A model generated the notes under the pieces. The model had not been told where the DNA came from. It saw nothing but the letters and a program-made list of their open reading frames with translations, and made no database searches. A DNA stretch of 64,000 nucleotides, from assembly GCA_903865745.1 (NCBI GenBank), contig CAIPKV010000025.1, forward strand, positions 1,907-65,906. The letters run 5' to 3'. Positions within the stretch are counted from its first letter, which is position 1. Every line of letters begins with the position of its first letter. Positions 1 to 64,000 of the stretch are shown here, one piece after another. Made by a program: the position numbers and the translations under genes. The stretch comes from an uncultured Verrucomicrobia subdivision 3 bacterium (GTDB lineage Bacteria; Verrucomicrobiota; Verrucomicrobiia; Limisphaerales; UBA11358).

Positions 1-1
1 T

Positions 2-1357
2 TATCGCGAAGGCCTGAAGTTCGTCACCGCCGGTGCGAACCCGATCGGCATCCAACGCGGCATCAACAAGGCCGTGGAAGCCGCCGTGGCGAGCCTCGAC
101 AAGATCTCCAAGAAGGTCAAGGACAAGGAAGAAATCAAGCAGGTCGCGGCCGTGTCCGCGAACTGGGATTTCGACATTGCCGACAAGATTGCCGACGCGA
201 TGGACAAGGTGGGCAAGGACGGCACGATCACGGTCGAAGAAGCGAAGTCCATAGAGACGACGCTCGACGTGGTTGAAGGCATGCAGTTCGACAAGGGCTA
301 TCTCTCGCCGTACTTCGTCACGAACGCGGAGACGATGGAAGCGAAGCTCGAAGATCCGTACATCCTGATTTTCGAAAAGAAGATCAGCAACTTGAAAGAC
401 TTGCTGCCGTTGCTTGAAAAAGCCGCGCGCACCGGCAAGCCGTTCTTGATCATCGCCGAAGAAGTCGAAGGCGAAGCGCTCGCAACCCTCGTCGTGAACA
501 AGCTCCGTGGCACGCTCAACGTGGCCGCCGTGAAATCCCCGGGCTTCGGCGACCGCCGCAAAGCCATGTTGGAAGACATCGCCGTGCTCACCGGCGGCAA
601 GTTCATCACCGAAGACCTCGGCATCAAGCTTGAGACGGTGGAACTCGCCGACCTCGGCCGCGCGAAGACGGTCATCATTGACAAGGAAAACACCACTATT
701 GTTGAAGGTGCCGGCAAGAACAGCGACATCCAGGGCCGCGTGAACCAGATCCGCCGCCAGATCGAAGAAACCACGAGCGATTACGACCGTGAAAAATTAC
801 AGGAACGCCTGGCGAAACTCGCCGGCGGTGTGGCCGTTATCAACGTCGGTGCCACCACCGAAAGCGAGATGAAGGAAAAGAAGGCGCGCGTGGAAGACGC
901 GTTGCATGCGACCCGCGCGGCCGTCGAAGAAGGCATCGTGGCGGGCGGCGGTGTGGCGCTCATTCGCACCATCCCGGCAATTGATGCCGTGAAGGGTGCC
1001 AATGAAGACGAAAACATCGGCATCGGCATCATCAAACGCGCCGTGGAAGCTCCGCTCCGCGCCTTGGCCGCGAACGCTGGCGAAGAAGGTAGCGTCATCG
1101 TGGACAAGGTCAAGAAAGCCAAGGGCAACGAAGGTTACAACGTCGCCACCGGCGCTTACGAAGACCTCGTTAAAGCTGGCATCGTTGACCCGAAGAAGGT
1201 CACGCGCAGTGCACTGCAAAACGCAGCGAGCATCGCCGGCCTGTTGCTGACCACCGAAGCCATCATCACCGACCTGCCGGAAAAAGATAAACCGGCCCCC
1301 GGCGGTGGCGGTCATGGCGGCGGCATGGGCGATATGGGCGGCATGGGTGGCTACTAA
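2..1357 (+). CDS. groEL: Chaperonin GroEL, 5' end cut by window edge
   Basis: The frame is open from base 2 ([25 protein letters not shown]...). It has GroEL-like sequence throughout and a GGM-rich C-terminal tail ([18 protein letters not shown]). Stop is TAA at 1355-1357. Confidence 0.97.
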
Positions 1358-1409
1358 GATCCTGACGGACCGCCACTACGGCTAAAATTAGAGGAACCGA
1401 GAAATCCAG

Positions 1410-1444
1410 CGCGGTCGGAAGCAATTCCGGCCGCGTTTTTATTT
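1410..1444 (+). terminator. Rho-independent terminator after groEL
   Basis: A 9-bp GC-rich stem (cgcggtcgg / ccggccgcg, one G-U pair) with an 8-nt loop, followed by TTTTTATTT. Confidence 0.6.
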
Positions 1445-1572
1445 ACCATAAATGAGCCAAGCATCAGAAGATAGAGTAGAATTATATCTGTTTACTGGAT
1501 GGTATTGGGGCGATTCTTGATTTGACCGAACTGGTTAATTAGGGGAATATAGATTTGCCGAAATTTTTGGAT

Positions 1573-1925
1573 GGGGGCGTACTGGTTTCGACCATGTGAA
1601 CACGCCAGAGGCGGCATGCCGAGGACGATGCGTTGGCCTCGTAAATAATCGCATCAAAACTAAAAAGCTAACGAAGAACTAGCCCTCGCGGCCTAAGCGC
1701 CACGACGTTTGTCATTGGACACCTGCTACGGTGAACGAACGAAACAGCAGGCATGGTTGACGGCGGAGACCGCGCGTTGTCAGCCGAGATCTTATCATGC
1801 GGACTAGGCAGTGCGACTCGAGCTCCGGCGCCATCGCATAGCAGAAAATATTACCGGGGATAAGCATGTAGTCGCGGCTGGTAGGTTGACTTGGGACGCG
1901 GGTTCAATTCCCGCCGCCTCCACCA
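1573..1925 (+). ncRNA. ssrA: tmRNA (SsrA), tag reading frame ANEELALAA-stop at 1667-1696
   Basis: The 5' GGGGGCG pairs with the 3' CGCCUCC (G3-U pair), followed by an encoded ACCA. A T-arm-like GGGTTCAATTCCC lies near the 3' end. The internal frame GCT AAC GAA GAA CTA GCC CTC GCG GCC TAA ends in the canonical ALAA-type degradation tag. Confidence 0.9.
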
Positions 1926-2030
1926 TCTCAAACATCGGAGGGCATTACTTCTGAGGAATTTATTGGCTTGGTATTCAGGACTGGCACGCTGTCAAAATAA
2001 GATGGATTTACGACGGGGTTTTGCGAAAAT

Positions 2031-2522
2031 TTGAGCTCAATGAAGCCGATTGTCAAATTGTTACTCGAAGGCGGCAGTCTAAATACCGCGCAAATGGCGC
2101 AAGTGCTCAAGCTGTCCGAGGCTGACGTGAAACTTCAGCTCGATGAGTTGAAGGAGCAGCGCGTGCTGCTCGGATTCCGGCCGGTGTTGAACCTCACCCA
2201 CGAAGATTCGGGGGTTGTCCGCGCCGTTATTGAGGTGCGCATCACACCCGAACGCGGCGGAGGTTTCAACCGGCTTGCCGAACGGATCAGCCGATTCGAC
2301 GAAGTCGAGTCATGCTACCTGATGTCCGGCGGCTACGATTTACTGGTGTTGGTTAACGGAGCAAGTCTGCAAAAAGTCGCTGCGTTCGTGTCCGAAAAAC
2401 TTTCCACTATTGAGGGCGTGCTCTCGACCGCCACGCATTTCATGCTTCGTTCCTATAAGGAAAACGGCTTCCTACTCGAGGGCAAGTCTGAGGAAAATGA
2501 GCGGCTTAAGGTTGCACCCTGA
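2031..2522 (+). CDS. Lrp/AsnC family transcriptional regulator
   Basis: N-terminal HTH (LNTAQMAQVLKLSEADVKLQLDELKEQRVL) plus a C-terminal RAM/AsnC-type ligand domain. The ORF start is TTG at 2031, and ATG at 2040 is an equally plausible start. It sits directly upstream of an aminotransferase, which is a common arrangement. Confidence 0.85.
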   Translation: MSSMKPIVKLLLEGGSLNTAQMAQVLKLSEADVKLQLDELKEQRVLLGFRPVLNLTHEDSGVVRAVIEVRITPERGGGFNRLAERISRFDEVESCYLMSGGYDLLVLVNGASLQKVAAFVSEKLSTIEGVLSTATHFMLRSYKENGFLLEGKSEENERLKVAP

Positions 2523-2534
2523 TTCCATTTCAAG

Positions 2535-3710
2535 ATGGACTCCTCTAGCTACATCGCCAAGCACGTCGTCAATTTGCCCAAGTCAGGTATCCGCGACTTT
2601 TTTGAAGTCGTTGCGAAGATGAAGGACGTGATCTCTCTCGGCATTGGCGAACCGGATTTCGATACGCCTTGGCACATCCGCGAGGCCGCAATTTACGCGC
2701 TGGAAAAAGGTAAGACACATTACACCTCGAACCTCGGCCTGATCGAGTTGCGCCGCGCCATCAGCAAATACGTCGAGAAGAATTTCTCCATCAGCTACCG
2801 GCCTGAAGACGAAATTCTCGTAACCGTCGGCGTGAGCGAGGCTCTGGACATCGCGTTCCGCGCGCTGGTGAATCCAGGCGATAAGGTGATGTTTCACCAA
2901 CCTTGCTACGTCAGCTATTCGCCGAGCATTACCCTCGTCCACGGGACGGCGATTCCGGTACCGACTTTCGCTAAAGATAATTTTGCACTGACTGCCGAAG
3001 CCTTGCGTGCCGCGTGGCAGCCGGGCGCAAAGCTGCTTGTACTAAACTTGCCGTGCAATCCAACCGGCGGCACCTGTGACCGCGCGCAAATCGAGGCCAT
3101 CGCAAAATTTGCCATTGAAAAAAATTTACTCGTGCTGAGCGACGAAATTTATTCCGAGCTGACCTTCGAAGGCACTCATACCAGCATCGCCAGTTTGCCG
3201 GGCATGCAGGAGCGCACGATTTATCTGCACGGTTTCTCCAAGGCATTTGCCATGACTGGCTGGCGCATTGGCTACGCCTGCGGCCCAGCGGCGCTGATTG
3301 AGGCGATGATGAAGGTGCACCAATACTCGATGATGTGCGCTTCAATTTTGAGCCAGGAAGCTGCCATAGAAGCACTCTTGCGCGGTGAAGATGGGATGAA
3401 ATCCATGCGCGACCAGTATCATCGCCGCCGGGATTTCATTGTGCGCCGGTTCAATGAAATAGGGTTAAAATGCCACCTGCCGCGCGGCTCGTTCTACGCT
3501 TTCCCGGATATATCCGTGACCGGATTAAATGAAAAAGATTTTGCCGTCAGCCTCTTGCAAACGGAAAAAGTAGCGATGGTTCCGGGCACAGCATTTGGGG
3601 CGAATGGCTCAGGTTTCTGCCGTGCGTGTTTCGCAACGAGTTACGAACAACTTATCGAAGCGAGCAATCGCATTGAGCGGCACGTCCAGTCGCTGGCAAA
3701 GAAAAGGTAG
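2535..3710 (+). CDS. Pyridoxal-phosphate-dependent aminotransferase, class I/II (aspartate/aromatic type)
   Basis: 391 aa with the PLP-lysine motif context SKAFAMTGWRIGY and an NPTG motif (LPCNPTGG). Confidence 0.9.
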   Translation: MDSSSYIAKHVVNLPKSGIRDFFEVVAKMKDVISLGIGEPDFDTPWHIREAAIYALEKGKTHYTSNLGLIELRRAISKYVEKNFSISYRPEDEILVTVGVSEALDIAFRALVNPGDKVMFHQPCYVSYSPSITLVHGTAIPVPTFAKDNFALTAEALRAAWQPGAKLLVLNLPCNPTGGTCDRAQIEAIAKFAIEKNLLVLSDEIYSELTFEGTHTSIASLPGMQERTIYLHGFSKAFAMTGWRIGYACGPAALIEAMMKVHQYSMMCASILSQEAAIEALLRGEDGMKSMRDQYHRRRDFIVRRFNEIGLKCHLPRGSFYAFPDISVTGLNEKDFAVSLLQTEKVAMVPGTAFGANGSGFCRACFATSYEQLIEASNRIERHVQSLAKKR

Positions 3711-3946
3711 TTCCCAACTACGTACCGCCTCGGATTTGATTTGGACTGGCCAAAGTCTCCTAGCCAGAATCAAGGTCGTTAATAATCTGCCTTTGACCAG
3801 CCCGTAAACCGCCGATTTGCACTTGAATTATTTTTTGTTATTACTGCAGACGCTCGTCGGCGCCTGTGAGCGTAATTTCCTCATTCGGCATTGATGCATC
3901 TTGATATTTGGCGAATTCAACGTAGTTTTTGGTACTCGTAGTTTTG

Positions 3947-5476
3947 ATGAAACCTGAAGTCGTATTTGGTCTGGAGAACGCGGTGTGGCCAGCGGTGCTG
4001 GTCAACACCGGAGGCACCGTTTCCATGACTAATGCGGCGGCGAAAAATACGTTCGGACCCACCCTGGCTGGCGACACCGCCAACCTAGCGGCGATATGGG
4101 CACCAGAAAACGGCGGCTCGGCCGCAGATTTTCTCGCGCGCTGTGAACAATCACCAGCAGCCAGCGGCGTATTGAAGTTTCGGACAGCAGCGGGCGTGGC
4201 GACATCATTTCTAACCACGGTCTGCCAGTTCAATCACGACGGGAAAAAATATTTAGTCCTGCAGCTATTACCGACTGACTCAACCACGTTGCCAGCGGCA
4301 AAACCGTCAACGGAAGCACAAGCCCTGGCGCCGGGCGACGCCGCACTAAAGCAAAAGCTGGACTGCGTGCTGCAATTGGCGCGCACCGTCTCCCTGGATT
4401 TCAACAACGCGTTGACCGGCGTGTTGGCGCACACGTCACTCTTGCTCTCAAAAGCGGAACCGGAACATCCTTGGCGTCGCTCGTTGCTCGAAGTGGAAAA
4501 ATCAGCGCAGCGTGCGGCGGAAATCGCGGGGGAGCTGGCGCAGTTTAGTCGGCAAGAAAAGGAAACCCGCCGCGCGCCCGCGGGCAACCTGAACGCGGTA
4601 GTCGGTCGGTGTGTGGAATTTTTCCAAAACGCCCATGGCGCGCGCTTCAACTGGAAGCTGACGCCGGAACGCTCTCTCTTTGCGGCGCGCTTTGATGAGG
4701 CCAAGGTGCAACAGGCTGTTACCAAAGTTATGGAGAACGCGGTCGAGGCGTTCGGCGTTAGCGGCACCGGCCAGATCACGGTCCAAACGCGTAACGTCGA
4801 GCTGACCGAGCCCACGCAGGATCGCAATGTTCGACTCGCGGCTGGAACCTACGCCTGTGTGGAAATATCCGACAGCGGCTCCGGTATCGACGAAGAATCC
4901 TTGCCGCGAATTTTTGAACCATTTTTCACGACGAAGCGTCCGCCGCACCGCGGGCTGGGGCTTGCGCTCGTTTACGGCATCATCACAAACCACGGCGGCG
5001 GCGTCGCCATCTCCAGTTCGTTAGGCGTAGGCACCTCGGCGCGAATTTATCTCCCGGCCGACAAGACCCTTGTGCGCGAGGTCATCAGTGTCGATAAAGA
5101 ACTGCGCGGCACAGGCACGGTGCTCGTAGTCGATGACGAGAGTCTGGTCCTGACCATGGCTGAAACGATTTTGTCCGATTTCGGTTACAAAGTTTTAACC
5201 GCGACCAACGGGCAGAAGGCGCTTGGCGTGCTCAGCCAGCCGGGCATTGAAGTCGACCTGGTCATCACAGATTTGGTCATGCCAGGCATGGGCGGCCGCG
5301 AGTTGATGGACCGCATCCGCCAGCTTTATCCTGATATGCCCGTGATGCCGACGAGCGGTTACGTCATGGCGGAGGATAAGAAAAGCGGCGTGGGCTACCT
5401 GCAAAAGCCTTTCACCAGCTCCGAACTACTGCTGAAGGTCAAGGCGGCCCTCGCAGCGGTGAAGGCCGTTGACTAA
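3947..5476 (+). CDS. Hybrid sensor histidine kinase with C-terminal receiver domain
   Basis: HisKA H-box region (FNNALTGVLAHTSLLL), HATPase G-boxes (DSGSGIDEE, GLGLALVYG), then a REC domain (VLVVDDE...DLVITDLVMPGMGG). ATG at 3947 is preferred over the TTG at 3929 used by the ORF track. Confidence 0.85.
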   Translation: MKPEVVFGLENAVWPAVLVNTGGTVSMTNAAAKNTFGPTLAGDTANLAAIWAPENGGSAADFLARCEQSPAASGVLKFRTAAGVATSFLTTVCQFNHDGKKYLVLQLLPTDSTTLPAAKPSTEAQALAPGDAALKQKLDCVLQLARTVSLDFNNALTGVLAHTSLLLSKAEPEHPWRRSLLEVEKSAQRAAEIAGELAQFSRQEKETRRAPAGNLNAVVGRCVEFFQNAHGARFNWKLTPERSLFAARFDEAKVQQAVTKVMENAVEAFGVSGTGQITVQTRNVELTEPTQDRNVRLAAGTYACVEISDSGSGIDEESLPRIFEPFFTTKRPPHRGLGLALVYGIITNHGGGVAISSSLGVGTSARIYLPADKTLVREVISVDKELRGTGTVLVVDDESLVLTMAETILSDFGYKVLTATNGQKALGVLSQPGIEVDLVITDLVMPGMGGRELMDRIRQLYPDMPVMPTSGYVMAEDKKSGVGYLQKPFTSSELLLKVKAALAAVKAVD

Positions 5477-5502
5477 TTTTTTGGTTCTGTTTAATTTTTC
5501 TT

Positions 5503-6384
5503 ATGCAAATCGAAAGCTTAAAGGTCTTCTGCGACTTGGCTGAATCCCAGAGCTTCACCAAAGCGGCGCGCATCAACCAAGTCACCCAGTCCGCCGTCAG
5601 CCAGAATATCACCACCCTCGAGCGCATCTTCAAGTCACTGCTCGTCGAGCGCAGCAAGAAAAAATTCCGGCTCACCCGCGAAGGCCAGGTGCTTTACGAT
5701 TACAGCAAGCAAATCATCCAGAACTACGAATCGCTGCATAATAAAATGCAGGACTTGAAGGATATCATTTCCGGGACCATCCGCGTCTCGACGATTTATT
5801 CTATCGGCCTCCATGACCTCCCGCCGTACGTAAAGAAGTTCATGAAGAGCTACCCAACCGTAGCCGTCCATGTCGACTACCGCCGCGCCAACCAGGTTTA
5901 TGAAGATGTGTCCAGCAACATGGTAGACATGGGCCTCGTTGCCTATCCACAGCGCGACTCCAAACTGGAAATCCTCCCGCTGCGCAAAGAACCGCTCGTC
6001 TTAATCTGCCATCCGCAACATCCGCTGGCGAAGCAGAAATCCATCAAACTTCAGGCGCTCGCCGAACACAAAGTCATCGGCTTCGAACCCGACATCCCCA
6101 CACGTAAGGCCTTGGACAAAATCCTGCGTGAATACGGCGTCGACATCAAACACGTGATGGAATTTGACAATGTCGAAACCGTCAAACGCGCCGTGGAGAT
6201 TGATGCGGGCGTCTCGATTGTTCCGGTGGGTACCGTCACGCAGGAAATCGCCAAGAACACGCTCGCCACCGTGGAGATTGAGGACGGCGAGTTTTACCGT
6301 CCGCTCGCTGCCATCTATAAGCGGAACAAGGTGCTGTCGCCCGCGCTGAAGCAGTTCCTGACCATCCTCAAAGACACGCCCTGA
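5503..6384 (+). CDS. LysR family transcriptional regulator
   Basis: N-terminal LysR HTH (MQIESLKVFCDLAESQSFTKAARINQVTQSAVSQNI) plus a substrate-binding domain. Length is 293 aa. Confidence 0.9.
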   Translation: MQIESLKVFCDLAESQSFTKAARINQVTQSAVSQNITTLERIFKSLLVERSKKKFRLTREGQVLYDYSKQIIQNYESLHNKMQDLKDIISGTIRVSTIYSIGLHDLPPYVKKFMKSYPTVAVHVDYRRANQVYEDVSSNMVDMGLVAYPQRDSKLEILPLRKEPLVLICHPQHPLAKQKSIKLQALAEHKVIGFEPDIPTRKALDKILREYGVDIKHVMEFDNVETVKRAVEIDAGVSIVPVGTVTQEIAKNTLATVEIEDGEFYRPLAAIYKRNKVLSPALKQFLTILKDTP

Positions 6385-6425
6385 AAATCATTTCCGATGC
6401 GCCCGACCTACGGCCAAGCCTACCG

Positions 6426-6460
6426 ACGGGCGGCACCTAAAATGCCGCCCGTTGTTTCAT
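6426..6460. terminator. Hairpin terminator between convergent LysR and aminopeptidase genes
   Basis: Perfect 10-bp stem acgggcggca / tgccgcccgt with a 7-nt loop, followed by TGTTTCATTT. Confidence 0.5.
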
Positions 6461-7566
6461 TTCAGGTTAGCGGGATTTAACGCCTTCAATTCCGGCAGCA
6501 CAAATAAGCCGTCCTTGCGAATCAGCTTCCCGTCGAACCAGATTTCGCCGCCGCCCCATTCCGGACGCTGAATTAGCACCATGTCCCAGTGGACCGCGCT
6601 CTGATTGCCGTTACCACAGTCCTCGTAAGCATTCCCCGGCGTGAAGTGCAGCGAACCGGCGATCTTCTCATCGAACAAGATATCGCAGAGCGGATTCTGT
6701 ATGTAGGGATTAAAACCAATGGCAAATTCCCCGATAAACCGCGCGCCCGCATCCGTATCCAGGATTTCGTTCAACCGTTTGTTATTGTTCGCCGTGGCGT
6801 TCACCACTTTGCCGTGCTTCAACTCCAGGCGCACATTTTCAAACTTCGTGCCCGAGTACAGCGTCGGCGTATTGAATTGGATGACCCCATTGGCCGACGT
6901 CTTGGTCGGGCAGGAAAAAACTTCGCCGTCCGGAATGTTCCGGGTGCCCTCGCATTTTTTCGCGCCAATGCCCTTGATACTAAACGTCAAATCCGTGCCC
7001 GGCCCCTTGAGGTGGACGCGGTCGGTGCGCTTCATCAATTTTTCCAGCGGCACCATGGCCTTCGCCATCTTGGCGTAATTCATGGTGCACACATCGAAGT
7101 ACAAATTCTCAAATGCCTCCGTACTCATGCCTGCCGATTGCGCCATGCTGGGCGTAGGCCAGCGCAGCACGACCCAGCGCGTCTTATTCACGCGATAATC
7201 AAGCACAGGGCGCAGGACCTTGGAATACATTTGCATGAGCCCGCCCGGCACATCCGAAGTTTCGGTGGCGTTGGCGCTGCCGCGCACGGCGACGTAGGCC
7301 GCCATCTTCTTCATGCGAAACATTTCCAGATCGCGCACATCAGCGGCGTGTTGGGGATTTGTGCCGAGCAGCAGCTCGCGGCCCACGCGCGTGTGGCGCG
7401 TTTCCACGAACGGCGTCGCGCCCACGGCGCGCACGGCGCGAATGAGTTCCACGGTGAACTCATCCGGCACATCAATCATGTCCAGCAGAATGCGCTCGCC
7501 CTTTTTGAGCGCCGTCGAATAGTTCACCAGCAGAGCGGCCAGTTTGGAATAACGCGGATCGGTCAT
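6457..7566 (-). CDS. Aminopeptidase, peptidase M29 (AmpS/PepS-like) family
   Basis: 369 aa. The N-terminus [22 protein letters not shown] and the overall pattern are typical of thermophilic-metalloprotease-type M29 aminopeptidases. Confidence 0.8.
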
Positions 7567-7647
7567 AATATGCTAGCAGTTTAAACCAAAAGCAGCAGCG
7601 ACGCCATTCTGTAAATGCGGAAAGGAAAGTCACCCGGTTTCCAGTTG

Positions 7648-7716
7648 GGTGGGGCGAGCGTCCTCGCGAGTCGCTGGTGCCGACGACGCCCGGCTCGCGA
7701 GGACGCTCGCCCCACC
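7648..7716. repeat. REP-like perfect 23-bp inverted repeat
   Basis: ggtggggcgagcgtcctcgcgag (7648-7670) is the exact reverse complement of ctcgcgaggacgctcgccccacc (7694-7716). The spacer is 23 nt. Confidence 0.85.
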
Positions 7717-7880
7717 GACTTTTCGAATCAACAAACCGAGCGGGAAGAAATTGGGCGAGGAGGACATTCACACTGTCGCCCGCAGCGGTATAAACCCCAA
7801 CGAAGCGCCTTATCCAACATTCGCCGCCCGGCTCCGTCGGAACGATGCCCTCTCCATTTATGCGAACTGGCGGCGAAAAG

Positions 7881-8600
7881 TCATTTACCCGTCAGCGGCG
7901 TGGGCACCGGTGTCGGCGGGTCCGGGACGACCGGGTTCGGCGTATGCGGTTGCAATAAACTCTGCTGCATGTACAAGGCCAGTTTTTCCGGCTCACGCGG
8001 AAAGGTTTGCGCCAGTACCAGCAGATTCGCGAACAGCTCCGTCTGCAAAGACGTGCACGCCACATTTTGGGCGTTGATTGTTTGCACCTTGCCGCCCGCG
8101 GCCGCACCGGTGGACTTGAGCACCGCCGCCCAACCCACTTCCAACGCCGTCGTATCCGTCACCAACTGCTGGGCGAGCGGCGGCGAATGCGTCGTGACCC
8201 AATCCACGAGACTACCGAGTTTGCCATCCACTTCATGATCCGTGCAGGTGCTGAAGATACTGCGGCCCTGCGGAAAACACGCGGTGAATGAGGCGGACTT
8301 CTCGCCGTACTGAGCCTCGACCGCCACGGCCACCTTGCCCACGGCCACCGGGAGGGCGGCGCGATAGGCACTCTTCGCCTGTACGGAAGCTTTGCGCACA
8401 CCGAGCTGGGCGTCGTTATCAGAATGCGTATCGCTCACAGCCCCCAGCGCCTGCGTAGTCGGGGCGAGGCGCGGCGTGAGAGCGGGCAAAGGATTAGCGG
8501 ACATGCGCTCAAAATGATCGGCGGTGAAGGCCAGCAGTTCAGCCACGCTGATGTGCGGGTCGTCGAAGGGATTGGTGAGCCAGGTAGATAAGTCTCTCAT
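7881..8600 (-). CDS. Hypothetical protein (239 aa), Pro-rich C-terminal tail
   Basis: It is the longest ORF in this interval and the overlapping ORFs look like GC-shadow frames. I recognise no family. Confidence 0.55.
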   Translation of the reverse strand: MRDLSTWLTNPFDDPHISVAELLAFTADHFERMSANPLPALTPRLAPTTQALGAVSDTHSDNDAQLGVRKASVQAKSAYRAALPVAVGKVAVAVEAQYGEKSASFTACFPQGRSIFSTCTDHEVDGKLGSLVDWVTTHSPPLAQQLVTDTTALEVGWAAVLKSTGAAAGGKVQTINAQNVACTSLQTELFANLLVLAQTFPREPEKLALYMQQSLLQPHTPNPVVPDPPTPVPTPLTGK

Positions 8601-8821
8601 AGCGGTATGTTTGATTCGATGATTTGCTGCGGCCGGTTTGGTCTGAACGATTCCGCTGGCCAGAATTCTGCCACGTTTTAGGAATCATCCCGGCTTGCCG
8701 GTATTATGTTTTTGCTTTCATCTGCCATCATGCACCCGTTTCAGATTCTACCTAACGTTATTTTAACAATTCTTTTGGGCGAAAATGTTTTAGCTCCCCT
8801 GCCCGACCTAAATCGATTTTG

Positions 8822-9026
8822 GCTTAGGATGGTGTCAGCGTAAAAAATCAGGACCAAAGTAAGCATAAGTTGGTCGTAGCGTAGAAAATCATGACCAAAA
8901 CAAGCTTAGGATGGTCCAAGCACAGAAAATCAGGACCAAAGTAAGCGTAATTTGGTCATAGCGTAGAAAATCACGACCAAAACAAGCTTAAGGAGGTCCA
9001 AGCGCAGAAAATCATGACCTTCGGAC
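8822..9026. repeat. Tandem array of 5 x 41-bp units (alternating subtypes give an 82-bp super-period), each with a GGTC...GACC hairpin or palindrome
   Basis: Unit starts (GCTTA/GCATA/GCGTA) are at 8822, 8863, 8904, 8945 and 8986. Units 1, 3 and 5 resemble each other, as do units 2 and 4. The core is TGGTC-N(13-15)-GACCAAA with the constant centre AGAAAATCA. Confidence 0.9.
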
Positions 9027-9070
9027 GCCTAAACCAGTAAATCCTAAAATACCGGGCGGAACCCGAGCTT

Positions 9071-9170
9071 TAGCCACAGATGGGCACAGATGAAACACAG
9101 ATAAATGCCCCAGAACCTGGCGCAAATAGAAATTTCCATCTGAGTTTCATCTGTGTCTATCTGTGGCTTA
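9071..9170. repeat. Large imperfect palindrome built from CACAGAT motifs
   Basis: The left arm tagccacagatgggcacagatgaaacacagat (9071-9102) matches the reverse complement of the right arm (9139-9170) at 28 of 32 positions. CACAGAT recurs at 9075, 9085 and 9096, a spacing of 10-11 bp. Confidence 0.85.
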
Positions 9171-9217
9171 AACTATTGCGGCTTTACTCACCGGCGAACG
9201 CAGTTCATTTTTTCGGT

Positions 9218-11137
9218 ATGGCTTATTCGCGGAACAACCTGGATTGGATGTGCGAACGCGGCATCTTGGCGCTCGTCATCGGGATGCTGATGTTCGCACC
9301 GCTGGCGTTTGGCGCGGTGGATACCTGGGCTTGGCTGGTCGTGCAGGTGCTGGCCGCGGGAGTCTTCCTGCTATGGATCGCGCGGCTGTGGTTGAACCCC
9401 AAACCCCGGCTGCTCTGGCCGCCACTGGCGTGGGTGGTGCTGGCCTTCATGGTCTATGCCGTGGCGCGCTGGTGGACGGCGGATATCGAGTACGTGGCGC
9501 GGTTGGAGACGCTTCAGGTCTTGGTGTTTGGCTTCGTGTTTTTCGCAGCGCTAAATAATCTGCGGGGGCAGGAGGAAATTTCAGCGGTCAGCACTGCGCT
9601 CATCGTGACGGGCACATTTTCGGCGTGCTACGCAGTGGCACAGATGACGCATCATAGCAATCAGGTCTGGAATGAGATTTCGCCCTATCTCAACCGTGCG
9701 TCGGGCACTTACATCTCCCCGAACGACTTGGCGGGCTATCTGGCGCTGCTGCTGCCGCTGGCGCTCGCTTATCTGCTGGTCGGCAAATTGCATATCGTTA
9801 CGCGCATTCTTTTGATCTATGCGGCCATCGCCATGGCCGCCGGATTGGCGGTGACGTTTTCGCGCGCGGGTTATATCGCGGCGGCAGCGGGGATTGTGCT
9901 GCTATTGGGAATTTTACTCTTTCATGGCAATCATCGGCTGAAAGCGGTGGTGCTCCTCGCCGTGCTGCTGGCCGGCGGCGGGTTTGCGACGACACATTAT
10001 CTGTCGAAGACGCTAGGCTACATGCGGCGCGTGGCCGAACCCGGCGCGACGCTAAGCGTGGATGTGGTCGGCGATAGCTCGAGCACGCGCTGGTCATTGT
10101 GGCAGGCGGCGGGGCGGATGTGGCTGGATCACCCGTGGTTTGGCGTGGGGCCGGCGCACTATGACTATCTTTTCCGCAAGTACCGTCCGGAAACGCTGCA
10201 GTTGCGTCCGGACCGGGCGCATAATGATTATATTAATCTGCTGGCAGATTGGGGCACCGTGGGCGGCGGGATTGTGTTGGCAGGCATGGGCATCTTCGTT
10301 TTCTGGTTAAGAAAAAGCTGGCCACACGTGCGCCGCGATGAAAACGCCTTTGGCACCGGGCAGAGCAACCGTTTTGCGTTTTTTTTAGGCGCAGCGTGCG
10401 GGCTAACGGCGTTGGCAGTGCATTCGGCGATGGATTTTGATTTGCACATCCCGGCCATCGCGCTGACAGGCGTGACGTTGCTAGCGCTCGCAGCGAGTAC
10501 CGCCCGATATGCAACGGAACGCTGGTGGTATCGGCCACAGCTTCCGGCGAAGCTGGCTGGCACGGCGGCATTAGGGGTGACGGCGTTTTACTTGTCCGCG
10601 CAGGCGTTCCGGCTGGGCAACGAGTCAAAGTGGCTGGCGCAGGCGCAGGCGCTGCCGATATTCTCATCGGAACGAGCCGCGACTTTGGCCCAGGCTTATG
10701 CGGCTGAGCCGAAAAACTTCGCGACCGCCTATGCCATTGGCGAATGCTACCGGACCCAGAGCCTGACCGGCGGACACGATTACATCGAGCTTGGGCAGAA
10801 AGCCTTGGACTGGTATGCGCGCGCCATCCGCAATAATCCACTGGATGGCTACAGCTATCTGCGCACGGGCATGTGTCTGGACTGGTTGGACCGAACCGCA
10901 GAGTCGGGACCGGCTTATCGCGCGGCGGAAAGCTGCGAGCCGAATGGGTATTATTTGGTGGCGAACATTGGCTGGCATTACGTTCAAACTGGCGATTATG
11001 CGGCCGCCGAGGAATGGTTCAAGCGGTCGTTGAGGCTGAGCGGGAACAACCCAATCGCCGAAAACTACCTGGCGATTTGCGAGGCCAAACTGGCGGAGCG
11101 AGCGTCGGGACGGCCGCAATTACCGGCGAATTATTGA
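9218..11137 (+). CDS. O-antigen ligase (Wzy_C/RfaL-like) family membrane protein with C-terminal TPR-like region
   Basis: About 10 TM helices and the motif RPDRAHNDYINLLADWG typical of O-antigen polymerase/ligase loops. The C-terminal soluble part has TPR-like repeats. ATG at 9218 is chosen because the ORF-track start at 9080 lies inside the palindrome. Confidence 0.8.
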   Translation: MAYSRNNLDWMCERGILALVIGMLMFAPLAFGAVDTWAWLVVQVLAAGVFLLWIARLWLNPKPRLLWPPLAWVVLAFMVYAVARWWTADIEYVARLETLQVLVFGFVFFAALNNLRGQEEISAVSTALIVTGTFSACYAVAQMTHHSNQVWNEISPYLNRASGTYISPNDLAGYLALLLPLALAYLLVGKLHIVTRILLIYAAIAMAAGLAVTFSRAGYIAAAAGIVLLLGILLFHGNHRLKAVVLLAVLLAGGGFATTHYLSKTLGYMRRVAEPGATLSVDVVGDSSSTRWSLWQAAGRMWLDHPWFGVGPAHYDYLFRKYRPETLQLRPDRAHNDYINLLADWGTVGGGIVLAGMGIFVFWLRKSWPHVRRDENAFGTGQSNRFAFFLGAACGLTALAVHSAMDFDLHIPAIALTGVTLLALAASTARYATERWWYRPQLPAKLAGTAALGVTAFYLSAQAFRLGNESKWLAQAQALPIFSSERAATLAQAYAAEPKNFATAYAIGECYRTQSLTGGHDYIELGQKALDWYARAIRNNPLDGYSYLRTGMCLDWLDRTAESGPAYRAAESCEPNGYYLVANIGWHYVQTGDYAAAEEWFKRSLRLSGNNPIAENYLAICEAKLAERASGRPQLPANY

Positions 11138-11160
11138 GGCGAAGTTGCGACGATTGTTCA

Positions 11161-11190
11161 TTGACAATTCTAGCTGGGCGCGGCTATATT
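11161..11190 (+). promoter_or_regulatory. Candidate sigma-70-type promoter for the FecR-like gene
   Basis: TTGACA (11161-11166), an 18-nt spacer, then TATATT (11185-11190). It lies about 35 nt upstream of the ATG at 11225. Confidence 0.3.
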
Positions 11191-11224
11191 TTTAATAGTT
11201 CAAAATCGGTATAAAAGATTTGTT

Positions 11225-12091
11225 ATGAAAAAATTTCAAGCTTTGGTTTTTTCCGCATTTTGCGGTGCGTTTGTTGGCTTGGCCATAACGGCTTCCGCGC
11301 AGTCGACGGCTAATTCTGCTTTCGCCACGGTAGTGCGGGTACAGGGCATTGCTAGCTATTCGCTGGGAGATGACAAATGGTATCCGCTGGTTGCCGGCAA
11401 AATTTTACCAGAAGGCGCCGTCATCCGCACTGGCTATAATGGTACAGTAGACGCCGTGCTCGGCAAAGACATCAACCTTCCTCGAGATCTCCAGCAGTCA
11501 GCCCCTGGACCGGAGAGTCCTGCGCTAGCTCCCGATGCGCCGGTACGCGGATTGATTAGCTACAAACCCGCAGCAGAACAAAATGTTGTGCGGCTTACTC
11601 CGGACACCACTTTGGGCATCACCAAGCTGACTACTACCGATACCGGGGCTGACACAGTCAGCGATACTGAGCTGGATTTAAAAAAGGGGAAAATTTTTGC
11701 GAGCGTAAAAAAGCTGGCTGGCGCTTCGCAGTATCTAATCCGGTTGCCAAGCGGTATAGCCGGCGTGCGCGGCACTCAATTTAGTATTGAGGCGAGCGGC
11801 TTGACCGTTGTCTACGAGAGCACTGGCGGCGGTGTAGTACTCTCCTTGGTTTTGCCCGATGGCACAACTCGGACGGTCGTCTGCGGACCTGGCTCCAGTT
11901 ATGATCCGACCACCAATGTGGTTAACATCAATTCCGGTGAGGTGGGAGCTTTTCTGAAGAACCTGTTTAGCGCTATCCAGACGATACATTCCCCAGTTTC
12001 CGCAGTATGCGGAGATGGCACTTATATCTACGTTTCTCCAGTTCATGGTTACAACGGCGGGCACCACCATAGCGGTGGTAGCGGTGAGTGA
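11225..12091 (+). CDS. Secreted FecR-domain protein
   Basis: Signal peptide (FCGAFVGLAITASAQS). FecR-like segments VVRVQGIASYSLGDDKWYPLVAGKILPEGAVIRTG and LIRLPSGIAGVRGTQFSIE. His/Gly-rich C-terminus. Confidence 0.75.
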   Translation: MKKFQALVFSAFCGAFVGLAITASAQSTANSAFATVVRVQGIASYSLGDDKWYPLVAGKILPEGAVIRTGYNGTVDAVLGKDINLPRDLQQSAPGPESPALAPDAPVRGLISYKPAAEQNVVRLTPDTTLGITKLTTTDTGADTVSDTELDLKKGKIFASVKKLAGASQYLIRLPSGIAGVRGTQFSIEASGLTVVYESTGGGVVLSLVLPDGTTRTVVCGPGSSYDPTTNVVNINSGEVGAFLKNLFSAIQTIHSPVSAVCGDGTYIYVSPVHGYNGGHHHSGGSGE

Positions 12092-12147
12092 GATTACAAT
12101 GTACCAGCAATAAAAATTACCATTTAAAACATTTTTATACCATTTTT

Positions 12148-12184
12148 AACCAGCGCAGCCTTGAGTTGCGCTGGTTTTTTGTTT
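12148..12184 (+). terminator. Rho-independent terminator after the FecR-like gene
   Basis: Perfect 10-bp stem aaccagcgca / tgcgctggtt with a 9-nt loop, followed by TTTTTTGTTT. Confidence 0.65.
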
Positions 12185-12197
12185 AACCCCTCGGATT

Positions 12198-14423
12198 GTG
12201 AAGTTCAAGCGCCCCAAACTCACGCCAGTGCTGATCACGCTGGCTGTGCTCTTGCTTATCTACGGCGTCCAATCGCTGCGCTTTGATTTCCCTGAACGGC
12301 TGGAGCGCATGACTTATGATTTGCGCGTCCGCGCCGCAAGTGAGTTCCCCGCACCGGTGGCAACTAATCTGGCATTTGTTTCAATGGAGGAATCTAGCAT
12401 CCGCGTCGTGAAGAGCGGAGAACTGGGCTACCGTTTCGGCCTTCTATGGCCACGACAGGTTTACGGACGCGTGGTGGACGAGCTTGCCGCGCAAGGTGCA
12501 AAAGTTGCCGGCTTCGACGTGCTTTTTGGGGAGTTACGCCATGACCAGCAGGCCCCAGTGCTGTTGAACGACGGCACCGGAACCAACACTATCGAATCCG
12601 ATGATTTTTTCGCCGAGCAACTGCGTTACGCCAGCAACGTCATCCTCGCCGCCACGCCCGAAATTTATCCACCGCGACTCTTTGCCACGAATGCGCTCGC
12701 ACTCGGCGGCATTTCCACCGACCGCGATTCCGACGGAATTCTACGCCGAGTCCAGGCGTTTCGCGATATCCGGCATTGGCATCCGCTCATCGAAAGTTAT
12801 TGCGAGGAACATGGCATAGATCCGGGCTCCATCCAGTTGACGAAGGATAGAATCGTCCTACCTGACGCCGATGGTAGCACGACAGAAATCCCGCTGGACG
12901 AGCAGGGTGAAATGCTTTTGCGAACCAAAAAAATCAAGGTCAAACCCTTTATTTATGAACGGGTCTGGCACATGGGCATCGTTTTGGCTGCGCAGGAGCT
13001 CAAATTAGATTTGGCGCACGCCGTCGTGGATTTCCCGGGTGGAAAAATCATTTTGCGCGGTGAGGGCGGCATGGAACGCGTTATTCCCGTGGATGCCGAA
13101 GGCTATTTCCTTGTGGACTGGCGGCTCAAACCCAATGACCCACGCCTGTTCCGGCAGCCGATTGAAAACTTGCTTTGGCAGAATCATCAGCGACTACTCG
13201 GCGTCACGAACGAATTAGGCAGCGATTTTCGCGACAAAATTGTCGTCGTCGGTTCCGCCGCACAGGGCAACGACCTAACCGACCGGGGTGCCACGCCGCT
13301 GGAACACGACACGCTGCTTATAAGTAAACATTGGAACATCGCCAACATGGTCATAAACGGCGATTTCATCCGACGAACTAATGCGGCTGAAACCACCGCC
13401 ATCATCCTCCTACTCGGCTTGCTCACGGCGTTTCTGACGTGGGAACTAAGCGCACTTACCGCCTGCGTCGCCACTGTCCTGCTCGTCTTCGGCTACACAG
13501 CGTTTACTTTTGCCGTCTTCATCAAATTTCGGCTATGTTTGCCTTTGGTTTTTCCCGTTTTAGGTGCCATTTTGGTGGAACACATAAGCCTAGTGACTTA
13601 TCGCGTGGTTTTTGAAGAACGAGAAAAGCGCCACGTAAAATCAATTTTTTCTAAGATCGTCTCACCGGACGTGGTAAACGAATTACTTGGCGCGGAAAAA
13701 CTTTTGCTCGGCGGCACACGGCGCGAAATCACTGTTTTCTTCGCTGACGTTCGTGGCTTCACCACCTTCACCGACCAGTTGCAGGAGGATGTCATTGAAT
13801 ACGTACGCGCGCATAATGTAGATTTGAAGACGGCTGAAAGATATTTTGAGGAATCAGCTCGGGAAACATTAGAAGTCGTAAATCTTTACCTCGCCGCAGT
13901 CGCCGACGCCGTAAAAAGCCATAACGGCACACTTGATAAATATATTGGCGACTGCGTAATGGCATTTTGGAACGCTCCTGTGACGAATAACCAACATGCC
14001 CTCGCAGCGGTAAAGGCAGCAATCGAATCGCAGCGTGCCATTCGCCAATTAAACGAAAAACGGCTGGCAGAAAATGTCACTCGCGAGGCGGAGAATTCGA
14101 TTCGCATTACTGGTGGGCTGCCGCCGAAACCTATGCACATCGCACTGCAGCTTGGCACGGGCATAAACACCGGTACAGCCACCGTCGGCTTGATGGGCTC
14201 GAACCAGCATATCTTGAACTACACAGTTTTCGGGCGCGAAGTGAATCTCGCAAGCCGCCTCGAAGGTGTTTCGGGTAGCGGCCGAATCATCATCAGCGAT
14301 ACAACCTACAATCACTTGTTACGCCATGCACCCGTACTCGCTACGACCTGTAATGAACTTTTCCCCGTCCAGGTAAAGGGTATCAAAAATGCTGTCCGCA
14401 TTTACGAGGTGCCGTGGAAATAA
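12198..14423 (+). CDS. CHASE2 sensor domain adenylate/guanylate cyclase
   Basis: An N-terminal TM helix, a large periplasmic CHASE2-like domain and a block of 3 TM helices. This is followed by a class III cyclase domain (ITVFFADVRGFTTFT ... KYIGDCVMAFWNAP ... GINTGTATVGLMGS ... YTVFGREVNLASRLE). The start codon is GTG. Confidence 0.85.
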   Translation: MKFKRPKLTPVLITLAVLLLIYGVQSLRFDFPERLERMTYDLRVRAASEFPAPVATNLAFVSMEESSIRVVKSGELGYRFGLLWPRQVYGRVVDELAAQGAKVAGFDVLFGELRHDQQAPVLLNDGTGTNTIESDDFFAEQLRYASNVILAATPEIYPPRLFATNALALGGISTDRDSDGILRRVQAFRDIRHWHPLIESYCEEHGIDPGSIQLTKDRIVLPDADGSTTEIPLDEQGEMLLRTKKIKVKPFIYERVWHMGIVLAAQELKLDLAHAVVDFPGGKIILRGEGGMERVIPVDAEGYFLVDWRLKPNDPRLFRQPIENLLWQNHQRLLGVTNELGSDFRDKIVVVGSAAQGNDLTDRGATPLEHDTLLISKHWNIANMVINGDFIRRTNAAETTAIILLLGLLTAFLTWELSALTACVATVLLVFGYTAFTFAVFIKFRLCLPLVFPVLGAILVEHISLVTYRVVFEEREKRHVKSIFSKIVSPDVVNELLGAEKLLLGGTRREITVFFADVRGFTTFTDQLQEDVIEYVRAHNVDLKTAERYFEESARETLEVVNLYLAAVADAVKSHNGTLDKYIGDCVMAFWNAPVTNNQHALAAVKAAIESQRAIRQLNEKRLAENVTREAENSIRITGGLPPKPMHIALQLGTGINTGTATVGLMGSNQHILNYTVFGREVNLASRLEGVSGSGRIIISDTTYNHLLRHAPVLATTCNELFPVQVKGIKNAVRIYEVPWK

Positions 14424-14424
14424 T

Positions 14425-14511
14425 GTTTTTAATTTTTAGTTTTAAGTTTTAAGTTGAATTATTATTAAGGCGATAAAAGCCTGCTCGACTCAAAACTAAA
14501 AAAATTAAAAC
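14425..14511. repeat. AT-rich inverted-repeat element (copy 1)
   Basis: The arms gtttttaatttttagttttaag (14425-14446) and ctcaaaactaaaaaaattaaaac (14489-14511) are near-complementary. It shares the TTTAAGTTG and AAAACTAAAAA-TTAAA blocks with the element at 15691-15776. Confidence 0.6.
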
Positions 14512-14514
14512 ACA

Positions 14515-15003
14515 ATGAAGCGCACCGCGATTTATCCCGGCAGTTTTGACCCGCTAACGAACGGCCATTTGGACGTTATTCAGCGCGCGGCAAAGTTGTT
14601 CGACCGCGTTATCGTAGCCGTTGCAGAAAACGAAGGTAAACAGCCACTGTTTACGCTGACCGAGCGCGTGGCACTAGTAAAACAGGCTGTAACTAAGCTA
14701 CCAAACGTAGAAACCGACTCGTTTGACTGCCTACTTGTCGAATATGTTGCGGCAAGAAAAGCTCAGGCAATCGTACGCGGGCTGCGTGCGGTGTCGGACT
14801 TTGAATTTGAATTCCAGTTGGCGCTTATGAATCGCAAGCTAGACGAGAGTATAGAGACGATTTTTATGATGCCAAAGGATACCTACACATTTTTAAGTTC
14901 GCGCATCGTAAAGGAAATCGCCCGGCTCGGTGGCGACGTTCGTACGTTTGTGCCTCCAAATGTACAATCTGCACTTAAGAAAAAATTAAAGCCGGTCAAA
15001 TAG
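14515..15003 (+). CDS. coaD: Phosphopantetheine adenylyltransferase
   Basis: The N-terminus AIYPGSFDPLTNGHLDVIQRA is the canonical CoaD nucleotidyltransferase motif. Length is 162 aa. Confidence 0.95.
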   Translation: MKRTAIYPGSFDPLTNGHLDVIQRAAKLFDRVIVAVAENEGKQPLFTLTERVALVKQAVTKLPNVETDSFDCLLVEYVAARKAQAIVRGLRAVSDFEFEFQLALMNRKLDESIETIFMMPKDTYTFLSSRIVKEIARLGGDVRTFVPPNVQSALKKKLKPVK

Positions 15004-15014
15004 CCACCCGCAAA

Positions 15015-15494
15015 ATGTCATTAAAAATCAATCTACGTCATTTGGAAGAGGACGCCATTTGCCTCAAAGGTGAACTGCCGATGGCGGAACTGGACTTGGG
15101 TGTGAATGACGAGTTAATACACCTTGAAAAGCCCTTGCGTTACGATTTATCGGTGGAATTGCTGTATGACGCTGTTTTAGCGACCGGTTCGCTGCTGCTG
15201 CCGCTTGAATGCGAGTGTGGCCGCTGCCTGAAAAAGTTCAAAACCGAGCTAAAACTGGTCGGCTGGGCGGCTCATATGCCGCTTGAAGGCGAAGACAAGG
15301 TGCCTATTGAGAACGACTGTGTGGACTTGACTCCTTTCGTGCGGGAAGATATTCTGCTCAACTTTCCGCAACATCCGTTGTGCAAACCGGAGTGTGTTGG
15401 ATTGAAGAATAGAAGCGCCGCCTCTATGACTAAAACCGTTGAAAAACCGGTTTTGGACGTCTGGGCGGACCTAAACAAACTGAAAATCAAATAG
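15015..15494 (+). CDS. yceD: YceD/DUF177 family protein (23S rRNA accumulation protein)
   Basis: 159 aa with Cys pairs (CECGRC ... CKPEC). It occupies the conserved position immediately upstream of rpmF-plsX-fabH. Confidence 0.85.
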   Translation: MSLKINLRHLEEDAICLKGELPMAELDLGVNDELIHLEKPLRYDLSVELLYDAVLATGSLLLPLECECGRCLKKFKTELKLVGWAAHMPLEGEDKVPIENDCVDLTPFVREDILLNFPQHPLCKPECVGLKNRSAASMTKTVEKPVLDVWADLNKLKIK

Positions 15495-15499
15495 AATTT

Positions 15500-15688
15500 A
15501 TGGGCGTTCCAAAAAGAAAACCGTCAACGAGTCGGCAGCGTATGCGCCGAGCTTACAACAGCGTTCTCAAATTACCGCAGCTCGGCAAATGTCCGCAGTG
15601 CGACGCGCCGGCAATGCCGCACCGCGTATGTCCTGCCTGTGGCTTCTACAAGGGCCGTCAGGTATTGACCGTCACAGTGGGCGCGTGA
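15500..15688 (+). CDS. rpmF: 50S ribosomal protein L32
   Basis: MGVPKRKPSTSRQRMRRA followed by a CPQC...CPAC zinc ribbon. Length is 62 aa. Confidence 0.95.
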   Translation: MGVPKRKPSTSRQRMRRAYNSVLKLPQLGKCPQCDAPAMPHRVCPACGFYKGRQVLTVTVGA

Positions 15689-15690
15689 GA

Positions 15691-15776
15691 AGTTTTTAAA
15701 TTTGGTTTTTAACTTTAAGTTGGGGAAGCCGCAGCTGGTTTATTCACTTAAAACTAAAAATTAAAGACTAAAAACT
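15691..15776. repeat. AT-rich inverted-repeat element (copy 2)
   Basis: The arms agtttttaaatttggtttttaactttaagt (15691-15720) and acttaaaactaaaaattaaagactaaaaact (15746-15776) are near-complementary. It is a paralog of the element at 14425-14511. Confidence 0.6.
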
Positions 15777-15784
15777 TTTTCATC

Positions 15785-16819
15785 ATGCGAATCGCAGTGG
15801 ATGTCATGGGTGGTGACCACGGTTGCGGCGTAATCATTGCCGGCGCGAAAAGTGCTCTGGAAGAGAGCAAGGACATCACCGCCATCTACCTCGTCGGCAA
15901 TAAGACCGACATACACGCCGCTCTACCCCCGCGCGGATTTCGCGATCATCGCGTGCGCATTATCCACACCACCGAGGTAGTGGAGATGGAGGACAAACCG
16001 GTCGTAGCGTTGCGCAAAAAAAAGGATTCATCCATCGCCCGCGCAGCCGAACTCGTACGCGAAGGCGAAGCGGATGCCCTGATTTCCCTTGGCAACACCG
16101 GCGGGATTTTCGCGGCAGCAACCTTCAAAGTTGGCCGGATTGACGGTGTTGATCGCGGCTGCATCGCAACGGTTATTCCCCGGCAGACCAACGAGTTTGT
16201 GCTGCTTGACGCAGGCGCAAACGTCGAATGTAAGCCACTGCACCTCGCCCAGTTTGCTGTAATGGGCAACGTCTATTCGCGTGAGGTTTTGAAGCGCAAA
16301 AATCCGCGCGTTGGTGTTTTGAGCATCGGCTCGGAAGATTCCAAGGGCAACGACCTCACACTCGAAGCCTTCAAGCTCTGCAAAAAACTCGATCTGAACT
16401 TCATTGGCAACGTCGAGGGACATGACCTATTCAAAGACCGCGTGGACGTCGTCGTATGCGACGGCTTCGTAGGCAATATTGTTTTAAAGAGCGTCGAAAG
16501 CTTGGCTGTGGCGATGTTCTCGATGCTAAAGCGCGAGTTAATGCACACCACACAACGCAAGCTTGGTGCGTATCTGGCGAAAGGTGCGTTTCATACCATC
16601 CGCCGGCGCATGGACCCAGAAGTCTATGGTGGCGCGCCGTTGCTCGGCTTCAACGGGCTCGTGTTCAAGGCGCACGCGTCCGCGCGCGAACGCGCCGTGA
16701 CCAGTGCCATACGCGTCACTGCCAACGCAGTAAAAACCCAAATTAACCAGACCATCGCCCGCGACATCGCGGCGGCGAACAAAGTTCTCCTCGCCGAATC
16801 CGAAACTGTGAATAAATGA
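15785..16819 (+). CDS. plsX: Phosphate acyltransferase PlsX
   Basis: MRIAVDVMGGDHG at the N-terminus, PlsX-like sequence throughout, and conserved synteny with rpmF and fabH. Confidence 0.95.
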   Translation: MRIAVDVMGGDHGCGVIIAGAKSALEESKDITAIYLVGNKTDIHAALPPRGFRDHRVRIIHTTEVVEMEDKPVVALRKKKDSSIARAAELVREGEADALISLGNTGGIFAAATFKVGRIDGVDRGCIATVIPRQTNEFVLLDAGANVECKPLHLAQFAVMGNVYSREVLKRKNPRVGVLSIGSEDSKGNDLTLEAFKLCKKLDLNFIGNVEGHDLFKDRVDVVVCDGFVGNIVLKSVESLAVAMFSMLKRELMHTTQRKLGAYLAKGAFHTIRRRMDPEVYGGAPLLGFNGLVFKAHASARERAVTSAIRVTANAVKTQINQTIARDIAAANKVLLAESETVNK

Positions 16820-17829
16820 AAAATCCGCGTGCAAAGCACAATTTTCTCGGCCGCACATGCTCAATTACCGGCGTTGGATCGTATGTGCCGGATCGAATTT
16901 TGACGAATGCCGATCTGGAAAAAATGATTGAGACCTCGGATGAATGGATTACCACACGCACTGGCATCAAGGAGCGTCGCATCGCGGCGGCAGATGAATT
17001 CACCTCTGACCTTGCCGCCAAAGCCGCCCAACGCGCGATCGCAATGGCCGGCGTCACTGCCGAACAGATCGACCTGATTATTGTTGCCAGTATTACGCCC
17101 GATATGCCGTTTCCAAATACGGCGTGCCTCGTGCAGCAGAAAATCGGCGCACGGCGAATCCCTTCGTTTGATATCGAGGCGGCGTGTTCCGGCTTCATCT
17201 ACGCGTTGGAAATCGGCCACCAGTTCATCATGTCGCGCACCTACGAGACGGTGCTTGTCATAGGCGCGGAGAAACTTTCGTCCATTACCAACTGGAAGGA
17301 TCGCAACACCTGCGTTCTGTTCGGCGACGGCGCGGGCGCGGCAATTTTACAGAACCGTCCCTCTTCCCACGGGCTACTCACGACCGCACTGGGTGCAGAT
17401 GGCGGCAAAGCAGAACTACTTTCGATGCCGGGTGGCGGCAGCCGTTGTCCCGCCACGGCGCAGACCGTCACGGACGGGCTGCATTTTCTCCGCATGGACG
17501 GCAAGGAAACTTTCAAGAACGCCGTGCAAGCTATGTGTAGCGCGGCGACCGAGGTGCTGGAGCGCTGCGAAATTGATATCACCAAGATTAAGTGTGTCAT
17601 CCCCCACCAAGCAAACCGCCGCATCATTGACGCCGTCGGCGAACGACTGGGGGCCACGCCGGAACAGCTTTTCGTCAACCTCCACAAGTACGGCAACACC
17701 TCCGCTGCGTCGGTTGCCATTGCGCTGGACGAGGCCGTGCATTCTGGAAAAATCCAGCGCGGCGACCTAATTTTGATTATCGCATTCGGTGCGGGCTTAA
17801 CCTGGGGCGCAGCCGTGATCGAATGGTAA
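16816..17829 (+). CDS. fabH: 3-oxoacyl-ACP synthase III (KAS III)
   Basis: Active-site context AACSGF, plus the HQAN and GNTSAAS motifs. There is a 4-bp overlap with the plsX stop. Confidence 0.95.
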   Translation: MKNPRAKHNFLGRTCSITGVGSYVPDRILTNADLEKMIETSDEWITTRTGIKERRIAAADEFTSDLAAKAAQRAIAMAGVTAEQIDLIIVASITPDMPFPNTACLVQQKIGARRIPSFDIEAACSGFIYALEIGHQFIMSRTYETVLVIGAEKLSSITNWKDRNTCVLFGDGAGAAILQNRPSSHGLLTTALGADGGKAELLSMPGGGSRCPATAQTVTDGLHFLRMDGKETFKNAVQAMCSAATEVLERCEIDITKIKCVIPHQANRRIIDAVGERLGATPEQLFVNLHKYGNTSAASVAIALDEAVHSGKIQRGDLILIIAFGAGLTWGAAVIEW

Positions 17830-17876
17830 AAACTTAAATTTGACGTCATCCATTGACGTGCTACGTTTGATTAATT

Positions 17877-18215
17877 ATGAGTGCAAAGAAAATCGGAAGT
17901 CTGGGTTCAATTGGAAATTCCATAAGCATCGCGGGCCGCGAATCATCGTTAGCGCTTTGCGCCGAAAAAGTTTCCGTGCATAAGAGCGGCATCGAATTTT
18001 GCAGCCCTACACCATTCAACGAATGGTCTGAAATGACCGTTTCGCTCCAGTCGCCGATGGATGGCAGCCGTATATCTTGCCACGGGGTTGTGGTCGCCTG
18101 CGCTGGCAACAAACATTCCGGGTACCACGTTTCAATGCTATTTACCAGCCTCACGCCAACGGCGGAAAAACAGCTCGGCGCGATGGCACGCTCAGAATTT
18201 GGAACCGGCAGATAA
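17877..18215 (+). CDS. Small hypothetical protein (112 aa), possibly a PilZ-like fold
   Basis: Clean ORF followed by a terminator. It has weak PilZ-like beta-barrel features (VHKSGIEF...) but no clear RxxxR c-di-GMP motif. Confidence 0.45.
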   Translation: MSAKKIGSLGSIGNSISIAGRESSLALCAEKVSVHKSGIEFCSPTPFNEWSEMTVSLQSPMDGSRISCHGVVVACAGNKHSGYHVSMLFTSLTPTAEKQLGAMARSEFGTGR

Positions 18216-18234
18216 TCCGCTTTTCAAAATACTC

Positions 18235-18266
18235 AGCCCCGAACAAATGTTCGGGGTTATTTTTTT
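18235..18266 (+). terminator. Rho-independent terminator
   Basis: Stem agccccgaac / gttcggggtt (one G-U pair) with loop AAAT, followed by ATTTTTTT. Confidence 0.65.
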
Positions 18267-18335
18267 GACCGCATCGGAAAATTTTTCTAAACTTCAATAG
18301 TTCAATTTCACACTCAAAACATCGCTCGTCATAAT

Positions 18336-19418
18336 ATGCATAACGGCCTCAACCTTAAATCCTCCGGCGCACTGGATTTCCTCTCCCTCGGTGCGCTCGT
18401 GAATCGTCTCGACCCAGGCATTATCCCGTTCCGCAAGGCGACGCACTGCGACATTCATGTCAGCGGCGGTGAATTCAATGTTTCCGCCAATCTCGCCGAC
18501 TGTTTCCACCTTAACACCGGCATTGCCAGCGCAATGGTGGATTATCCCATCGGTGACCTTATCGCTGAGCGCGTCCGGGCGATGGGCGTCAAGCCGTTCT
18601 ACAAGAAGTTCAAGCACGACGGCGTGCGTGGACCAAACATGGCCACAGTTTATTCTGATCGCGGCCAAGGCGTCCGCGCTCCCGTCGTTTTTTACAACCG
18701 CAGCAACGAAGCCGCCGGCCAGCTCAAGCCCGGCGATTTCAATTGGAACGAAATTTTCGGTGCTGGCGTGCGCTGGTTTCACAGCGGCGGTATTTTCGCC
18801 GCCTTATCCGAGACGACCGGCGAACTTATAGTTGAGGCGATGAAAGCCGCCAAGACTGCCGGTGCGGTTACCTCGTTTGATTTGAACTATCGCCAAAAGC
18901 TCTGGGACATCTGGGGTGGTCAGGCGAAGGCCGTGGATGTCCTTGCCCGCATTGTGCAGAACGTGGATGTGCTCGTCGGCAACGAAGAAGATTTGCAGAA
19001 AGGCCTTGGCATCGAAGGTCAGGACGTAGAATCTAAATCCAAGCTCGATCCGTCGGCGTTTTACGCCGTCATTGAGAAAGCCACGAAGAAATTTCCCAAT
19101 GTCAAAATCGTCGCTACCACGCTGCGTGAAGTTCATTCGACCAACTGCCATACTTGGGGCGCAGTCGCGTGGGTCAACGGCAAAACCTACCAGTCGCCAA
19201 TGTGCGAACTGGATGTTGTGGACCGTGTCGGCGGCGGCGACGGCTATGCCGCGGGCTTTTTCTACGGCCTACTGTCCGGCGCGAGCGAGCAGGAAGCCGT
19301 GAACCTGGGTTGGGCACACGGTGCACTGCTGACCACCTACCCCGGCGACACTACAATGGCGACGGTCGAGCAGGTCAAGGCGTTTGCCAAAGGCGGTTCT
19401 GCCCGCATCCAACGCTAA
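18336..19418 (+). CDS. PfkB-family sugar kinase, 2-dehydro-3-deoxygluconokinase (KdgK)-like, paralog 1
   Basis: 360 aa. Ribokinase/PfkB signature near the C-terminus (DRVGGGDGYAAGFFYG) and a GNEED motif. Confidence 0.85.
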   Translation: MHNGLNLKSSGALDFLSLGALVNRLDPGIIPFRKATHCDIHVSGGEFNVSANLADCFHLNTGIASAMVDYPIGDLIAERVRAMGVKPFYKKFKHDGVRGPNMATVYSDRGQGVRAPVVFYNRSNEAAGQLKPGDFNWNEIFGAGVRWFHSGGIFAALSETTGELIVEAMKAAKTAGAVTSFDLNYRQKLWDIWGGQAKAVDVLARIVQNVDVLVGNEEDLQKGLGIEGQDVESKSKLDPSAFYAVIEKATKKFPNVKIVATTLREVHSTNCHTWGAVAWVNGKTYQSPMCELDVVDRVGGGDGYAAGFFYGLLSGASEQEAVNLGWAHGALLTTYPGDTTMATVEQVKAFAKGGSARIQR

Positions 19419-19480
19419 TTCTGAGGCGGCGTCGGAACCAGCAGCTTGCTTGTCCAATATCACTGTGCAAACTTAGAAAC

Positions 19481-19503
19481 GGGACCGGCTAATTGCCGGT
19501 CCC
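19481..19503 (+). other. Perfect 9-bp GC-rich hairpin between the kinase and the LarA-like gene
   Basis: gggaccggc-taatt-gccggtccc. The downstream U-tract is weak, so terminator function is uncertain. Confidence 0.4.
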
Positions 19504-19520
19504 ACGATTGAATTGATTTT

Positions 19521-20795
19521 ATGCTGTATTTCGCGCGCGGTTCCACTACCGATATACTGTCCAAAGCCGATCTGCGCGCGGGTTTATTTGCTGCGCTAAA
19601 CAAACTTGGCGCGCGCAACCGTGTCTTGGCCGTGCCGCCCGACTTCACGCGGTTTCACTCGCAGGCCGGCTTGCTGACCACCCTCGTGCATGAATTTTAC
19701 GGCGACCGGTTGACCGATGTTTTACCCGCGCTCGGCACCCACACCGCGATGACCAGCGAGCAAATTGCGGAAATGTTCCCCGGCGTTCCCGAAAAACTAT
19801 TCCGCATCCACAATTGGCGCTCCGGCATCACCACAGTCGGCGAAGTGCCCGCCGCGTTTGTCAAAGAAGTTTCCGAAGGTGCCGTGAATTTTTCGTGGCC
19901 CGCGCAGGTTGCCAACCTGATCGCCAGCGGTGGACACCATTTAATTCTGTCCATCGGCCAAGTCGTGCCGCACGAAGTCATCGGCATGGCGAATTATAAT
20001 AAAAATATTTTCGTCGGCACCGGCGGCGCCGAGGGCATCAACAAAAGCCACTTCGTCGGCGCAGCTTACGGCATGGAACGCATGATGGGACGCGCGAATA
20101 CTCCCGTTCGCAAAATCCTTAATTACGCCTCGGAACATTTTACCAAGCATCTGCCGATCGTTTATGTCCACACCGTGATCGGGCGTGGCGACGATGGCCA
20201 GCTTGTCGTGCGCGGCTTGTTCGTGAGCGACGATGCGTCCGGCTTTGAACAGGCGGCGGCCCTGTCATTGGAGACTAATTTCGAGATGCTTGCTGAGCCG
20301 TTGAAGAAAGTCGTCGTTTACCTCGACCCCGCCGAGTTCAAGAGCACCTGGCTTGGCAATAAGGCCGTCTATCGCACGCGCATGGCGATGGCTGACGGCG
20401 GCGAACTCATCATTCTCGCGCCCGGCTTGAAGGAATTTGGCGAAGACCACGAGATTGACCGGCTCATTCGCAAGTACGGCTATCGCGGCACCCCGGCGAC
20501 GCTCGCCGCGACGCAGGCCAACGGCGAGTTGCAAAATAATTTGAGTGCCGCCGCGCATTTGATTCATGGTTCGAGCGAAGGCCGCTTCAACATCACCTAT
20601 TGTCCCGGCCATTTGACGCAGGCGGAAATCGAAAGCGTGAATTTTAAATACGCCAACCTGCAAACGATGACCCGGCGTTACAATCCGAAGCAGCTCAAGG
20701 ACGGCTGGAACACGCTGGCCGACGGCGAAAAGATCTTCTACATCTCCAATCCCGCGCTTGGTCTTTGGGCTTGCCGCAGCCGCTTCGATAAATAG
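19521..20795 (+). CDS. LarA-like (lactate racemase / DUF2088 superfamily) protein, putative nickel-pincer-dependent 2-hydroxyacid epimerase
   Basis: 424 aa. His74 (ALGTHTAM), then His151-x9-Lys161-x15-His177 (VVPHEVIGMANYNK...INKSH). This reproduces the His174/Lys184/His200 spacing I recall for L. plantarum LarA. Confidence 0.65.
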   Translation: MLYFARGSTTDILSKADLRAGLFAALNKLGARNRVLAVPPDFTRFHSQAGLLTTLVHEFYGDRLTDVLPALGTHTAMTSEQIAEMFPGVPEKLFRIHNWRSGITTVGEVPAAFVKEVSEGAVNFSWPAQVANLIASGGHHLILSIGQVVPHEVIGMANYNKNIFVGTGGAEGINKSHFVGAAYGMERMMGRANTPVRKILNYASEHFTKHLPIVYVHTVIGRGDDGQLVVRGLFVSDDASGFEQAAALSLETNFEMLAEPLKKVVVYLDPAEFKSTWLGNKAVYRTRMAMADGGELIILAPGLKEFGEDHEIDRLIRKYGYRGTPATLAATQANGELQNNLSAAAHLIHGSSEGRFNITYCPGHLTQAEIESVNFKYANLQTMTRRYNPKQLKDGWNTLADGEKIFYISNPALGLWACRSRFDK

Positions 20796-20854
20796 CCGGT
20801 GGTAGCCATTTAATTCACCCACCAGCCGGATAAATTCACGAACGGACCGGCCAA

Positions 20855-21169
20855 AAACGAAGATTGGCCTCAAAGAACCATTGGTTAATGTCGTTGCATC
20901 GACGATTGCTGGCCTCAAATCGGTCATGGGCACCTCCAAATCGAGGGTGAACGCAGTTAAATCGATGATTTATCGGGGCGAAACGACCATTGGCGGGATC
21001 CAATCGATGATGGACGACCGTAAATCGATCATGGACGAGGTTAAATCGATCATTTAGACAATCAAATCGATGATGAACGCCTTCGAAACGACCATGAACG
21101 AGACCAAATTGACGATGAACCGGTGGAAATCGATGATTAATCCCTGCAAAAACATGAAAAGGCCCCGAA
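20855..21169. repeat. Tandem array A: about 15 units of exactly 21 bp, consensus AATCGATSATGRACG + 6 variable nt
   Basis: The anchor motif AA(T/A)CGA sits at 20855, 20918, 20939, 20960, 20981, 21002, 21023, 21044, 21065, 21086, 21107 and 21128. All offsets are multiples of 21. Confidence 0.9.
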
Positions 21170-21380
21170 ACAGGACGATTTGGGCGTTGCCAGCGTAGCA
21201 AACCCTTCCGGCATTGGCCGACCCGCCGTTATAGACACAAAAGTCATCCCTGCTGCTTTTGTGTATTTCGGGTATTTCGTGGTAAAATTCAGTCGTCGCG
21301 AACTTTCCGCACTAAACCATTCGCGCCAATCATTCTATTTGAGTTCGCCAGCAATTCTTCGCTAGAATTCGAATCACTTT

Positions 21381-22478
21381 ATGGCCATTCCGCTTCGCGA
21401 AAAATCCACCTGCCACTACGACCAGATTTCCTTGGGCGAAGTCATGCTGCGGCTCGACCCCGGCGAAGGCCGCATCCGCACCGCCCGCTCGTTCACCGCG
21501 TGGGAGGGCGGCGGCGAATACAATACTTCGCGCGGCCTGCGCAAATGTTTCGGCCTCAAAACCGCCGTCTGCACCGCGTTCGTTGACAACGAGGTCGGCC
21601 ATCTCATCGAGGATTTTATCATGCAGGGCGGCGTCAGCACCGACTTCATCCAGTGGCGCGCGGACGACGGCATCGGTCGCAGCATTCGCAACGGGCTGAA
21701 TTTCACCGAGCGCGGTTTTGGCATCCGGGGCGCGGTCGGCGTTTCGGATCGCGGCAATTCCGCCGCGGCGCAGCTCAAGCCGGGCGATTTCGATTGGGAT
21801 AATATTTTTGGCAAGATCGGTACGCGCTGGCTGCACACCGGTGGCATCTTCGCCGCCCTCTCGGAAACAACCGCGGCGCTGACTATCGAAGCGGTGAAGG
21901 CGGCAAAGAAGCATGGCGTCGTCGTCAGCTACGATTTGAATTATCGTCCGTCGCTTTGGAAATCCATCGGCGGCCTCAAAAAAGCGCAGGAGGTGAATCG
22001 CGAAATCGCCAAATACGTGGACGTGATGATTGGCAACGAAGAAGATTTTACGGCTTCGCTCGGCTTTGAAGTAAAAGGCGCGGATCACAACTTGAGTACG
22101 ATTGAAACGGATGCGTTTAAGGCGATGATTGAAACCGCGGTGAAGACCTATCCGAATTTCAAGGTGGCCGCGACCACCTTGCGCCGCGTCATCACCGCGA
22201 CGAAAAACGACTGGAGCGCGATTCTCTGGCACGACGGCAAATTTTTCGAGAGCCGGAAATATCCGGAATTGGAAATCCTGGACCGTGTCGGCGGCGGCGA
22301 CAGTTTTGCGAGCGGCCTGCAATTCGGCTTCCTCGAATTCAACGATGCGCAGAAGGCGGTGGAATACGGCGCGGCGCACGGTGCGCTGGCTTCGACCACG
22401 CCCGGCGACACGAGCATGGCCACGCGCAAGGAAGTGGAAAAAACCTTTAGCGGCGGCAGCGCCCGCGTGCAGCGATAA
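21381..22478 (+). CDS. PfkB-family sugar kinase, KdgK-like, paralog 2
   Basis: 365 aa, colinear with the kinase at 18336-19418 (shared blocks AAQLKPGDF.W..IFG, GGIFAALSETT, DLNYR, GNEED, DRVGGGD). Confidence 0.85.
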   Translation: MAIPLREKSTCHYDQISLGEVMLRLDPGEGRIRTARSFTAWEGGGEYNTSRGLRKCFGLKTAVCTAFVDNEVGHLIEDFIMQGGVSTDFIQWRADDGIGRSIRNGLNFTERGFGIRGAVGVSDRGNSAAAQLKPGDFDWDNIFGKIGTRWLHTGGIFAALSETTAALTIEAVKAAKKHGVVVSYDLNYRPSLWKSIGGLKKAQEVNREIAKYVDVMIGNEEDFTASLGFEVKGADHNLSTIETDAFKAMIETAVKTYPNFKVAATTLRRVITATKNDWSAILWHDGKFFESRKYPELEILDRVGGGDSFASGLQFGFLEFNDAQKAVEYGAAHGALASTTPGDTSMATRKEVEKTFSGGSARVQR

Positions 22479-22484
22479 AAATTT

Positions 22485-23258
22485 ATGAAAACACCAGCAG
22501 AACTGTTCTCCCTCAAAGGCAAAGTGGCGGTCGTCATCGGCGGCACGGGCGTGCTGTGCGGCGAGATGGCCGAAGGTTTGGCCATCGCCGGCGCGACCGT
22601 CGCGCTCGTCGGTCGCGATGCGACCAAGGCGCAGGTGCGGCTGTATGCCATTGCCAAAGGCGGCGGCAAAGCGGAATTCTTTTCGTGCGATGCGACTTCC
22701 AAAACGGCCTTGCAGCAACTGCTGGCCGATGTGCTGAAGCAGCTTGGCCGGGTGGACATTTTGGTAAACGGCGCCGGTATCAATTCGCCAACGCCATTCC
22801 TTGATATTCCCGAAGACGAGTTCGATAAAATCATTACGGTGAATTTGAAGGGCGTCGTGCTGGCGTGCCAGGTGTTCGGCAAACATCTGGTGGAACAGAA
22901 ATCCGGCAGCATCATCAACCTCGGCTCCGCCTCCGGGCTGGCGCCGATTTCGCGCGTGTTCACTTATTCAGCCTCCAAAGCGGCGGTGCATAACCTCTCT
23001 AAAAATCTCGCGCGCGAGTGGGCGACGAGCGGCGTGCGCGTGAACATTCTGGTGCCCGGATTTTTCCCGGCGGAACAAAACCGCAAAATCCTCAATCCCG
23101 AACGCGTGGCCAGTATCATGGCCAAGACGCCGATGAAGCGCTTTGGCGAGGCGCACGAGCTGGTGGGCGCGACTTTGTTGCTGGCGTCGGATGCGGGTAG
23201 CTTTATCACCGGCGCGGAAATCGTGGTGGACGGCGGGTTCGATGCGATGAGCATCTGA
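22485..23258 (+). CDS. SDR-family oxidoreductase (KduD/gluconate-5-dehydrogenase-like)
   Basis: TGxxxGxG-type motif ([11 protein letters not shown]), NGAG, and a YxxxK catalytic motif (YSASKAAV). Length is 257 aa. Confidence 0.9.
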
Positions 23259-23304
23259 GGCGAACGCTTTAAGTACGAAATATTCTTACCAAGCGAAAAT
23301 AATC

Positions 23305-23342
23305 AGCCCGTTGAAGTCAAACCTTCAACGGGCTTTTGATTT
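23305..23342. terminator. Bidirectional hairpin terminator between convergent SDR and MFS genes
   Basis: Perfect 12-bp stem agcccgttgaag / cttcaacgggct. It is flanked by an A-rich run upstream and a T-rich run downstream. Confidence 0.6.
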
Positions 23343-23352
23343 CTGAATAAGT

Positions 23353-24714
23353 TTAGATGTCGGTGATTGGCTGGTGGCGCGGCACGAGCGTTTTCATCAC
23401 AGCCCACGCCGTCAAATAACTCAACGCGCAGACGAAGAACATAATGAGGTAGGCGTGCTGCGGGTTCGCCTTGAACGTGTCCGTGAGCGAGCCGGCGAGC
23501 AATTGAACCAGTACGCCGCCGAGGCCGCCAGCCATCGCGCCAATACCGGTCACCGAGCCGACCGCTTTCTTTGGAAACATGTCGGACACGGTCGTGAACA
23601 GATTCGCCGACCACGCCTGATGCGCGGCGGCCCCGATGCAGATAACGGCGACCGCCAGCCATGAAGCCATCTGGCCGAACTGGCTGACATTGGCGAAGTA
23701 TTGCGTGCTCAAGACCGTTAGCGGGCACAGCGCGATGAGGAACATCGCGGTCATGCGCGCCTTGTAAACCGGCAGGCCTTTTTTGATGAGCGTCATCGGA
23801 ATACTGCCGCCATAAACGCTGCCGATGATGGCGACACCATAGACGATGAACGTCGGCAACATGACTTCATGCTTACTCATGCCGAACTGTTTTTTCAAGT
23901 AGTCCGGCAGCCAGAAAAGATAAAACCACCAGACACCGTCGGTTAGAAATTTCCCGAAGAAAAACGCCCACGTCTGCCGGTAGCCAAAGAGTCTGCCCCA
24001 GGAAACTTTCGCCTGGTCGCCGTTCGCGTCCTTGACGCCGGACTCCTCGTCAATGTGGATGTATTCGTATTCCGCCGACGACAGCCGCTGGCTTTTGGCC
24101 GGGGTGTCGTAGAGCCAGAACCAGAAAATCAGCCACACAAAACCAACCGCGCCGGTGTAGATGAAAGCCATTTTCCAGCCCTGCTGGTCACCGTAATGAA
24201 TCAGGCACCACGGCACAAACAGCGCGGCAATCATCGCGCCGAAGTTCGAGCCGCTGTTGAAGATGCCCGTGGCCAAGGCGCGCTCGCGCTTCGGAAACCA
24301 CTCGGCTACCGTCTTAATGGACGCGGGGAAGTTGCCCGCCTCACCCACGCCAAACGCGCTGCGCACGAGGATGTGGGCCATGAGCAAACGCCCGACGAAG
24401 GCATTCGCAATGCCGAAAATCGACCAGGTGATGAGCGATAGCGCGAGACCGAGCTTGGTGCCGATTTTATCAATGACCCAGCCGGCGAGAATGGTCATGC
24501 CCGCGTAAAATGCGGTGAAGGCGGAGGTCAGGTGGGCAAAATCCGTGTTGGTCCAGCCGAAGCCGCCCTGCGCTTCCGGCGTACAGAAGAATTCCTTGAG
24601 GTAGCTGATGACCTGACGGTCCAGATAATTGAACGTAGTGGAAAAAAACAGGAGTCCGCAGATGATCCAGCGGAAATTGCTGGTGAGCGGGCGGGACGGA
24701 TTAGGGGAATTCAT
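23353..24714 (-). CDS. MFS transporter, hexuronate (ExuT)/ACS-family-like
   Basis: 12 TM helices. The N-terminus RWIICGLLFFSTTFNYLDRQV is typical of the ExuT/ACS family. ATG at 24714 is preferred over the TTG at 24750 used by the ORF track. Confidence 0.85.
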   Translation of the reverse strand: MNSPNPSRPLTSNFRWIICGLLFFSTTFNYLDRQVISYLKEFFCTPEAQGGFGWTNTDFAHLTSAFTAFYAGMTILAGWVIDKIGTKLGLALSLITWSIFGIANAFVGRLLMAHILVRSAFGVGEAGNFPASIKTVAEWFPKRERALATGIFNSGSNFGAMIAALFVPWCLIHYGDQQGWKMAFIYTGAVGFVWLIFWFWLYDTPAKSQRLSSAEYEYIHIDEESGVKDANGDQAKVSWGRLFGYRQTWAFFFGKFLTDGVWWFYLFWLPDYLKKQFGMSKHEVMLPTFIVYGVAIIGSVYGGSIPMTLIKKGLPVYKARMTAMFLIALCPLTVLSTQYFANVSQFGQMASWLAVAVICIGAAAHQAWSANLFTTVSDMFPKKAVGSVTGIGAMAGGLGGVLVQLLAGSLTDTFKANPQHAYLIMFFVCALSYLTAWAVMKTLVPRHQPITDI

Positions 24715-24799
24715 TTTGGCGAGGATTACCGAAAGTAACGTACCGTTCAAGATTCGAAATCAACTTTACAAAACCGTGTTTTTTCGGCAGGTTCTGGGG

Positions 24800-25186
24800 A
24801 TGAATTTGAAAAAGTTTCTGCCTTTGCTCCCGATTCTGCTGCTGGCGGGCTGTAGCACCACCGCTACATTCACGCGCATGACCCCCAGCGTGCAGCCCCG
24901 CAATGCCGACAACCTTTACCCCGTCGAAATTGCCTTCAACTCTGGCCAGCAATCGTTGCGCTGGGATAGCCTCCGGCCTTATGTAGTGGTGAATGGTCAA
25001 ATCTTGCCGCTACGGCCGGTCCCGATCGTAGAAAACCGCTGGGAAGGCCTCTTACCCGTGCCGCCGACCGTCAATTCGATCACCTACCGTTTCAAGTTTG
25101 ACTATCTTTACAACACCTTCGGCAATGGCTCGCAGCCGGACAGCGCGTGGTCGCCAGCTTACAACCTGAAGATTGTTGACCCGTAA
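24800..25186 (+). CDS. Small lipoprotein (128 aa), function unknown
   Basis: Internal ATG at 24800 gives MNLKKFLPLLPILLLAGC, with lipobox LLAGC. The upstream part of the track ORF overlaps the MFS gene on the opposite strand. Confidence 0.7.
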   Translation: MNLKKFLPLLPILLLAGCSTTATFTRMTPSVQPRNADNLYPVEIAFNSGQQSLRWDSLRPYVVVNGQILPLRPVPIVENRWEGLLPVPPTVNSITYRFKFDYLYNTFGNGSQPDSAWSPAYNLKIVDP

Positions 25187-25200
25187 ATTTAATAAAAACT

Positions 25201-25238
25201 AAAAGCGCGGACAGCGATGTCCGCGCTTTTTTGTTTTC
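25201..25238. terminator. Bidirectional Rho-independent terminator
   Basis: Perfect 13-bp stem aaaagcgcggaca / tgtccgcgctttt with loop GCGA. An A-run precedes it and a T-run follows. Confidence 0.7.
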
Positions 25239-25254
25239 TAAATTGTCGGGCGAT

Positions 25255-25707
25255 TCAGCAGCGCTTCGGGCGCAGGATCAAAACCTTCTTATCCGTACCC
25301 TCCACTTCCACGCTGTGCGATTCCACATCGGGATCTTCGCGTAAGGCGTGGTGGACAATGCGGCGGTCAAAGGCGTTGAGCGGCTCCAATTCAACGGCAT
25401 CACCCCAACGACGGACCTTGTCAGCGGCATCTTTTGCCTTTTTCACGAGCGCCTCGCGCGCCTGCGCACGGTAGCCGCCCACATCGAGCATGACCTTAGG
25501 CGCGCTTTGATCCGCCTGAAACAGGAGGCGGTTCACGATGTATTGCAAATCCGCAAGCGTCTGGCCTTGGCGACCAATTAGGCGGCCCGACTCATCCGCT
25601 TTAACGTCGAGCATGAGGTCGTCACCAATTCGTTGCTCGGTTACCGTTGCCGGAAAACCGAGCGTGCCGAGAATCTTCTCCGTAATGTCTTTGGGCGTTG
25701 CAGGCAT
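25255..25707 (-). CDS. jag: Jag-type RNA-binding protein (KH + R3H domains)
   Basis: KH GxxG motif (IGRQGQTL) and an R3H-like motif (FDRRIVHHAL). It lies immediately downstream of yidC. Confidence 0.85.
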   Translation of the reverse strand: MPATPKDITEKILGTLGFPATVTEQRIGDDLMLDVKADESGRLIGRQGQTLADLQYIVNRLLFQADQSAPKVMLDVGGYRAQAREALVKKAKDAADKVRRWGDAVELEPLNAFDRRIVHHALREDPDVESHSVEVEGTDKKVLILRPKRC

Positions 25708-25718
25708 GAGATATTTAA

Positions 25719-27560
25719 TTATTTTTTCTTTTTTGATACCGGAGTCAATGCCGGATTCGTCGCCGGTCCAGTCGGCGTGGCGACGGTGGGGATGTTCGAC
25801 TTAGTCAACTTCGTCTGCGCCACAGTGAGCAGGTTGTTAACCGTCCAGTAAAGTGCGAGGCCGGACGAATAATTGTAGAGGAACAAGATGAACATTGCAG
25901 GCAGCCAGCGCATCATCTTCTGCTGCGAGGGATCCATACCGGGCGACGGCGGCGTCAGGTGCGACTGCCACAGCATCGCGCCGCCCATGAGCAGCGGCAG
26001 CAAGTTAAAGGGCAGACCGTCCGGCGTGCAGATGATGGGAATAAACGTCAAACCGTGAATCATGAATAGGGTGTCCGGCTTTGACAAATCCGACACCCAG
26101 AGGAAATGCGCGCCGCGCAGTTCAATCGCGCTTCGAATCATCGTGAAAAAACCGATGAATACCGGCATCTGGATGACCATCGGCAAACAGCCGCTCATCG
26201 GATTGACTTTGTTCTTCTTATAAAGTTCCCACTGCTTGGACGTGAGCTTTTGCACGTCATCCTTGTATTTTTCCTTCAGCTCCGCCAACTCCGGCGCGAG
26301 TGCCTGCATCCGCTTCATTGAGCGCGTACTCGCCGCCGTGAGCGGCCAAAACAGCAGTTTGATGAGAACCGTAATCCACACAATCGTCCAGCCGTAGCCG
26401 ACGCCAAGCAAATCATGCACCGCGTTCATCGCCGACAGCAGCAGTTTGGCGAAGAAGGTGCCGATGCCAAAGAAACTCCCGAACCCGCTGCCGAAATTCA
26501 TCACTTGATCGGCATGGTTGTTAAACTCCTCGCCTACGCGCGCCAACGTGCGAAATTCCTTGGGGCCAGCGAATAAAACTAAATTACGATCGAAGACAGA
26601 TTTGGCCGACAACGTGATCGCCGGATAAACCAGCGCCGTTTGGATGCCACGCGGCGATACCAGATTCGTCACCACGCCCACATTTTGGAAACGCGGCAGC
26701 GTCACCACCCGCGCGACCATCTGCAGCGCTGGCTCGTTGGTCGCCGGCATCGCCACCATCGCGAAAAACTGGTTGTGCGCCGCTGCCCAAACCACGTTGC
26801 CACTACCTGCAGTAAACACCGGCCGGGGCGCACCACGCGTACAGCCTACGCCGCCGCCCGCGAACCACGCCAGCGGCTGATCGTGCGCCGTCACACCGTC
26901 AAACCACATGGCGCCCTCGACTTGCCCGTTGTCATCCACGTCCATCGGGGTCGCCGTACCCACCACGAACTCCTGCTGCGGCAAAATTAGCGGCTTATCT
27001 GAGGTATTCTCAAGGCGCACATCGGCCAGCACGAGGAAATTGGAACTCAATTGGAAATTCTTAATCAGCAGCAGACCATCGGGAAAAGATTTTTCTGCGC
27101 GCACACCAGTCGCCGTTTGCGTCAGCGCAAAGTTACCGTCGCCAATCAAACTTTCGCCGCCGAGCACCGCCAGGGCCGGCACCGTCGTCCGCGCGTTCAA
27201 GGCCGAGACTGCCGAGGTCGCATTGCTGACCGAATCTTTCCAACGCGCTGAAACCGTCTGTGGATAATCAAGTAGTTCGATCAGCTTCAAACCACCGCCG
27301 CGCGAGGTAAACGTATAGCGCGCCCGACCATTCGTCAGAACCAGCGTCTGTTCCGGGGCGTTTGGGTCGAAAACAACGGAGGGTGTGTGCGTGTTTTCTA
27401 CTGGGGACGTCGTAGTCGTTGAGTTGGTGCTCGCCGCCAGGATAGTCGGATGAGATGCTTCGTACTGTGCCCGCTGCTGTGCAATCTTGTTCTCCTCTAC
27501 AAACCACCAGCCAAACAGCAGCACGCAGATTGAAATGACGATAATTCCGGTCTTGTCCAT
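25719..27560 (-). CDS. yidC: Membrane protein insertase YidC
   Basis: 613 aa with an N-terminal TM helix, a large periplasmic domain and the conserved C-terminal 5-TM core (CLPMVIQMPVFIGFF, YNYSSGLALYW). Synteny is rnpA-yidD-yidC. Confidence 0.95.
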   Translation of the reverse strand: MDKTGIIVISICVLLFGWWFVEENKIAQQRAQYEASHPTILAASTNSTTTTSPVENTHTPSVVFDPNAPEQTLVLTNGRARYTFTSRGGGLKLIELLDYPQTVSARWKDSVSNATSAVSALNARTTVPALAVLGGESLIGDGNFALTQTATGVRAEKSFPDGLLLIKNFQLSSNFLVLADVRLENTSDKPLILPQQEFVVGTATPMDVDDNGQVEGAMWFDGVTAHDQPLAWFAGGGVGCTRGAPRPVFTAGSGNVVWAAAHNQFFAMVAMPATNEPALQMVARVVTLPRFQNVGVVTNLVSPRGIQTALVYPAITLSAKSVFDRNLVLFAGPKEFRTLARVGEEFNNHADQVMNFGSGFGSFFGIGTFFAKLLLSAMNAVHDLLGVGYGWTIVWITVLIKLLFWPLTAASTRSMKRMQALAPELAELKEKYKDDVQKLTSKQWELYKKNKVNPMSGCLPMVIQMPVFIGFFTMIRSAIELRGAHFLWVSDLSKPDTLFMIHGLTFIPIICTPDGLPFNLLPLLMGGAMLWQSHLTPPSPGMDPSQQKMMRWLPAMFILFLYNYSSGLALYWTVNNLLTVAQTKLTKSNIPTVATPTGPATNPALTPVSKKKK

Positions 27561-27566
27561 AAAAGT

Positions 27567-27857
27567 TTAGTTTGTATCCGCCGCTGCAATTTTCCCATCC
27601 ACCATTGACCATCGGCTAGCCGCTTTCGGCACCGGGTCGTGGCCGTGACCACCCCACGGATGGCAGCGGCAAATCCGTTTAGCCGACAAAATAGTTCCCG
27701 CCAGTGCGCCGCATTCCTGCACGGCTTCAATCGCATATTGCGAACAGGTGGGCGTAAACCGGCAACCGCCCGCGCCAAACAAAAACGTCTGTGCCGGCGA
27801 AATTACCAGCCGATAAACGCGCACCGCAAAAACAAGAATGTGCTGGAGCAGGTTCAC
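27567..27857 (-). CDS. yidD: Membrane protein insertion efficiency factor YidD
   Basis: Motif [14 protein letters not shown]...[17 protein letters not shown]. Confidence 0.9.
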
Positions 27858-27863
27858 AGAGTT

Positions 27864-28232
27864 TCAGTTCTTGATTAATTTCGCGCGTTGCAGCGCCGCG
27901 AGAAAATCCTTTTCCACCCCGGCAAAATCCTTTTGAACGATTGAGTTGCGCGCCACCAAAACCAGTTCCACCGGCGAAGCAAATTCGTGCTGGTGTAGCC
28001 GGAAGCTTTCGCGGAGCAAGCGCCGGGCGCGGCTGCGGGTGGGCGCATTACCAATTTTCTTGCTGGTGACGACGCCGAGCTTGGGAGTAGTGCCATCGGG
28101 CAGCTTATTCCAATTTGCAATAAGACAACCGAGCACAAGCCGATCCCCGCGCTGACGGACGCGTGCGAAATCGCGGTTTTGCGCGAGCCGCGACGAACGA
28201 CCCAGGCGCAGGCGTTTCGGCGCGGGATTCAC
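27864..28232 (-). CDS. rnpA: Ribonuclease P protein component
   Basis: 122 aa basic protein with an RNR-like motif (GNAPTRSRARRLLRE), immediately downstream of rpmH. Confidence 0.9.
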   Translation of the reverse strand: MNPAPKRLRLGRSSRLAQNRDFARVRQRGDRLVLGCLIANWNKLPDGTTPKLGVVTSKKIGNAPTRSRARRLLRESFRLHQHEFASPVELVLVARNSIVQKDFAGVEKDFLAALQRAKLIKN

Positions 28233-28236
28233 AAAA

Positions 28237-28374
28237 TCAAACCGGCGTCAGGCGTTTGCGGCCCACGCGGCGGCGGTTGGCCAGGGTGGCCTTGCCGCTC
28301 TTGGTAGAATTGCGGTTCAGAAACCCGTGCTGGCGTTTCCGGCGGATTTTCGACGGTTGATACTGGCGTTTCAT
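28237..28374 (-). CDS. rpmH: 50S ribosomal protein L34 (not in the ORF track, below its size cutoff)
   Basis: The reverse strand reads [45 protein letters not shown]-stop. ATG is at 28374-28372 and TGA at 28239-28237. Confidence 0.95.
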
Positions 28375-28417
28375 AAAATTAAATAATTCGTAACCGGCGC
28401 AAAAACCGGAGCGTGGG

Positions 28418-28445
28418 AGAATAGCAACGAGCGGCCTTGTGTCAA
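28418..28445 (-). promoter_or_regulatory. Candidate sigma-70-type promoter for rpmH-rnpA-yidD-yidC-jag
   Basis: On the minus strand there is TTGACA (28445-28440), a 16-nt spacer, then TATTCT (28423-28418). Confidence 0.3.
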
Positions 28446-28460
28446 GAAAGGCTTCACCGG

Positions 28461-29903
28461 TTACTTCACATTCAATTCGCGCTGGATGCGGAACTTTTCG
28501 ATGCGCTTGCGCAGCGTCGCGCGGGTGATGCCGAGCATTTGGGCGGCGTGAACCTGATTGTCGTTCGTTTCGATTAGCGCCTGAATCACCAACTCGCGCT
28601 CGACGGCGGGAATAATCTTCAGTTTTGGGTCGCGCTTGGCAATTTGGAAGAGCTGGCGTGCGAGCGCAGTGGCATCGGTGGTAGTGCCTTCCCCAGTGGC
28701 ATTATTGGTGGGCGGCGCGGCCACGCCGGTGGCGGCCCCGGAAATTTCCGGCGGTAAATCCCCCGACAAAATGGCGTCGCTCTTGGCGAGCACGTGCGCG
28801 CGGCGGATGGCGTTCTCCAATTCGCGGACGTTGCCCGGCCAATGATATTTCTCAAACAGCTTGATGGCGGCGCTCGCGATTGATTTCGGCTTGCGATTCA
28901 TTTCGCGCGCGATTTTCTCCAGAAAATAATTCACCAGCAGCGGAATATCGTCGCGGCGCTCGCGCAAGGGCGGCAAATGAATCCGCACCACGTTCAACCG
29001 ATAGAACAAATCCTCGCGAAACTGGCGCGCAGCCACCGCCGCCTCCAGCGGTTTGTTCGTAGCGGCGATGACGCGCACATCCACCTGCAAAGGCGTATTG
29101 CCGCCGACGCGCTCGAAGGTGCCGGATTGCAGCACGCGCAAGATTTTCGTCTGCGTGGCCGGCGTCATGTCGCCGATTTCATCGAGGAAGATTGTGCCCT
29201 TGTTGCATTGCTCGAATTTGCCGATGCGCTGCACCGTCGCGCCGGTGAAGGCGCCCTTCTCGTGACCGAACAATTCGCTTTCCAGCAATTGCTCGGGAAT
29301 CGCCGCGCAGTTCACCGCGAGAAACGGCTGCGTGGCGCGGTCGCTATGATGATAAATCGCGCGGGCTACCAACTCCTTGCCGGTACCGCTTTCGCCAGTG
29401 ATGAGGGCGGTGGTATCCGTCGCGGCAATCTGGCCGATCAGCTTGAAGACGCCTTGCATCGGCCCGCTGCGACCGATGATACCGAGCTCGTAATCCTCCG
29501 ATTCTAGCAGCGGTGCGTATGAGACCACCTGTTTCATGTCGCGCGCGGCCTTGAGCGCGTTGGCGATGACCTCCTTAAGCTTGGGAATATCGAACGGCTT
29601 TAGCAGATAATCATAAGCGCCCAGCTTCATCGCCTCGATGGCGGTCTGGGTGGTGCCGTAGGCGGTCATCAAGATAACGAGCAGCTTCGGGTCGCTCTGG
29701 CGGATTTTGCGAAGCGTCTCCATGCCGGTCATACCGGTCATGCGGACGTCCATCAGCACGAGGTCGGGCTTGAACTTGGGGATGACTTTTAAACCTTCCT
29801 CACCGCTGCCAGCGGTCGCGAGTTCAATTTCTCCGGAGGCGAGGATGCGTTGCAGCGAATACCGCACGTCTTCTTCATCATCAATCAACAACAGCTTGCT
29901 CAT
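28461..29903 (-). CDS. Sigma-54-dependent response regulator (NtrC family: REC + AAA+ + Fis-type HTH)
   Basis: REC domain ([10 protein letters not shown]...[14 protein letters not shown]), Walker [15 protein letters not shown] loop, [10 protein letters not shown], and a C-terminal HTH ([16 protein letters not shown]). ATG at 29903 is preferred over the longer track ORF. Confidence 0.9.
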
Positions 29904-30046
29904 ATGCCTATGATAATTGCTGGCGCAGGAATGAACACTGTATTTTTGCTGCCTTTGGTTATTTGCAGCCGACACCACCGGCCTGATTCGCTGTTTGACC
30001 AAACTGGCGCGGCGACCTAAACTAGCTGCTCGTTTTTTATTTTATT

Positions 30047-31645
30047 ATGAAAATTATCATCTGCGACCCCATCTCCCCCAAAGGTATTGCCCTGCTCCAA
30101 TCGCGCCCGGAATTCAACGTCGTGGTTTTGCCCAAGCGTTTGTCCGAAGCGGAACTCCTGCCGCTCGTCGCCGACGCCACCGCCCTCGTCGTCCGCTCGG
30201 AAACCAAGGTGACCAAGAAGGTCATCGAGGCCGCGAAACAATTGCGCGTGGTCGGCCGCGCCGGGGTCGGCGTGGATAATGTGGATATTGACGCGGGCAC
30301 CCAGCACGGCGTGGTCGTGATGAATACGCCCGGCGGCAACACGGTTACCACCGCGGAATTGACCTTCACCATGCTGCTCTCGCTCGCGCGCAAGGTGCCG
30401 CAGGCGCACGCGACGATGGTCGCGGGCAAGTGGGATCGCAAATTGTTCCAGGGTGTCGAGCTGCAAGGCAAGACGCTCGGTGTGCTGGGCATGGGCCGCA
30501 TCGGCACGGAAGTCGCCAAGCGCGCGATTGCCTTCGGCATGAAGGTGGTGGCCTATGATCCTTACCTCACGGAAGACCGCGCGAAGGCGATCGGTGCGGA
30601 ATTCGCCGCGGACTTGGACGCGGTCTATCGCGTGGCCGATTTCATCACGGTGCACATGCCGGTGACGAAGGAGACGAAGGAAATGTTGAACGCCGCAGCC
30701 TTCGCGAAGATGAAGCCGGGCGTGAAGATCGTGAATTGCGCGCGCGGCGAAATCATTTCGGAAGCGGATTTGATCGCAGCGTTGGAATCCAACAAGGTGG
30801 CGGGTGCGGCACTGGATGTTTTCGCCGTGGAACCGTTGCCAGCGGATCATCCCTATCGCAAACAGGCCAATCTCATTCTCACGCCGCACCTCGGCGCGAG
30901 CACGGAGGAAGCGCAGGAGAAGTGCGGTATCGAAGTGGCCGAAGTCATCGCGGGCTATCTGCTGACCGGCGAAGTCCGTAACGCGGTGAACCTGCCTTAC
31001 CTCGACGCGAAGACTTACGAACAGGTAAAACCGTATCTGCCGCTGGGCGAGGCGCTGGGCAAATTGCTCGCGCAGCTCACGCCGGCGAATGCGGACAAGC
31101 TGCACATCACTTATGGCGGCAATGCGCGGCTGCTTCCGAACATTGATCCGGTGACGCGCGCCATCATTCGCGGCTTTTTGTCCACGAGCAACTTGAAGGA
31201 TGTCAATAATGTGAACGTCCGCAGCGTGGCGCAGAGCATCGGCATCACGGTCGAAGAAAAGAAATCGGATGAGCCGGTGACGTTCAACGAATGGGTGCAT
31301 GTCCAGGTGTTCAGCAACGGCAAGAAACTGATTTCAGCGGGCGGGACGTTCTTTGGTTCGCCGAATAATCCGCGCATCGTGCGGTTGTACAGCCAGTCGG
31401 TGGAGATTCCGGTCACGGGCACGTTGTTGCTGCTGAACAACACGGACAAGCCGGGCATCGTGGGTCATCTCGGCACCCTCCTCGGCAAGCATAAGGTTAA
31501 TATTGCCAGCATGAGCCTCGGCCGCGACACAGTGGGCGGTCTAGCGCTGACGGTGTTGAGCCTCGACAGCGTGCCGCCGGCGGCTTTGCTGGAAGAGCTG
31601 AAAAAAGACCATGACATCAGCAACGTAAAAGTAGTAACCTTGTGA
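30047..31645 (+). CDS. serA: D-3-phosphoglycerate dehydrogenase (long form with ASB and ACT domains)
   Basis: 532 aa. NAD-binding GxGxxG (GVLGMGRIGTEV), the catalytic region of 2-hydroxyacid dehydrogenases, and a C-terminal ACT domain. Confidence 0.95.
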   Translation: MKIIICDPISPKGIALLQSRPEFNVVVLPKRLSEAELLPLVADATALVVRSETKVTKKVIEAAKQLRVVGRAGVGVDNVDIDAGTQHGVVVMNTPGGNTVTTAELTFTMLLSLARKVPQAHATMVAGKWDRKLFQGVELQGKTLGVLGMGRIGTEVAKRAIAFGMKVVAYDPYLTEDRAKAIGAEFAADLDAVYRVADFITVHMPVTKETKEMLNAAAFAKMKPGVKIVNCARGEIISEADLIAALESNKVAGAALDVFAVEPLPADHPYRKQANLILTPHLGASTEEAQEKCGIEVAEVIAGYLLTGEVRNAVNLPYLDAKTYEQVKPYLPLGEALGKLLAQLTPANADKLHITYGGNARLLPNIDPVTRAIIRGFLSTSNLKDVNNVNVRSVAQSIGITVEEKKSDEPVTFNEWVHVQVFSNGKKLISAGGTFFGSPNNPRIVRLYSQSVEIPVTGTLLLLNNTDKPGIVGHLGTLLGKHKVNIASMSLGRDTVGGLALTVLSLDSVPPAALLEELKKDHDISNVKVVTL

Positions 31646-31699
31646 TTCTGTTTTTGAACCGAAACTAAAATTGTCAGTCGAAAGTCCAACTAAACTTAA

Positions 31700-32824
31700 A
31701 TGAAACTTAAATTGATCCTGTCCGCCGCGCTGATGGCCGGTGTGATTTCCGCCACCGCCGCCACCGAATCCCCTGTAGCGGCCCTCGGCACGAACGCCAG
31801 CCCGGAAGCGACCATTAAGGCGCTGTTCGGCGACCCGGCGATCGTCACGGCAAAGGGATTTGACATCAAACAGAGCGAGTTGGACCAGGTTTTGACGGGT
31901 GCCAAGGCGAATGCCGCCGCGCAAGGCCAGCAATTGCCGTCGGAATTCTCCATCGCCATCCTGAATCAGCTGATCACCATCCAGTGCTTGCTGCAAAAGG
32001 CGACGCCCGCCGATCACGCCGCTGGCGACGTCGAAGCGGATTTGCAATACACGAACCTCGTCAAGCGCTTCGGCTCGGTGGAAGCCTTTAACCGCCAGCT
32101 CAAGGCCGTCGGCATGACGGTGGAAGAACTCCGCACGAAGGCTTCGCAGGAAGCCACGGCCAAGGCGACGCTCAAGCGTGAGCTGAACATCTCCGTGACG
32201 GACGAACAGGCCAAGGCGTTTTACGCGAAGCACGCGGCGGAGTTTGAGCAGCCGGAAACGGCGCATGTCCGGCACATTTTGCTGATGACCATTGATCCGG
32301 CCACACGGACGCCGCTGCCGACCAACACCATTGCGGCCAAACGCAAACAAATTGACGCCTTGCTCGTGCAGATTCGCGGCGGCGCGGACTTTGCGACGCT
32401 GGCCAAGCAGTATTCGGAAGATCCCGGCTCGAAGGATAATGGCGGCGAACTGCCGGCTTTCCCCCGCGGCCAGATGGTGCCGGAGTTTGAGACGACGGCG
32501 TTTTCGCTGACGAACAATCAGGTGAGCGATGTCATCACCACGCAGTTCGGTTACCACATCATTCAGATGATTGATAAGACGCCGGCCAAGACGTATGCCT
32601 ACACGGATACTTTGCCGCAGATCAACAAGACCGTGGCCGACATCTGCAAGGGCGAAGTGGAGTCGGACCAGATCAAAGCGCTGGCCCCGGCTTACGTTAA
32701 AAACCTGCGCAGTGAGTTGGCGGTGACCATTGTCGACCCAACGCTGAAGGCGCTGGATGACAGCGTCCGCGCCCAGGCCGAAGCCGCCGGCACGAATGCC
32801 GCAGCGGCCGCTCCGGCTAATTAA
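31700..32824 (+). CDS. Periplasmic peptidyl-prolyl isomerase, SurA/PrsA-like parvulin
   Basis: Signal peptide, SurA-N-like chaperone region, and a PpiC/rotamase domain (AHVRHILL...GGELPAFPRGQMVPEFE...GYHII). Confidence 0.85.
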   Translation: MKLKLILSAALMAGVISATAATESPVAALGTNASPEATIKALFGDPAIVTAKGFDIKQSELDQVLTGAKANAAAQGQQLPSEFSIAILNQLITIQCLLQKATPADHAAGDVEADLQYTNLVKRFGSVEAFNRQLKAVGMTVEELRTKASQEATAKATLKRELNISVTDEQAKAFYAKHAAEFEQPETAHVRHILLMTIDPATRTPLPTNTIAAKRKQIDALLVQIRGGADFATLAKQYSEDPGSKDNGGELPAFPRGQMVPEFETTAFSLTNNQVSDVITTQFGYHIIQMIDKTPAKTYAYTDTLPQINKTVADICKGEVESDQIKALAPAYVKNLRSELAVTIVDPTLKALDDSVRAQAEAAGTNAAAAAPAN

Positions 32825-32877
32825 GCAGCGCACGCGGGCTTGACAAAACCACGGCAACGGCGGACAAATTCAATAGT

Positions 32878-33645
32878 ATGAAGCTTAAAATTGTAATTGT
32901 TGTTCTGGCCATTGCCTGCATCGGACTGCTCATCGGGCTGCTCTCCGTCAAGAAACAGGGCGAGGAACAGCACGCCGCCGACTTGAGTTCCATTGTGGAT
33001 TTTTCCAATCAAGTTGTGAACGCCGACTTGAAAATCAACGACCTGAACCAGGTCAATCTCATGCTCACGAATGATCTGGCGTTGAGCCAGCAGCAGGCCG
33101 CGCAGCTTTCGAACAGCCTTTCGGCGGCGCAGGCGACGATTGCTGAAAGCCGGACGACCATTGCCAACGCCCAGCAAGAGATTACCAACCTCAACAGCCG
33201 CATTGGTGACTTGGAAGTGCAGAACAAGGTGCTCGACCAGCAGGCCAGCGAACTCTCCAACACCATTGCCAAGCTGAACTCTTTGATTGCCGATACCCAA
33301 AGCAAACTGGGCCTCTCGGAAAGCAACAGCGTCTATCTCCAGCAGGAACTTCAGAAGCAGATGGCGCAGAAAGCGGAGATTGAACACAAATTCAACGATG
33401 TGGACGAGCTCCGCCAGCAGGTCCGGAAAATCAAGGACGACCTCTTTGTCGCCCGCCGCCTGCAACTCATGAAGAATGACAACAGCCAGAAAAAAGGTGC
33501 TCAATTGCTAATTCAGCGCAGCGTACCGGCGACCAATAATCCCGTCACCACGCCGAATTACGGTCTGAACGTAGAAGTCGGCTCCGATGGCTCGGTGAAG
33601 GTTATTCCGCCGCTCGGCGCCGCCACGAATTCTCCCGCGCATTAA
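32878..33645 (+). CDS. Membrane-anchored coiled-coil protein, function unknown
   Basis: An N-terminal TM helix followed by about 180 aa of Q/L/N-rich heptad sequence. Confidence 0.6.
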   Translation: MKLKIVIVVLAIACIGLLIGLLSVKKQGEEQHAADLSSIVDFSNQVVNADLKINDLNQVNLMLTNDLALSQQQAAQLSNSLSAAQATIAESRTTIANAQQEITNLNSRIGDLEVQNKVLDQQASELSNTIAKLNSLIADTQSKLGLSESNSVYLQQELQKQMAQKAEIEHKFNDVDELRQQVRKIKDDLFVARRLQLMKNDNSQKKGAQLLIQRSVPATNNPVTTPNYGLNVEVGSDGSVKVIPPLGAATNSPAH

Positions 33646-33651
33646 GCCGCC

Positions 33652-33963
33652 ATGCCCACCTACGAATACGTCTGCAAAAAATGCGGCCGTAAGTTTGAAG
33701 CGGTTCAGTCCATGTCCGCCCCAGCCTTGACGATTTGTCCGAAGGACATTTGCACGGAGAAAAAATGGGGCCGCGGCAAGGTCACTAAACAAATCGGTGC
33801 CGGTGCCGGCCTGCTCTTCAAGGGCGGTGGCTTTTACATCACTGACTACCGTAGTGAAGGTTATAAGTCAGCGGCGAAGAAAGATTCCGCCCCCGCCAAG
33901 ACGGAAACCAAAACCGAAGCCAAGCCTGCCCCCAAGCCCGCCGCCAAACCGGATAAAAAATGA
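33652..33963 (+). CDS. FmdB-family zinc-ribbon protein (CxxC...C)
   Basis: MPTYEYVCKKCGRKFE is the hallmark FmdB/TIGR02605 N-terminus. The C-terminal tail is Lys/Pro-rich. Confidence 0.8.
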   Translation: MPTYEYVCKKCGRKFEAVQSMSAPALTICPKDICTEKKWGRGKVTKQIGAGAGLLFKGGGFYITDYRSEGYKSAAKKDSAPAKTETKTEAKPAPKPAAKPDKK

Positions 33964-35309
33964 ACCATCCGCGCTTGGTCTGCGCAGTCGTTGCCGGCCT
34001 GATGCTGTTTCTCAACGCCGCTCGCAGTCAGTCGTCATTTCTCGCCGCCAACACCACCAGCAGCGTCTCCGGGCAGTTCATCATCTCTACCGCGGCAGAC
34101 AACCATCCTTACTTTAGCCGCCCCGACGCGGGCACCAACGCCGAACTGGTCCGGCTGGAACCTTCATTGCTTGCCGTTTCCGCCGAACGCTTCAAGGCCG
34201 CGCTTCGCAAACAACTCGGCCTCGCCGCCGATGCGCCATGGAGCGGTAAGATTTATCTCGTGCTGCGCCCGGCACACTCTTCGGATGAACCGGTGAACAT
34301 CGCTGTACAACCCTTTATCCGAAATTGGAACTATCGGCTCGAACTGCCGGATTTGATTTCCCGCAATCGCTGCGCGCGTGCATTAAGCGCCGTACTGCTG
34401 TTGGAATTCGCCAACCGCAATACCCCCGTCAACGGGAGCGCCGCCTTCCCCCCCGACTGGCTGGTGGACGGCCTGGCCCGGGAAATTTTGGAATCGGCCG
34501 AGACCAAAGTGATTCTGTCCGCACCCGCCAAGACCCTCAACAGCATTCCTCAGACGCGGCTCAATGAAAAGATGCACGGGCTTGACCCGCTCGCCGCCGC
34601 GCGTACCGTGCTGCAAAATTTTCCCGCGCTGACCTTCGAGCAGCTCGGCTGGCCGACCGACGCACAATTGAATGGCGACGACGGCGGCGTGTATCGCGCC
34701 AGCGCGCAACTCTTCGTCCACGACCTGCTCGCCTTGAAAAATGGCCCGGCCAATATGCGCACCTTCCTCGCCGAGCTGCCGGCGCACGCGAACTGGCAAA
34801 CCGCCTTCTACGACGCCTACCGCGAAGATTTCCGCCGTCCGCTTGATGTGGAAAAATGGTGGTCGCTGCGCGTTGTCGGCTTTGCCATGCGCGCACCCGG
34901 CCCGCGCTGGACGCCGTCCATCAGCCGCGACAAGCTGGATGCCGCCCTAGCCGTTCCCGTGAACGTCCGCTACTCGTCCAACGCCCTCCCCTCGTATTCG
35001 GAAATTTCACTTCAAGCCGTACTCCAAAATTTCTCGCCGGATCAGCAGGCGGAAACGCTCCAGACCCGATTGCGCGACCTGGAATTGATTCAGCTGCGCC
35101 TGACGCCCGCACTCGCGCCGATTGCGGCGGGCTACAGCAAGGTTCTTGCAGATTACTTAGGCCAGCATAAAAAGGCCGTGCGGCATCGGCCCGCCGACGT
35201 CGCTTCGACAGTGAAACAACTGGATGCGCTCGACGCGCGCCGGCGTGAGGCGGTGTCAAAATTGACGCTCAACGCGCTGCCGCCGGATTTGAACCTCAAT
35301 GCGCCCTGA
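33960..35309 (+). CDS. Secreted hypothetical protein (449 aa)
   Basis: Signal peptide (VVAGLMLFLNAARSQS) and an ATGA start/stop overlap with the preceding gene. I recognise no family. Confidence 0.6.
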   Translation: MNHPRLVCAVVAGLMLFLNAARSQSSFLAANTTSSVSGQFIISTAADNHPYFSRPDAGTNAELVRLEPSLLAVSAERFKAALRKQLGLAADAPWSGKIYLVLRPAHSSDEPVNIAVQPFIRNWNYRLELPDLISRNRCARALSAVLLLEFANRNTPVNGSAAFPPDWLVDGLAREILESAETKVILSAPAKTLNSIPQTRLNEKMHGLDPLAAARTVLQNFPALTFEQLGWPTDAQLNGDDGGVYRASAQLFVHDLLALKNGPANMRTFLAELPAHANWQTAFYDAYREDFRRPLDVEKWWSLRVVGFAMRAPGPRWTPSISRDKLDAALAVPVNVRYSSNALPSYSEISLQAVLQNFSPDQQAETLQTRLRDLELIQLRLTPALAPIAAGYSKVLADYLGQHKKAVRHRPADVASTVKQLDALDARRREAVSKLTLNALPPDLNLNAP

Positions 35310-35359
35310 CGCTCAACTTGACAGGCTGCAAAGCCGACTTATAGTGCGTTTACTGAAAA

Positions 35360-36598
35360 ATGCAGGCTGAAAACTTATCTACGGCTAGCGGGGAGCCGCC
35401 TTCGGGCAACTCATTACCGAACTTAAAAACCTTCCGTTCCGCCGGGCGCGGCTATTGGCACGATGTTGCGGACGCCGACTGGAACGACTGGCGCTGGCAG
35501 CTTAAACACCGCATCACGACGGTGGAGCAATTGCAGAAATTTCTCCCCACGCTGACGCCCGAAGAATATGCCGGTGCCAAGCTCGCGAACACCAAGCTCG
35601 CACTCGCCATCACGCCCTATTTCTTTAATCTCATCAATCCGGCAGATGAAAACTGCCCCATCCGCTTGCAAGTCATTCCCAAGCTGGCCGAGACGCACAC
35701 CGCGTCGTGGGAGATGAGCGACCCGTGCGGCGAAGATTCGCATTCGCCTGTGCCCGGACTCGTGCATCGTTATCCCGACCGCGTGTTGTTTCTGGTGACG
35801 GATCGTTGCGCGGCGTATTGCCGCTATTGCACGCGCTCGCGGCTCGTCAGCAATGCGACCGGCTACGACTTCCATCCGGAGTTTGACAAGCAAATCGCCT
35901 ACATCGCCGCGCACCCAGAAATCCGCGACGTCCTCCTGAGCGGCGGCGACCCGCTGCTGTTAAGCGACGAGAAGCTGGAAAATCTGTTGAGCCGGCTGCG
36001 CGCCATTCCGCACGTCGAGTTTCTCCGCATCGGCTCGCGCATCCCGACGTTTTTGCCGCAGCGCATCACGCCGGAATTGTGCGCGATGCTCAAACAGTTT
36101 CATCCGCTCTTCCTGAGCATCCACTCGAATCATCCGCGCGAGCTCACCACCGAAGTGCGCGCCGCCCTGGGCCGGCTCGCCGACGCCGGCATCCCGCTGG
36201 GCAACCAGACCGTGCTGCTCAAGCACGTCAACGACGACGCCGATGTGATGAAGGCGCATTTGCAAAAGCTGCTCATGTGCCGCGTCAAACCGTATTACAT
36301 CTATCAATGCGATTTGATTGCCGGCTCCGCCCACCTGCGCGCGAGCGTGCGCACGGGCCTGGCCATCATGGAGAAATTGCGCGGCCACACGACCGGTTAC
36401 GCCGTGCCGACCTATGTGATCGACGCTCCCGGCGGCGGCGGCAAGGTGCCGGTGAGTCCGGAATACGTCTTGAGCCGCAATGCCGACCGCGTCGTCATCC
36501 GCAACTTCGAGGGTAAAATCTTCGAGTATCCCGAAGCTGCCGACGGCAGTCCGCTCAGCCAGCCGCCAAATGAAATTGTAGCTCCGGAGCTGGTTTAA
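35360..36598 (+). CDS. kamA: Lysine 2,3-aminomutase (KamA-family radical SAM enzyme)
   Basis: Radical-SAM CxxxCxxC (CAAYCRYCTRS), SGGDPL, and KamA-type N- and C-terminal regions. Length is 412 aa. Confidence 0.9.
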   Translation: MQAENLSTASGEPPSGNSLPNLKTFRSAGRGYWHDVADADWNDWRWQLKHRITTVEQLQKFLPTLTPEEYAGAKLANTKLALAITPYFFNLINPADENCPIRLQVIPKLAETHTASWEMSDPCGEDSHSPVPGLVHRYPDRVLFLVTDRCAAYCRYCTRSRLVSNATGYDFHPEFDKQIAYIAAHPEIRDVLLSGGDPLLLSDEKLENLLSRLRAIPHVEFLRIGSRIPTFLPQRITPELCAMLKQFHPLFLSIHSNHPRELTTEVRAALGRLADAGIPLGNQTVLLKHVNDDADVMKAHLQKLLMCRVKPYYIYQCDLIAGSAHLRASVRTGLAIMEKLRGHTTGYAVPTYVIDAPGGGGKVPVSPEYVLSRNADRVVIRNFEGKIFEYPEAADGSPLSQPPNEIVAPELV

Positions 36599-36740
36599 GG
36601 GTCGCCCCTGACGGAGCGTGCTTCCTTGGTGTTGCCACATCTATCTCAGTGCCAGCCCAACCGGCTTCGCTCCCCCCGTTCGCACCAAGGGACAACCTAA
36701 CCATGGTTAGGCGGAAGCCACAGCCGCATCTTTGGTTGAG

Positions 36741-36971
36741 GCATCCGCGTGTTGGTTTGCCACAGCCGCGTGTTTACTTGGAGCATTCCCGTGTTTGTTT
36801 GAGGCAAGCGCGGATTCACTTGAGCCATTCCCGTGTTTACTTACCGCAAGTGAATACGCGCTCGGGGCATTCCCGTATTCACTTGCCCCATGCGCGTGTT
36901 TGGTTGGGGCATTCGCCTACGCGAATGCCCCATTTGAATACGCGCTCGGGCCAAATGAATACGCGGATGTG
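36741..36971. repeat. Tandem array B: 11 units of exactly 21 bp in two mutually complementary subtypes (GCATTCCCGTGTTTACTTG / GCAAGTGAATACGCGCTCGGG)
   Basis: The anchor C(G/C)CGTG sits at 36746, 36767, 36788, 36809, 36830, 36872, 36893 and 36914, all offsets of 21 or 42. There is a perfect 13-bp hairpin at 36846-36858/36874-36886 and a perfect 12-bp hairpin at 36905-36916/36921-36932. Confidence 0.9.
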
Positions 36972-37153
36972 GTGTCCCGAACGTGGAAAATGCTGGAAAA
37001 CCCGCCTTTTGCCCCGGTTAAGACGGAAATGGCGCGGTTCCGTGGTAAAACGGCGGGTTCAGCATCAAAATCGGCGGCCGCAAAGTTTGCTTGGTCTAGT
37101 TGCCGCTTCTTGTTTAAACTTTCACGACAGTTTTGAATCAAAAGGAACATTTT

Positions 37154-39430
37154 ATGGCTACATCACACATTTGGAAATTCTTCCGCGCCGGCGGCTTTAA
37201 TCAGGTTGTCATCGGCACGGGCGCCGACCTCGCCAACCTCGACCAGCTCGACCAGAAACTTTGGGTCGCCCTCGCCTGCCCCACCACCGGCATCGAATTT
37301 GATCCGACCACGCTCGCGCTCATCGACACCGATAAGGACGGTCGCGTGCGTGCGCCGGAACTCATCGCCGCCGCCAAGTGGGCCGCCGGCCTCATCAAGA
37401 ATCCGGATGACCTGCTCAAAGGCAGCCCCACGCTCAAACCCTCCGCCATCAATGACGCCACGCCGGAAGGTAAATTGATCGCCAACTTTGCGCGCCAGGT
37501 TTTGGGCAAGGCCGATGACGGCGAAGTGACTTTTGACGAAGCCGCCGCCGCCGCCGCGACCTTCGCCGCCAAGCCCTTCAACGGCGACGGCATCATCCCC
37601 GCCGAGTCCGCCAGCGACGACGCGACGAAAGCCGTCATTGCCGACATCATCAACTGCCTCGGCGCGGATGCCGATGTGAGCGGCAAGCCCGGCGTGAGCC
37701 AGGCCAAGGTGGACCAGTTTTTTGCCGAAGCCGCCGCGTATTCCGATTGGTGGAAGAAGGCCGAAGCCGACGCCACCGTACTGCCGCTCGGCGTGAATAC
37801 CGAGGCCGCCGCCGCCGCCGTCAAGGCAGTCAAGGTGAAGGTGGAAGATTACTTTGCGCGCGGCCGGCTCGCCGCCTTTGACCCGCGCTCCGTCAACGCG
37901 CTCAACCGCGATGAAAAAGATTACGTGGCGCTCGGCACAAAAGATTTGACCAATAATCACGCCGATATCGCCGGCCTGCCGCTCGCGCAAGTCGGCGCAA
38001 CCACGCCGTTGCCGCTCACGCAAGGCATTAATCCCGCGTGGGCCGGCGCGATTGCGGCACTGCAAACGAACGCCATCGTGCCACTGCTCGGCGCGCGGAC
38101 GGTGTTGACGGAGGCGGATTGGAACGCGCTCACCGGCAAGCTCGCCGCGTTCGACGCGTGGAACGCCAGCAAGACCGGCGGCGCCATCGAGAAAATCGGT
38201 CTGGCCCGCGCGCGGGAAATTCTCGCCAGCAAGGCGAAGGAAACGTTGACCGCGCTCATCGCGAAGGACGCCGCGGAAGCGGGCAATTCCACCGCCGTCA
38301 TCGGCCTGCACCGGCTGATTCATTATCATCGCGACCTCGCGAAGCTCTGCCGCAACTTCGTCAACTTCGCGGATTTCTACGGCCGCAAGGACAAGGCCAT
38401 TTTCCAAGCGGGCACGCTGTATCTCGACCAGCGCAGTTGCGACCTGTGCCTCACGGTGGACGACGCCGGCCGACACGCGACGATGGCGGGCATGGCGGGC
38501 ACTTACCTGGCCTACTGCGATTGCGTCCGTAAGGGCACCGGTGAGAAGTTGTCCATCGTCGCCGCGTTCACCGGCGGCGATTCTGATAACTTAATTGTCG
38601 GTCGCAACGGCATTTTCTACGACCGCGCGGGTCGCGACTGGGATGCCACCATCAGCAAGATTGTGGAAAATCCCATCAGCGTCCGGCAGGCCTTCTGGTC
38701 GCCGTACAAAAAACTGGTGCGCATGATCGAAGAACGCGCCGCCAAAGCCGCCGCCGATGCCGATGCCCAATCCAATGCAAACCTGACAGCCGTGGCGAAT
38801 ACGCCCGTCTCCCCGACGGCGGCTCCAGCTGCGCCGGCAAAATCCGCCTTCGATCCGAGTGTCATCGCCTTGCTCAGCTTGGCCTTCGGTGCCTTGGCCA
38901 CGGCATTCGCAGGCTTCTTGACCTTCCTTGGTAGATTTAACGAAGATCAATGGAAGCTGCCGCTGGTTATTCTTGGCATCATGCTATTGATTTCCTCGCC
39001 GTCCATGGCCATTGCGTGGCTGAAACTGCGCAAGCGCAACCTTGGTCCGATTCTCGACGCCAACGGCTGGGCAGTGAACGCCAAGGCGAAGATGAACGTG
39101 CCATTCGGTGGTGCGCTTACCGGGGTGGCGGCGCTGCCGCCGGGCGCGACGTTCGGGGCGCCGGACAAATATGCGGAGAAGCCGTCCGCCTGGCCGAAAG
39201 TTCTGGCGGTCGCGTTCGCACTGTGGTTCGTCTGGGCATTCCTCAACGACAGTCAAGGGCGGCTCTACAATTGGACGGATGGTCAATACGGCACGCCGCC
39301 GCTATCGGTCCGCGAACAGATTGCCAAAGACAAACAAGACAAACTCAACAAAGCCAAGGCTTCTGTTTCGGGCACCAACGCCGTGCCAGCCACGGTTTCG
39401 GCGGTAACCAACGCGGTTCCAACGAAATAA
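37154..39430 (+). CDS. Large membrane protein with an N-terminal canonical EF-hand loop, function unknown
   Basis: The start at ATG 37154 is preceded by AAAGGA. DTDKDGRVRAPE matches the 12-residue EF-hand loop pattern D-x-D-x-D-G-x-(hydrophobic)-x-x-x-E. The C-terminal region has 3 or more TM helices. Confidence 0.7.
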   Translation: MATSHIWKFFRAGGFNQVVIGTGADLANLDQLDQKLWVALACPTTGIEFDPTTLALIDTDKDGRVRAPELIAAAKWAAGLIKNPDDLLKGSPTLKPSAINDATPEGKLIANFARQVLGKADDGEVTFDEAAAAAATFAAKPFNGDGIIPAESASDDATKAVIADIINCLGADADVSGKPGVSQAKVDQFFAEAAAYSDWWKKAEADATVLPLGVNTEAAAAAVKAVKVKVEDYFARGRLAAFDPRSVNALNRDEKDYVALGTKDLTNNHADIAGLPLAQVGATTPLPLTQGINPAWAGAIAALQTNAIVPLLGARTVLTEADWNALTGKLAAFDAWNASKTGGAIEKIGLARAREILASKAKETLTALIAKDAAEAGNSTAVIGLHRLIHYHRDLAKLCRNFVNFADFYGRKDKAIFQAGTLYLDQRSCDLCLTVDDAGRHATMAGMAGTYLAYCDCVRKGTGEKLSIVAAFTGGDSDNLIVGRNGIFYDRAGRDWDATISKIVENPISVRQAFWSPYKKLVRMIEERAAKAAADADAQSNANLTAVANTPVSPTAAPAAPAKSAFDPSVIALLSLAFGALATAFAGFLTFLGRFNEDQWKLPLVILGIMLLISSPSMAIAWLKLRKRNLGPILDANGWAVNAKAKMNVPFGGALTGVAALPPGATFGAPDKYAEKPSAWPKVLAVAFALWFVWAFLNDSQGRLYNWTDGQYGTPPLSVREQIAKDKQDKLNKAKASVSGTNAVPATVSAVTNAVPTK

Positions 39431-39444
39431 ACTTTGATTCGACC

Positions 39445-39478
39445 AAGCCCGGACGTGCGCGTCCGGGCTTTTTATTTT
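39445..39478 (+). terminator. Rho-independent terminator
   Basis: Perfect 11-bp stem aagcccggacg / cgtccgggctt with a 4-nt loop, followed by TTTTTATTTT. Confidence 0.75.
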
Positions 39479-39503
39479 CACCGGTTGTGACAAAATTGTT
39501 TTG

Positions 39504-40160
39504 ATGCCGCGCGAAAGCACCATAGATAAGTTTGAACGGACGCAGAAAATCCTGGCTGCGTTGAAGCGCGTTTATCCCGACGCGCATTGTGAGCTGAACT
39601 TTACTTCCCCGCTGCAATTGCTCGTAGCCACCATTCTTTCCGCGCAATGCACCGACAAACGCGTGAACCTCGTAACGACGGAGCTGTTCAAGAAGTTTGG
39701 CACCGCAAAAGATTTTGCCGAGGCACCGCTGGCGGAAATTGAGGAGGCCGTGAAGTCCACCGGTTTTTATCGCAACAAAGCGAAGAACATCAAGGCCTGC
39801 TGCATCGCGCTCGTGGAAAAGTTTGGCGGCGAAGTGCCACGCACGATGGACGAACTGCACGCGCTCGCCGGGGTCGGGCGCAAGACGGCGAACGTGGTTT
39901 TGGGAAATGCTTTTGGCATCAACGTCGGCGTGGTCGTTGATACGCACGTCACACGGCTCGCGAACCGGCTTGGCCTCGCCAAGGAAACCAATGCCGTGAA
40001 ATTGGAGCAGGTGCTGATGAAGCTCGTGCCGCCAAATGACTGGACGCTGTTCAGCCACTGGCTCATCTGGCACGGTCGCCGCCGCTGCGAAGCCCGCAAG
40101 CCGGATTGCGCCAACTGCGAAATTAAAGCGCTCTGCCCGCAGATTGGAGTGAAGGCTTGA
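39504..40160 (+). CDS. nth: Endonuclease III (DNA glycosylase/AP lyase)
   Basis: HhH-GPD motif (LHALAGVGRKTANVV), catalytic Lys/Asp context, and a C-terminal 4Fe-4S cluster loop C-x6-C-x2-C-x5-C (CEARKPDCANCEIKALC). Confidence 0.95.
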   Translation: MPRESTIDKFERTQKILAALKRVYPDAHCELNFTSPLQLLVATILSAQCTDKRVNLVTTELFKKFGTAKDFAEAPLAEIEEAVKSTGFYRNKAKNIKACCIALVEKFGGEVPRTMDELHALAGVGRKTANVVLGNAFGINVGVVVDTHVTRLANRLGLAKETNAVKLEQVLMKLVPPNDWTLFSHWLIWHGRRRCEARKPDCANCEIKALCPQIGVKA

Positions 40161-40837
40161 ACTGGCTTCTACTCAATTCCGGCCAAGGTGACGCGGCCTA
40201 TAACATGGCGCTGGACGAGGCGCTCTTAGAAAACGCCCTGAGACTCGGTGCGCCGGTCTTACGTTTCTATGGCTGGACAGTACCGGCGGCGACGTTCGGT
40301 TATTTCCAAAAGTATTCCGAGATTGCGGCGGCCACACCTCTGCATCTGCTAATCCGGCGACCGACTGGCGGCGGCCTCGTACCGCATGATGCGGATTGGA
40401 CTTATAGCTTCATCGTACCACCGGGGCATGAATGGCATTCACTTAAAGCCGAAGAAAGCTATCGTCGCATTCACGACTGGTTGCGCCTGGCGTTTGCGGA
40501 ACTGAACATTGAAACCGAACTTGCAGAGTGTTGTAAGCAGACCTTGCCCGGCCAGTGTTTTGTCGGCCATGAGAAGTTTGACCTGCTTTGGCACGGCAAA
40601 AAAATCGCGGGCGCAGCGCAGCGCCGAAATAAGCTTGGCTTGCTTATCCAAGGCTCGGTGCAGCCGCCACCAGTTTCACTTACGCGCGACAATTTCGAAT
40701 TGGCCATGAGCGCTGTGGCAGAAAAGCAGTTTGGCGTAACTTGGGCAAATTATGCACCAGATGCGGGATTAAACGAACGCGCAGAGAGGTTGGCGCAGGA
40801 GAAGTTTTCTCAGCCAGCTCACAATCAAAAGCGGTGA
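40157..40837 (+). CDS. Lipoate/biotin protein ligase (BPL_LplA_LipB) family protein
   Basis: The TTG start is preceded by GGAG. NMALDEALLE, RRPTGGG and the KIAGAAQRR motif are typical of LplA/LipB-type catalytic domains. Confidence 0.8.
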   Translation: MNWLLLNSGQGDAAYNMALDEALLENALRLGAPVLRFYGWTVPAATFGYFQKYSEIAAATPLHLLIRRPTGGGLVPHDADWTYSFIVPPGHEWHSLKAEESYRRIHDWLRLAFAELNIETELAECCKQTLPGQCFVGHEKFDLLWHGKKIAGAAQRRNKLGLLIQGSVQPPPVSLTRDNFELAMSAVAEKQFGVTWANYAPDAGLNERAERLAQEKFSQPAHNQKR

Positions 40838-40880
40838 AGAGCGTTGCCACCGACCCATACAGGCATTAACTTGCGCGCGC

Positions 40881-41561
40881 ATGATTCGGCTCGTTCTCTT
40901 CGACATTGACGGCACGCTCGTCCACACCGGGCACGCCGGCACCAAGGCGTTTGCCAAAACCTTTGCGACGGAATTCGACCTACACCACGGCTCGGAGAAA
41001 ATGAAGTTTGCTGGCCGCACGGATGTAAGTCTGGTCCGCGAATTTTTTAAGATTCACGGACTCGATGAGTCGCCCGCTCACTTCCGCCAGTTTTTTGCAC
41101 GCTACGTTTTCTGGCTCGACCACATTCTCAGCCACACCACCGGGCACGCGTGCGCCGGCGTTTTTGAATTCATCCGCGACCTGCAGGCCCTGCCCAATCC
41201 CCCCGCGCTCGGCCTGCTTACTGGCAATATCCAACTCGGCGCCGAAATCAAGCTACGCCATTTCGGCTTGTGGGAAGTTTTTCAGTTCGGTGGGTTTGCC
41301 GACGACCATGAAGATCGCAACCATATTGCCGTCGCCGCGCTGGAACGCGGGCGGCGCGTGCTGGGTAAAGATCTCCAGCCGCAGGAAATTGTTGTCATCG
41401 GGGACACCCCTTTCGACGTGCGCTGCGGCAAATTCATCGGCGCCAAAACGCTGGCAGTTGCCACCGGTGGCGCGAAGTTGGAGGAACTGAAACCGCACGC
41501 AGCAGATTGGACGGTGTCAGATTTGACCCAGATTACCGCTCAAGATGTCTGCCCGCGCTAA
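40881..41561 (+). CDS. HAD-superfamily hydrolase (phosphoglycolate-phosphatase-like)
   Basis: Motif I is LFDIDGTL and motif IV is GDTPFDV. Length is 226 aa. Confidence 0.85.
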   Translation: MIRLVLFDIDGTLVHTGHAGTKAFAKTFATEFDLHHGSEKMKFAGRTDVSLVREFFKIHGLDESPAHFRQFFARYVFWLDHILSHTTGHACAGVFEFIRDLQALPNPPALGLLTGNIQLGAEIKLRHFGLWEVFQFGGFADDHEDRNHIAVAALERGRRVLGKDLQPQEIVVIGDTPFDVRCGKFIGAKTLAVATGGAKLEELKPHAADWTVSDLTQITAQDVCPR

Positions 41562-41636
41562 TTTGGCAAAATAGGGTGAGTTTGCGCCAATGGAAGTTAA
41601 TCAGTGAACGCAGCAATCCTTTAGATTGTTGCGGAC

Positions 41637-42974
41637 ATGAAACTGACTTGGACACTTTGGCCGACACTGGCCGGAATTCTTCTAAAAAGCTCGCTGTCTG
41701 GCGCAATAGAAAACTCAAAGCCGGATTGGCTGACGGACTGCTCGGTGGGTATCAAGGAAAGCTACGACAACAATGTTTTTCTTTCCGGCGTAAATAACCC
41801 ACCGCCTTACAAGGTTCCGGCGGGTAGCGTGGCGGCGTTGAAAGACTGTTACTCATGGATTACAACTATTTCACCCAAGGTGGGTGTAAACCTTTCGCCA
41901 CTAGCCGGGACAACTAATGTACCTGTACTGGGGCTAGTATACTCACCGGACTTGGCAATTTATCACAACCAAACCTCTGAAAGCTTCAACGCGCAGCGTG
42001 TGCTAGCGACAATTAAGGGCAACCCGGAGCCCGTCAGTTTCAGCGGGGACAATAATTTTACCTATATTGACGGCAGCGGCATGGGGCCGTTCTATCCAGG
42101 CAACCAATTAAGCGCTTTTGCTACGGTGGCCGACAAGGAACGTCGCCGCCAAATAAATGACCGCGCCAATGTGAGCGTGCAATTAAACCAAGACCACTGG
42201 TTTGTCCGACCGGTCGCGTCTTTGCTGTATTACAACATGATGACGGAGCTGCTTAACACGGGCGTACCAGCAAATGTTGGCTATCAGAATTACTGCGACC
42301 GCTATGACGTAAACGGCGGGGCGGATTTCGGGTACAAGGTCGCGCCACAACTGGCGTTGACGCTAGGTTATCGCTATGGCCATCAATACCAACAACAGTA
42401 TTCATTTTCCCCCTACAGTTCATCGAGCGACTATCAGCGCCTGCTGGCTGGCATCGAGGGTAATCCGTGGACCTGGTTGACTGTAAAAATCCAGGGCGGG
42501 CCGGATTTTCGGAATTATCAGGGCGACTCCGCCACCCACACGACCCCGGTGGACGACCTGCATCCGGTTACCTACTATGACGAGGCATCGCTAACCGCCA
42601 ACTTCGCGCCGGACAACACGCTAACCTTCAAAACCAAGTCGTGGCAATGGGTTTCCTGCCTAGGCAAGACGCCTTATTTCGATAGCACCTACGAACTGGC
42701 CTGGCATCGCCAGCTCGCGAAAAAACTGGGGTTCGATCTTGGCGGGAAAATTCTGGACTGGGATTTCACGAGTGGAAATCTTAAAACCTGCCGACGTAAT
42801 GATTTAGAATATGTTGCTTCTGCCGGCTTGGGCTACGCCGTCAATTCCCATATCAGCGTCACTCTCGCCTGCTCACTGAACTGGGGCATCAATGCAGAAA
42901 GCGATGTTTCAAACCCAGGAGCCCGCCAGTTCGACCAGCAGGTAATTTCGCTTGGCACACAGTGGAAATTTTAG
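41637..42974 (+). CDS. Putative outer-membrane beta-barrel protein
   Basis: Signal peptide, alternating Tyr/Gly-rich beta-strand pattern and a C-terminal aromatic residue (...GTQWKF). Confidence 0.6.
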   Translation: MKLTWTLWPTLAGILLKSSLSGAIENSKPDWLTDCSVGIKESYDNNVFLSGVNNPPPYKVPAGSVAALKDCYSWITTISPKVGVNLSPLAGTTNVPVLGLVYSPDLAIYHNQTSESFNAQRVLATIKGNPEPVSFSGDNNFTYIDGSGMGPFYPGNQLSAFATVADKERRRQINDRANVSVQLNQDHWFVRPVASLLYYNMMTELLNTGVPANVGYQNYCDRYDVNGGADFGYKVAPQLALTLGYRYGHQYQQQYSFSPYSSSSDYQRLLAGIEGNPWTWLTVKIQGGPDFRNYQGDSATHTTPVDDLHPVTYYDEASLTANFAPDNTLTFKTKSWQWVSCLGKTPYFDSTYELAWHRQLAKKLGFDLGGKILDWDFTSGNLKTCRRNDLEYVASAGLGYAVNSHISVTLACSLNWGINAESDVSNPGARQFDQQVISLGTQWKF

Positions 42975-43080
42975 CAGGTGATTCTTTCACTACCACTATG
43001 AATTAAAACGGAAGTGATTTTATAACTTAAATAATAACTTAATAAGGATTTCAACAAATAGAGTGATTTCGTGCACTGTG

Positions 43081-46000
43081 TCATTGAATTTGGAGAATAT
43101 AGAACTGCTGGGGTCCGTTAGTGCCAGTGGCGGCGTTGGTGCAATTGAAATTACCGCTGGCATCAAATTGATTGGTGGTGGTCACGGTCCATTGTGCCAA
43201 AGGTAGTGCCAGGTTAGTTGCGGAAAGAACGTAATAATTCCAGTTGGGCGTACCACCGGTCCCTTGCCAGACCAGATTGCCTCCCGAAAAATTCACACCG
43301 GTGGTAAGCGGCGGGTTTGTGCTGACTGCGGTGAGCGAACCGTTCAGAGCCAGCTGGTTGGTGCTCCAAGACAGTCCGGAATTCAGCACCGGTAGGCTGA
43401 CGCTACTGAATGTACCGCTATACCCTCCCACCGAGTTAAACAGCTTAAAACGATCGCCGGCAGTAAAAGCTTCTACACCGCTATTGGTCACCAGTAGCGA
43501 GCCGGCTTCGGTCAGCGTGCCCGAGACGTAAATGGCGGTATTGGTGAGAGGCGAATGTTGCACTTGCAGGATGGTGGTACTGCCGGTATTCAACGTGAGA
43601 TTGTTGCCGATAGAAAGCGAGTCCGTAACGTTGCCCACGGACAGCACGCCGCCAGATGCCACCGTGACGGATCCGCTAATCGCGCCGTTGCCGGACAAGA
43701 CGCCGCCGTTTTGAACCAGTACATTGCCCGAACCCGTGGCGGAGCCAATGGGATTATTGGCGATTAGTGTCGTGTTGGTCACGATGGTGTTGCCCGAATA
43801 AATATTTCCGCCTAGTAAAGTCAGCACGCCGCCGGGCAACGAACTTTTTACCGTAAGCGAACCGCTACCGCCGTTGCCCAAAGTGTTTGTATAGGCGATA
43901 GCGTTGCCATTGACATCAATCGTGGCATTGGTAGCCAGTGTCACGGTTTGAGCCACGCCACCACTTAAGCCGGTGCTGCCGGCGGAAGTGTCCTGCGTGA
44001 TGTCCACCGCCGAATTCATCAGCGTGGCGGCATACTGCAGATTGCCGCCGGCGAACGTCAGGCCGCCATAGACAGCACCGCCCAGCCCCCAAACGCTGTT
44101 GATATTCAACGTGCCGCTGTATAGCACCGTACCACCAGCAAAGCCGTTGCCTGCGGAATTCAAGACCACCGTGCCGGTGGCCATTACGGCGGTAGGATTC
44201 GCCGTACCGGTACCGGTGCCGGGCAGCAGTCCGAGAGTGTTACCATTGGCACTCGACGCCGGAATACCAATGGCCAACTGACCCGCGCCACCAATATAGC
44301 CGTCCACCGTCAATGTATTGCCAGCCATTGCGGCTAGACCACCCCCATTGCTTAAAAGATAAAGCTGGCGCTGGTTGGCACCGGCATTGTCCAAGGTGAA
44401 CGTCCCATTGGCAGCGAGCGTACCACCGTTCAAGTTCACTGCGGTGCCGGAAGCTGCCGCACCAAGTGAACCATTGCCGGCAATCAGGGTTACGCCGCCG
44501 TTTAAGTAGCTTTGTCCGGTATAATTGTTGCCGTAGTTATTGAGCACCACCGTGCCTGGACCCGCTTGTTCGTAGGCGTCATCGTAATAAGTTGTGCTGT
44601 GGTTTGGCCGATTGATTGTGGAGTTGATAATCAATTCACCAGCCAAGTTGTTTTGCCATAATATCTCCGGGCCATTGCCGGTTGTGTTGGGCCGCAAATT
44701 GGAAATATTGAAAGATACGTTATAGGTGCCGACATTGGGGGTCACCAAAATATCGGCTGTCTGTAATGTTGTATAAGAGGAATTATTGTTAACACTTTGA
44801 TTGGCTCCCGAGCTGGTGTTAAAACGCAAGCTCTGCAGATAGGGAATGCCGCTCCAACTAATGGAAGTACCCGTCAAATCAACATTACCCCCAGTTGGGC
44901 CAGCCGTGCCGCCAGCGTAAGGCGTGTAAAAGCCGGCAACCTGGCTAGCACCCACCACTGTGTATGGTGCCAATGAACCCGAGGTGGCGGCATAATCATA
45001 AAGTCCCACCGTGCCAAAGATGGCATAGTTGGCAATCAACCCGCTTCCACCGATGGTGGTGGTAGTTATGTTTGCCATGGTAACCACGATTGCTCCACCC
45101 ACCCCGGTCGTAGCCGGACCGATGAATTCAACCAAGTCACCCGAATTGAGCGTGGTGGCAATCGTACTCAAGGCTACAGTAGGAATATTGGCACCTGAAA
45201 TTGGCGCGGCGGAAATGACCGATGTGCCCGCATTTAAAGTTGTTGCAGTAAACGTTTGGCTGCTGGCATTTCCGCTGTTGCCGGTAATTTGCAGTTTGCT
45301 GCCAGCAAGTGTCATGCTATTGGCGGCGGCAACAATATTACTCGTTGGAGAATTAGTGATGGTGAAATCCAAATTAAATAAACCCGTGTCAACCGTAATT
45401 CCGCCGGTGAAAGAATTGGTCACCCCACCAAGCAAGAGCGTTCCGGAACCAGTCTTCGTCAAACCCGCCGTGCCAGCCATAGGGGTGACGATGGTGGCGG
45501 ACTGATTCACGACTTCGATGACCGAGTTAGTTCCCAATGTCAAAGTATTCGTGCCAGCCAGCGTCCAGTTGTAAGTAGACGTCGAGTCACCAAAAATCAG
45601 GCTACTTATGGTACGTGGGCTGTCCAAGGTCACCGTGAGGTTTGTCGGCAGACTGAGGGTACTGAAGTCGGCGAGGTTGCCGGAACCCGCCGCTATGTCG
45701 CCGCCGACCCAGTTGTTCGTGTTACCCCAGTTGCCGTTGGTCGGTGAAATCCAAATACCATTACCAGCCACCTGCGGCGTAACACTGGCCTCGGGCGAGT
45801 TGCCACTCGTGCCGCCGGCGCCGGTAGCGGTCACGACATAAAAATAAGTCGTGCCGTTGGCAAGGCCGGTATTTGTGTAGGTCGTACCAGCATAGCCAGT
45901 GACAACAGTAACACTCTCGGTACCAGCGCTCGTGCCACGTTTCAAAGTGTAGCTAGCCGCACCGGTAGCGGTCGGCCAATTCAAGATGACTTGTCGGTTG

Positions 46001-49000
46001 GTTGCCGTTGCGGTCAGGTTGGTCGGAAAGGATTGCTGACTGTTGACAGAATCGGTGTTGTTGCCAGTAACGCCACCTTCGTTCATCGCGGCAACGCGGT
46101 AATAATAGATGATTGCGGGATTCAGGCCATAGTCGGTGTAGGTCGTCTCGGTCACAGTCTGCAAGTAAACGTAAGGTCCGCCCGAACTCGTCGCGCGGGA
46201 AATGACGTAGCCGACCGCGCCCGGCACGGCATTCCAGTTCAACGTGATATTCGTCGTCGAGCTATAAACAAAACTTGCGGTGAGCGACGCGGGCACAGTC
46301 GCCGGTGCCACTGGCAACGGCACCGCCACGATCGACACGGAATTGGTGCTGGTGCCACTGGCACCCGTCGCAGTGACCGTGTAGCTGTAAATGCCGCCGT
46401 CGGTCGGAGAGCTGTCGGTATAAGCAGTGTTGGTAACCGCGTTGTTCAGCAGAATCGTGTTCAGGACGTTGGATGAGCCGCCGCCGGTATTCACCAAGAT
46501 GGAACGGAAGACCGAATAGTAGTTTGCGCCACTGACCGCGTTCCACTTCAACGTTACGCTCTGATGCGCGACGCCAGCGACGGTCAGGCTGGCGGGCGCG
46601 GTAGGCGTGCTGGTGGAAATACCTGCCAAGGGCGTCGCACCAGAACTGGCTGGTGAATTGGTGCTACTGCCGACGGGGTTGACCGAGCGCACCATGTAGA
46701 AATAATTGGTGCCGTTACCCGCCGTTGTGTCAAGCCACGTCGCATTTACCGCGCCACTGCCGCAGACCGGGCCCGTCACCCCGTTCGTGACGGAGACGTA
46801 AGTACCGGCAATATTAGTCGCACGCAGCACATTATAGCTCGTCGCGCCAGGTACCACCGGCCAGCAAACCAGATTGCAGTTGTTACCTGCATAAGACGTC
46901 ACACTCACCGGCGGGGGCGGCACATAACCCGACAACTCCAGACGAACATAATCATACATCGCGTGATCGGCAAAATAACCATCGCCGTTGGCAAGCTTGC
47001 CAGCCTGGCGCAAATAGATGTTGATGGTGTTCTGCCCAGCCTGCAATAGGGTGGTGGAAAAATTAATGCGGTAGTCAGAGAATTCGGCGTTGGCGCCTTC
47101 GCGAATGGTGGTATCACATTTATAGCCCGAGCCACTGTAATTTGGATTATAGCCATTGGCAGGGGAAATTTGCGTGCCATTGACCGAGATTTCAATGGCT
47201 CCTTGATAATCCGAACACAACGCCATATAAAACGAGGCCGACCCACTAGGGGTCGAGGTTAGATTGAAGATGATGGTTGAACTGGAGTCGTCATAAAACC
47301 CTGTGCTATCGACGACGCATGGCTGGACGAAGTTCCAATCGGTGGTCCAGCGGCTCTGGCCGACGACGTAGTTCACGCCGTTCGGGAAATCAAACGGATA
47401 TTGCAGCCATTTGCTCCAGATTGGACTCGGCACGGTCGGTTTTGGTCCGATGTCGCCGACCCAATAGTCATCGCCGTGCCGGAATTTGTTTTGTCCCGTC
47501 CGGCTCGGATAACCAATTTCAAACACCGTCGCGCCCGCGCGGGCTGGCGTCCAGATATTTGTGCCCAGATTGTTTGTCACGCCGGCCGTGACCGTGACGC
47601 TAAACTGGGTTGCTGGCAAATCAAATGTATTCGGAGAATTACCACCGGTATTTGTTTGCGACTGAAAAGTGCCCGCTGCGCCGGGACCAAAGGCATACAA
47701 CGTGTAGTTGGTGCCGGCAATGACATTGGGTATGGTGAAGTTTCCGTTGGTGTCGGTCTTAACCCAAAACTGATAGTTCTTCATCCATAATTCAAAATCA
47801 TAGGTGCCGGTGATGGTGACTGGTTGCTGCATGACGCCCACCCATAGACCGGCGGCGGAAGCGTTTGGATTGTAGGTATCATTAATGACGAGTTTTCCGG
47901 TCACTGTGCCTCGACCGGAAGCCATGGCATAATTGGCATTCGTGAACCAATAGTAAGGCCACGCACCGACCGCGCCGGTAGGCTGGCCATTGGTGTCAAT
48001 GCCCTGTTCCGCCAGCGCCTGCATCTTTGCATCCGCGTAAAGCGCCTGTGCGGGCGCATTCGTGCCGGTGAGCGTGTTGGTGACGTTATTGCAATATATA
48101 AAATATGGCCCATAGACTTTGCTCCAGACTTCGCCGGCGCCCCAGAAGCAGTCGTTAGAACCGCCGCCATAATGGCCGGAATTGAGCATATTCAAGATGG
48201 TAGTGCCGATGTGCTCCATCAAATCCCGTTTCATTGGGCCGTTCTGGTGGTACTCCAGACTGGGCTGAATGTTCCAGAGGCCGACATTTTTTCCACCCGT
48301 ACCGACGCTGCTCCAGCCGTAAACTGACTGGTTGCCGAAATCGGCGCTATATTTATATTTGTCCTCGTATTGCCCGGCATAAATGCCGTTCGTCCATAAG
48401 GAGACTTCCACCGGCGCACCCTGCACCCCGATAGCTGAGCCACCGGAAACTTCCATCAGCCGGTTGCGATTGGTGTCCACGCTCATCCAGTTGAAGATGG
48501 AGCCGGCGTAAATATTGTCCCGGCACTCGCCCATCGAAAAGTAGCCGTTGGTGCTCGCATGGCTCCAGATTGGCGTGACATAAAATCCCGCGGCCCCGCG
48601 TAGCAGCGAATAATGCACCTCCATCGTGACGTTGGCCACGGTCGTGGAAACCAGGGCAATTTCAGCATAATTGGTCGTGTTGGCGACGATCGAATAAGTA
48701 AACGTCAGCCCTTCGTTATTGCAGTTTTCCCAATACAATTCCCCGCCGTAAGTGCCGCCGGAAAGCAGGTTCAAGGTTTGCGAACTTCCAGTGTTGTTGA
48801 ACGTGTAATTAATTTGTGTGATGTTCCCGGCCGATTTGTTGATTAAGATGGAAACGATGCCGTTGGCCATCGTCACTGTCCCGTTACCATTGTCAACCAG
48901 CGTGACCGCCACGCCGTTGGTACCGCCCCCGGGAAGGTTGGCCCACGCCACGTTCCCCATCAGCAGGAAAATGATTAGCCGCGCCACAAACCCTTGAAAA

Positions 49001-49080
49001 AACCTGACTTGAACTCGGTTCGGCCAGCTAGACCACGAGTGGAAAACGAGAGAAAACCAGGTTGAGATGAAATTGGACAT
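43081..49080 (-). CDS. Giant secreted fusion protein: rhamnogalacturonan lyase (PL4-like) + 4 Fn3 domains + PATR stalk + C-terminal beta-sandwich tail
   Basis: 1999 aa. The N-terminal about 700 aa has the RG-lyase-type pattern (VTLVDNGNGTVTMANGIVSILINKSAGNITQINY ... YDYVRLE). Four Fn3 units carry the W..V.GA..Y.V.R signature. Long GxxTLxL/NxYxGxT PATR repeats follow. Confidence 0.8.
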   Translation of the reverse strand: MSNFISTWFSLVFHSWSSWPNRVQVRFFQGFVARLIIFLLMGNVAWANLPGGGTNGVAVTLVDNGNGTVTMANGIVSILINKSAGNITQINYTFNNTGSSQTLNLLSGGTYGGELYWENCNNEGLTFTYSIVANTTNYAEIALVSTTVANVTMEVHYSLLRGAAGFYVTPIWSHASTNGYFSMGECRDNIYAGSIFNWMSVDTNRNRLMEVSGGSAIGVQGAPVEVSLWTNGIYAGQYEDKYKYSADFGNQSVYGWSSVGTGGKNVGLWNIQPSLEYHQNGPMKRDLMEHIGTTILNMLNSGHYGGGSNDCFWGAGEVWSKVYGPYFIYCNNVTNTLTGTNAPAQALYADAKMQALAEQGIDTNGQPTGAVGAWPYYWFTNANYAMASGRGTVTGKLVINDTYNPNASAAGLWVGVMQQPVTITGTYDFELWMKNYQFWVKTDTNGNFTIPNVIAGTNYTLYAFGPGAAGTFQSQTNTGGNSPNTFDLPATQFSVTVTAGVTNNLGTNIWTPARAGATVFEIGYPSRTGQNKFRHGDDYWVGDIGPKPTVPSPIWSKWLQYPFDFPNGVNYVVGQSRWTTDWNFVQPCVVDSTGFYDDSSSTIIFNLTSTPSGSASFYMALCSDYQGAIEISVNGTQISPANGYNPNYSGSGYKCDTTIREGANAEFSDYRINFSTTLLQAGQNTINIYLRQAGKLANGDGYFADHAMYDYVRLELSGYVPPPPVSVTSYAGNNCNLVCWPVVPGATSYNVLRATNIAGTYVSVTNGVTGPVCGSGAVNATWLDTTAGNGTNYFYMVRSVNPVGSSTNSPASSGATPLAGISTSTPTAPASLTVAGVAHQSVTLKWNAVSGANYYSVFRSILVNTGGGSSNVLNTILLNNAVTNTAYTDSSPTDGGIYSYTVTATGASGTSTNSVSIVAVPLPVAPATVPASLTASFVYSSTTNITLNWNAVPGAVGYVISRATSSGGPYVYLQTVTETTYTDYGLNPAIIYYYRVAAMNEGGVTGNNTDSVNSQQSFPTNLTATATNRQVILNWPTATGAASYTLKRGTSAGTESVTVVTGYAGTTYTNTGLANGTTYFYVVTATGAGGTSGNSPEASVTPQVAGNGIWISPTNGNWGNTNNWVGGDIAAGSGNLADFSTLSLPTNLTVTLDSPRTISSLIFGDSTSTYNWTLAGTNTLTLGTNSVIEVVNQSATIVTPMAGTAGLTKTGSGTLLLGGVTNSFTGGITVDTGLFNLDFTITNSPTSNIVAAANSMTLAGSKLQITGNSGNASSQTFTATTLNAGTSVISAAPISGANIPTVALSTIATTLNSGDLVEFIGPATTGVGGAIVVTMANITTTTIGGSGLIANYAIFGTVGLYDYAATSGSLAPYTVVGASQVAGFYTPYAGGTAGPTGGNVDLTGTSISWSGIPYLQSLRFNTSSGANQSVNNNSSYTTLQTADILVTPNVGTYNVSFNISNLRPNTTGNGPEILWQNNLAGELIINSTINRPNHSTTYYDDAYEQAGPGTVVLNNYGNNYTGQSYLNGGVTLIAGNGSLGAAASGTAVNLNGGTLAANGTFTLDNAGANQRQLYLLSNGGGLAAMAGNTLTVDGYIGGAGQLAIGIPASSANGNTLGLLPGTGTGTANPTAVMATGTVVLNSAGNGFAGGTVLYSGTLNINSVWGLGGAVYGGLTFAGGNLQYAATLMNSAVDITQDTSAGSTGLSGGVAQTVTLATNATIDVNGNAIAYTNTLGNGGSGSLTVKSSLPGGVLTLLGGNIYSGNTIVTNTTLIANNPIGSATGSGNVLVQNGGVLSGNGAISGSVTVASGGVLSVGNVTDSLSIGNNLTLNTGSTTILQVQHSPLTNTAIYVSGTLTEAGSLLVTNSGVEAFTAGDRFKLFNSVGGYSGTFSSVSLPVLNSGLSWSTNQLALNGSLTAVSTNPPLTTGVNFSGGNLVWQGTGGTPNWNYYVLSATNLALPLAQWTVTTTNQFDASGNFNCTNAATGTNGPQQFYILQIQ

Positions 49081-49145
49081 TTAATCGATATTATTGCTGA
49101 CCAATTACTGAATGAGCCGACAAAGGAGCTTTATCTGGACAACCC

Positions 49146-50615
49146 TCAATTAGGTGATTGCGGCGGTACCGGTCGATCCAAGAAAGCCGACTCACTTAGT
49201 TTCTGCTCCCCTTTCAAGGCGTGGGGTAAATCGACATTCTTATCATCCACCAACCGAAGGTTACCGCCGGCGGGCGTGGTGAGCACCACGTCCTTCATCG
49301 TCCAGTTCTCCGCATGGGAAATGGTCCCGGCTTTTTTGGCCTCAATCCGCAAAGCCTCCAGCCGTACATCATGCATGGGCTTCTCGGCGTAGGCATTGAC
49401 GTAAATGGCTCGAGCGGCGGCAGTGGCGGTTAGATTGGAAATAACTACATTGCGGAACTCGGGCAATCCGCGCGCGGGCGGCTCCACCTTTTGAAGTAAG
49501 GCCAACCAATGCGCCGGAACATGATTTGTGTCTATGCCTGGCGGCAATGTCGCATAGCTATAGCTAGGATTCCAGTTTAGCTCGAAGTTAAGGGGGTTCT
49601 CCACGCCGGTCATATGAATATCATGGATGAAGATATTTTCCACGACTCCGCCCCGGAAATGTGCTGATTTGAAGCGAATGCCACTGTCAGTGCCATAGGC
49701 TTTAAGATTGCTGACCTCGACGTTTCGGATGCCCCCGGATGTTTCGCTGCCAAGCGTAATCATTCCGCCGCCCGCGCGCGTAATGCAGTTGCGTATGATG
49801 ATATTTTCAGTCGGACGATTCACGCGCAAGCCGTCGGCGTCCCGACCGGATTTGAGGCAGATGTCGTCATCGTTGCAATCGACCGTGCAGTTCTGAATCA
49901 GGATGTCATGCGACGAATCAATATCAATCCCATCGCAACTCGGTCCCAAACCGCCCACGTTGGCCTCAATACCCACACCATCCACCGTCACGTGGCCACT
50001 GTATATCAGCGCGAGACTCCAAAAGCCGGAACGGTTGATGTTGACATCCCGTATCCTGATATCATTGGAGTCATATACCACGACAGCTCGAACTCGTTTA
50101 CAATCATAGTCCACCACCCAGCGCAGGCCGCGGGCGCGATAGTCCTTCAACATGCCACCCTCACCGTCTGTGCCCCAGTATTTCTTCCACCAATAGTCGC
50201 CGTTACCATCAATTGTTCCCTGGCCGGTAATACTTACATTGGTCTGCTGATAAACGTTTACCAGTGCCGTTGGCCAGGGCATCTCAATGCCAGCCACCCG
50301 GGTTGGCAACTCGGGATAGAGCCGGTCATCCTGAATGGCACGCAAAACGACACCTTTTGCGAGTTGCAATTGCACGTTGGACTTCAGAAAAATGGCACCG
50401 CTCGGGTAAGTCCCCGGTTTGAAGGTGACAGTGCCGCCGCCTGCAGCCGCCGCCGCATCAATAGCCTGTTGGATGGCTAAAGTGTTGGTGGTTATTCCAT
50501 CCGCCTTGGCACCAAAGTCGTTAACGCAAAACCCAGGCAGCGCAGCCGCCATCATCGTCAGACTGGCCGAAAATGAAGCCAGATAGCAACTCGAAATAAG
50601 AATAAGCCCCTTCAT
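49146..50615 (-). CDS. Glycoside hydrolase family 28 (polygalacturonase/rhamnogalacturonase-type)
   Basis: Signal peptide and GH28 motifs CDGIDID, DDDICLKSG, GGGMITLGSE and GIRFKS on a right-handed beta-helix pattern. Confidence 0.85.
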   Translation of the reverse strand: MKGLILISSCYLASFSASLTMMAAALPGFCVNDFGAKADGITTNTLAIQQAIDAAAAAGGGTVTFKPGTYPSGAIFLKSNVQLQLAKGVVLRAIQDDRLYPELPTRVAGIEMPWPTALVNVYQQTNVSITGQGTIDGNGDYWWKKYWGTDGEGGMLKDYRARGLRWVVDYDCKRVRAVVVYDSNDIRIRDVNINRSGFWSLALIYSGHVTVDGVGIEANVGGLGPSCDGIDIDSSHDILIQNCTVDCNDDDICLKSGRDADGLRVNRPTENIIIRNCITRAGGGMITLGSETSGGIRNVEVSNLKAYGTDSGIRFKSAHFRGGVVENIFIHDIHMTGVENPLNFELNWNPSYSYATLPPGIDTNHVPAHWLALLQKVEPPARGLPEFRNVVISNLTATAAARAIYVNAYAEKPMHDVRLEALRIEAKKAGTISHAENWTMKDVVLTTPAGGNLRLVDDKNVDLPHALKGEQKLSESAFLDRPVPPQSPN

Positions 50616-50657
50616 TATAAATTAACATTGCCGGAAACATCCTTTAGCAATTTTCTG

Positions 50658-51536
50658 TCAATGCTCCGCTTCCAACGAGGTCATTAGGGTGTTTAAGTCT
50701 GGTTCATACAAGATTGCAAGAGAACCCGCGCCCGCCGTAGACGTGGACCAAGCACTGGCATAGACTGCCGGTGTAATCTTCACAGCTTTCACACTGTTGT
50801 CTGAAAAAATTACCGTTTCCACTTTTTGCTTATCATGTGCAACCATGGTGGGATCCATGGTCATATCATTGGCGTGAAGGTTGTCATTAATTAAATGCTC
50901 ATAGGCAAGTACCTTAGCGCCACCAGTCCCAAAGTTGCTATATTTCTGGTAAGCACGCCGGTAATAGCCATTGATTAGAACACTGGTATCAGCTCGCGGG
51001 TTCCATCCATAGGAAGAGAAAACTGCTCCCAGCGAATTGCCCGTGCCGTTCAATTTTGGATGCAACAGCGGCTGATAAGTGGACATGGAATAAAGTCCGG
51101 AAGCCGGTTTCACGGCATAGCTTGGACAATAGAGTGTTTCACCATTACCCAAACATTTCATTGGAAATAAATAGCCAAGATTATCATAATAACCCGTGGT
51201 CGAAGTGGCGCTTTGCAAAAGCTGGTTGCGATCCGGTCCCGTCCAAGCATAAAACAATTCTTCAGATTGTTTAAAAAGATTGTTGTATGAGCTGTCACCC
51301 GGACTTCTAATATTTCCGGGCATGAGCCAGTCGTTGAAATCCCCGGAATAGATTGCCGAACCGATGCTGATTTGCTTCATGTTGTTCAAACAGGAGGTCA
51401 AATAAGCGCGTTGCTTAGCCGCCGACAGTGCCGGCAACAGCATCGCCGCCAGGATGGCGATGATGGCGATCACCACCAGCAGTTCAATTAGCGTAAATCC
51501 AGCCCGGTAAACCGTCCCATTCTTTATTTTCTTCAT
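50658..51536 (-). CDS. Prepilin-type N-terminal cleavage/methylation domain protein (DUF1559/H-X9-DG-like pseudopilin-like)
   Basis: [25 protein letters not shown] is the type IV pilin-like N-terminus. The C-terminal region has a conserved His...D(N/G) motif. Confidence 0.85.
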
Positions 51537-51553
51537 ATTTTATCTTTCGCGCC

Positions 51554-51582
51554 GGCCCGCAGCGAACTTTACGCTGCGGGCC
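51554..51582 (-). other. Perfect 11-bp GC-rich hairpin between the giant gene and the pilin-like gene
   Basis: ggcccgcagcg-N7-cgctgcgggcc. There is no U-tract on the transcribed strand, so this is likely an intra-operon stem-loop. Confidence 0.4.
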
Positions 51583-51597
51583 AGAGCATTTAATCCA

Positions 51598-54500
51598 TTA
51601 CGGATAAACCAACCGGTAGTACTCGTTCGTCATGCCGACCTTGATGATTGTGAGGTTAGTCGACGTGATATTCGTGGAGCCCAAAACCGTACCCCAGTCG
51701 GTCTTGTTGCTGCTCACACCCTTGTTCAAGTTGTTCGTCTGCACCAGCAACCGGTAGCCCAAATAACCCTGCGGCCAGCTCAACACCAAGCTGGTTCCCC
51801 CGCTTACGCTGTTCGTCAAATGCGGCGGGCTGTTGGTGATTGGCTGCAACAATGCGTTCACGGTATAAACATTCGTCTGCAACCCATCCTGCGATACCAC
51901 CTGCACCGCCAGCACGTTTGCCGGCTGGCTTAGGCTCAGGGCGTTGTTCGCGCTCGCCACCCCATTCGTTAACGGGATGTTGTAGTTGCTACCGTTGTTG
52001 AAGCTCAACGCCACCGCCGCGTTCCCATCCGCACTCGTGGCCGTCACCGCCACATTGGTATTCGGATACGTGTTCGTCGCCGTGTAGTTCGTCAGGCCGC
52101 TGCTAAACGACTGGCTCAAAGCCCACGGTGAGATGAGCAGGCTGGTTAGTAGCGCATTCGTGCCCTGCAAGGTCACGTTCACCGTGTAGCTGTTCATCAC
52201 CGACCCGTCTTGCGATACTGTCTGCACCGTCACGTTGTTCGACCCCTCGACCAGACCCGTCGCCGTCGTCAGCGGACTGCTGGTCAGACCGTTGGTTAAG
52301 TAACCTACATTCGAACTGTTCACATACAGCGTATTCGTCGCATTCGAATCAATATTTGTTATCGTCACCGTTAGCGGTAAGCTCGCCAAGCTGTTGGTTG
52401 CTGTGTAGGGTCCGCTCGGCAAGTTTGTGCTGAATGATGTCGGAGAAAAGGGCAACTGCACATTCGCCGCATTGCTCAGGACCAGCGAGGTCAGGTAGGT
52501 GGTCGAGCTTGACGCAGAGCCCAACTGCGTTAGGGACACCACATAGGTGCTTGTCTGCGACCCGTCCTGCGAAACCACCTGGACCGACACGTTGGTCGTG
52601 CCGACATTCAAGGTCAGCCCGCTGCTGGCAATTTCGTTGGTCAGCACTTGTTTTGTGGTAGTGCCCAATAGGAGCGTGTTCATCGCCGTGGCATCCACGT
52701 TCGTCACCGTCACCGTCACCGTCACCGGGCCGGCGCCAGCGGCATTCGTCGCATAGTAGATGCCGGTGTTGGTCGTCGCGAAGGGGGACGGATAGAAGGT
52801 CAGTGCTCCGGTGCCGTTGCTGATTACCAAGTTCGCCAACTGGGCGTTCGTGCTCAGCCGCGTCACCGTCACGAAGTAGTTGCTTACCGTCAAGCCGTCC
52901 TGGGCCGTTACCTGTACCCGGATGACGTTTGTCGAGCCTACACCTACCGCCAGCGGCAGGCTCGTCACCTCATTGGTCAGCAGGCCCTGTGACACGTTGT
53001 TCAAGAACAACTGATTCGTCGCAAAAGCCGAGTTGTTCGTTACCAGCACCGTCACGGACGAATTTGCGTTGTAGTTCGTCGCGAAATAGTTCGTCGTGCC
53101 GGGGTGGAAGGTCGGTGAAACCGAGGCGTTCACCACCAAGTTAAACAGACTCGCATCCTTGCTGGCTGTGCTAACCACGAGGTTGACATGCCCAGCACCA
53201 TCATTGGTGATGGTTCCGAAGGTGCCACTTTGCGGAGTGTCAAACACCACCGCAGTGGCAAACTGTGTTCCATTGGTCGTCCCGTAGGTGAACAGATTGT
53301 TGTAAGTACCCGCCGCCAACTGCCCGCCGCCGGTGTTGATTTCAACCACGCTGCCATTCGGCGATAACAGGCCGGCGACCGCCACGGTGTTGCTGACCCC
53401 GCCAGCGGTGGTCACCACAAACAGGTTGGTGGAGGTGGCATTCAAGGTCAGGTTGCTGTTGAGGGTCAACTGGCCTATGCCGTTGACACCGGGATATAGC
53501 ATCGCGCCGGCATTATTCGTCACCACATTGCCCAAGGTGCCGGTGCCGCTCAAGATGCCGCCGCTGTTAACCGTCACCGGGCTGGCCGTGATCTGGCCGT
53601 TGACCTGCAGCGTGCCGGCATTGACGGTGGTCTTGCCGGTGTAAGTGTTGCCGTTGTTATTAAGAATCAACTTGCCCGTGCCGACCTTGGTGATCGCACT
53701 TGGGCCACCACCAGAAACGCCGCTGCCATTGGTGATAACTCCGTCAATCACGCTCGTCGTGTTCAACGCGCCAATCTGATAGGTTTGAGTGGCGACGTAA
53801 TCCGCGCCGCCCAGTGCTGACGACGCATCCACGTTGAGCGCACCAAACTGCGCGGTGTTGCCGCCGGAATTGTTCATTCCAACCAAACTGACCCCGCCGA
53901 CGCCCGTGATAAGATTGACGGTCGCGCCGCTCAAGTTGCCGTCAAAAGAGCCGCCATTGACGTTGTTGAAGTTCAAAACCAGGTAGGCGTTGGCCTCCGC
54001 GCCAGTAATATTAAGCGTGCCTCCAAAATTGGCGCAGGTGGATAGACAGTCGCCAATGACTGAACTGCTGTTTTGCGGCTGCTGGTTGTTAACCTGAAGA
54101 TTCAAGGTTCCCGAACCGTAAAGAGCTGGCAGCTTCATGGCATTCGTCATGATAATCAGGCCATTGGTTCCGCTGGGCACCGTCAGGCTAATCCCATTCA
54201 GATAGATTCCGTTCGCCGTCACACCCAGCGTGCCGCCTTCCAAGGTGGTCATGCCCGTGCCAAGATTGGTTGCCGCACCGATAAGCAGTTTGGCCGGATA
54301 ATTTACCGTTGTGCCGCCACTGTAATTATTGTTGCCGCTAAGGGTCTGGGTGCCGGCACCCGCGATGACCAATGCAATCTTACCGTTGCTGCCATTGACA
54401 TTGGTATCCAGAATCAAGCCGGCGTAAGTCGGGGCGCTCCAATTGCTGATGGTGAGCGTATTGACGCCGGTGCCGCCGTTATTGACAATCCGGCCCAGTG

Positions 54501-57500
54501 TGGTGCCGGTAATGCCCGAAAGGCCATTCAGCGTCTGGTTGTTGCCATTCAAGTCCAGGGTGCCAGCCGTGCTGCCGCCATCCAGAACCGTCCAACCCGT
54601 TACGCCGACGGGGAGCACCGCCGGGCCGGCCAGCTTGACCGTGCCACCATTGATAGCGGTGTTGTTGGCATAAGTATTGACCCCGCCAAAGATGTTGGTG
54701 CCCGGACCGTTAAAGCTTACCCAGCCATTGCCGCTGATGCCATTGGTCACGGCATAGGTGCCGGCCAGATCAAAGGCGACGGTGCCGCTATTGGTCAGGC
54801 TGATGGCATTGGTCGGAAACGCTGTCGTGCCGCCGTTACCAAATTGAAGGGTACCCGTGTTGATCACGGTTGCGCCAGCGTAGGTGGTATTGCCTGCCAG
54901 GGTCACCGTATTCGAGCCCTCTTGAACGAGGCTGCCAGTGCCGGTTAAGTTGCCCACCACCGTATAGTTGTTGTTCGTCTGATCAAAAATCAGGAGCGCG
55001 TTGTTGGTGATGACACCGGCACTAAGGCCCGTGTTCGGGGTGTTGCCATCGCCGACCTGCAACACGCCGCCATTGATGGTCGTCGGGCCGGTGAAGTCAT
55101 TGGTGATGAGTAGCGTCAGCGTGCCGGAGCCGGTCTTGGTCAGACCGTTGGTCATGATGCCGGTAATCTTGCCTAAGCCGCTAGTGCTATTAAACGTGTA
55201 ATTGGACGAACCGCTCACCATGACGCCGCTGGGCGACACTGGCAGCTGCAAATTCACCGGGGAATTTGCCGCGCCCGCATTATTAAAGGTGACGCTGTCG
55301 CCGTTTAAAAAGGCTTCGTCATCCACACCAACCAAGTTCGTCCAGTTGATGCTGCTCGTGTCCCAGTAGTTGGCCGAACCGTCACCAATCCAGGTCAGAC
55401 TATTCGTACCAAGCGTCAGCACAATGAGTTGAATATGACCGGCGTTATCATCATGCAGCGTGAAAAACTGGTTGCCCACTTGGGCGGGAGTCACATTCAA
55501 GTTGGCGGTCACGGAGCCGCTGATGGAGTCATAGGTAATGAGCGTATTAGTGCCATCGGGCAGCGTGCCGGAAATGTTCAACTTGACCGTGCCAGCGCCG
55601 GCCAGGGTCAATCCGCCTGTCACCGCGACCAAATCGTTGGTGCTGCTGCTGATGTCAAACAAATTGGTGTTCCCATTCAATATCAGTCCACCCGTAAAAG
55701 TGAGCGTGCCATAATTACCCAGACCGGTGACACCCGGGGCAAGCGTGCTGCCAGGGGCCATGCCCACCGGTGCCTGGTTATTGAAGCTACCGGTGCCAGC
55801 CAGCGTTGTTCCGGCATAGTTGGTCGTAGCGGTATAGCCGCCCAGCAGGCTGTCCACCTCCAGCGTACCGCCACTGACTATCGTCGGGGCGGAATAATTA
55901 TTCGCACCGCCGCTCAGGACCAGCAGACCGGTACCAACCTTGGTCAGACCGGTGTATTGAGAGCCATCGGTGATGTTACCAGCAAAGGTGCTGGTCGTGT
56001 TCAGGTTGCCGACCACGAAGATGCTGGGAAGCGTGGTGTTACCACCGGGATTGGACGTGTTGCCGGCGGTGAGCCCAGATCCGGCACTACCGTTTAACGC
56101 ACCGAGATAAACCGTCTGGTTGCCATATTTGCTGTTAATATTTCCGGTCGCGCCCAGATTCCAGGTCGCATTTGCACTGCCATAAGTGGTAGCCGTAGTA
56201 ACGATGCTGGCCCGGATGCCGCCGTTGAGGTTGATGATGCCGCTAAAACCGCTCACGCTGCCGCTCGGGCTAAAGGTGCCACCAACAATATCCAGGTTCA
56301 CCGTCCCGCCGCCGACGAGATTGAGCGCTGGATAATAGCCACCGGTGCCATTGAATTCGAGCGTACTGATCGCGCTGGGCGCATTGCTGATGGTGTTGGC
56401 AATGTAGGCGCCGTTTTCATATAGAGTGCTGCTGTTATTGAGCGTGACCAGGCCGCTACCGAGGCTGCCGACGCCGGTGAGCGTCACCTGGCCGCTGTTG
56501 ATCACCGTGCCGCCGGTGTAGGTGTTGGCCGCCGTCAACGTCAGGATTCCGGAAGAATTCACATTCAAAGCCACCGTCTTGGTGCCGCTGCCCAGTACAT
56601 CTTCAATCACGCCACCAAACGTCGAGCTGCCGCCATTGTAATTGAGGGTTGAAGCCGCCACGGTACCGCCGTTGCCGATGTAGCAGGTGGTGGCACCGGT
56701 AGCAATGGCCAGACTGCCCACCGTCAAACCGCTGTTGTTCAAATCCAGAATGCCGTTCGTGACGCTGCTGCCCAGTGTCAGGGTGTTGATGGCGCTGTTG
56801 CCGCCAATGGCCAGTGTGCCGCCCGCCTCGACGGTTACATTGCCGGAGCCGTTAATGGGGCCGGTGGCCACCCGGCTGGGCGAATCCATCACCAAGGCCG
56901 CGTTGTTGGTGACGCTGCCCGTTCCGATCGCTCCGGAGATGGTGCCGTTACCGAGCTGCACCGTGCCGCTATTGATAATTGTGCCGCCGGTGTAAGTGTT
57001 GGCGGTCAGAATGGTCAAGGTTCCGGTACTGTTATTGGTCAGGGCGGTCGCACCGCCGATTACCCCGGTGTTGGTGAAAGTATAGCTCTGGGTGCCATTG
57101 ACGGTCACGCTGCCCGGGGTGAGCGCCCCCACCAGATTGACCGTTGTATTGGCGGAAGTGTTATCAAAGATTGTATTATCACTGTCATTATACACCCACG
57201 GATTAACCGAAGTAGTGGTGTCGTCCCAGTTCGACGTGGTATTCACATCCCACTGGCCGCCCGAAACGTTACCAACCCAGGTCAGGTTCTGGGCGACATA
57301 GGTGCCAACCACCAGATTCAATCCGCCCGAAACCGCCGACAACGAAACCGACTGGCCGCTCTGCGTAAAGCCAGATATGGCTATGGCAGACAACGATCCA
57401 CCCGGCGTGCCACTGCAATTGATCAACCGGTAAGTGCCATTGGCCAGCGTGCCATTCGCGATGCTCAATTGGATGTTGCCGGAAGTGAGAGTCAGTCCAC

Positions 57501-59943
57501 CGGTGAGGGTGATGATGCCGTTGGTGTGGAAACCGGCATCAAATCTTATCAGGATGTTGCCGCCATTCAGCACTAGGCTACCGAGGGTCAGGATACTGTT
57601 CGTTCCAATCGAGCTTACCGTGCCGCCGGTCGAATTTGTCACCGCTCCGCTGATGCTGCCAGTGCCGGTCAGGATGCCTGACCCATTGATTGTCACACCG
57701 CCCGTGCCAGTGGCCGAACCGGTTGAATTGTTGGCATTCAAGGTGCCGCCACTGACCGTGGTGCCGCCGGTGTAAGTGCTCGGGGCGAGCAACGTCAAAG
57801 ACCCGTTCGGGAGCGAGCTGGCCAAGGTCAGCGCGCCGCTGCCGCCGTTGCCGACGGTATTGGTGAAGACCACCGCGTTGCCATTCACATCAATCGTACC
57901 ATTGCCCGTCAAGGTCACGGGCTTGGCTACTCCGCCATTCGTGCCGCCGGTGCCATATGAGGTGTCTTCCGTAATGTCCAGTGCCACGTTAAGCGGCGTC
58001 GCCGCATATTGAAGGGTACCATTATTAAAGGTCAGACCGCCGTAGGCCCCGCCGCCCAGCGCCCAAACACTATTGATGATGGCCGTGGCGCCGCCCGTGA
58101 TGATGGTTCCACTGGAATAGCCATTGCCAGCTCCGTTCAAATTCACCGTGCCGCTACCGACGATGGCGGTCGTGTTCGCCGTACCGGCACCGGTGCCGGG
58201 CAGCGTGCCGCAGCCAATAATGAGCGGACCAGAACCACTGGCACTGTTTATGTAACCATCCACCGACATGGTCTTGCCGGCCGCAGCAGCTAGCGTCCCA
58301 CCCGCACCGCTCAGATATATCGGGCGGGGGTTCGCGCCAGCATTATCCAAGGTGAAAGTGCCATTGCCAAACAGCGTGCCACCATTGATGTTCAAGGTTG
58401 CTCCCGTGGCAATCGCGCCTAGGCCGGAATTGGCACTGATGACCGTATAACCACCATCCAAGAAATTCTGTCCGGTATAGGTGTTGACACCGTTGAGAAA
58501 TACCGACCCAGGTCCGCCTTGGATGTAAGTAGACGTAGCCGCGCTGCTAGATCCGTTAGCGATTGGTGGGCTTATAATGAATTCACCCAAGATATTGTTT
58601 TGCCATACCGTCAAACCCGTAGCCGCACCGGTTGAGCGGCTGGCCTGTAAGGCAATCGCCCCACTGGCCGCTATCGTAGTATTGTTAGCACCCACATTAG
58701 GTGTAACAAGGAAGGCGCCACAGACGGAATTGCCAGTCACGTGCCCCTCAGTCAACGTGATCGCACCAGCGGTATTAAAACGGACTTCCCCATAAGCTCC
58801 TGAAACACTGCCGCTACCATTAAACATGGTGGCATTGGCTGTCAAATCAATGTTAAGCCCATAGCTGCTAGTTGCAGGGAGTGAATTCACTGTCGAATAA
58901 AATCCAGAAATCTGACTACCACCCACGATGGTGCCAGTTTGGGCTGTCCCAACCGTACCACCGGACACCGCCGCCCAGTCATACAGGCCAACGGTGGCAT
59001 AGGCTCCCGCCGCACCCCCTGTAGAGGTAGATATGAGTCCCAGATCGCTGGTATTCGCGGTCACATTGTAAACCCCGGTCGCTGCCACGGTGGTACCACC
59101 GAGCGTCGTCCCGCTGCTCGCGCCGCTGTTATACGCGGCACCATCAAAACGTACCAACGCACCGGCCGTGCCGGTTAGCGTGCCCAAATTATTGGTGGGA
59201 ATCGTGCCGGAGATCGCCGAGTTGGTGATGATACTCTGACCAGAGGTGGTCGAATAAAACGCCGTGCTGGCAAAAGTCTGTGAACTGCCGCCGCTAGCCC
59301 CCAAGGTCTGCACCGTGCCGCCATTCAACTTCAACGCGCTGGCAGAATTAATGATGTTGGCCGAAGGCGCGCCGCCGGCGGTGAAATCCAGCTTGAGCGT
59401 CCCGGCATTGTTTGTCACGTTGCCCGTAAAGGTGTTGGCCGCTGATAGGACGAGCGTGCCCGGACCCGTCTTGGTGATGCCAAAGGTTGAACCGGAAATG
59501 ACGCCACCCACGGTCAGAGTCAGGCCGCTATTCACCGACCACGTCTGGGAGGCACTCAAAGCGACCGCGCAATTGAGGGTCGCATTGTTGTTGGCCGAAG
59601 CCATGTTGATGCCGGAAGCCGCCAGCGTCAAAGTACTGCCGGCACCGACCGTCAGCGGGCCGGCGGTGTTGTTGTCAAATTGGAGTCCCAGCAGGGAAGT
59701 ATTCCCCCCCAGCGCCATGCCGGACAAGTTGGCGGAACTGGGCGTGCTGCCAAACTCGCCAATCACGCTGGCGGTTGGCGCAACTGCGGTGACGCCGCCC
59801 GGAGTCGTCGCCCAATCAGACGAGGCGCTCATCGTCGCGGTAGCCGCCTTGTAAATATTCGCTTGGATCTTCACCGCGCCGGCCAGTAACAGCAGGCCGG
59901 TGCCGAGGATGATTTGTTTGGTGATTAATTGATTGGTTTTCAT
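51598..59943 (-). CDS. Giant (2781 aa) PATR protein with 4 cadherin-like beta-sandwich domains and a C-terminal beta-sandwich tail
   Basis: Signal peptide, then about 2100 aa of PATR-type repeats (GxGTLxLxGxNTYxGxTxxxxGTL). Four units of the L..L..S.G.L.P.F......Y type follow (cadherin-like beta sandwich). No autotransporter barrel is present. Confidence 0.85.
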   Translation of the reverse strand: MKTNQLITKQIILGTGLLLLAGAVKIQANIYKAATATMSASSDWATTPGGVTAVAPTASVIGEFGSTPSSANLSGMALGGNTSLLGLQFDNNTAGPLTVGAGSTLTLAASGINMASANNNATLNCAVALSASQTWSVNSGLTLTVGGVISGSTFGITKTGPGTLVLSAANTFTGNVTNNAGTLKLDFTAGGAPSANIINSASALKLNGGTVQTLGASGGSSQTFASTAFYSTTSGQSIITNSAISGTIPTNNLGTLTGTAGALVRFDGAAYNSGASSGTTLGGTTVAATGVYNVTANTSDLGLISTSTGGAAGAYATVGLYDWAAVSGGTVGTAQTGTIVGGSQISGFYSTVNSLPATSSYGLNIDLTANATMFNGSGSVSGAYGEVRFNTAGAITLTEGHVTGNSVCGAFLVTPNVGANNTTIAASGAIALQASRSTGAATGLTVWQNNILGEFIISPPIANGSSSAATSTYIQGGPGSVFLNGVNTYTGQNFLDGGYTVISANSGLGAIATGATLNINGGTLFGNGTFTLDNAGANPRPIYLSGAGGTLAAAAGKTMSVDGYINSASGSGPLIIGCGTLPGTGAGTANTTAIVGSGTVNLNGAGNGYSSGTIITGGATAIINSVWALGGGAYGGLTFNNGTLQYAATPLNVALDITEDTSYGTGGTNGGVAKPVTLTGNGTIDVNGNAVVFTNTVGNGGSGALTLASSLPNGSLTLLAPSTYTGGTTVSGGTLNANNSTGSATGTGGVTINGSGILTGTGSISGAVTNSTGGTVSSIGTNSILTLGSLVLNGGNILIRFDAGFHTNGIITLTGGLTLTSGNIQLSIANGTLANGTYRLINCSGTPGGSLSAIAISGFTQSGQSVSLSAVSGGLNLVVGTYVAQNLTWVGNVSGGQWDVNTTSNWDDTTTSVNPWVYNDSDNTIFDNTSANTTVNLVGALTPGSVTVNGTQSYTFTNTGVIGGATALTNNSTGTLTILTANTYTGGTIINSGTVQLGNGTISGAIGTGSVTNNAALVMDSPSRVATGPINGSGNVTVEAGGTLAIGGNSAINTLTLGSSVTNGILDLNNSGLTVGSLAIATGATTCYIGNGGTVAASTLNYNGGSSTFGGVIEDVLGSGTKTVALNVNSSGILTLTAANTYTGGTVINSGQVTLTGVGSLGSGLVTLNNSSTLYENGAYIANTISNAPSAISTLEFNGTGGYYPALNLVGGGTVNLDIVGGTFSPSGSVSGFSGIINLNGGIRASIVTTATTYGSANATWNLGATGNINSKYGNQTVYLGALNGSAGSGLTAGNTSNPGGNTTLPSIFVVGNLNTTSTFAGNITDGSQYTGLTKVGTGLLVLSGGANNYSAPTIVSGGTLEVDSLLGGYTATTNYAGTTLAGTGSFNNQAPVGMAPGSTLAPGVTGLGNYGTLTFTGGLILNGNTNLFDISSSTNDLVAVTGGLTLAGAGTVKLNISGTLPDGTNTLITYDSISGSVTANLNVTPAQVGNQFFTLHDDNAGHIQLIVLTLGTNSLTWIGDGSANYWDTSSINWTNLVGVDDEAFLNGDSVTFNNAGAANSPVNLQLPVSPSGVMVSGSSNYTFNSTSGLGKITGIMTNGLTKTGSGTLTLLITNDFTGPTTINGGVLQVGDGNTPNTGLSAGVITNNALLIFDQTNNNYTVVGNLTGTGSLVQEGSNTVTLAGNTTYAGATVINTGTLQFGNGGTTAFPTNAISLTNSGTVAFDLAGTYAVTNGISGNGWVSFNGPGTNIFGGVNTYANNTAINGGTVKLAGPAVLPVGVTGWTVLDGGSTAGTLDLNGNNQTLNGLSGITGTTLGRIVNNGGTGVNTLTISNWSAPTYAGLILDTNVNGSNGKIALVIAGAGTQTLSGNNNYSGGTTVNYPAKLLIGAATNLGTGMTTLEGGTLGVTANGIYLNGISLTVPSGTNGLIIMTNAMKLPALYGSGTLNLQVNNQQPQNSSSVIGDCLSTCANFGGTLNITGAEANAYLVLNFNNVNGGSFDGNLSGATVNLITGVGGVSLVGMNNSGGNTAQFGALNVDASSALGGADYVATQTYQIGALNTTSVIDGVITNGSGVSGGGPSAITKVGTGKLILNNNGNTYTGKTTVNAGTLQVNGQITASPVTVNSGGILSGTGTLGNVVTNNAGAMLYPGVNGIGQLTLNSNLTLNATSTNLFVVTTAGGVSNTVAVAGLLSPNGSVVEINTGGGQLAAGTYNNLFTYGTTNGTQFATAVVFDTPQSGTFGTITNDGAGHVNLVVSTASKDASLFNLVVNASVSPTFHPGTTNYFATNYNANSSVTVLVTNNSAFATNQLFLNNVSQGLLTNEVTSLPLAVGVGSTNVIRVQVTAQDGLTVSNYFVTVTRLSTNAQLANLVISNGTGALTFYPSPFATTNTGIYYATNAAGAGPVTVTVTVTNVDATAMNTLLLGTTTKQVLTNEIASSGLTLNVGTTNVSVQVVSQDGSQTSTYVVSLTQLGSASSSTTYLTSLVLSNAANVQLPFSPTSFSTNLPSGPYTATNSLASLPLTVTITNIDSNATNTLYVNSSNVGYLTNGLTSSPLTTATGLVEGSNNVTVQTVSQDGSVMNSYTVNVTLQGTNALLTSLLISPWALSQSFSSGLTNYTATNTYPNTNVAVTATSADGNAAVALSFNNGSNYNIPLTNGVASANNALSLSQPANVLAVQVVSQDGLQTNVYTVNALLQPITNSPPHLTNSVSGGTSLVLSWPQGYLGYRLLVQTNNLNKGVSSNKTDWGTVLGSTNITSTNLTIIKVGMTNEYYRLVYP

Positions 59944-60084
59944 AACGGGGAACGTTCGGATGGTCTTAGGATTATTCGGATTGAACGGATTGATTTAGTT
60001 TTAACTCTGAACACTTAAGTCTTCGGCCATAAACGCAACGGCGCGTGACGACAGACGACTCTGCTGGGTGATGGGCATGATGCA

Positions 60085-60142
60085 AATATACGCCGTGTTC
60101 AAAAATGCGCCATCACCAGAACTGTTGATGCCGCATCACCAG
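60085..60142 (-). promoter_or_regulatory. Candidate regulated promoter/operator of the giant operon
   Basis: On the minus strand, a TATATT -10-like hexamer (60090-60085) has no good -35. Upstream of it are two direct CTGGTGATG repeats (plus-strand CATCACCAG at 60111-60119 and 60134-60142, 23 bp apart) embedded in the inverted CAGAACTG/CAGTTCTG. Confidence 0.3.
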
Positions 60143-60224
60143 TTCTGGGGACATGGCGAATCGGTGGCTGGCTCGTAAATGGTAGTTGGGCGACCCGTTT
60201 TTAACCGGAGCAATTGCCGGTTAA

Positions 60225-60602
60225 ACCTATCTTCTCGGTCTTGCATCCTCCCGTCTCGCTGATGATTCCTCCCCGCTCCGTCACTGATCCTCCCGCCTGT
60301 GTCGCAATTCCTCCCCACTCGCTGACCAACCCTCCCGTCTCGGTCACTGATCCTACCCGCTCGCTAATGATTCCTACCCGGTCGGTCGCCAATCCTACCT
60401 TCTCCGTGACTAATCCTACCCTCTCGATGACGTATCCTCCCGTCGCAATGACGGATCCTCCCATCTCAGCCACGCATCCTCCCGTCTCGATGATAATTCC
60501 TCCCCTGTCAGTCACCGTTCCTCCCGTCTCAATGACACTTCCTCCCGTCTCCGTCGCACTTCCTCCCGTCTCCATGACGGATCCTCCCGTCTCCGTCGTC
60601 AC
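60225..60602. repeat. Tandem array C: 18 units of exactly 21 bp, 12-nt conserved core TCCTCCCGTCTC + 9-nt variable tail
   Basis: TCCT anchors sit at 60246, 60267, 60288, 60309, (60330), 60351, 60372, 60393, 60414, 60435, 60456, 60477, 60498, 60519, 60540, 60561 and 60582. A degenerate unit lies at 60225. Confidence 0.92.
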
Positions 60603-60748
60603 CCGGTTTCCAGAAATGGGACAGGGCAGTCAAGAAATGTGGACACTTATCGAGTGCGGAATGCCGGGTACAAACTGCGGAATGGGGAATTTAACCACCG
60701 AGACGCAAAGGAGTTAGGACGCAAACAGAAGTGCTGAAAGCCGCGTGT

Positions 60749-60792
60749 AGAAAAGGAAACCCACCGGTTCATTAGTTGGAAACACCAGTGGG
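60749..60792 (-). terminator. Probable terminator of the HK-RR operon
   Basis: On the minus strand, stem cccactggt / accggtggg (one mismatch) is followed by TTTCCTTTT, about 40 nt after the response regulator stop. Confidence 0.45.
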
Positions 60793-60833
60793 ACACCGGA
60801 TGAGAACGTAATATCCAGATTATTTAAACCGGG

Positions 60834-61487
60834 TCATCGCTGGGAAGAACCGCCGCGGTTCTGGCCGAGATGCTTGGCCACGGCTTCAGTGCGGGAGCGC
60901 ACATGCAGCTTCTCATAGACGTGCCGGATGTGCGTATGCACCGTAGCGTAGCTGACCTTCATCTGGTCGGCGATTTCTTTGTAGAGAAAACCTTTGGCCA
61001 GCAAATCCAAAACTTCGGCTTCCCGCGGCGACAGGCTCTGCGCTTCGGCGGATACCGCCACGGGCTGCTGGAAGGATTGCACAATCTTCCGCGCAATGTG
61101 ACTGCTCATTGGCGAGCCGCCGGACTGAACTTCTTTGATGGCGGTGAGCAACTCGGCGGGCGGCGTTTGCTTGAGCATGTAGCCGGTGGCACCCGCCGCG
61201 AGCGCATTGAAGATATGTTCCGTATTCTGATACACGGTGAGCATGATGAGTTGCGTACCGGGCAGCAGCGGTTTGAGCCGCCGCACACATTCCACGCCGT
61301 TCATGCCCGGCAGGTTGATGTCCATCAGGATGACGTTGGGCTGGATTTTGGGCAGCTCTTTTAGCGCGTCCTCCGCATTTTCGTGCCGGCTCAAGCATTG
61401 AAAGCCTGGTGCACCGTCAATCAGCTTGGCCAGACTGCCCCGAACCTGCGCGTTGTCCTCGACGATGGAAACGGAAATTTTATTCAT
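60834..61487 (-). CDS. LuxR/NarL-family response regulator
   Basis: REC domain (VILMDINLPGMNG) plus a C-terminal GerE/LuxR HTH (LSPREAEVLDLLAKGFLYKEIADQMKVSYATVHTHIRHVYEKL). Confidence 0.92.
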   Translation of the reverse strand: MNKISVSIVEDNAQVRGSLAKLIDGAPGFQCLSRHENAEDALKELPKIQPNVILMDINLPGMNGVECVRRLKPLLPGTQLIMLTVYQNTEHIFNALAAGATGYMLKQTPPAELLTAIKEVQSGGSPMSSHIARKIVQSFQQPVAVSAEAQSLSPREAEVLDLLAKGFLYKEIADQMKVSYATVHTHIRHVYEKLHVRSRTEAVAKHLGQNRGGSSQR

Positions 61488-61577
61488 GTGCTGCGCAGCT
61501 TTCTCGAAAGGGAATTAGCGAGTGCGCCTGAGCGAAATCAGCCGGCCATTCAAATGGTTTCATGTTGTGATCAAAAT

Positions 61578-64000
61578 TTAGCCGCGGTCAGCATCCTGGC
61601 CAACCGGCCCGTTTGACGAGGGGCGGTGGGTGAGGGCGACGGTGAGTTCCACCCGGGTCCCCTGCCCGGCCGCGCTGTGAATGTCGCATCGGCCACCGAC
61701 GGTGGCCAGCCGTTTTTCCAGATTGCCCAACCCGGAACCGGAGGCGAGCCGGTCTGCACCAACGGTGGTGTCGCCGCTGCTGGCAGCCAGGCCGCGGCCA
61801 TTGTCCTCGATGATCAGCGTGAACTCCTGGGGCCCGACTCGCAACCGCAGCCAGACTTCCGTGGCCTTGGCATGCTTGACAATGTTGTTCAAAACTTCTT
61901 TGAATGCGAGAAACAAGTTGTAGCGCCGCTCGGCGTCCACCCGCGCCACCGGCAATGTGACCGGCAGGTCGGTGCGAAACCGGACATTCGCCACGCGCAG
62001 AAAATCTTCGGCATAAGCCGAGGCGTAATCCAGCAGACCATCCAGCGTGTCGTGCTGCGGGTCCACGGCCCAGACGATCTCGTCCATGGACTTGGTGATT
62101 TTACGCGCGGAATCGGATATGCGCTGGAGGTTTGCCGGCATCTGCTCGGGTTCACGCCGCGCCAACTCGGTCAGCAAAGTGATTTGGGTTAAGCCCGCGC
62201 CGACATCGTCGTGGATATCGCGCGCGATGCGGGCGCGATCACGTTCAATGGCATTCTGCTGTTCGAGCCGCGCCACCCGGCGACGATATTTCCGCGTGGC
62301 CGCGCGCCGCACGCCGAACGCCACACCGGCGATGACGAGCGCGCCGATAAAAGCCATGAAGGAATTGGACTGATAAAAGTAAGGGGCCACGGTGAAGTGG
62401 ATTACCGCCCCGGTGTAGTTCCAGACGCCTTGATTGTTACAGGCAATCACGTGAAAACGGTAATTGCCCGGCGGCAAATGTCCGTAGTGGGCGGTGCGCA
62501 GCGTCTCGGCATCCACCCAGCGGGAGTCAAACCCCTCCAGCCGGTAACGGAACCGCGCGCGTTCGCCGGCGTCAAAATTCAGCGCCGTGAACCGGAAATT
62601 AAATTGTGAGTGACCCGGCGGTACGTTGATATCGCCATCCGTAAGCGACACCGGCTCACCGTCCACGTTGAACTCCTCAACCAGCACCGGCGGCGGCGCG
62701 GACTCCGCCGTCAGCGCATTCGGGTCCACCCACACCACCCCACGCACCGTCGTGAACCACAATCGCCCGTCCGTCCCGCGCCAGCACGCGGGCTGGTAGC
62801 CATCCGAACATTCCAACGCAGGGAGGCCATCGTGCCGGCCATAGGCAATGTAATCCAACGACGACGACCGGCCATCGGCGCAGGCATTCAACGACAGTTT
62901 GTCCACGCAGAAAATACCTTGGTGCGTGCCCAACCAGAGCCGGCCGTGGCTGTCCTCTAAAATCTGGCTGATGACATCCGCCGGCAAACCCTGCTTCGTG
63001 GTGATGCGGGAAAACTTCCCGTTCTGGAAGCGGACGAGTCCACCGTGGAAAGTTCCGGCCCAGAGCGTGCCGGAAGCGTCGGCGTGCAAGGCATAGACTG
63101 CCTGATCAGCCAGCGCATCCACCGCCCGGAACGGCTGCATTTTTCCCGGCGAGCATAGGTAAATCGTGCCGTCATCCGCGCCCGCCCAAAGATTTCCGTC
63201 GGACGTTTCCGCCAGCGCCCGGATGGCTGGCAGCAGCGAACCATCGGCGTTGGTATTCAAGATCTGCCGGTCGTCACCCGCCGCCCAGGCAAAGCCCGCC
63301 TTGATGCCGAGCCACAGCCGCCCTTGATGGTCGGTCAGAATCGACTTGATGCCCCGCACGTCCCAGGTTGAACGCCGCACTTGTCCGTCCTTGAATTCAT
63401 AGAGCGACTCGGCTTCGGCCGCGCTCAGCCACGCGCCGCCGCCTGGCTCCGGAAAAATCGAGAATACAAAGTTTGGCGCCGCACTGGGGCCGATGGCGTA
63501 ACGGGTGATTTTCCCATCACGCCATCGACAAAGACCGCCACCGCCCGTACCAATCCAGACTCCACCGTTCGTATCCTGACAAACCGACAGCGCCGCCCGG
63601 ACCGGCAAACCTTCGGCGGGACCAATCACATGAAATTGCCGGTCGCGCAGCCGCACCAAACCACCGCGGTCCACCCCCGCCCAGATGCCGCCGTCGCGGC
63701 CTTGAAACCACGCGCCCACCCGGTCGCCCGGCAGACCGTTGAGCGTCGTGATCCGCTGGAACTGGCCTTCCGGCGTAATGTGAAACAGTCCGTTGCCATA
63801 ATGGTTGAACCATACGCCACCGTCGCGATCCTCATGCATACCCATCGCGCGGCCGGAGGCCCAACCGAGCAGACCATCCCATTCCGGAGCCTCGGCCACC
63901 CACGCGCGGCCGACCATTTTGCGGAGGTGACCGCCATCCAGCACCCACACCGCACCCGATTTGGTTGGGAACAGTAGCCACGGCGTCAGGTTCGCCGTGG
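61578..64000 (-). CDS. Sensor histidine kinase with periplasmic two-component-regulator propeller repeats + Y_Y_Y domain, HisKA_3/HATPase; N-terminus beyond window
   Basis: Repeated G.LW.GT..GL propeller blades, a Y_Y_Y-like segment (RFRYRLEGFDSRWV ... NYRFHVIACNNQGVW), a TM helix, H-box ARDIHDDVGAGL and an HATPase region. The frame stays open to base 64000. Confidence 0.88.
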   Translation of the reverse strand, partial: TANLTPWLLFPTKSGAVWVLDGGHLRKMVGRAWVAEAPEWDGLLGWASGRAMGMHEDRDGGVWFNHYGNGLFHITPEGQFQRITTLNGLPGDRVGAWFQGRDGGIWAGVDRGGLVRLRDRQFHVIGPAEGLPVRAALSVCQDTNGGVWIGTGGGGLCRWRDGKITRYAIGPSAAPNFVFSIFPEPGGGAWLSAAEAESLYEFKDGQVRRSTWDVRGIKSILTDHQGRLWLGIKAGFAWAAGDDRQILNTNADGSLLPAIRALAETSDGNLWAGADDGTIYLCSPGKMQPFRAVDALADQAVYALHADASGTLWAGTFHGGLVRFQNGKFSRITTKQGLPADVISQILEDSHGRLWLGTHQGIFCVDKLSLNACADGRSSSLDYIAYGRHDGLPALECSDGYQPACWRGTDGRLWFTTVRGVVWVDPNALTAESAPPPVLVEEFNVDGEPVSLTDGDINVPPGHSQFNFRFTALNFDAGERARFRYRLEGFDSRWVDAETLRTAHYGHLPPGNYRFHVIACNNQGVWNYTGAVIHFTVAPYFYQSNSFMAFIGALVIAGVAFGVRRAATRKYRRRVARLEQQNAIERDRARIARDIHDDVGAGLTQITLLTELARREPEQMPANLQRISDSARKITKSMDEIVWAVDPQHDTLDGLLDYASAYAEDFLRVANVRFRTDLPVTLPVARVDAERRYNLFLAFKEVLNNIVKHAKATEVWLRLRVGPQEFTLIIEDNGRGLAASSGDTTVGADRLASGSGLGNLEKRLATVGGRCDIHSAAGQGTRVELTVALTHRPSSNGPVGQDADRG

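Follow-up and report, generated by a model that had tools for sequence, protein, structure and literature searches.

Array A, a series of 15 direct 21-bp repeats between a gene for a LarA-like protein and a gene for a second PfkB kinase, is a strictly phased array whose short core is held constant at the level of the nucleotide; its linkers vary, it lies in a species-specific insertion, and it lacks the signature of a coding sequence. It was found in a 64,000-nucleotide stretch of DNA from an uncultured Verrucomicrobia subdivision 3 bacterium, referred to here as the window. Among the explanations considered, we tentatively favor a putative non-coding platform on duplex DNA, at which a protein would bind multiple helically phased sites; a functionless or selfish satellite is ranked second, followed by an element that acts at the level of RNA.

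Repeat structure and nucleotide-level conservation

An earlier note on this DNA had described 15 units of 21 bp in strict register, and both the layout of positions 20771-21260 in rows of 21 bases and the lag-21 autocorrelation (z = 12) bear this out. Each unit begins AA(A/T)CGA..AT, and the self-identity of the array is 0.558 at a lag of 21, 0.51 at a lag of 42 and 0.575 at a lag of 63, compared to approximately 0.25 at other lags and 0.258 +/- 0.025 in shuffled sequences. Not a single indel separates the 15 units, despite 47% divergence between them. The mean identity between units is only 53%, and it is for this reason that Tandem Repeats Finder, run at default thresholds, recognizes just 3.7 copies.

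Conservation is distributed very unevenly within the unit. Information content is 1.3-2.0 bits at A1, A2, C4, G5, A6, A9, and T10 and 0.5-1.1 bits at T3, T7, S8, and K11. Positions 12-15 carry approximately 0.6-0.8 bits, and the linker (positions 16-21) carries 0-0.8 bits. Judged by these values, the strongly conserved block spans 10-11 nt and not the 15 nt that had been proposed; the best 10-nt block contains 26 of the 107 mismatches to the consensus (p about 5e-5). Identity among units at the linker positions (16-21) is 0.32, versus 0.26 for random sequence, and core identity is 0.70 at all unit separations, with no decay with distance. All of the repeats are direct and the core is asymmetric, and the motif does not occur elsewhere in the 64-kb window. 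Immediately upstream, two degenerate units (Table 1) have 13 of their 21 positions in common and match the core weakly; we tentatively regard them as a possible extension of the array.

The note had also drawn attention to the palindrome ATCGAT, said to recur on one face of the helix. All of the sites do lie in one phase; the exact hexamer, however, is present in just 6 of the 15 units (at 20961, 21003, 21024, 21045, 21066, and 21129), and conservation is not dyad-symmetric, with A2 invariant (2.0 bits) and its partner T7, at 0.5 bits, among the weakest positions of the core. Because conservation is asymmetric about the center of ATCGAT, the selected feature is the asymmetric AAWCGAYSATK, repeated head-to-tail every 21 bp, and the palindrome is probably incidental. 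Outside Array A the window contains 2 ATCGAT sites, compared to 15.3 expected from dinucleotide frequencies and 7.4 expected under a fourth-order Markov model. With respect to a possible cluster of restriction-modification or methylation sites, in which a dyad-symmetric palindrome would itself be the conserved feature, the asymmetry of the core and this depletion point in opposite directions. Many other palindromes are likewise depleted in the window, and we therefore treat the scarcity of ATCGAT as a side note rather than as an explanation.

Table 1. Positions of Array A, neighboring features and further arrays, counted from the first nucleotide of the window
Feature	Position	Strand	Description
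PfkB kinase (kinase1)	18336-19418		
LarA-like protein	19521-20795		Lar_N (lactate racemase N-terminal) domain
Species-specific insertion or expansion	20800-21335	.	about 535 bp, 48% GC vs 56% GC genome
Two degenerate units	20813-20854	+	ATTCAC..CCGG..AA; in Array A register, possible extension
Minus ORF	20836-21201	-	open, 121 codons, [V/I/L/A]-[H/N]-x-R-F-x-x heptads
Array A	20855-21169	+	15 direct 21-bp repeats, core AAWCGAYSATK; positions 12-15 semi-conserved, 16-21 random
Plus heptad frame	20881-21198	+	K-S-[MI]-[MI]-[DN]-x-x; TAG at 21055-21057 splits it into ORFs of 58 and 42 aa
Eleven best-conserved units	20918-21148	+	contain all 6 exact ATCGAT sites
Hairpin with tail	21237-21280	+	ACACAAAAG..CTTTTGTGT then AUUUCGGGUAUUUCG; terminator-like for transcripts leaving larA and Array A
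Promoter-like site	21339-21368	+	TTGAGT-18-TAGAAT, 12 nt upstream of kinase2 ATG
Second PfkB kinase (kinase2)	21381-22478		
Array B	36717-36905		21-bp array, core unrelated
Array C	60245-60601		21-bp array, core unrelated

The larA-kinase2 junction and the origin of the insertion

Domain annotation agrees with the earlier assignment of the flanking genes as LarA-like and kinase genes, identifying a Lar_N-domain gene and a PfkB kinase gene. Array A does lie in the spacer between them, as had been noted, but it does not fill it: the array takes up 315 of the 585 bp (357 bp if the two degenerate units are included), with the remainder made up of a hairpin with a U-rich tail and the promoter of kinase2. 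Downstream of kinase2 are genes for a short-chain dehydrogenase (SDR) and then a divergent MFS transporter, and FabH and a PilZ-like protein are also encoded in the neighborhood.

The best genome matches are to uncultured Verrucomicrobia subdivision 3. Relatives in which the LarA-like protein is 90-91% identical retain the gene order fabH, pilZ-like, kinase1, larA, kinase2, SDR, MFS, and their larA-to-kinase2 spacers are short. Compared to 585 bp in the species studied here, the spacer measures 9 bp for L002 and L207, about 12 bp for L204 once the start of its kinase is corrected, and 78 bp for L205 and L206. Array A is missing from all relatives at about 90% LarA identity, a seed unit of the array was found in none of their spacers, and just the last 25-45 nt, which hold the promoter, can be aligned with the spacer of L205. 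Given these short spacers and this short alignable segment, approximately 535 bp of the spacer constitute a species-specific insertion or expansion. Comparison with these relatives thus indicates that Array A inserted or grew in a formerly tight larA-kinase2 junction. The lowest GC content inside the spacer is 46%, and the insertion holds no gene besides the repeat ORFs.

The hairpin downstream of the array is of modest stability (-13.5 kcal/mol, z = -1.4) and is not present in the spacers of the relatives. At the promoter-like site ahead of kinase2, by comparison, both the -10 element TAGAAT and its distance to the kinase2 ATG are kept in L205 and L206. A promoter-like site upstream of Array A was looked for and not found.

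Three independent assemblies of this species, admittedly a small sample, are identical over the whole spacer, and units that are 53% identical are far too diverged for slippage. These results count against the spacer of variable repeat number that had been put forward as an option, and likewise against a contingency locus or VNTR.

An insertion of this kind could also be foreign or translocated repeat DNA that now lies idle in its host, with the core-and-linker pattern inherited from an earlier constraint (recognition by a recombinase or transposase, for example) or from the way in which the repeats were generated. The array is indeed confined to this species and breaks up a conserved operon, the insertion stands out as an island of base composition in its genome (Table 1), and a related-looking array from another contig, L149 (core AAYCGATCTYGGA), is likewise an island, of 50% GC in a 31% GC genome. 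Furthermore, satellites are known in a minority of prokaryotes, where some have been transposed (PMC6749651), and the 3-4 that the window contains in its 64 kb are an unusually high number. However, a neutral array whose linkers are saturated should have lost its core and its register too, and a search for a target-site duplication, terminal inverted repeats or a second copy of the flanks found none, which leaves a mobile-element reading unsupported. Matches to plasmids, phages and viral contigs were lacking as well, as BLAST of the array against plasmids and phages and three pattern scans of viral contigs returned only two-copy chance matches inside genes. Taken together, these points make a functionless or selfish satellite a doubtful explanation. 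Were it nevertheless correct, Array A would simply add a new non-coding satellite, from an uncultured lineage of Verrucomicrobia, to those already known.

Coding readings of the two heptad frames

The two heptad frames of Array A have common codon boundaries and are therefore antisense to, and in phase with, each other. On the minus strand the earlier note had pointed to an ORF of H-x-R-F heptads; the open frame and the pattern are both present, but the ORF is not gene-like, and we judged that it arises incidentally from the repeat and is not a gene. The competing possibility, which we consider improbable, is that of a horizontally acquired gene for a 121-aa, coiled-coil-like heptad protein akin to the widespread proteins built of [VILM]-D-x-R-F-[DE]-x units (similar to DUF7310). 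This is the sole frame that is fully open across the array, and a HMMER search of 1.84 billion representative proteins with the ORF resulted in 472 hits at E <= 1e-3. Of the 150 best among these 472 hits, 102 are proteins shorter than 400 aa in which xxxRFxx heptads recur in phase at least 4 times. Some of the hits bear VHHRF or VNGRF heptads, as the minus ORF does, and some reach the Pfam threshold for DUF7310 (PF23991). However, plainly unrelated heptad proteins (ILDSRFS, TPGRFDA, PMNERMG) are included among the top hits, and the E-values therefore mirror periodicity and not homology. The openness of a single frame is also unremarkable, because the core is free of stops in that frame and just about 28-45 codons are free to vary; in the L149 array the minus frame contains 6 stops.

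Comparison with the R-F family likewise sets the minus ORF apart. Its repeat residues include 3.6% Pro and 3.6% Cys, compared to 0.2% and 0.03%, respectively, in the family; its Gly content is likewise atypical; heptad position 2 is H or N, a position at which D accounts for 70% of the family and H for 1%; and heptad position 6 is D or E in 3 of 8 heptads, compared to 72%. The ORF has no non-repeat N- or C-terminal domain and its boundaries coincide with those of the array. Searches for a Pfam or NCBIfam match, and for a word-based homologue among 5.8 billion protein clusters, returned nothing, and single-sequence AlphaFold2 gave an uninformative model (mean pLDDT 47.7).

The codon statistics point in the same direction. 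The only start available to the minus ORF is TTG, with GC-rich sequence upstream and no ATG or GTG; 23 of the 25 window genes that were checked start with ATG, and their upstream sequence is AT-rich and without a Shine-Dalgarno motif. Measured against gene windows of 105 codons, the minus ORF is low both in GC3 (0.34 versus 0.69 +/- 0.08) and in its codon log-likelihood ratio (-0.38 versus +0.42 +/- 0.18 per codon, with a minimum of +0.06 among the genes). A foreign-looking composition could excuse such odd codon usage, and the third codon positions are marginally less conserved than the other two (0.80 versus 0.91 and 0.96 bits), as a gene might have them. GC3 nonetheless spans 0.07 to 0.86 depending on heptad position. 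Among 14 units, the codon for heptad position 2 ends in T 12 times, that for position 3 likewise in T 12 times, and that for position 4 in A 10 times. At heptad position 3 the amino acid varies (H, R, G, D, P, Q, L) despite the locked third base. Selection on a protein would have the reverse effect, holding the amino acids and leaving third positions free to vary. One match of the DNA pattern scan, L180, is a real R-F heptad protein gene, and it displays normal synonymous variation.

In the plus frame, the in-frame TAG that had been reported is present and terminates an ORF at 20881-21057, and we agree that the frame lacks a convincing start. A decayed gene for a protein of K-S-[MI]-[MI]-[DN]-x-x heptads, inactivated by this TAG, is nevertheless conceivable: GC3 is 0.66 and thus typical of the genome, the codon log-likelihood ratio (0.09 per codon) falls at the lower edge of the range of genes, the variable bases 8 and 11 of the core fall at the third position of codons and yield Met/Ile exchanges, and a gene caller predicts a 43-aa ORF in this frame. 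Against such a gene, the TAG is identical in the three assemblies, relatives have no gene of any kind at the site, and neither a homologue among the 5.8 billion protein clusters (word-based search) nor a Pfam or NCBIfam hit was found. In addition, synonymous variation is lacking: the Lys codon reads xAA without exception and the Ser/Thr codon xCG with hardly any, in a genome that uses AAA and AAG equally for Lys and TCG for 21% of Ser codons; the first codon positions vary (K/Q/E and S/T) while the third positions are fixed. We therefore regard the decayed plus-strand gene as highly improbable.

The conserved nucleotides include third codon positions of both frames, which favors constraint at the level of the nucleotide over constraint on a protein. 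The decayed heptad-repeat gene that had been offered as one interpretation is accordingly disfavored in both frames on the strength of codon statistics, starts, locked third positions and homologue searches, and even when the two coding readings are taken together they appear quite unlikely. It is important to note that arrays of this type constitute an annotation hazard: they give open frames on both strands which are then called as proteins (for example, calls of 43, 33, and 124 aa), and the E-values that HMMER assigns to such frames against unrelated heptad proteins are very low, so that periodicity can be mistaken for homology.

Candidate roles and known systems

Selection on the nucleic acid itself would keep both the AAWCGAYSATK core and the 21-bp spacing while allowing the linkers to vary freely. 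Under the DNA-platform explanation that we favor, one sequence-specific protein would occupy a 10-11 bp site in each unit, bound head-to-tail, with the sites recurring on the same helical face every two turns and the bound copies forming a cooperative nucleoprotein filament of about 300 bp. Array A and the hairpin 3' of it may have split the ancestral operon into two units, and a complex on the array, which precedes the conserved kinase2 promoter at a distance of about 170 bp, could insulate or tune the expression of kinase2 and SDR. That a protein binds here, that its target is the DNA rather than the RNA, and that transcription is affected at all is what we infer from the architecture of the array. 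The two further 21-bp arrays of the window, B and C, lend support to a role for helical phase: the heptads in their open frames abound in G-G or P-P and cannot form coiled coils, and helical phase therefore explains the 21-bp period of the three arrays better than heptad codons do. No further arrays were found in a 6.4-kb rightward extension of the genome sequence.

Several points weigh against a binding platform. No gene for a DNA-binding protein was co-inserted with the array, and the core motif is confined to Array A within the window. Three arrays with three different cores would require three different binders; the core of Array A lacks cross-species conservation at this locus, such that purifying selection is deduced from the comparison between units alone; and the division into core and linker could stem from some mechanism of repeat generation rather than from selection. 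Furthermore, an A-rich plus strand that is co-directional with its neighbors and is followed by a terminator-like hairpin would suit a role at the level of RNA equally well.

In such a role, Array A would be part of an approximately 480-nt 3' UTR of the kinase1-larA mRNA, or of an RNA of its own that ends at the downstream hairpin, and, as a sponge or scaffold, would allow an RNA-binding protein or small RNA to dock on 11-15 unstructured copies of AAAUCGAUSAUGRAC. The repeat strand does run in the same direction as both flanking genes, it contains 33% A compared to 22% for the window, its asymmetric core makes it strand-specific, and a U-tailed hairpin lies 3' of the array on the plus strand. 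The RNA is also predicted to be unstructured, as folding of either strand of Array A was no better than that of shuffled sequences (z = -0.3 and +0.2). On the other hand, exact 21-nt spacing over 15 units without indels is demanded by binding to one face of duplex DNA, whereas proteins or RNAs that bind single-stranded RNA do not usually need it. The terminator is also weak (z = -1.4), and the search upstream of the array revealed no promoter-like site. No Rfam family was recognized either: searches of the whole window at gathering thresholds and of the spacer at E <= 10 yielded only tmRNA and one chance snoRNA-like hit. We consider an RNA-level element unlikely on balance.

A wider family of such arrays was suggested by a pattern scan of metagenomes, in which L149 was the sole convincing relative of Array A among the matches listed. 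The L149 array comprises about 16 units of 21 bp with a core that compares closely to that of Array A (AATCGATSATGGA), and forms an island of approximately 460 bp in a Bacteroidota-like contig; a search of it against Rfam found nothing. Identity between the two arrays is 82% over 50 nt, of which 18 bases were forced by the search pattern. The likeness beyond the forced bases is suggestive, with a chance of roughly 1-8% of arising after multiple testing. The open frames of Array A and L149 are in different phases relative to the core that they share, which again points to conservation at the level of the nucleotide. Most of the matches listed are due to chance, but four others are ATCGAT-containing arrays with periods of 21 or 7 bp. 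Tandem arrays of 21 bp or shorter adjoin larA-like and kinase genes at six loci in unrelated lineages.

Three arrays in 64 kb, the core of L149, the 48% GC island formed by Array A and the arrays near larA-like and kinase genes elsewhere are the grounds on which one might assign Array A to an undescribed class of horizontally mobile, helix-phased docking arrays, each composed of 21-bp core-plus-linker units for a DNA- or RNA-binding factor. We offer such a class with little confidence.

Outside replication origins and partition sites, bacterial chromosomes rarely contain long, strictly phased arrays in which only the core is conserved. If Array A binds a factor, it would represent a chromosomal, operon-internal instance of an iteron-like architecture. 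Its locus also illustrates how the insertion of repeats can divide a tight operon into two transcription units.

Several known types of repeat or site were compared to Array A and set aside. CRISPR repeats are about 23-50 nt long and are separated by unique spacers of about 26-72 nt, whereas Array A has a core of 10-15 nt and a variable part of 6-10 nt. A LacI-type operator (central AAnCGnT) was considered and dropped, as the flanking half-sites are not conserved and dyad symmetry is lacking. A Fur-box-like reading of GATGAT/GATAAT was dropped. A sponge RNA of the CsrB/RsmZ type was rejected as well, with GGA present in about 3 of 15 units, no significant fold and no Rfam hit. Finally, the minus frame resembles R-F heptad proteins in its strict hydrophobic-polar-x-R-F-x-x heptads, a match at the level of the pattern only.

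Non-coding prokaryotic satellites, which in the survey cited are mostly short arrays with near-identical units, or else coding repeats (Subirana and Messeguer, 2019; PMC6749651), share with Array A an intergenic tandem organization, a sporadic phylogeny and, in some cases, the occurrence of families within one genome. More than 4 satellites per Mb are counted as exceptional (PMC6749651), and the window, by comparison, has a density of about 50 per Mb. Array A differs from these satellites in being old and diverged (53% identity) with its core and register kept, which indicates constraint. Tandem direct repeats upstream of a promoter are also found at ctxAB of Vibrio cholerae, where TTTTGAT heptads are reported to recruit ToxR and H-NS and to set promoter strength (10.1101/2021.05.14.444153). 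Those repeats are perfect, 7 bp long, variable in copy number and next to the -35 element, whereas the units of Array A are diverged and 21 bp long, and the array is separated from the downstream promoter by about 170 bp that include a hairpin.

The closest parallels are with two systems in which proteins assemble on repeated DNA. Partition sites such as parC of R1, parC of pSK41 and sopC of F are repeat arrays that ParR, SopB or omega-type proteins coat cooperatively as a filament or superhelix, and Array A resembles them as a long array of short direct repeats. Membership among them was rejected, given that there is no parA, parM or parR-like gene beside Array A, that its unit is unrelated, and that it is not on a plasmid. 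Iterons, as in pSC101, R6K, P1, and RK2, are direct repeats of about 17-22 bp which bind Rep proteins, are spaced by two helical turns and are usually present in 3-9 copies. Array A has 15 or more copies, is situated in a conserved chromosomal sugar-acid operon, and is accompanied by no rep gene, AT-rich unwinding element or nearby DnaA box (DnaA-box-like sites come no closer than 16807 and 26372, with none within 4 kb), and thus it is not an iteron array by membership. What does stand of the earlier suggestion of an iteron-like binding array is the mechanism, with an asymmetric core, random linkers and a two-turn register: like iterons, the units of Array A are direct 21-bp repeats with free spacer positions, arranged head-to-tail on one face of the helix.

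Palindrome depletion

The whole window is strongly depleted in many 6-bp palindromes, with no TCTAGA site, one ACATGT site against 12 expected, 2 GGGCCC sites against 25 and 5 GCATGC sites against 38. ATCGAT is found at 2 sites outside array A, the 21-bp repeats between the larA-like gene and the second PfkB kinase gene (kinase2), against 15 expected, and GATC and CATG are likewise depleted. These results suggest that several restriction-modification systems have been at work in the past of this genome.

Other tandem arrays in the window

Two further 21-bp arrays (B and C) have cores unrelated to that of array A. Array B can be read openly in several frames, and both strands of array C have open ORFs (133 and 167 aa), with a 124-aa protein predicted there by a gene caller. 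The core of array C read on the minus strand, GAGACGGGAGGAT, places the Shine-Dalgarno-like GGGAGGA in the array 17 times, in contrast to the genes of this genome, from which Shine-Dalgarno motifs are absent. Every unit of the array at 8822-9019 contains the inverted repeat GGACCAA..TTGGTCC; its period is not divisible by three, and a gene lies 61 bp downstream of the array.

Features of the window and of loci from other genomes or metagenome contigs
Feature	Location	Description
tmRNA gene	window 1573-1925	Rfam RF00023, 153.6 bits
Array with inverted repeats	window 8822-9019	period 41/82 bp; 4.5 or 2.4 copies
Gene downstream of that array	window 9080-11137	
Array B	window 36717-36905	~9 units of 21 bp; higher-order period 42 bp
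Genes flanking array B	window 35360-36598 and 37133-39430	plus strand
Array C	window 60245-60601	17 units of 21 bp
LuxR-type response-regulator gene flanking array C	window 60834-61487	minus strand
Gene for 2781 aa flanking array C	window 51598-59943	minus strand
Repeat 3' of larA-like gene	L026 1803-2117	15 units of 21 bp
Repeats 3' of larA-like genes	L031 7261-7420; L032 7280-7354; L077 7288-7350; L079 1670-1759	7-18-bp units
Array upstream of kinase1 (PfkB kinase)	L007 4005-4600	Nibricoccus genome; 28 units of 21 bp
L149 array	L149 480-940	~16 units of 21 bp

Variation in kinase2

Up to 21481, another assembly of this species matches the window at every position; beyond that point, 86 differences occur in ~550 positions within kinase2 (21482-22031). 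This divergence, which begins 100 bp downstream of the larA-to-kinase2 spacer, reflects either a strain recombination mosaic or a chimeric assembly. In one relative (L207 3785-4881 and L208) kinase2 is broken into three short ORFs, probably a pseudogene or the product of assembly frameshifts.

Repeats in other lineages

Several Bacteroidota loci carry tandem repeats immediately 3' of the larA-like stop codon. The post-larA intergenic position holds 5 of the ~13 arrays found in these larA-like and kinase loci. On a Bacteroidota-like metagenome contig of 31% GC, the L149 array, which had no match in Rfam, forms an island of 50% GC downstream of a minus-strand gene, and its core, AAYCGATCTYGGA, is similar to that of array A.

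Follow-up and report, generated by a model that had tools for sequence, protein, structure and literature searches.

Why do three intergenic tandem arrays of unrelated sequence keep the same period of exactly 21 bp? The question is raised by 64,000 nucleotides, one strand, of an uncultured Verrucomicrobia subdivision 3 bacterium (GCA_903865745.1 CAIPKV010000025.1:1907-65906), here called the window. Scans with TRF and by lag-autocorrelation (126-bp windows, lags 4-99) found strongly periodic DNA in four regions of the window only, namely arrays A, B and C, and an array of 41/82 bp. The autocorrelated regions span 20826-21202 for array A (lags 21/63/84/42, peak 0.66), 36668-36997 for array B (0.71 at lag 42, 0.56 at lag 21), 60180-60658 for array C (0.79 at lag 42, 0.73 at lag 21), and 8747-9103 for the 41-bp array (lags 41/82); block shuffles of the window reached at most 0.51. 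Printed at 21 bases per line, the arrays hold a single register with zero indels over 13-15 units in A, 12 in B, and 17 in C, and a 42-bp super-period is present in B and C. The consensus units are mutually unrelated (A, AAATCGATSAT...; B, CA..C.CGTGTTTACTTG; C, TCCTCCCGTCTC....), and the longest stretch common to the flanks of the three arrays is at most 12 nt. The different consensus sequences and the strict 21-bp register described in the initial annotation are therefore confirmed by TRF, autocorrelation, and the 21-per-line print. The coordinates of the arrays and of the features around them are given in Table 1.

Table 1. Repeat arrays of the window, the cassettes that carry them, and adjoining features.
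Feature	Coordinates	Strand	Description
41/82-bp array	8822-9019	.	4.8 hairpin-containing units, upstream of O-antigen-ligase-like gene
Cassette with array A (leader, array, tail)	20830-21405	+	Missing from syntenic relative L002
Array A	20855-21169	.	13 clear units (20897-21169) and 2 degenerate leading units, 21-bp register
Cassette with array B	36599-37076	+	From stop of KamA-type radical-SAM gene to conserved upstream block of next gene
Array B	36721-36972	.	12 units of 21 bp, forming a 42-bp higher-order repeat
Conserved promoter/5'UTR block of 758-aa gene	37077-37153	+	Ancestral, outside the insertion; alignment with L012 and L014
Ancestral promoter region of giant PATR-repeat protein gene	59944-60165	-	Outside the array
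Cassette with array C	60165-60790	-	Leader of about 190 bp, array, tail of about 80 bp; missing from closest syntenic relative L137/L138
Array C	60246-60602	.	17 units, 42-bp super-period
Leader of array C	60603-60636	-	28/34 positions kept in homologous array on metagenome contig L235
NarL/LuxR-family response regulator gene	60834-61487	-	Directly upstream of array C

The unit of array A consists of the core AAATCGATSAT, which holds ATCGAT and the palindromic ATSAT, followed by a largely free 10-bp spacer; parsimony changes per site amount to 4-7 in the spacer versus 0-4 in the core. Array C reads, on the minus strand, GAGACGG[G/T]AGGA-T-NN-GTSAC-N, so that about one helical turn separates a 12-bp core from the palindromic pentamer GTSAC; the rates of its sites are heterogeneous (dispersion 2.2, p = 0.001). 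A conserved core with a variable tail, initially proposed for both arrays, was found in A; the tail of C holds the conserved GTSAC and leaves only about 5 of 21 positions free. Array B carries its core CGCGTGTTTACTTG in both orientations, which creates long palindromes and strong hairpins (fold z -7.6 and -6.3), and is better described as a 42-bp higher-order repeat with units in both orientations than as a 21-bp array. The palindromic pentamers GTSAC (array C) and ATSAT (array A) alternate between the bases C and G at their centre and, together with the two orientations of the B core, point to recognition of double-stranded DNA.

Transversions exceed transitions (55:31 in A and C, 44:36 in B), a sign that the spacers have been randomised to saturation. 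Each array has accumulated 54-69 substitutions, and units are 53-67% identical. At the indel-to-substitution ratio of 0.14 found in intergenic DNA of the clade, about eight indels per array are expected, and none was observed; the register is thus constrained, as had been proposed. The core is constrained in its nucleotides and the spacer in its length. Similarly, the window array C (17 units) and its homologue on another metagenome contig, L235 (16 units), differ by exactly one 21-bp unit. Both arrays are alike in core, GTSAC, period, and leader, so that the constraint has been maintained across lineages, and unit-to-unit orthology is lacking between them.

Arrays A, B, and C are real, non-coding, lineage-specific insertions. 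Each of them lies within 0.45-0.65 kb of inserted DNA composed of leader, array, and tail, which is absent from syntenic relatives with 90-94% identical flanking proteins and present only in the soil/peat Verrucomicrobiae lineage studied here. The distance from the Lar_N-like gene to the PfkB-family kinase gene is 638 bp in the window versus 62 bp in L002, and the A cassette includes a promoter-like site (21339-21368) and the first codons of the kinase gene. The slot of array B is a gap of 72-112 bp without the cassette in L008, L012/13, and L014. The gene downstream of B (37154-39430) had been annotated as an EF-hand membrane protein, for which the Pfam search returned no match. The tail of the C cassette forms a hairpin, TTTAACCGG..CCGGTTAAA, at 60200-60225. 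Every array starts 20-230 nt past the stop codon of a same-strand gene, and the neighbours have metabolic or housekeeping functions. The intergenic location assigned initially is correct, and the codon statistics given below add that the arrays are non-coding. The lineage-specific insertion around each array had been overlooked in the earlier reading.

The number of units agrees across three independent assemblies of the organism, a result that is neutral as to function. Array B is identical in L007, an independent assembly of the organism with 99.995% identity. Since the units are diverged and the arrays do not differ between assemblies made from different samples with different assemblers, an assembly artefact at k = 21 is rejected.

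The survey of periods among relatives, an approximation to the genome-wide census proposed initially, covered 1.16 Mb of their loci and revealed one comparable non-coding array, in L166. This array also has a 21-bp period, is AT-rich and unrelated in sequence, occupies the same slot as B, and lies 20 bp upstream of an ArsR-type HTH gene. The array on L235 shares the 34-bp leader with array C, and neither its tail nor its downstream sequence is in common with the window. No second copy of any array family was found in the window or in the 1.16 Mb of relatives, and each family is present in one copy within the window (scope, 64 kb plus 6 kb of the genome). As a background we used 89 tandem arrays from unrelated bacterial loci, obtained through a pattern search for CCTNCCNNNTC three times at 21-bp spacing, which yielded at least 120 unrelated, mostly coding 21-bp arrays from many phyla. 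Among the matches listed, at most 10% of the 89 background arrays have a multiple of 21 as period; with this background, the probability of four independent non-coding 21-bp arrays (A, B, C, and L166) is about 1e-4. Within the clade, arrays of unrelated sequence return to a period of 21 bp, and the earlier suspicion that it exceeds chance is well founded.

The 41-bp array (fold z -5.6) had been grouped with the others as approximately 2 x 21. However, its period is 41 and not 42, and its units are hairpins. The grouping is weak, and this array is rather a separate repeat type, loosely related to A, B, and C.

Several other origins were considered and rejected. A plasmid origin found no blastn match in 72,556 plasmids, and viral contigs showed only chance repeats of 2-4 units, against a phage origin. 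A replication origin or DnaA-box cluster was considered as rpmH-rnpA-yidC-jag is nearby; there is no switch in GC skew, and by eye the array cores are unlike the DnaA-box consensus. For a CRISPR array, the core of 11-12 bp and spacer of 9-10 bp compare with repeats of at least 23 nt and spacers of at least 26 nt, commonly close to cas genes; no Cas protein was present among the flanking and array-adjacent proteins scanned with Pfam, a minority of the window ORFs. A role as sigma-54 enhancer is rejected since A, B, and C are not followed by a -24/-12 promoter.

Our tentative explanation, to which we give somewhat less than an even chance, regards A, B, and C as non-coding cassettes, mobile or inserted, in which every unit joins a core recognised by a protein to a free spacer and the cores are kept two helical turns apart. 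The arrays would be non-coding minisatellites in short cassettes inserted into gene-to-gene spacers of this Verrucomicrobiae lineage. The B and C cassettes would have landed immediately before the region that holds the ancestral promoter of the following gene, and the A cassette would have supplied a promoter-like site of its own, along with the initial codons of the PfkB gene that follows it. In each unit of 21 bp, a sequence-specific core would be combined with a spacer free in sequence and fixed in length, and C would have two motifs per unit. As 21 bp correspond to two turns of B-DNA, the cores would all face the same side of the helix, and the array could serve as a binding platform. A candidate DNA-binding protein, different for each family, would bind side by side and oligomerise; the expected outcome would be activation, silencing, or insulation of the adjacent promoter, or an effect on the propagation of the cassette itself. 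The binding by a protein, the identity of this protein, and the effect on transcription are what we infer.

Some observations argue against such a docking platform. The 12-17 sites per array are far above known regulator arrays. The core centres of B are 17 or 25 bp apart at the orientation switches, hence this array is not strictly phased. The arrays stop 80-300 bp before the start codon and do not abut a -35 element, and variability in the tail of C is highest at positions 15, 18, and 21, as in wobble positions. A DNA-binding gene adjoins only C (the response regulator) and L166 (ArsR-like), and none was found next to A or B. The response regulator gene near C has its sensor kinase gene at 61578 onward. 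The HTH domain of the regulator is invariant between genomes with and without array C, which leads us to reject co-evolution of regulator and array, and L234, a closer relative of the regulator gene, has no array. The promoter region of the PATR gene contains a conserved palindrome, CCAGAACTG..CAGTTCTGG, at 60113-60151, which is likely an operator. Array C ends about 80 bp upstream of this palindrome and the promoter block. The palindrome is unrelated to the C core and is a more obvious operator for the regulator than the array. A generating mechanism that measures 21 bp and has no host function would also give the same picture.

Each array might instead be a small expressed heptad-repeat protein gene, with C encoding M-(ETGGSVT)n from the ATG at 60575. 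Each of A, B, and C is indeed crossed by at least one open frame, the gene caller predicted ORFs of 124 aa on C and of 249 aa on the homologous L235 array, the variable tail positions of C coincide with the wobble positions of the ETGGSVT frame, and 21-bp arrays elsewhere in bacteria are, among the matches listed, mostly within long ORFs. However, the codon log-likelihood of the open frames lies between -0.49 and +0.02 per codon versus 0.356 +/- 0.137 for window genes, 2.4-6 SD below, and GC3 in the open frame of A is 0.34 versus 0.69 in genes. In the ETGG frame of 33 pooled C-family units, four-fold degenerate sites changed 0, 0, and 2 times, core mismatches at codon positions 1, 2, and 3 number 15, 23, and 7, and the non-preferred codon GGA makes up 64 of 66 cases, that is, these degenerate sites of the core are invariant and amino-acid-changing sites vary. 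Stop codons interrupt all six frames of the L166 array, and no ORF was called on B. The Pfam search of the array ORFs gave no match, and the two C-family ORFs have no non-repeat domain, signal peptide, or conserved terminus in common. The array-C ORF had no match in a word-indexed protein database; full phmmer returned 116, nearly all of them unrelated low-complexity heptad ORFs of many organisms, with P0260 (L235) as the sole true homologue. We hold a protein gene to be the least credible of the alternatives. The initial annotation regarded the heptad ORFs as a by-product of the period, and the codon statistics and the site changes in the C family bear this out; expressed heptad-repeat genes, which it named as one case against its view, were checked for, and codon usage, GC3, and synonymous-site variation are all against them. 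The arrays might also act as RNA, either as 3' UTR of the upstream gene or as small RNAs whose motif titrates an RNA-binding factor. Their start shortly past a same-strand stop codon, the 17 copies of GGGAGGA on the minus strand of C, similar to Shine-Dalgarno and to the GGA motif bound by CsrA, and the folding of B and the 41-bp array, far better than shuffles, would suit this role. Nevertheless, A, C, and L166 lack significant structure (fold z -1.7 to +0.9), Rfam gave no match even at E = 1, and the palindromic pentamers and the cores in both orientations point to dsDNA recognition. A sponge also offers no reason for the exact 21-nt spacing of unrelated motifs, and when C was compared with sponges of the CsrB/RsmZ type, its minus strand had a fold z of -0.68 and no Rfam match at E <= 1. 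The family of repeat RNAs suggested earlier is thus not upheld for A and C, which fold no better than shuffles, and a role as RNA appears quite improbable.

Sequence-independent structure of the DNA would explain a single period of unrelated sequences, given that units every two turns add bends in phase; the arrays would then be selected as curved or flexible DNA upstream of promoters, without a dedicated binder. According to a wedge-model script with approximate parameters, A is the most curved 300-bp segment predicted in the window (end-to-end/contour ratio 0.33-0.43 versus a mean of 0.92) and B is mildly curved (0.81). However, C (0.915) and L166 (0.926) are no more curved than shuffles, and the strongly conserved 12-bp cores beside saturated spacers are left unexplained. 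Since curvature is predicted only in A and weakly in B, it is rejected as a general cause, and we regard structural selection of this kind as very improbable. A stronger competitor, although still rather unlikely, is that the arrays are selfish or neutral minisatellites of MITE-like elements (the BrickBuilt and PgRS kind) with no host function, whose cassettes would enter intergenic DNA by spreading or recombination. The cores would then be sites for the transposase or an accessory protein of the element, or be homogenised by unequal exchange, and the period would derive from that machinery or from common element ancestry. Consistent with this, each array has unique flanks and is inserted relative to the relatives, a C-family array with the same leader lies beside unrelated downstream sequence on another contig, and the lack of unit orthology between the two C arrays suggests turnover. 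The anatomy is also similar to that of BrickBuilt, and the minisatellites of about 22/23 nt and 41 nt in Porphyromonas gingivalis parallel the 21 and 41 bp found here. On the other hand, an inverted-repeat search of the four intergenic regions detected no pairs better than weak ones (76-83% complementary), and the insertion ends, whose positions are imprecise, showed neither terminal inverted repeats nor target-site duplications. The leaders of A, B, and C are mutually dissimilar, as are their tails, the 64-kb window has no transposase gene, neither the window nor the relatives' loci hold a second family copy, and BrickBuilt has indels of 0-6% and far more uniform units, compared with 53-67% identity without indels here.

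The reading as phased docking sites would, if correct, describe a large, portable, cooperative protein platform beside a promoter, a bacterial analogue of enhancer or insulator arrays, and a new way in which regulation could change between closely related species. That unrelated sequences keep so strict a period would also allow a clean natural test of the strength with which helical phasing constrains the evolution of DNA. More speculatively, and in our view improbable, soil/peat Verrucomicrobiae could possess a hitherto unrecognised class of phased-site cassettes, mobile and non-coding (leader, 12-17 units of 21 bp, tail), in which a common molecular ruler forces unrelated families to the two-helical-turn period and which rewire or insulate adjoining promoters. 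Such a ruler could consist of oligomerising DNA-binding proteins of one family, or of an amplification process in which each copying step spans a single protein footprint. Should the arrays be no more than minisatellites borne by MITEs, an obscure element type of Porphyromonas (Bacteroidota) would extend to Verrucomicrobiota, and the heptad ORFs on such arrays would be spurious, a caution for annotators.

Plasmid iterons and centromere arrays (R6K, RK2, pSK41/R1 parC, F sopC) are direct repeats of 17-22 bp (43 bp in sopC) with a conserved core, in which helical phasing is important; they are platforms for cooperative binding, sometimes in both orientations. Unlike these, A, B, and C are chromosomal, beside housekeeping genes and without an adjoining rep or par gene, have no similar plasmid or phage sequence, and contain more units than usual. 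Similar to REP/BIME elements, B and the 41-bp array have hairpin units of alternating orientation after stop codons. In contrast, A, C, and L166 are made up of direct repeats only and have no hairpins, and no gene for a RAYT (REP-associated Y1 transposase) was seen.

The statement of the initial annotation that the arrays are not a described element class was too strong, since BrickBuilt, PgRS (PMC4596501), and the 22-bp arrays of BvgA (PMC7250471) have been described. By analogy, the closest described kinds seem to be the BrickBuilt (23-nt) and PgRS (41-nt) minisatellite MITEs of P. gingivalis and the phased 22-bp binding of BvgA. Six dimers of the NarL-family protein BvgA~P bind 22 bp apart, that is two helical turns, on one face of the DNA, and at Pfha and Pptx binding is cooperative over many weak sites (PMC7250471). 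The sites of the arrays are likewise about two helical turns apart in a strict 21-bp register, and C has a comparable setting, with a NarL-family regulator gene immediately upstream of it and the promoter of a giant surface-protein gene downstream. However, BvgA arrays have 3-6 dimers on inverted heptad half-sites and abut the -35 element, whereas C has 17 direct 12-mers plus GTSAC and stops about 80 bp short of the conserved operator, the regulator HTH is unchanged in array-less genomes, and A and B have no adjoining regulator.

BrickBuilt comprises 23-nt units in up to 22.8 copies, with a conserved first half and a variable second half, and is always intergenic. It has a non-repetitive leader of up to 285 nt and a tail of up to 318 nt, occurs in one lineage with 19 copies of one family, and shows unit identity of 89-100% with indels of 0-6%; its sister element in P. 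gingivalis, MITE464/PgRS, has 41-nt units (PMC4596501). The arrays described here differ in their period (21 bp, not 23), in the presence of three unrelated families in 64 kb versus one family, in the absence of IS5-like terminal inverted repeats or target duplications, and in units that are 53-67% identical yet free of indels. Nonetheless, they resemble BrickBuilt in their intergenic position, in the order of leader, short tandem units, and tail, and in their restriction to a single lineage. They also share with it tandem units of about 20-40 nt, in which information content and parsimony counts distinguish a conserved half from a variable one, and the 41-bp array of the window resembles the 41-nt units of PgRS.

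In the 64-kb window, a tandem-repeat search (TRF) and a lag-autocorrelation scan detected four regions of strong periodicity. Their self-identity at the optimal lag peaks at 0.66-0.83; block shuffles of the window stayed at or below 0.51. Three of the regions, the intergenic arrays A, B and C, are free of indels, and each keeps a single register when printed with 21 bases per line. Their consensus units are mutually unrelated, and comparison of their flanks found no common stretch longer than 12 nt. These results bear out the initial annotation, which had described three sequence-unrelated 21-bp arrays.

Coordinates and surroundings of the repeat arrays in the window and of the array-bearing island on L166, a locus from a relative
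Feature	Location	Units	Flanking genes or content	Detection
41/82-bp array	8.8-9.0 kb (8822-9019)			TRF + lag-autocorrelation
Array A	20855-21169	13-15 units, 21 bp	Lar_N-like gene / PfkB kinase-SDR pair	
Array B	36721-36972	12 units, 21 bp	KamA-type radical-SAM gene / 758-aa gene of unknown function	
Array C	60246-60602	17 units, 21 bp	two-component system (Reg_prop/Y_Y_Y sensor kinase + NarL/LuxR-type regulator) / 2,781-aa PATR-repeat surface-protein gene	
L166 island	10522-14071 of L166		AT-rich 21-bp array, 109-aa ArsR-family HTH gene, 933-aa Eco57I/MmeI-like N6 DNA methyltransferase gene	

Array B keeps the 21-bp register, but is better described as a 42-bp higher-order repeat; its core is present in both orientations and therefore forms long palindromes and very stable folds. 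Array C had been described as a core plus a variable tail. The core stands, but GTSAC, a palindromic pentamer within the tail, is conserved, and the array has a 42-bp super-period. The centres of core and pentamer lie about 11.5 bp apart, so that each helical turn of C carries one motif. Array A possesses an analogous palindromic motif, ATSAT. The 41-bp array, previously grouped with A-C, is a different kind of repeat, made of hairpin units (GGACCAA...TTGGTCC, fold z = -5.6). A Wzy_C/TPR O-antigen-ligase-like gene follows 60 bp downstream of the array, and a sigma-54-like TGG-N9-TGC match lies upstream of the array at 8657. The coaD-like, yceD and rpmF genes, grouped in a stretch of low GC (0.51), are flanked by AT-rich heptamer runs at 14427-14510 and 15692-15776, with TTTTAAG at one flank and ACTAAAA/CTAAAAA at the other; these may be promoter or terminator motifs specific to the clade.

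Substitutions are unevenly distributed along the unit of C (dispersion 2.2, p = 0.001), and 16 of the 69 changes in A fall within the first 10 positions. Transversions exceed transitions (55:31 in A and C, 44:36 in B), so that the free positions look randomised rather than lightly mutated. Where intergenic DNA of this genome can be aligned with that of eight relatives, there are 0.14 gap openings for each substitution. At this rate the 54-69 substitutions inferred for each array would be accompanied by about eight indels; none was observed, so that unit length is constrained though much of the sequence is free.

The window is part of a 242-kb MAG contig. Homologues of the flanking proteins come from MAGs with the annotation "Verrucomicrobiae bacterium"; metagenomes from peat, soil and lakes contain this clade in abundance. 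Each of A, B and C lies between genes of one strand; the gene 3' of B had been labelled as EF-hand, a label not confirmed by the domain search, which finds no recognisable domain. All three arrays are absent from syntenic relatives with flanking proteins 90-94% identical. The Lar_N-to-PfkB gap, site of A, measures 638 bp in the window versus 62 bp in relatives L002-L004; the gap after KamA, site of B, 556 bp versus 72-112 bp (L008, L012/13, L014); and the gap between the regulator and the giant PATR gene, site of C, 891 bp versus 266 bp (L137/L138). An 80-bp block upstream of the gene 3' of B and a 220-bp promoter region of the giant gene are conserved with the relatives (L137/L138 for the latter). 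The extra DNA at each site comprises the array and 80-230 bp of unique sequence per side, giving a cassette of leader, array and tail. A, B and C are lineage-specific insertions. Unit numbers of B and C are identical in two independent assemblies of the same organism, so the arrays are neither assembly artefacts nor visibly unstable.

The promoter region of the giant gene contains, about 170 bp upstream of the gene, a near-perfect palindrome (60113-60151, CCAGAACTG..CAGTTCTGG (TCACCAGAACTGTTGATGC/GCATCACCAGTTCTGGGGA)) conserved with L137. It is likely an operator, possibly for the adjacent NarL-type regulator. In another lineage (L139-L145), the regulator orthologue has downstream of it a variable region (6651-7421) with a small HTH_3 gene; part of the strains have this gene intact, and in others it is disrupted or called differently. 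The giant PATR gene is absent from the locus. Elsewhere in the window lies the rpmH-rnpA-yidC-jag cluster (25255-28440), a usual neighbour of dnaA and oriC; the gene that follows it here is not dnaA but one for a sigma-54 activator, and no GC-skew switch was found across the window. A tmRNA gene is present at 1573-1925 (Rfam 153.6 bits; tag peptide ATVNERNSRHG).

The same scan was applied to 1.16 Mb from relatives, covering the surroundings of the KamA, SDR and regulator genes, and revealed one comparable non-coding array, at 10522-10836 of L166. It consists of 15 units of exactly 21 bp, is AT-rich (32% GC versus 57% for the locus) and is unrelated in sequence to A, B and C. It directly follows the KamA stop codon, in the slot that array B takes in the window, and lies 20 bp upstream of the HTH gene, which precedes the methyltransferase gene. 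These adjoining genes indicate that the array belongs to an inserted restriction-modification island, with the methyltransferase as a candidate type IIG/IIL system. A second strong periodic stretch in the relatives (L196 8881-9159, lags 27/42/15), upstream of the KamA gene, is a putative coding repeat. Among the matches listed, periods are multiples of 21 in at most 10% of 89 arrays from unrelated bacteria, and 21-bp arrays elsewhere lie mostly inside long ORFs. Against this background the chance of four independent non-coding 21-bp arrays (A, B, C and L166) is about 1e-4, and the proposal that the shared period exceeds chance holds, with L166 as an additional independent case. Four tandem 21-bp units (AATCGATCATTATTCCGGAAG) also occur in two IMG/VR viral contigs (L227 7780-7860, L230 9360-9440), a small phased repeat that has the AATCGATSAT core of array A, probably by chance. 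A Rubritalea MAG contig (L037, CBDHDV010000049, 56001-64000) contains 8 kb made up almost wholly of tandem arrays of near-perfect copies, at periods of 31, 38, 25 and 21 bp (about 63 copies for the 21-bp array); in this other verrucomicrobium the stretch probably encodes a giant repeat protein or is satellite-like DNA.

Most matches of the array-C ORF in the phmmer search are unrelated heptad ORFs of low complexity. The top match, P0260, is encoded on a 947-bp metagenome contig (L235), in an array of 16 units, GAGACGG[G/T]AGGA-T-NN-GTSAC-N. The preceding 34-bp leader is identical to that of window C at 28 of 34 positions, and the 560 bp after the array are unrelated to any window sequence. The length difference between the two arrays is exactly one unit, and unit-by-unit comparison gave no diagonal signal (13.8-15.2 of 21 identical at every offset). 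Judged by sequence, the C family has retained core, pentamer, period and leader through a turnover of the individual units. The L235 array is followed by a long inverted repeat rich in GC (440-640, GCGCGTAGCTGCGACGCCCCGTCGCAGAA ... TTCTGCGACGGGGGCGTCGCAGCTACGCGC), which could be a terminator or REP-like hairpin.

The initial annotation had regarded the heptad ORFs of each array as a trivial consequence of the 21-bp period. At least one open frame crosses each of A, B and C, gene callers annotated ORFs on C, and variability in the C tail is highest at positions 15, 18 and 21, the wobble positions of the ETGG frame. However, per-codon scores of these frames (coding versus noncoding log-likelihood) range from -0.49 to +0.02, compared with 0.356 +/- 0.137 for the window's 32 genes, and GC3 is 0.34 in the frame of A versus 0.69 in genes. 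The two C-family arrays together give 33 units; in these, four-fold degenerate positions within the "ETGG" core have 0, 0 and 2 changes, second codon positions have 23, and GGA, a non-preferred codon, is nearly invariant. The Pfam scan of the array ORFs gave no match, and the L166 array has stop codons in all six frames. On this sequence evidence A, B and C are not genes, and a heptad-repeat protein is the least probable reading. An RNA sponge or 3' UTR element would suit the location after stop codons and the Shine-Dalgarno/GGA-like motif of C, but is improbable given the exact spacing, the DNA-type symmetry and the lack of structure. Fold tests found no RNA structure in the A, C and L166 arrays, leaving the suggested repeat RNA family unsupported for A and C. 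Intrinsic curvature, as predicted by a purpose-written wedge-model script, fits array A but no other, and would be a highly improbable explanation.

A purely selfish MITE-type minisatellite would agree with the pattern of insertions and with the further C copy on L235. It is nonetheless rather unlikely: no terminal inverted repeats were found, A, B and C have no flanks in common, each family occurs once in the window, and selfishness alone leaves the indel-free, highly diverged units unexplained. Our preferred reading, a tentative one, is that the cassettes are non-coding, inserted or mobile, and have putative phased protein-docking sites as their units, all on one face of the helix; 21 bp correspond to two turns of B-DNA. 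A helically phased recognition of double-stranded DNA is suggested by nucleotide-level cores with free but length-fixed spacers, palindromic sub-motifs with an alternating central base, the two core orientations in B, the absent RNA structure, and the two-turn period in unrelated sequences. Three points speak against the NarL-type regulator as the array-C ligand: its HTH is identical in relatives without the array, the conserved palindrome is a more natural operator, and array C does not abut the promoter.

The arrays are real and more than a trivial repeat, but they have precedent: MITE-like minisatellite cassettes and phased binding-site arrays are already known, contrary to the earlier view that this was not a described element class. 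New are the several unrelated families with an exact two-turn period in common within one Verrucomicrobiae lineage, the strongly diverged yet indel-free units, and the recent insertion of the cassettes beside promoters. BvgA~P, of the NarL family like the regulator beside array C, binds along one face of the DNA, with its dimers spaced at 22 bp (PMC7250471). The minisatellite MITEs of P. gingivalis, BrickBuilt (23-nt units) and PgRS (41-nt units, paralleling the 41-bp array), closely resemble the window cassettes in genome anatomy (PMC4596501). The preferred explanation would combine a resemblance to BrickBuilt with phased binding of the BvgA kind.

Follow-up and report, generated by a model that had tools for sequence, protein, structure and literature searches.

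A 21-bp tandem repeat cassette, a candidate phased protein-binding platform, upstream of rhamnogalacturonan-pathway genes in Verrucomicrobia

The window, by which we mean the whole 64-kb stretch of DNA analyzed, contains a tandem repeat array flanked by a NarL-type response-regulator gene and a giant gene for a 2781-aa PATR/cadherin-like protein. In Pfam terms, the neighbors of the array are histidine kinase (HK), response regulator (RR), PATR, GH28, and PL4 genes. The features of the region, read along the minus strand, are as follows.

60834-61487, minus strand: NarL-type response-regulator gene
60749-60792, minus strand: intrinsic-terminator-like hairpin and U-run closing the HK-RR operon; retained in orthologous loci that lack the array
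60664-60757, minus strand: extra ~95 nt on the leader side; lineage-specific
60603-60663, minus strand: leader (5' flank of the cassette); conserved in relatives
60246-60602, minus strand: array proper, 17 x 21 bp, with the minus-strand consensus GAGACGGGAGGATTCGTCACC
60225-60245, minus strand: degenerate 18th unit, GAGAAGATAGGTTTAACCGGC, merging into the tail hairpin
60164-60224, minus strand: tail (3' flank of the cassette); conserved in relatives
59944-60163, minus strand: proximal control region for the giant gene; also kept in array-less orthologues
51598-59943, minus strand: gene for the 2781-aa PATR/cadherin-like protein

The terminator after the regulator gene reads CCCACUGGU...ACCGGUGGG UUUCCUUUUC. 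The control region of the giant gene holds a palindrome (CCAGAACTG at 60148-60140 and CAGTTCTGG at 60124-60116) and the sequence TATATTT at 60090-60084, followed by the 5' leader to the ATG at 59943. An earlier note on this DNA had located the array between the HK-RR terminator and the promoter region of the giant operon. This location is correct, the hairpin and U-run are genuine, and the cassette separates them from the promoter region that the giant PATR/rhamnogalacturonan-degradation operon already had.

The tandem array is a genuine feature. When 60225-60640 is laid out in 21-nt rows, the 17 units spanning 60246-60602 align perfectly without any indel, and TRF reports a period of 21 with 16.6 copies as well as higher-order periods of 42, 63, and 84. 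The earlier note had counted 18 units at this place; the eighteenth is degenerate and is matched in related arrays by the counterpart GAGACGGTAGGTTCAGACCGG. The 21-bp unit can also be written as GTGACGGAGACGGGAGGAT. The density of the motif is far beyond chance, with TCCT[AC]CC occurring 16 times inside the array versus twice in the remaining 63.6 kb of the window, while GGGAGGA has 12 of its 13 minus-strand copies within the array and none on the plus strand. The spacing is exactly 21 bp, as the earlier note had described, but the motif itself is less uniform than it had proposed: 12 units carry GGGAGGA, four carry GGTAGGA, and one carries GGGAGGG, so that GGAGG is found in 13 of the 17 units and AGGA in 16. 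Likewise, the 12-nt core TCCTCCCGTCTC attributed to every unit is exact in only six of them. The same 64-kb window holds three further intergenic arrays with a period of 21 or 41 bp. The G+C content in the region of the array is ~0.57, with no dip. The intrinsic curvature predicted by a wedge model is 0.915 compared with a genomic mean of 0.906, and the array is straighter than most period-preserving permutations in the same test; a curved-DNA or purely structural role was dropped because the predicted curvature is ordinary.

Conservation is strongly unequal among the columns of the unit (chi-square 71, p = 1.2e-7, 17 units). Five core columns show no change, whereas five tail columns show eight to 10 changes each. 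By information content per column, GG.AGGA is invariant or nearly so, codon wobble columns included, and columns 13 to 15 are almost random. The remainder of the unit is not the free 9-nt variable tail of the earlier note, as a second and weaker block, G-Y-S-A-Y, occupies columns 16 to 20. AGGA is invariant in three lineages (16 of 17 units in the array of the window), and in the most distant array only GGA is. Related arrays show the motif forms GGTAGGA, GATAGGA, GGGTGGA, and GATTGGA. The array in the window has accumulated 84 substitutions from consensus and no indel; in alignments of the adjacent intergenic DNA, by contrast, several gaps occur per ~240 nt. Comparison between lineages gives 86% identity for the core and 60% for the tail, and the units are to some extent collinear one by one. 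This uneven column conservation, together with the difference between core and tail, points to purifying selection that acts on a sequence motif and neither on an encoded peptide nor on RNA folding.

The array is part of a discrete ~500-bp cassette, 60663-60164, in which it is enclosed by the leader and the tail. In the leader, two TGTCC..ATTTC motifs at 60634-60646 and 60613-60624, with a spacing of 21 nt, precede TGGAAACCGGGTGACGACG; the final ~30 nt of the leader are kept in four lineages. The tail has a hairpin, TTTAACCGG/CCGGTTAAA, at 60200-60225, which is not kept in relatives, and also carries ACGGGTCGCCCAAC (60185-60198) and CCATTTACGAGCCAGCCAC. Both flanks are conserved with L135 (a peat-metagenome lineage), L129, and L161. 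The end of the tail is also the boundary of the stretch missing from array-less orthologues; the extra DNA at 60664-60757 is missing from them too and is not common to the cassettes of other lineages. Boundaries relative to the array-less orthologues are resolved to about ±10 nt.

The closest orthologous loci with the HK-RR and giant genes (L138, L139, and L153-L159) lack the cassette. Their regulators are 92 to 93% identical, their synteny is the same, and their intergenic region measures ~255 to 266 bp, with zero GGKAGGA motifs, yet the proximal palindrome and promoter are kept. A stretch of ~590 bp (60757 to ~60165) containing the cassette is absent from them, through gain here or loss there. 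Because the cassette is absent from these orthologues, the array is not intrinsic to the HK-RR/giant-operon circuit, and because they have the same proximal promoter, it is dispensable for the basic circuit.

Relatives of the cassette are found elsewhere. In L135, L130, L129, and L151, it lies between a lacI-type gene and a GH88 gene; the neighborhood in L135 comprises LacI, a Ser/Thr kinase, and an ECF sigma factor, with no adjoining two-component system. The array is 303 nt from the PATR/GH28/PL4 operon in the window and 286 nt from the GH88/GH105-type gene in the other context. These two contexts are independent, and in both the array is upstream of and co-oriented with rhamnogalacturonan-pathway genes. 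A related array in L152 adjoins the 3' end of a convergent ankyrin-repeat gene, in a 3'-3' intergenic region. Arrays in relatives have 15, 16, or 17 units, and another related array has 11, all in exact 21-bp register; the alleles of 312, 333, and 354 bp in the peat-metagenome lineage are whole-unit steps (15, 16, and 17 units). The array evolves by gain and loss of whole units, so that helical phase is kept. The exception is a 4-nt deletion in the array of L002, a single Logan contig. The variation in unit number considered in the earlier note is thus present in a related lineage but not in the window's own population, where the array is identical in 15 contigs and stable in location, as the cassette also is over five alleles of the peat-metagenome lineage. 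A metagenome scan returned one context only for the cassette, and its leader and tail motifs occur once in the 64 kb. No cassette relative was present among the at least 120 matches listed by a genome-collection scan with the loose pattern GGKAGGA-N14-GGKAGGA-N14-GGKAGGA, and the three matches in a scan of viral contigs were all unrelated.

The reading we favor, to which we assign slightly less than an even chance, is that the array consists of selectively maintained protein-binding sites at intervals of two helical turns, located upstream of a promoter that can function in its absence. The site would be the maintained core of each unit, GAGAC-GG(G/T)AGGA. As 21 bp corresponds to two turns of B-DNA, recurrence at this interval means that all cores face the same side of the helix. 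The array would act as DNA, offering a phased row of ~17 sites to a DNA-binding protein that recognizes their sequence and is encoded at another place. This protein may build a cooperative filament or a titration platform upstream of the promoter, and this platform could add an activating, silencing, or insulating input to the adjoining carbohydrate-degradation genes. The cassette structure, its presence or absence among loci, its noncoding nature, the constraint on the core, the exact phasing, and the whole-unit variation are shown by the sequences, whereas we infer both the binding of a protein and its effect on transcription. Among the proposals of the earlier note, the evidence favors a phased array for DNA binding or an upstream element of variable repeat number. 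Counting against binding sites in DNA, no regulator gene is common to the contexts (HK and RR in the window; LacI, Ser/Thr kinase, and ECF sigma factor in L135), and the core has neither the dyad nor the internal direct-repeat symmetry typical of sites for dimeric regulators. Moreover, array-less orthologues retain the same proximal promoter, the array in L152 is not upstream of any gene, a reading frame would preserve exact phase as well, and L002 has lost 4 nt.

A broader proposal would make the cassette a portable cis-regulatory module, a two-turn-phased scaffold for a putative DNA-binding (or RNA-binding) protein that was placed before rhamnogalacturonan-degradation genes in at least two lineages and adds a new input there. 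The three other arrays in the window, with units of 21 or 41 bp made of a core and a variable tail, would then belong with it to one hitherto undescribed class of regulatory cassettes built from repeats in SD-scarce Verrucomicrobia. We regard this extension as speculative and, taken as a whole, improbable.

The strongest competitor is that the cassette is a functionless or selfish relic, a MITE-like minisatellite cassette of BrickBuilt type that sits in a tolerant spot between terminator and promoter without benefit to the host, its core being kept for the element's own reasons, such as former binding of a transposase or recombinase or the mechanism that generates the repeats. We think this rather unlikely, although it has real attractions. 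The cassette is present or absent at orthologous loci and occupies different loci in different lineages, one of them a 3'-3' intergenic region; the proximal promoter is intact without it; and more arrays of similar build lie in the same window. The closest known analog is the BrickBuilt minisatellite MITE of Porphyromonas gingivalis, which has tandem ~20- to 23-nt repeats without spacers, in up to ~23 copies, with conserved and nonconserved positions (Klein et al. 2015, PMC4596501). BrickBuilt elements are strictly intergenic, with a nonrepetitive conserved leader and tail and spurious hypothetical ORFs over the repeats (PMC4596501). Our cassette is likewise intergenic and has the same leader/array/tail layout, its repeats mix conserved with variable positions, ORFs are spuriously called over them, and it differs among loci or strains in presence or copy number. 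However, BrickBuilt has IS5-like terminal inverted repeats (TIRs), ~19 copies per genome, experimentally shown promoter activity, and 0 to 6% indels (PMC4596501). The cassette, in contrast, has no convincing TIR or target-site duplication (TSD), the sole candidate being a 12-nt pair that is 83% complementary and not conserved in L135. It appears to exist in one copy per lineage, judging by the unique flank motifs and the single metagenome context, and its location is stable over the 15 contigs and five peat-metagenome alleles. Its period is exactly 21 bp without phase-breaking indels, it shares no sequence similarity with BrickBuilt, and the phylum differs. Furthermore, for the core to stay invariant while the tails fell to ~60% identity and unit order was partly kept, long-term purifying selection is needed, which argues against a relic.

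A role as RNA is less probable again. The G-rich minus strand would be transcribed, either into an extended 5' leader of the giant operon or into an independent ~450- to 500-nt RNA, and its ~17 single-stranded AGGA(U/A) motifs would bind free anti-SD tails or many molecules of an RNA-binding protein, whether CsrA/RsmA-like or of another kind, and so serve as a sponge or an assembly platform. CsrA binds an A(N)GGA motif, which the AGGA of the unit resembles, and the motif density of CsrB is similar to the ~17 in 360 nt of the array. Like CsrB, CsrC, and RsmX/Y/Z, the array is noncoding and carries many GGA/AGGA motifs on one strand, about one per 20 nt. The invariance of AGGA in three lineages and of GGA in the fourth speaks for this role, as does the prediction that GGA nucleotides are mostly unpaired (0.61 versus 0.43 overall). 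In two contexts, and possibly in a third, the gene that follows the array has the G-rich strand as its sense strand.

However, the periodicity of the array is exact, and a sponge would not need 21-nt spacing. Rfam 15, searched over 59000-62000 at E <= 10, gave four weak and unrelated matches, none of them to Csr/Rsm families and none above its own threshold. Folding of the minus-strand transcript, one of the checks considered earlier, yielded a z-score of +0.66 relative to shuffled sequence (+0.61 for the plus strand) and hence no excess structure. The minimum free energy fold places three of 16 AGGA motifs in hairpin loops and five in paired regions, and the GACGG/CCGTC stem that, in the earlier note, would display GAGGAU is found in one or two units. 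The leader has no sigma-70-like promoter and the tail no terminator, given an uncertain promoter consensus for the phylum, and inspection of both flanks by eye found no correctly spaced sigma-54 or ECF-type promoter motif, although the conserved leader could harbor an unrecognized promoter. On the G-rich strand, the sole hairpin 3' of the array is not followed by a U-run, and the tail hairpins are neither kept across the four lineages nor followed by a U-tract. Read-through from the regulator operon is unlikely because of the good terminator just upstream. No CsrA match was obtained by tblastn with Escherichia coli and Bacillus subtilis queries, in a search confined to the 64-kb window and the related loci. 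We therefore consider the CsrB/RsmY-type sponge of the earlier note unlikely, given the lack of an Rfam match, hairpin-loop display, and a bracketing promoter and terminator, even though the GGA motifs themselves are present. A ribosome or anti-SD decoy is unlikely as well: GGAGG, found in 13 of 17 units, is not the conserved feature in relatives, and the organism is SD-scarce, with SD-like GGAG, GAGG, or AGGA in the ~17 nt upstream (about -20 to -4) of one of the 34 long ORFs in the window. Some Verrucomicrobia are listed as SD-scarce (PMC10783764).

It is highly improbable that the array is the operator or upstream activating sequence of the adjoining NarL-type regulator, which would polymerize on the 17 sites to drive the giant operon. 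In its favor, the array comes immediately after the regulator gene and ahead of the presumed target, and some response regulators are known to bind head-to-tail arrays of sites spaced two turns apart, Pho boxes being an example. However, the orthologues with 92 to 93% identical regulators have the palindrome and promoter with neither array nor GGKAGGA, and on these loci the response regulator was rejected as the binder. In addition, no two-component system adjoins the peat-metagenome cassette. Across thousands of loci, the family of this regulator is extremely conserved, so that a shared site is expected, which a lineage-specific array cannot be.

Least credible of all is a small heptad-repeat protein, either (T-E-T-G-G-S-V)n from minus-strand 60201-60602 or (P-P-V-S-M-T-D)n from plus-strand 60214-60717; the cassette is noncoding, and the earlier note was right to treat both ORFs as repeat artifacts. 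Frames are open on both strands, the period of 21 equals seven codons, a GTG or ATG start lies just ahead of the array in three lineages, the three tail codons are most conserved at their first position and least at their third, and gene calling in other assemblies made the minus-strand ORF a protein of 124 aa. Nevertheless, zero stops are expected from column composition (column-shuffle null mean 0.68, P(0) = 0.46), there is no Pfam domain, and the fourfold-degenerate third positions of ACG, GGA, and GGA in the core show little or no variation, in contrast to the first and second positions (the three codon positions have an information content of 1.42, 1.09, and 1.18). The C termini of the ORFs are unrelated, their lengths differ between lineages, and the conserved tail DNA falls within the ORF of L135 but beyond the stop codon of the ORF in the window. 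On reading the translations by eye, neither a signal peptide nor any other recognizable feature was noted. Searches of 5.8 billion and 1.84 billion proteins recovered only translated arrays and unrelated low-complexity heptads. The translated array had 129 matches in an exhaustive HMMER search, and among the best seven, which were examined, P0128 was the sole credible array translation, the other six being generic heptad low-complexity sequences; P0124 is a match already recovered in a separate protein search. In several assemblies, the cassette thus yields spurious "hypothetical protein" calls of 124 to 150 aa.

To return to the favored reading of phased protein-binding sites, other systems share parts of the design. 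R6K 22-bp iterons, ParR-parC repeats, and tandem Pho-box-type sites are direct repeats of ~20 to 22 bp at two-turn spacing, bound head-to-tail on one face by many copies of one protein. The array has the same repeat length and spacing. However, it has no rep, par, initiator, or mobile-element gene nearby, lies in a chromosomal CAZyme-rich setting without an A+T-rich dip, and has 17 copies, which is more than usual. Promoter-associated VNTRs and contingency loci are intergenic tandem repeats upstream of surface- or secreted-protein operons, and the array resembles them in being upstream of such an operon and in having whole-unit alleles (15, 16, and 17) in a related lineage. In contrast to them, its units are long, diverged, and slow to evolve (identical in 15 contigs), it lies upstream of the promoter and not within it, and steps of 21 bp keep the phase, with no on/off switching by spacing. 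A literature search on phased 21-bp bacterial arrays and on Y_Y_Y kinases in Verrucomicrobia found no description of the cassette.

If the core array recruits a protein, it would represent a natural, transplantable multisite enhancer, silencer, or titration platform in bacteria, in a phylum, Verrucomicrobiota, in which gene regulation is almost unexplored, and at polysaccharide-degradation loci relevant to carbon turnover in soil and peat. If it is a mere relic, it would document BrickBuilt-like leader-minisatellite-tail cassettes outside Bacteroidota. The P. gingivalis element MITE464/PgRS has 41-nt repeats, and the 41-bp array in the window parallels it.

Printing 60225-60640 in rows of 21 revealed that 17 units of array C (60246-60602) hold an exact 21-bp register, none of them requiring an indel, with one degenerate unit ahead of them at 60225. 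The tandem 21-bp array described in the earlier note is thus present, as 17 regular units and one degenerate unit rather than 18 uniform ones. TRF reported a period of 21 with 16.6 copies, in addition to higher-order periods of 42, 63, and 84. All genes around the array are encoded on the minus strand, and read in that direction the unit consensus is GAGACGGGAGGATTCGTCACC. While the 12-nt core had been assigned to every unit, it is exact in only 6 of the 17, and the GGGAGGA within it is found in 12, with GGTAGGA in four and GGGAGGG in one. Within the 64-kb window, 12 of the 13 minus-strand copies of GGGAGGA lie inside the array and the plus strand has none; the motif is essentially restricted to the array.

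Features around array C, in minus-strand order
Upstream, minus strand: histidine kinase (Reg_prop/Y_Y_Y/HisKA_3)
60834-61487, minus strand: NarL/GerE-type response regulator, upstream of the array
60663-60603, minus strand: leader, ~60 nt, two TGTCC..ATTTC motifs 21 nt apart, then TGGAAACCGGGTGACGACG
60602-60225, minus strand: array C
60224-60164, minus strand: tail, ~60 nt, containing ACGGGTCGCCCAAC..CCATTTACGAGCCAGCCAC
60148-60084, minus strand: conserved control region proximal to the giant gene, common to array-less orthologues
59943-51598, minus strand: downstream gene 1, 2781-aa PATR/cadherin-like protein (the giant gene)
Downstream gene 2: N-methyl-motif protein
Downstream gene 3: GH28 enzyme
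Downstream gene 4: 1999-aa protein with PL4 rhamnogalacturonan-lyase domains

Substitutions in the window array are very uneven over the unit columns (chi-square 71, p=1.2e-7): five core columns have no change, whereas five tail columns have 8-10 each, a pattern of purifying selection on a nucleotide motif. A purely structural role is unsupported, as the curvature of array C was ordinary in a wedge-model estimate.

Searching with the translated array and scanning metagenomes for the repeat pattern identified homologous arrays in three further lineages, all with the 21-bp period.

Database loci with related arrays
Lineage 1, peat metagenome (habitat apparently peat bog, judging from the sample series): L002, L129, L130, L131, L135, L151
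Lineage 2: L161
Lineage 3, more distant array: L152

The five alleles of the peat-metagenome lineage differ by whole-unit steps, with lengths of 312, 333, 333', and 354 bp for 15, 16, or 17 units, and only L002 among them carries a 4-nt deletion. Variation in unit number, raised in the earlier note, is seen in that lineage but not in the window's own population, where the array is fixed: 15 contigs encode precisely its 124-aa translation, and locus L001 matches the window without difference over the array. Unit order is collinear in parts between the window and the peat-metagenome lineage, window units 10-13 corresponding to L131 units 11-14 with matches at 14-20 of the 21 positions. Identity in the aligned units is 86% for the core and 60% for the tail, versus 51% for unit tails compared all-versus-all. 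AGGA is invariant across the related arrays, with only GGA in L152, whereas GGAGG is not kept, being replaced by GGTAGGA, GATAGGA, GGGTGGA, or GATTGGA.

Local alignment of the window with L135 limited the homology to 60663-60164, a cassette of leader, array, and tail. The final 30 nt of the leader were found in four lineages, and the leader and tail flank motifs solely beside such arrays. The nearest regulator homologues, 92-93% identical (L138, L139, and L153-L159), share the window's GH115-GH2-HK-RR-giant PATR gene synteny, yet their regulator-to-giant-gene spacer is just ~255-266 bp and contains no tandem repeat or GGKAGGA. Relative to these array-less orthologues, alignments place the additional DNA of the window from 60757 to ~60165, its right end coinciding with the tail end. 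In L135 (2334-2375), a 14-nt leader tandem duplication (GGGAGGCCGAGTGA x2) directly precedes the first unit and produces GGAGG-N7-ATG; it is present in part of the peat-metagenome lineage and missing in the window and L129. Following the L152 array, at 465-505 (local fold z=-2.1), CTGTCC-GTTTCA-GGACAG is found with a second CTGTCC 21 nt past the first, resembling the TGTCC motifs of the window leader but on the opposite side of the array.

The kinase and regulator genes are followed by a hairpin and U-run, in agreement with the terminator previously proposed for that operon, and the four downstream genes form a pectin/rhamnogalacturonan locus. This gene content, together with a regulator homologue labelled 'Verrucomicrobiae bacterium', is indicative of Verrucomicrobiota. 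The ~220 nt from the tail to the ATG of the giant gene are conserved in array-less orthologues, so the HK-RR to giant-operon promoter is present without the array. The proximal control region contains a perfect 9-bp inverted repeat, CCAGAACTG (60148-60140) -N15- CAGTTCTGG (60124-60116), with CTGGTGATG after each arm, followed by TTTTTGAA, TATATTT (60090-60084), and a leader; 60084-60148 is likely the true response-regulator site and promoter. The regulator family is very large and unusually conserved, with 7985 database proteins at E<=1e-40 and 82-93% identity throughout the best 120 of them; regulators with fetched loci (P0005-P0009, P0083) have an adjacent Reg_prop/Y_Y_Y kinase, often with CAZyme or giant PATR genes alongside. 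The cassette of the peat-metagenome lineage occupies another site, flanked by a divergent lacI-family gene and a GH88/GH105-type gene; its surroundings include a gene pair for an ECF sigma factor and a Ser-Thr kinase but lack a two-component system. The distance to the next gene is 286 nt there versus 303 nt in the window, in similar orientation. Because the products of PL4 lyase are GH105 substrates, both next genes belong to the rhamnogalacturonan pathway. In L152, the array is bordered by a convergently oriented ankyrin-repeat gene, at the 3' end of that gene.

The selected motif, strict 21-bp recurrence, whole-unit change, lack of RNA structure, and position upstream of promoters lead us to favor, tentatively, a series of binding sites for a single presumed sequence-specific protein acting on DNA, with a presumed effect on transcription, the phased array that the earlier note had listed among its options. 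As 21 bp is two helical turns and recurs across diverged units and lineages, the ~17 sites would face one side of the helix.

A functionless MITE-like relic is a distinctly less probable account; neither terminal inverted repeats nor a target duplication turned up around the cassette. The closest described element is BrickBuilt of Porphyromonas gingivalis, an intergenic element with leader, tail, 23-nt tandem repeats of conserved and variable positions, and spurious ORF calls (PMC4596501). The cassette shares the leader-tandem repeat-tail architecture but has no detectable TIRs, is seemingly single-copy, is exactly phased and indel-free, and comes from a different phylum.

An AGGA-rich RNA is unlikely. 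Structure prediction leaves the AGGA motifs largely unpaired (0.61 versus 0.43 overall), which keeps a sponge for an AGGA-binding protein as an option of low probability. However, an Rfam scan returned nothing relevant for the array, just 3 of 16 AGGA motifs fall within hairpin loops, and folding of the 511-nt cassette, suggested earlier as a check, gave no stability beyond that of shuffled sequences for either strand (z-scores +0.66 and +0.61), which speaks against the CsrB/RsmY-type sponge first envisaged. Moreover, a good terminator stands ahead of the cassette, the leader has no promoter-like site, no terminator follows the array, and the tail hairpins are not conserved among relatives. 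The suggested ribosome/anti-SD decoy fares no better, as GGAGG is not conserved in relatives; it also has no obvious client, since an SD-like sequence precedes only 1 of 34 window genes, the leaders being A/T-rich instead (an approximate count, with starts from a mechanical ORF list). The source organism appears SD-scarce, in line with a report on some Verrucomicrobia (PMC10783764). A sub-threshold Rfam match to CcsR1, a CCUCCUCCC-motif sRNA, at 59743-59816 (plus strand; 17.7 bits versus a gathering score of 65.3) lies antisense within the giant gene and is almost certainly due to chance.

An upstream activating site specific to the adjacent regulator is very improbable, because the orthologues of that regulator work without the array. 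A coding repeat is hardly credible, and the ORFs on both strands are best regarded, as at first reading, as repeat artefacts: neither has a Pfam match, conservation over 40 distinct units does not track codon positions (1.42/1.09/1.18 bits at positions 1/2/3), third positions of the four-fold-degenerate core codons ACG, GGA, and GGA are (near-)invariant while first and second positions vary, and the open minus-strand frame is a by-product of composition, since shuffling letters within columns predicts just 0.68 stops (P(zero stops) = 0.46). ORF ends are not alike between relatives, the conserved tail DNA lying past the stop codon in the window and within the ORF in L135, and when databases of 5.8 and 1.84 billion proteins were searched, the inspected matches were either translations of further arrays or unrelated low-complexity heptads.

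The window holds further arrays. At 20960-21127, a second array of like design comprises eight units, each exactly 21 bp long and built from the conserved core AATCGATSATG plus ~10 nt of variable tail. Its neighbors are convergent genes (19521-20795, plus; 21330-22886, minus), so it is not in a promoter region. Its wedge-model curvature is unusual (end-to-end/contour 0.76, lowest 0.5% of same-length window stretches). A third array at 36713-36900, with 21/42-bp periodicity and ~9 units (…GCA..C.CGTGTTT.ACTTG…), separates a radical-SAM lysine-aminomutase-like gene (35360-36598) from an unannotated 765-aa ORF (37133-39430), and the 183-aa ORF across it has no Pfam match. Five 41-bp units (8821-9026; 82-bp higher order) immediately precede the gene at 9080-11137, which is Wzy_C/TPR O-antigen-ligase-like; each unit carries a potential GGACCAA/TTGGTCC hairpin, and the wedge model predicts curved DNA. 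The 21- and 41-bp array types of the window parallel BrickBuilt (23 nt) and PgRS (41 nt) of P. gingivalis.
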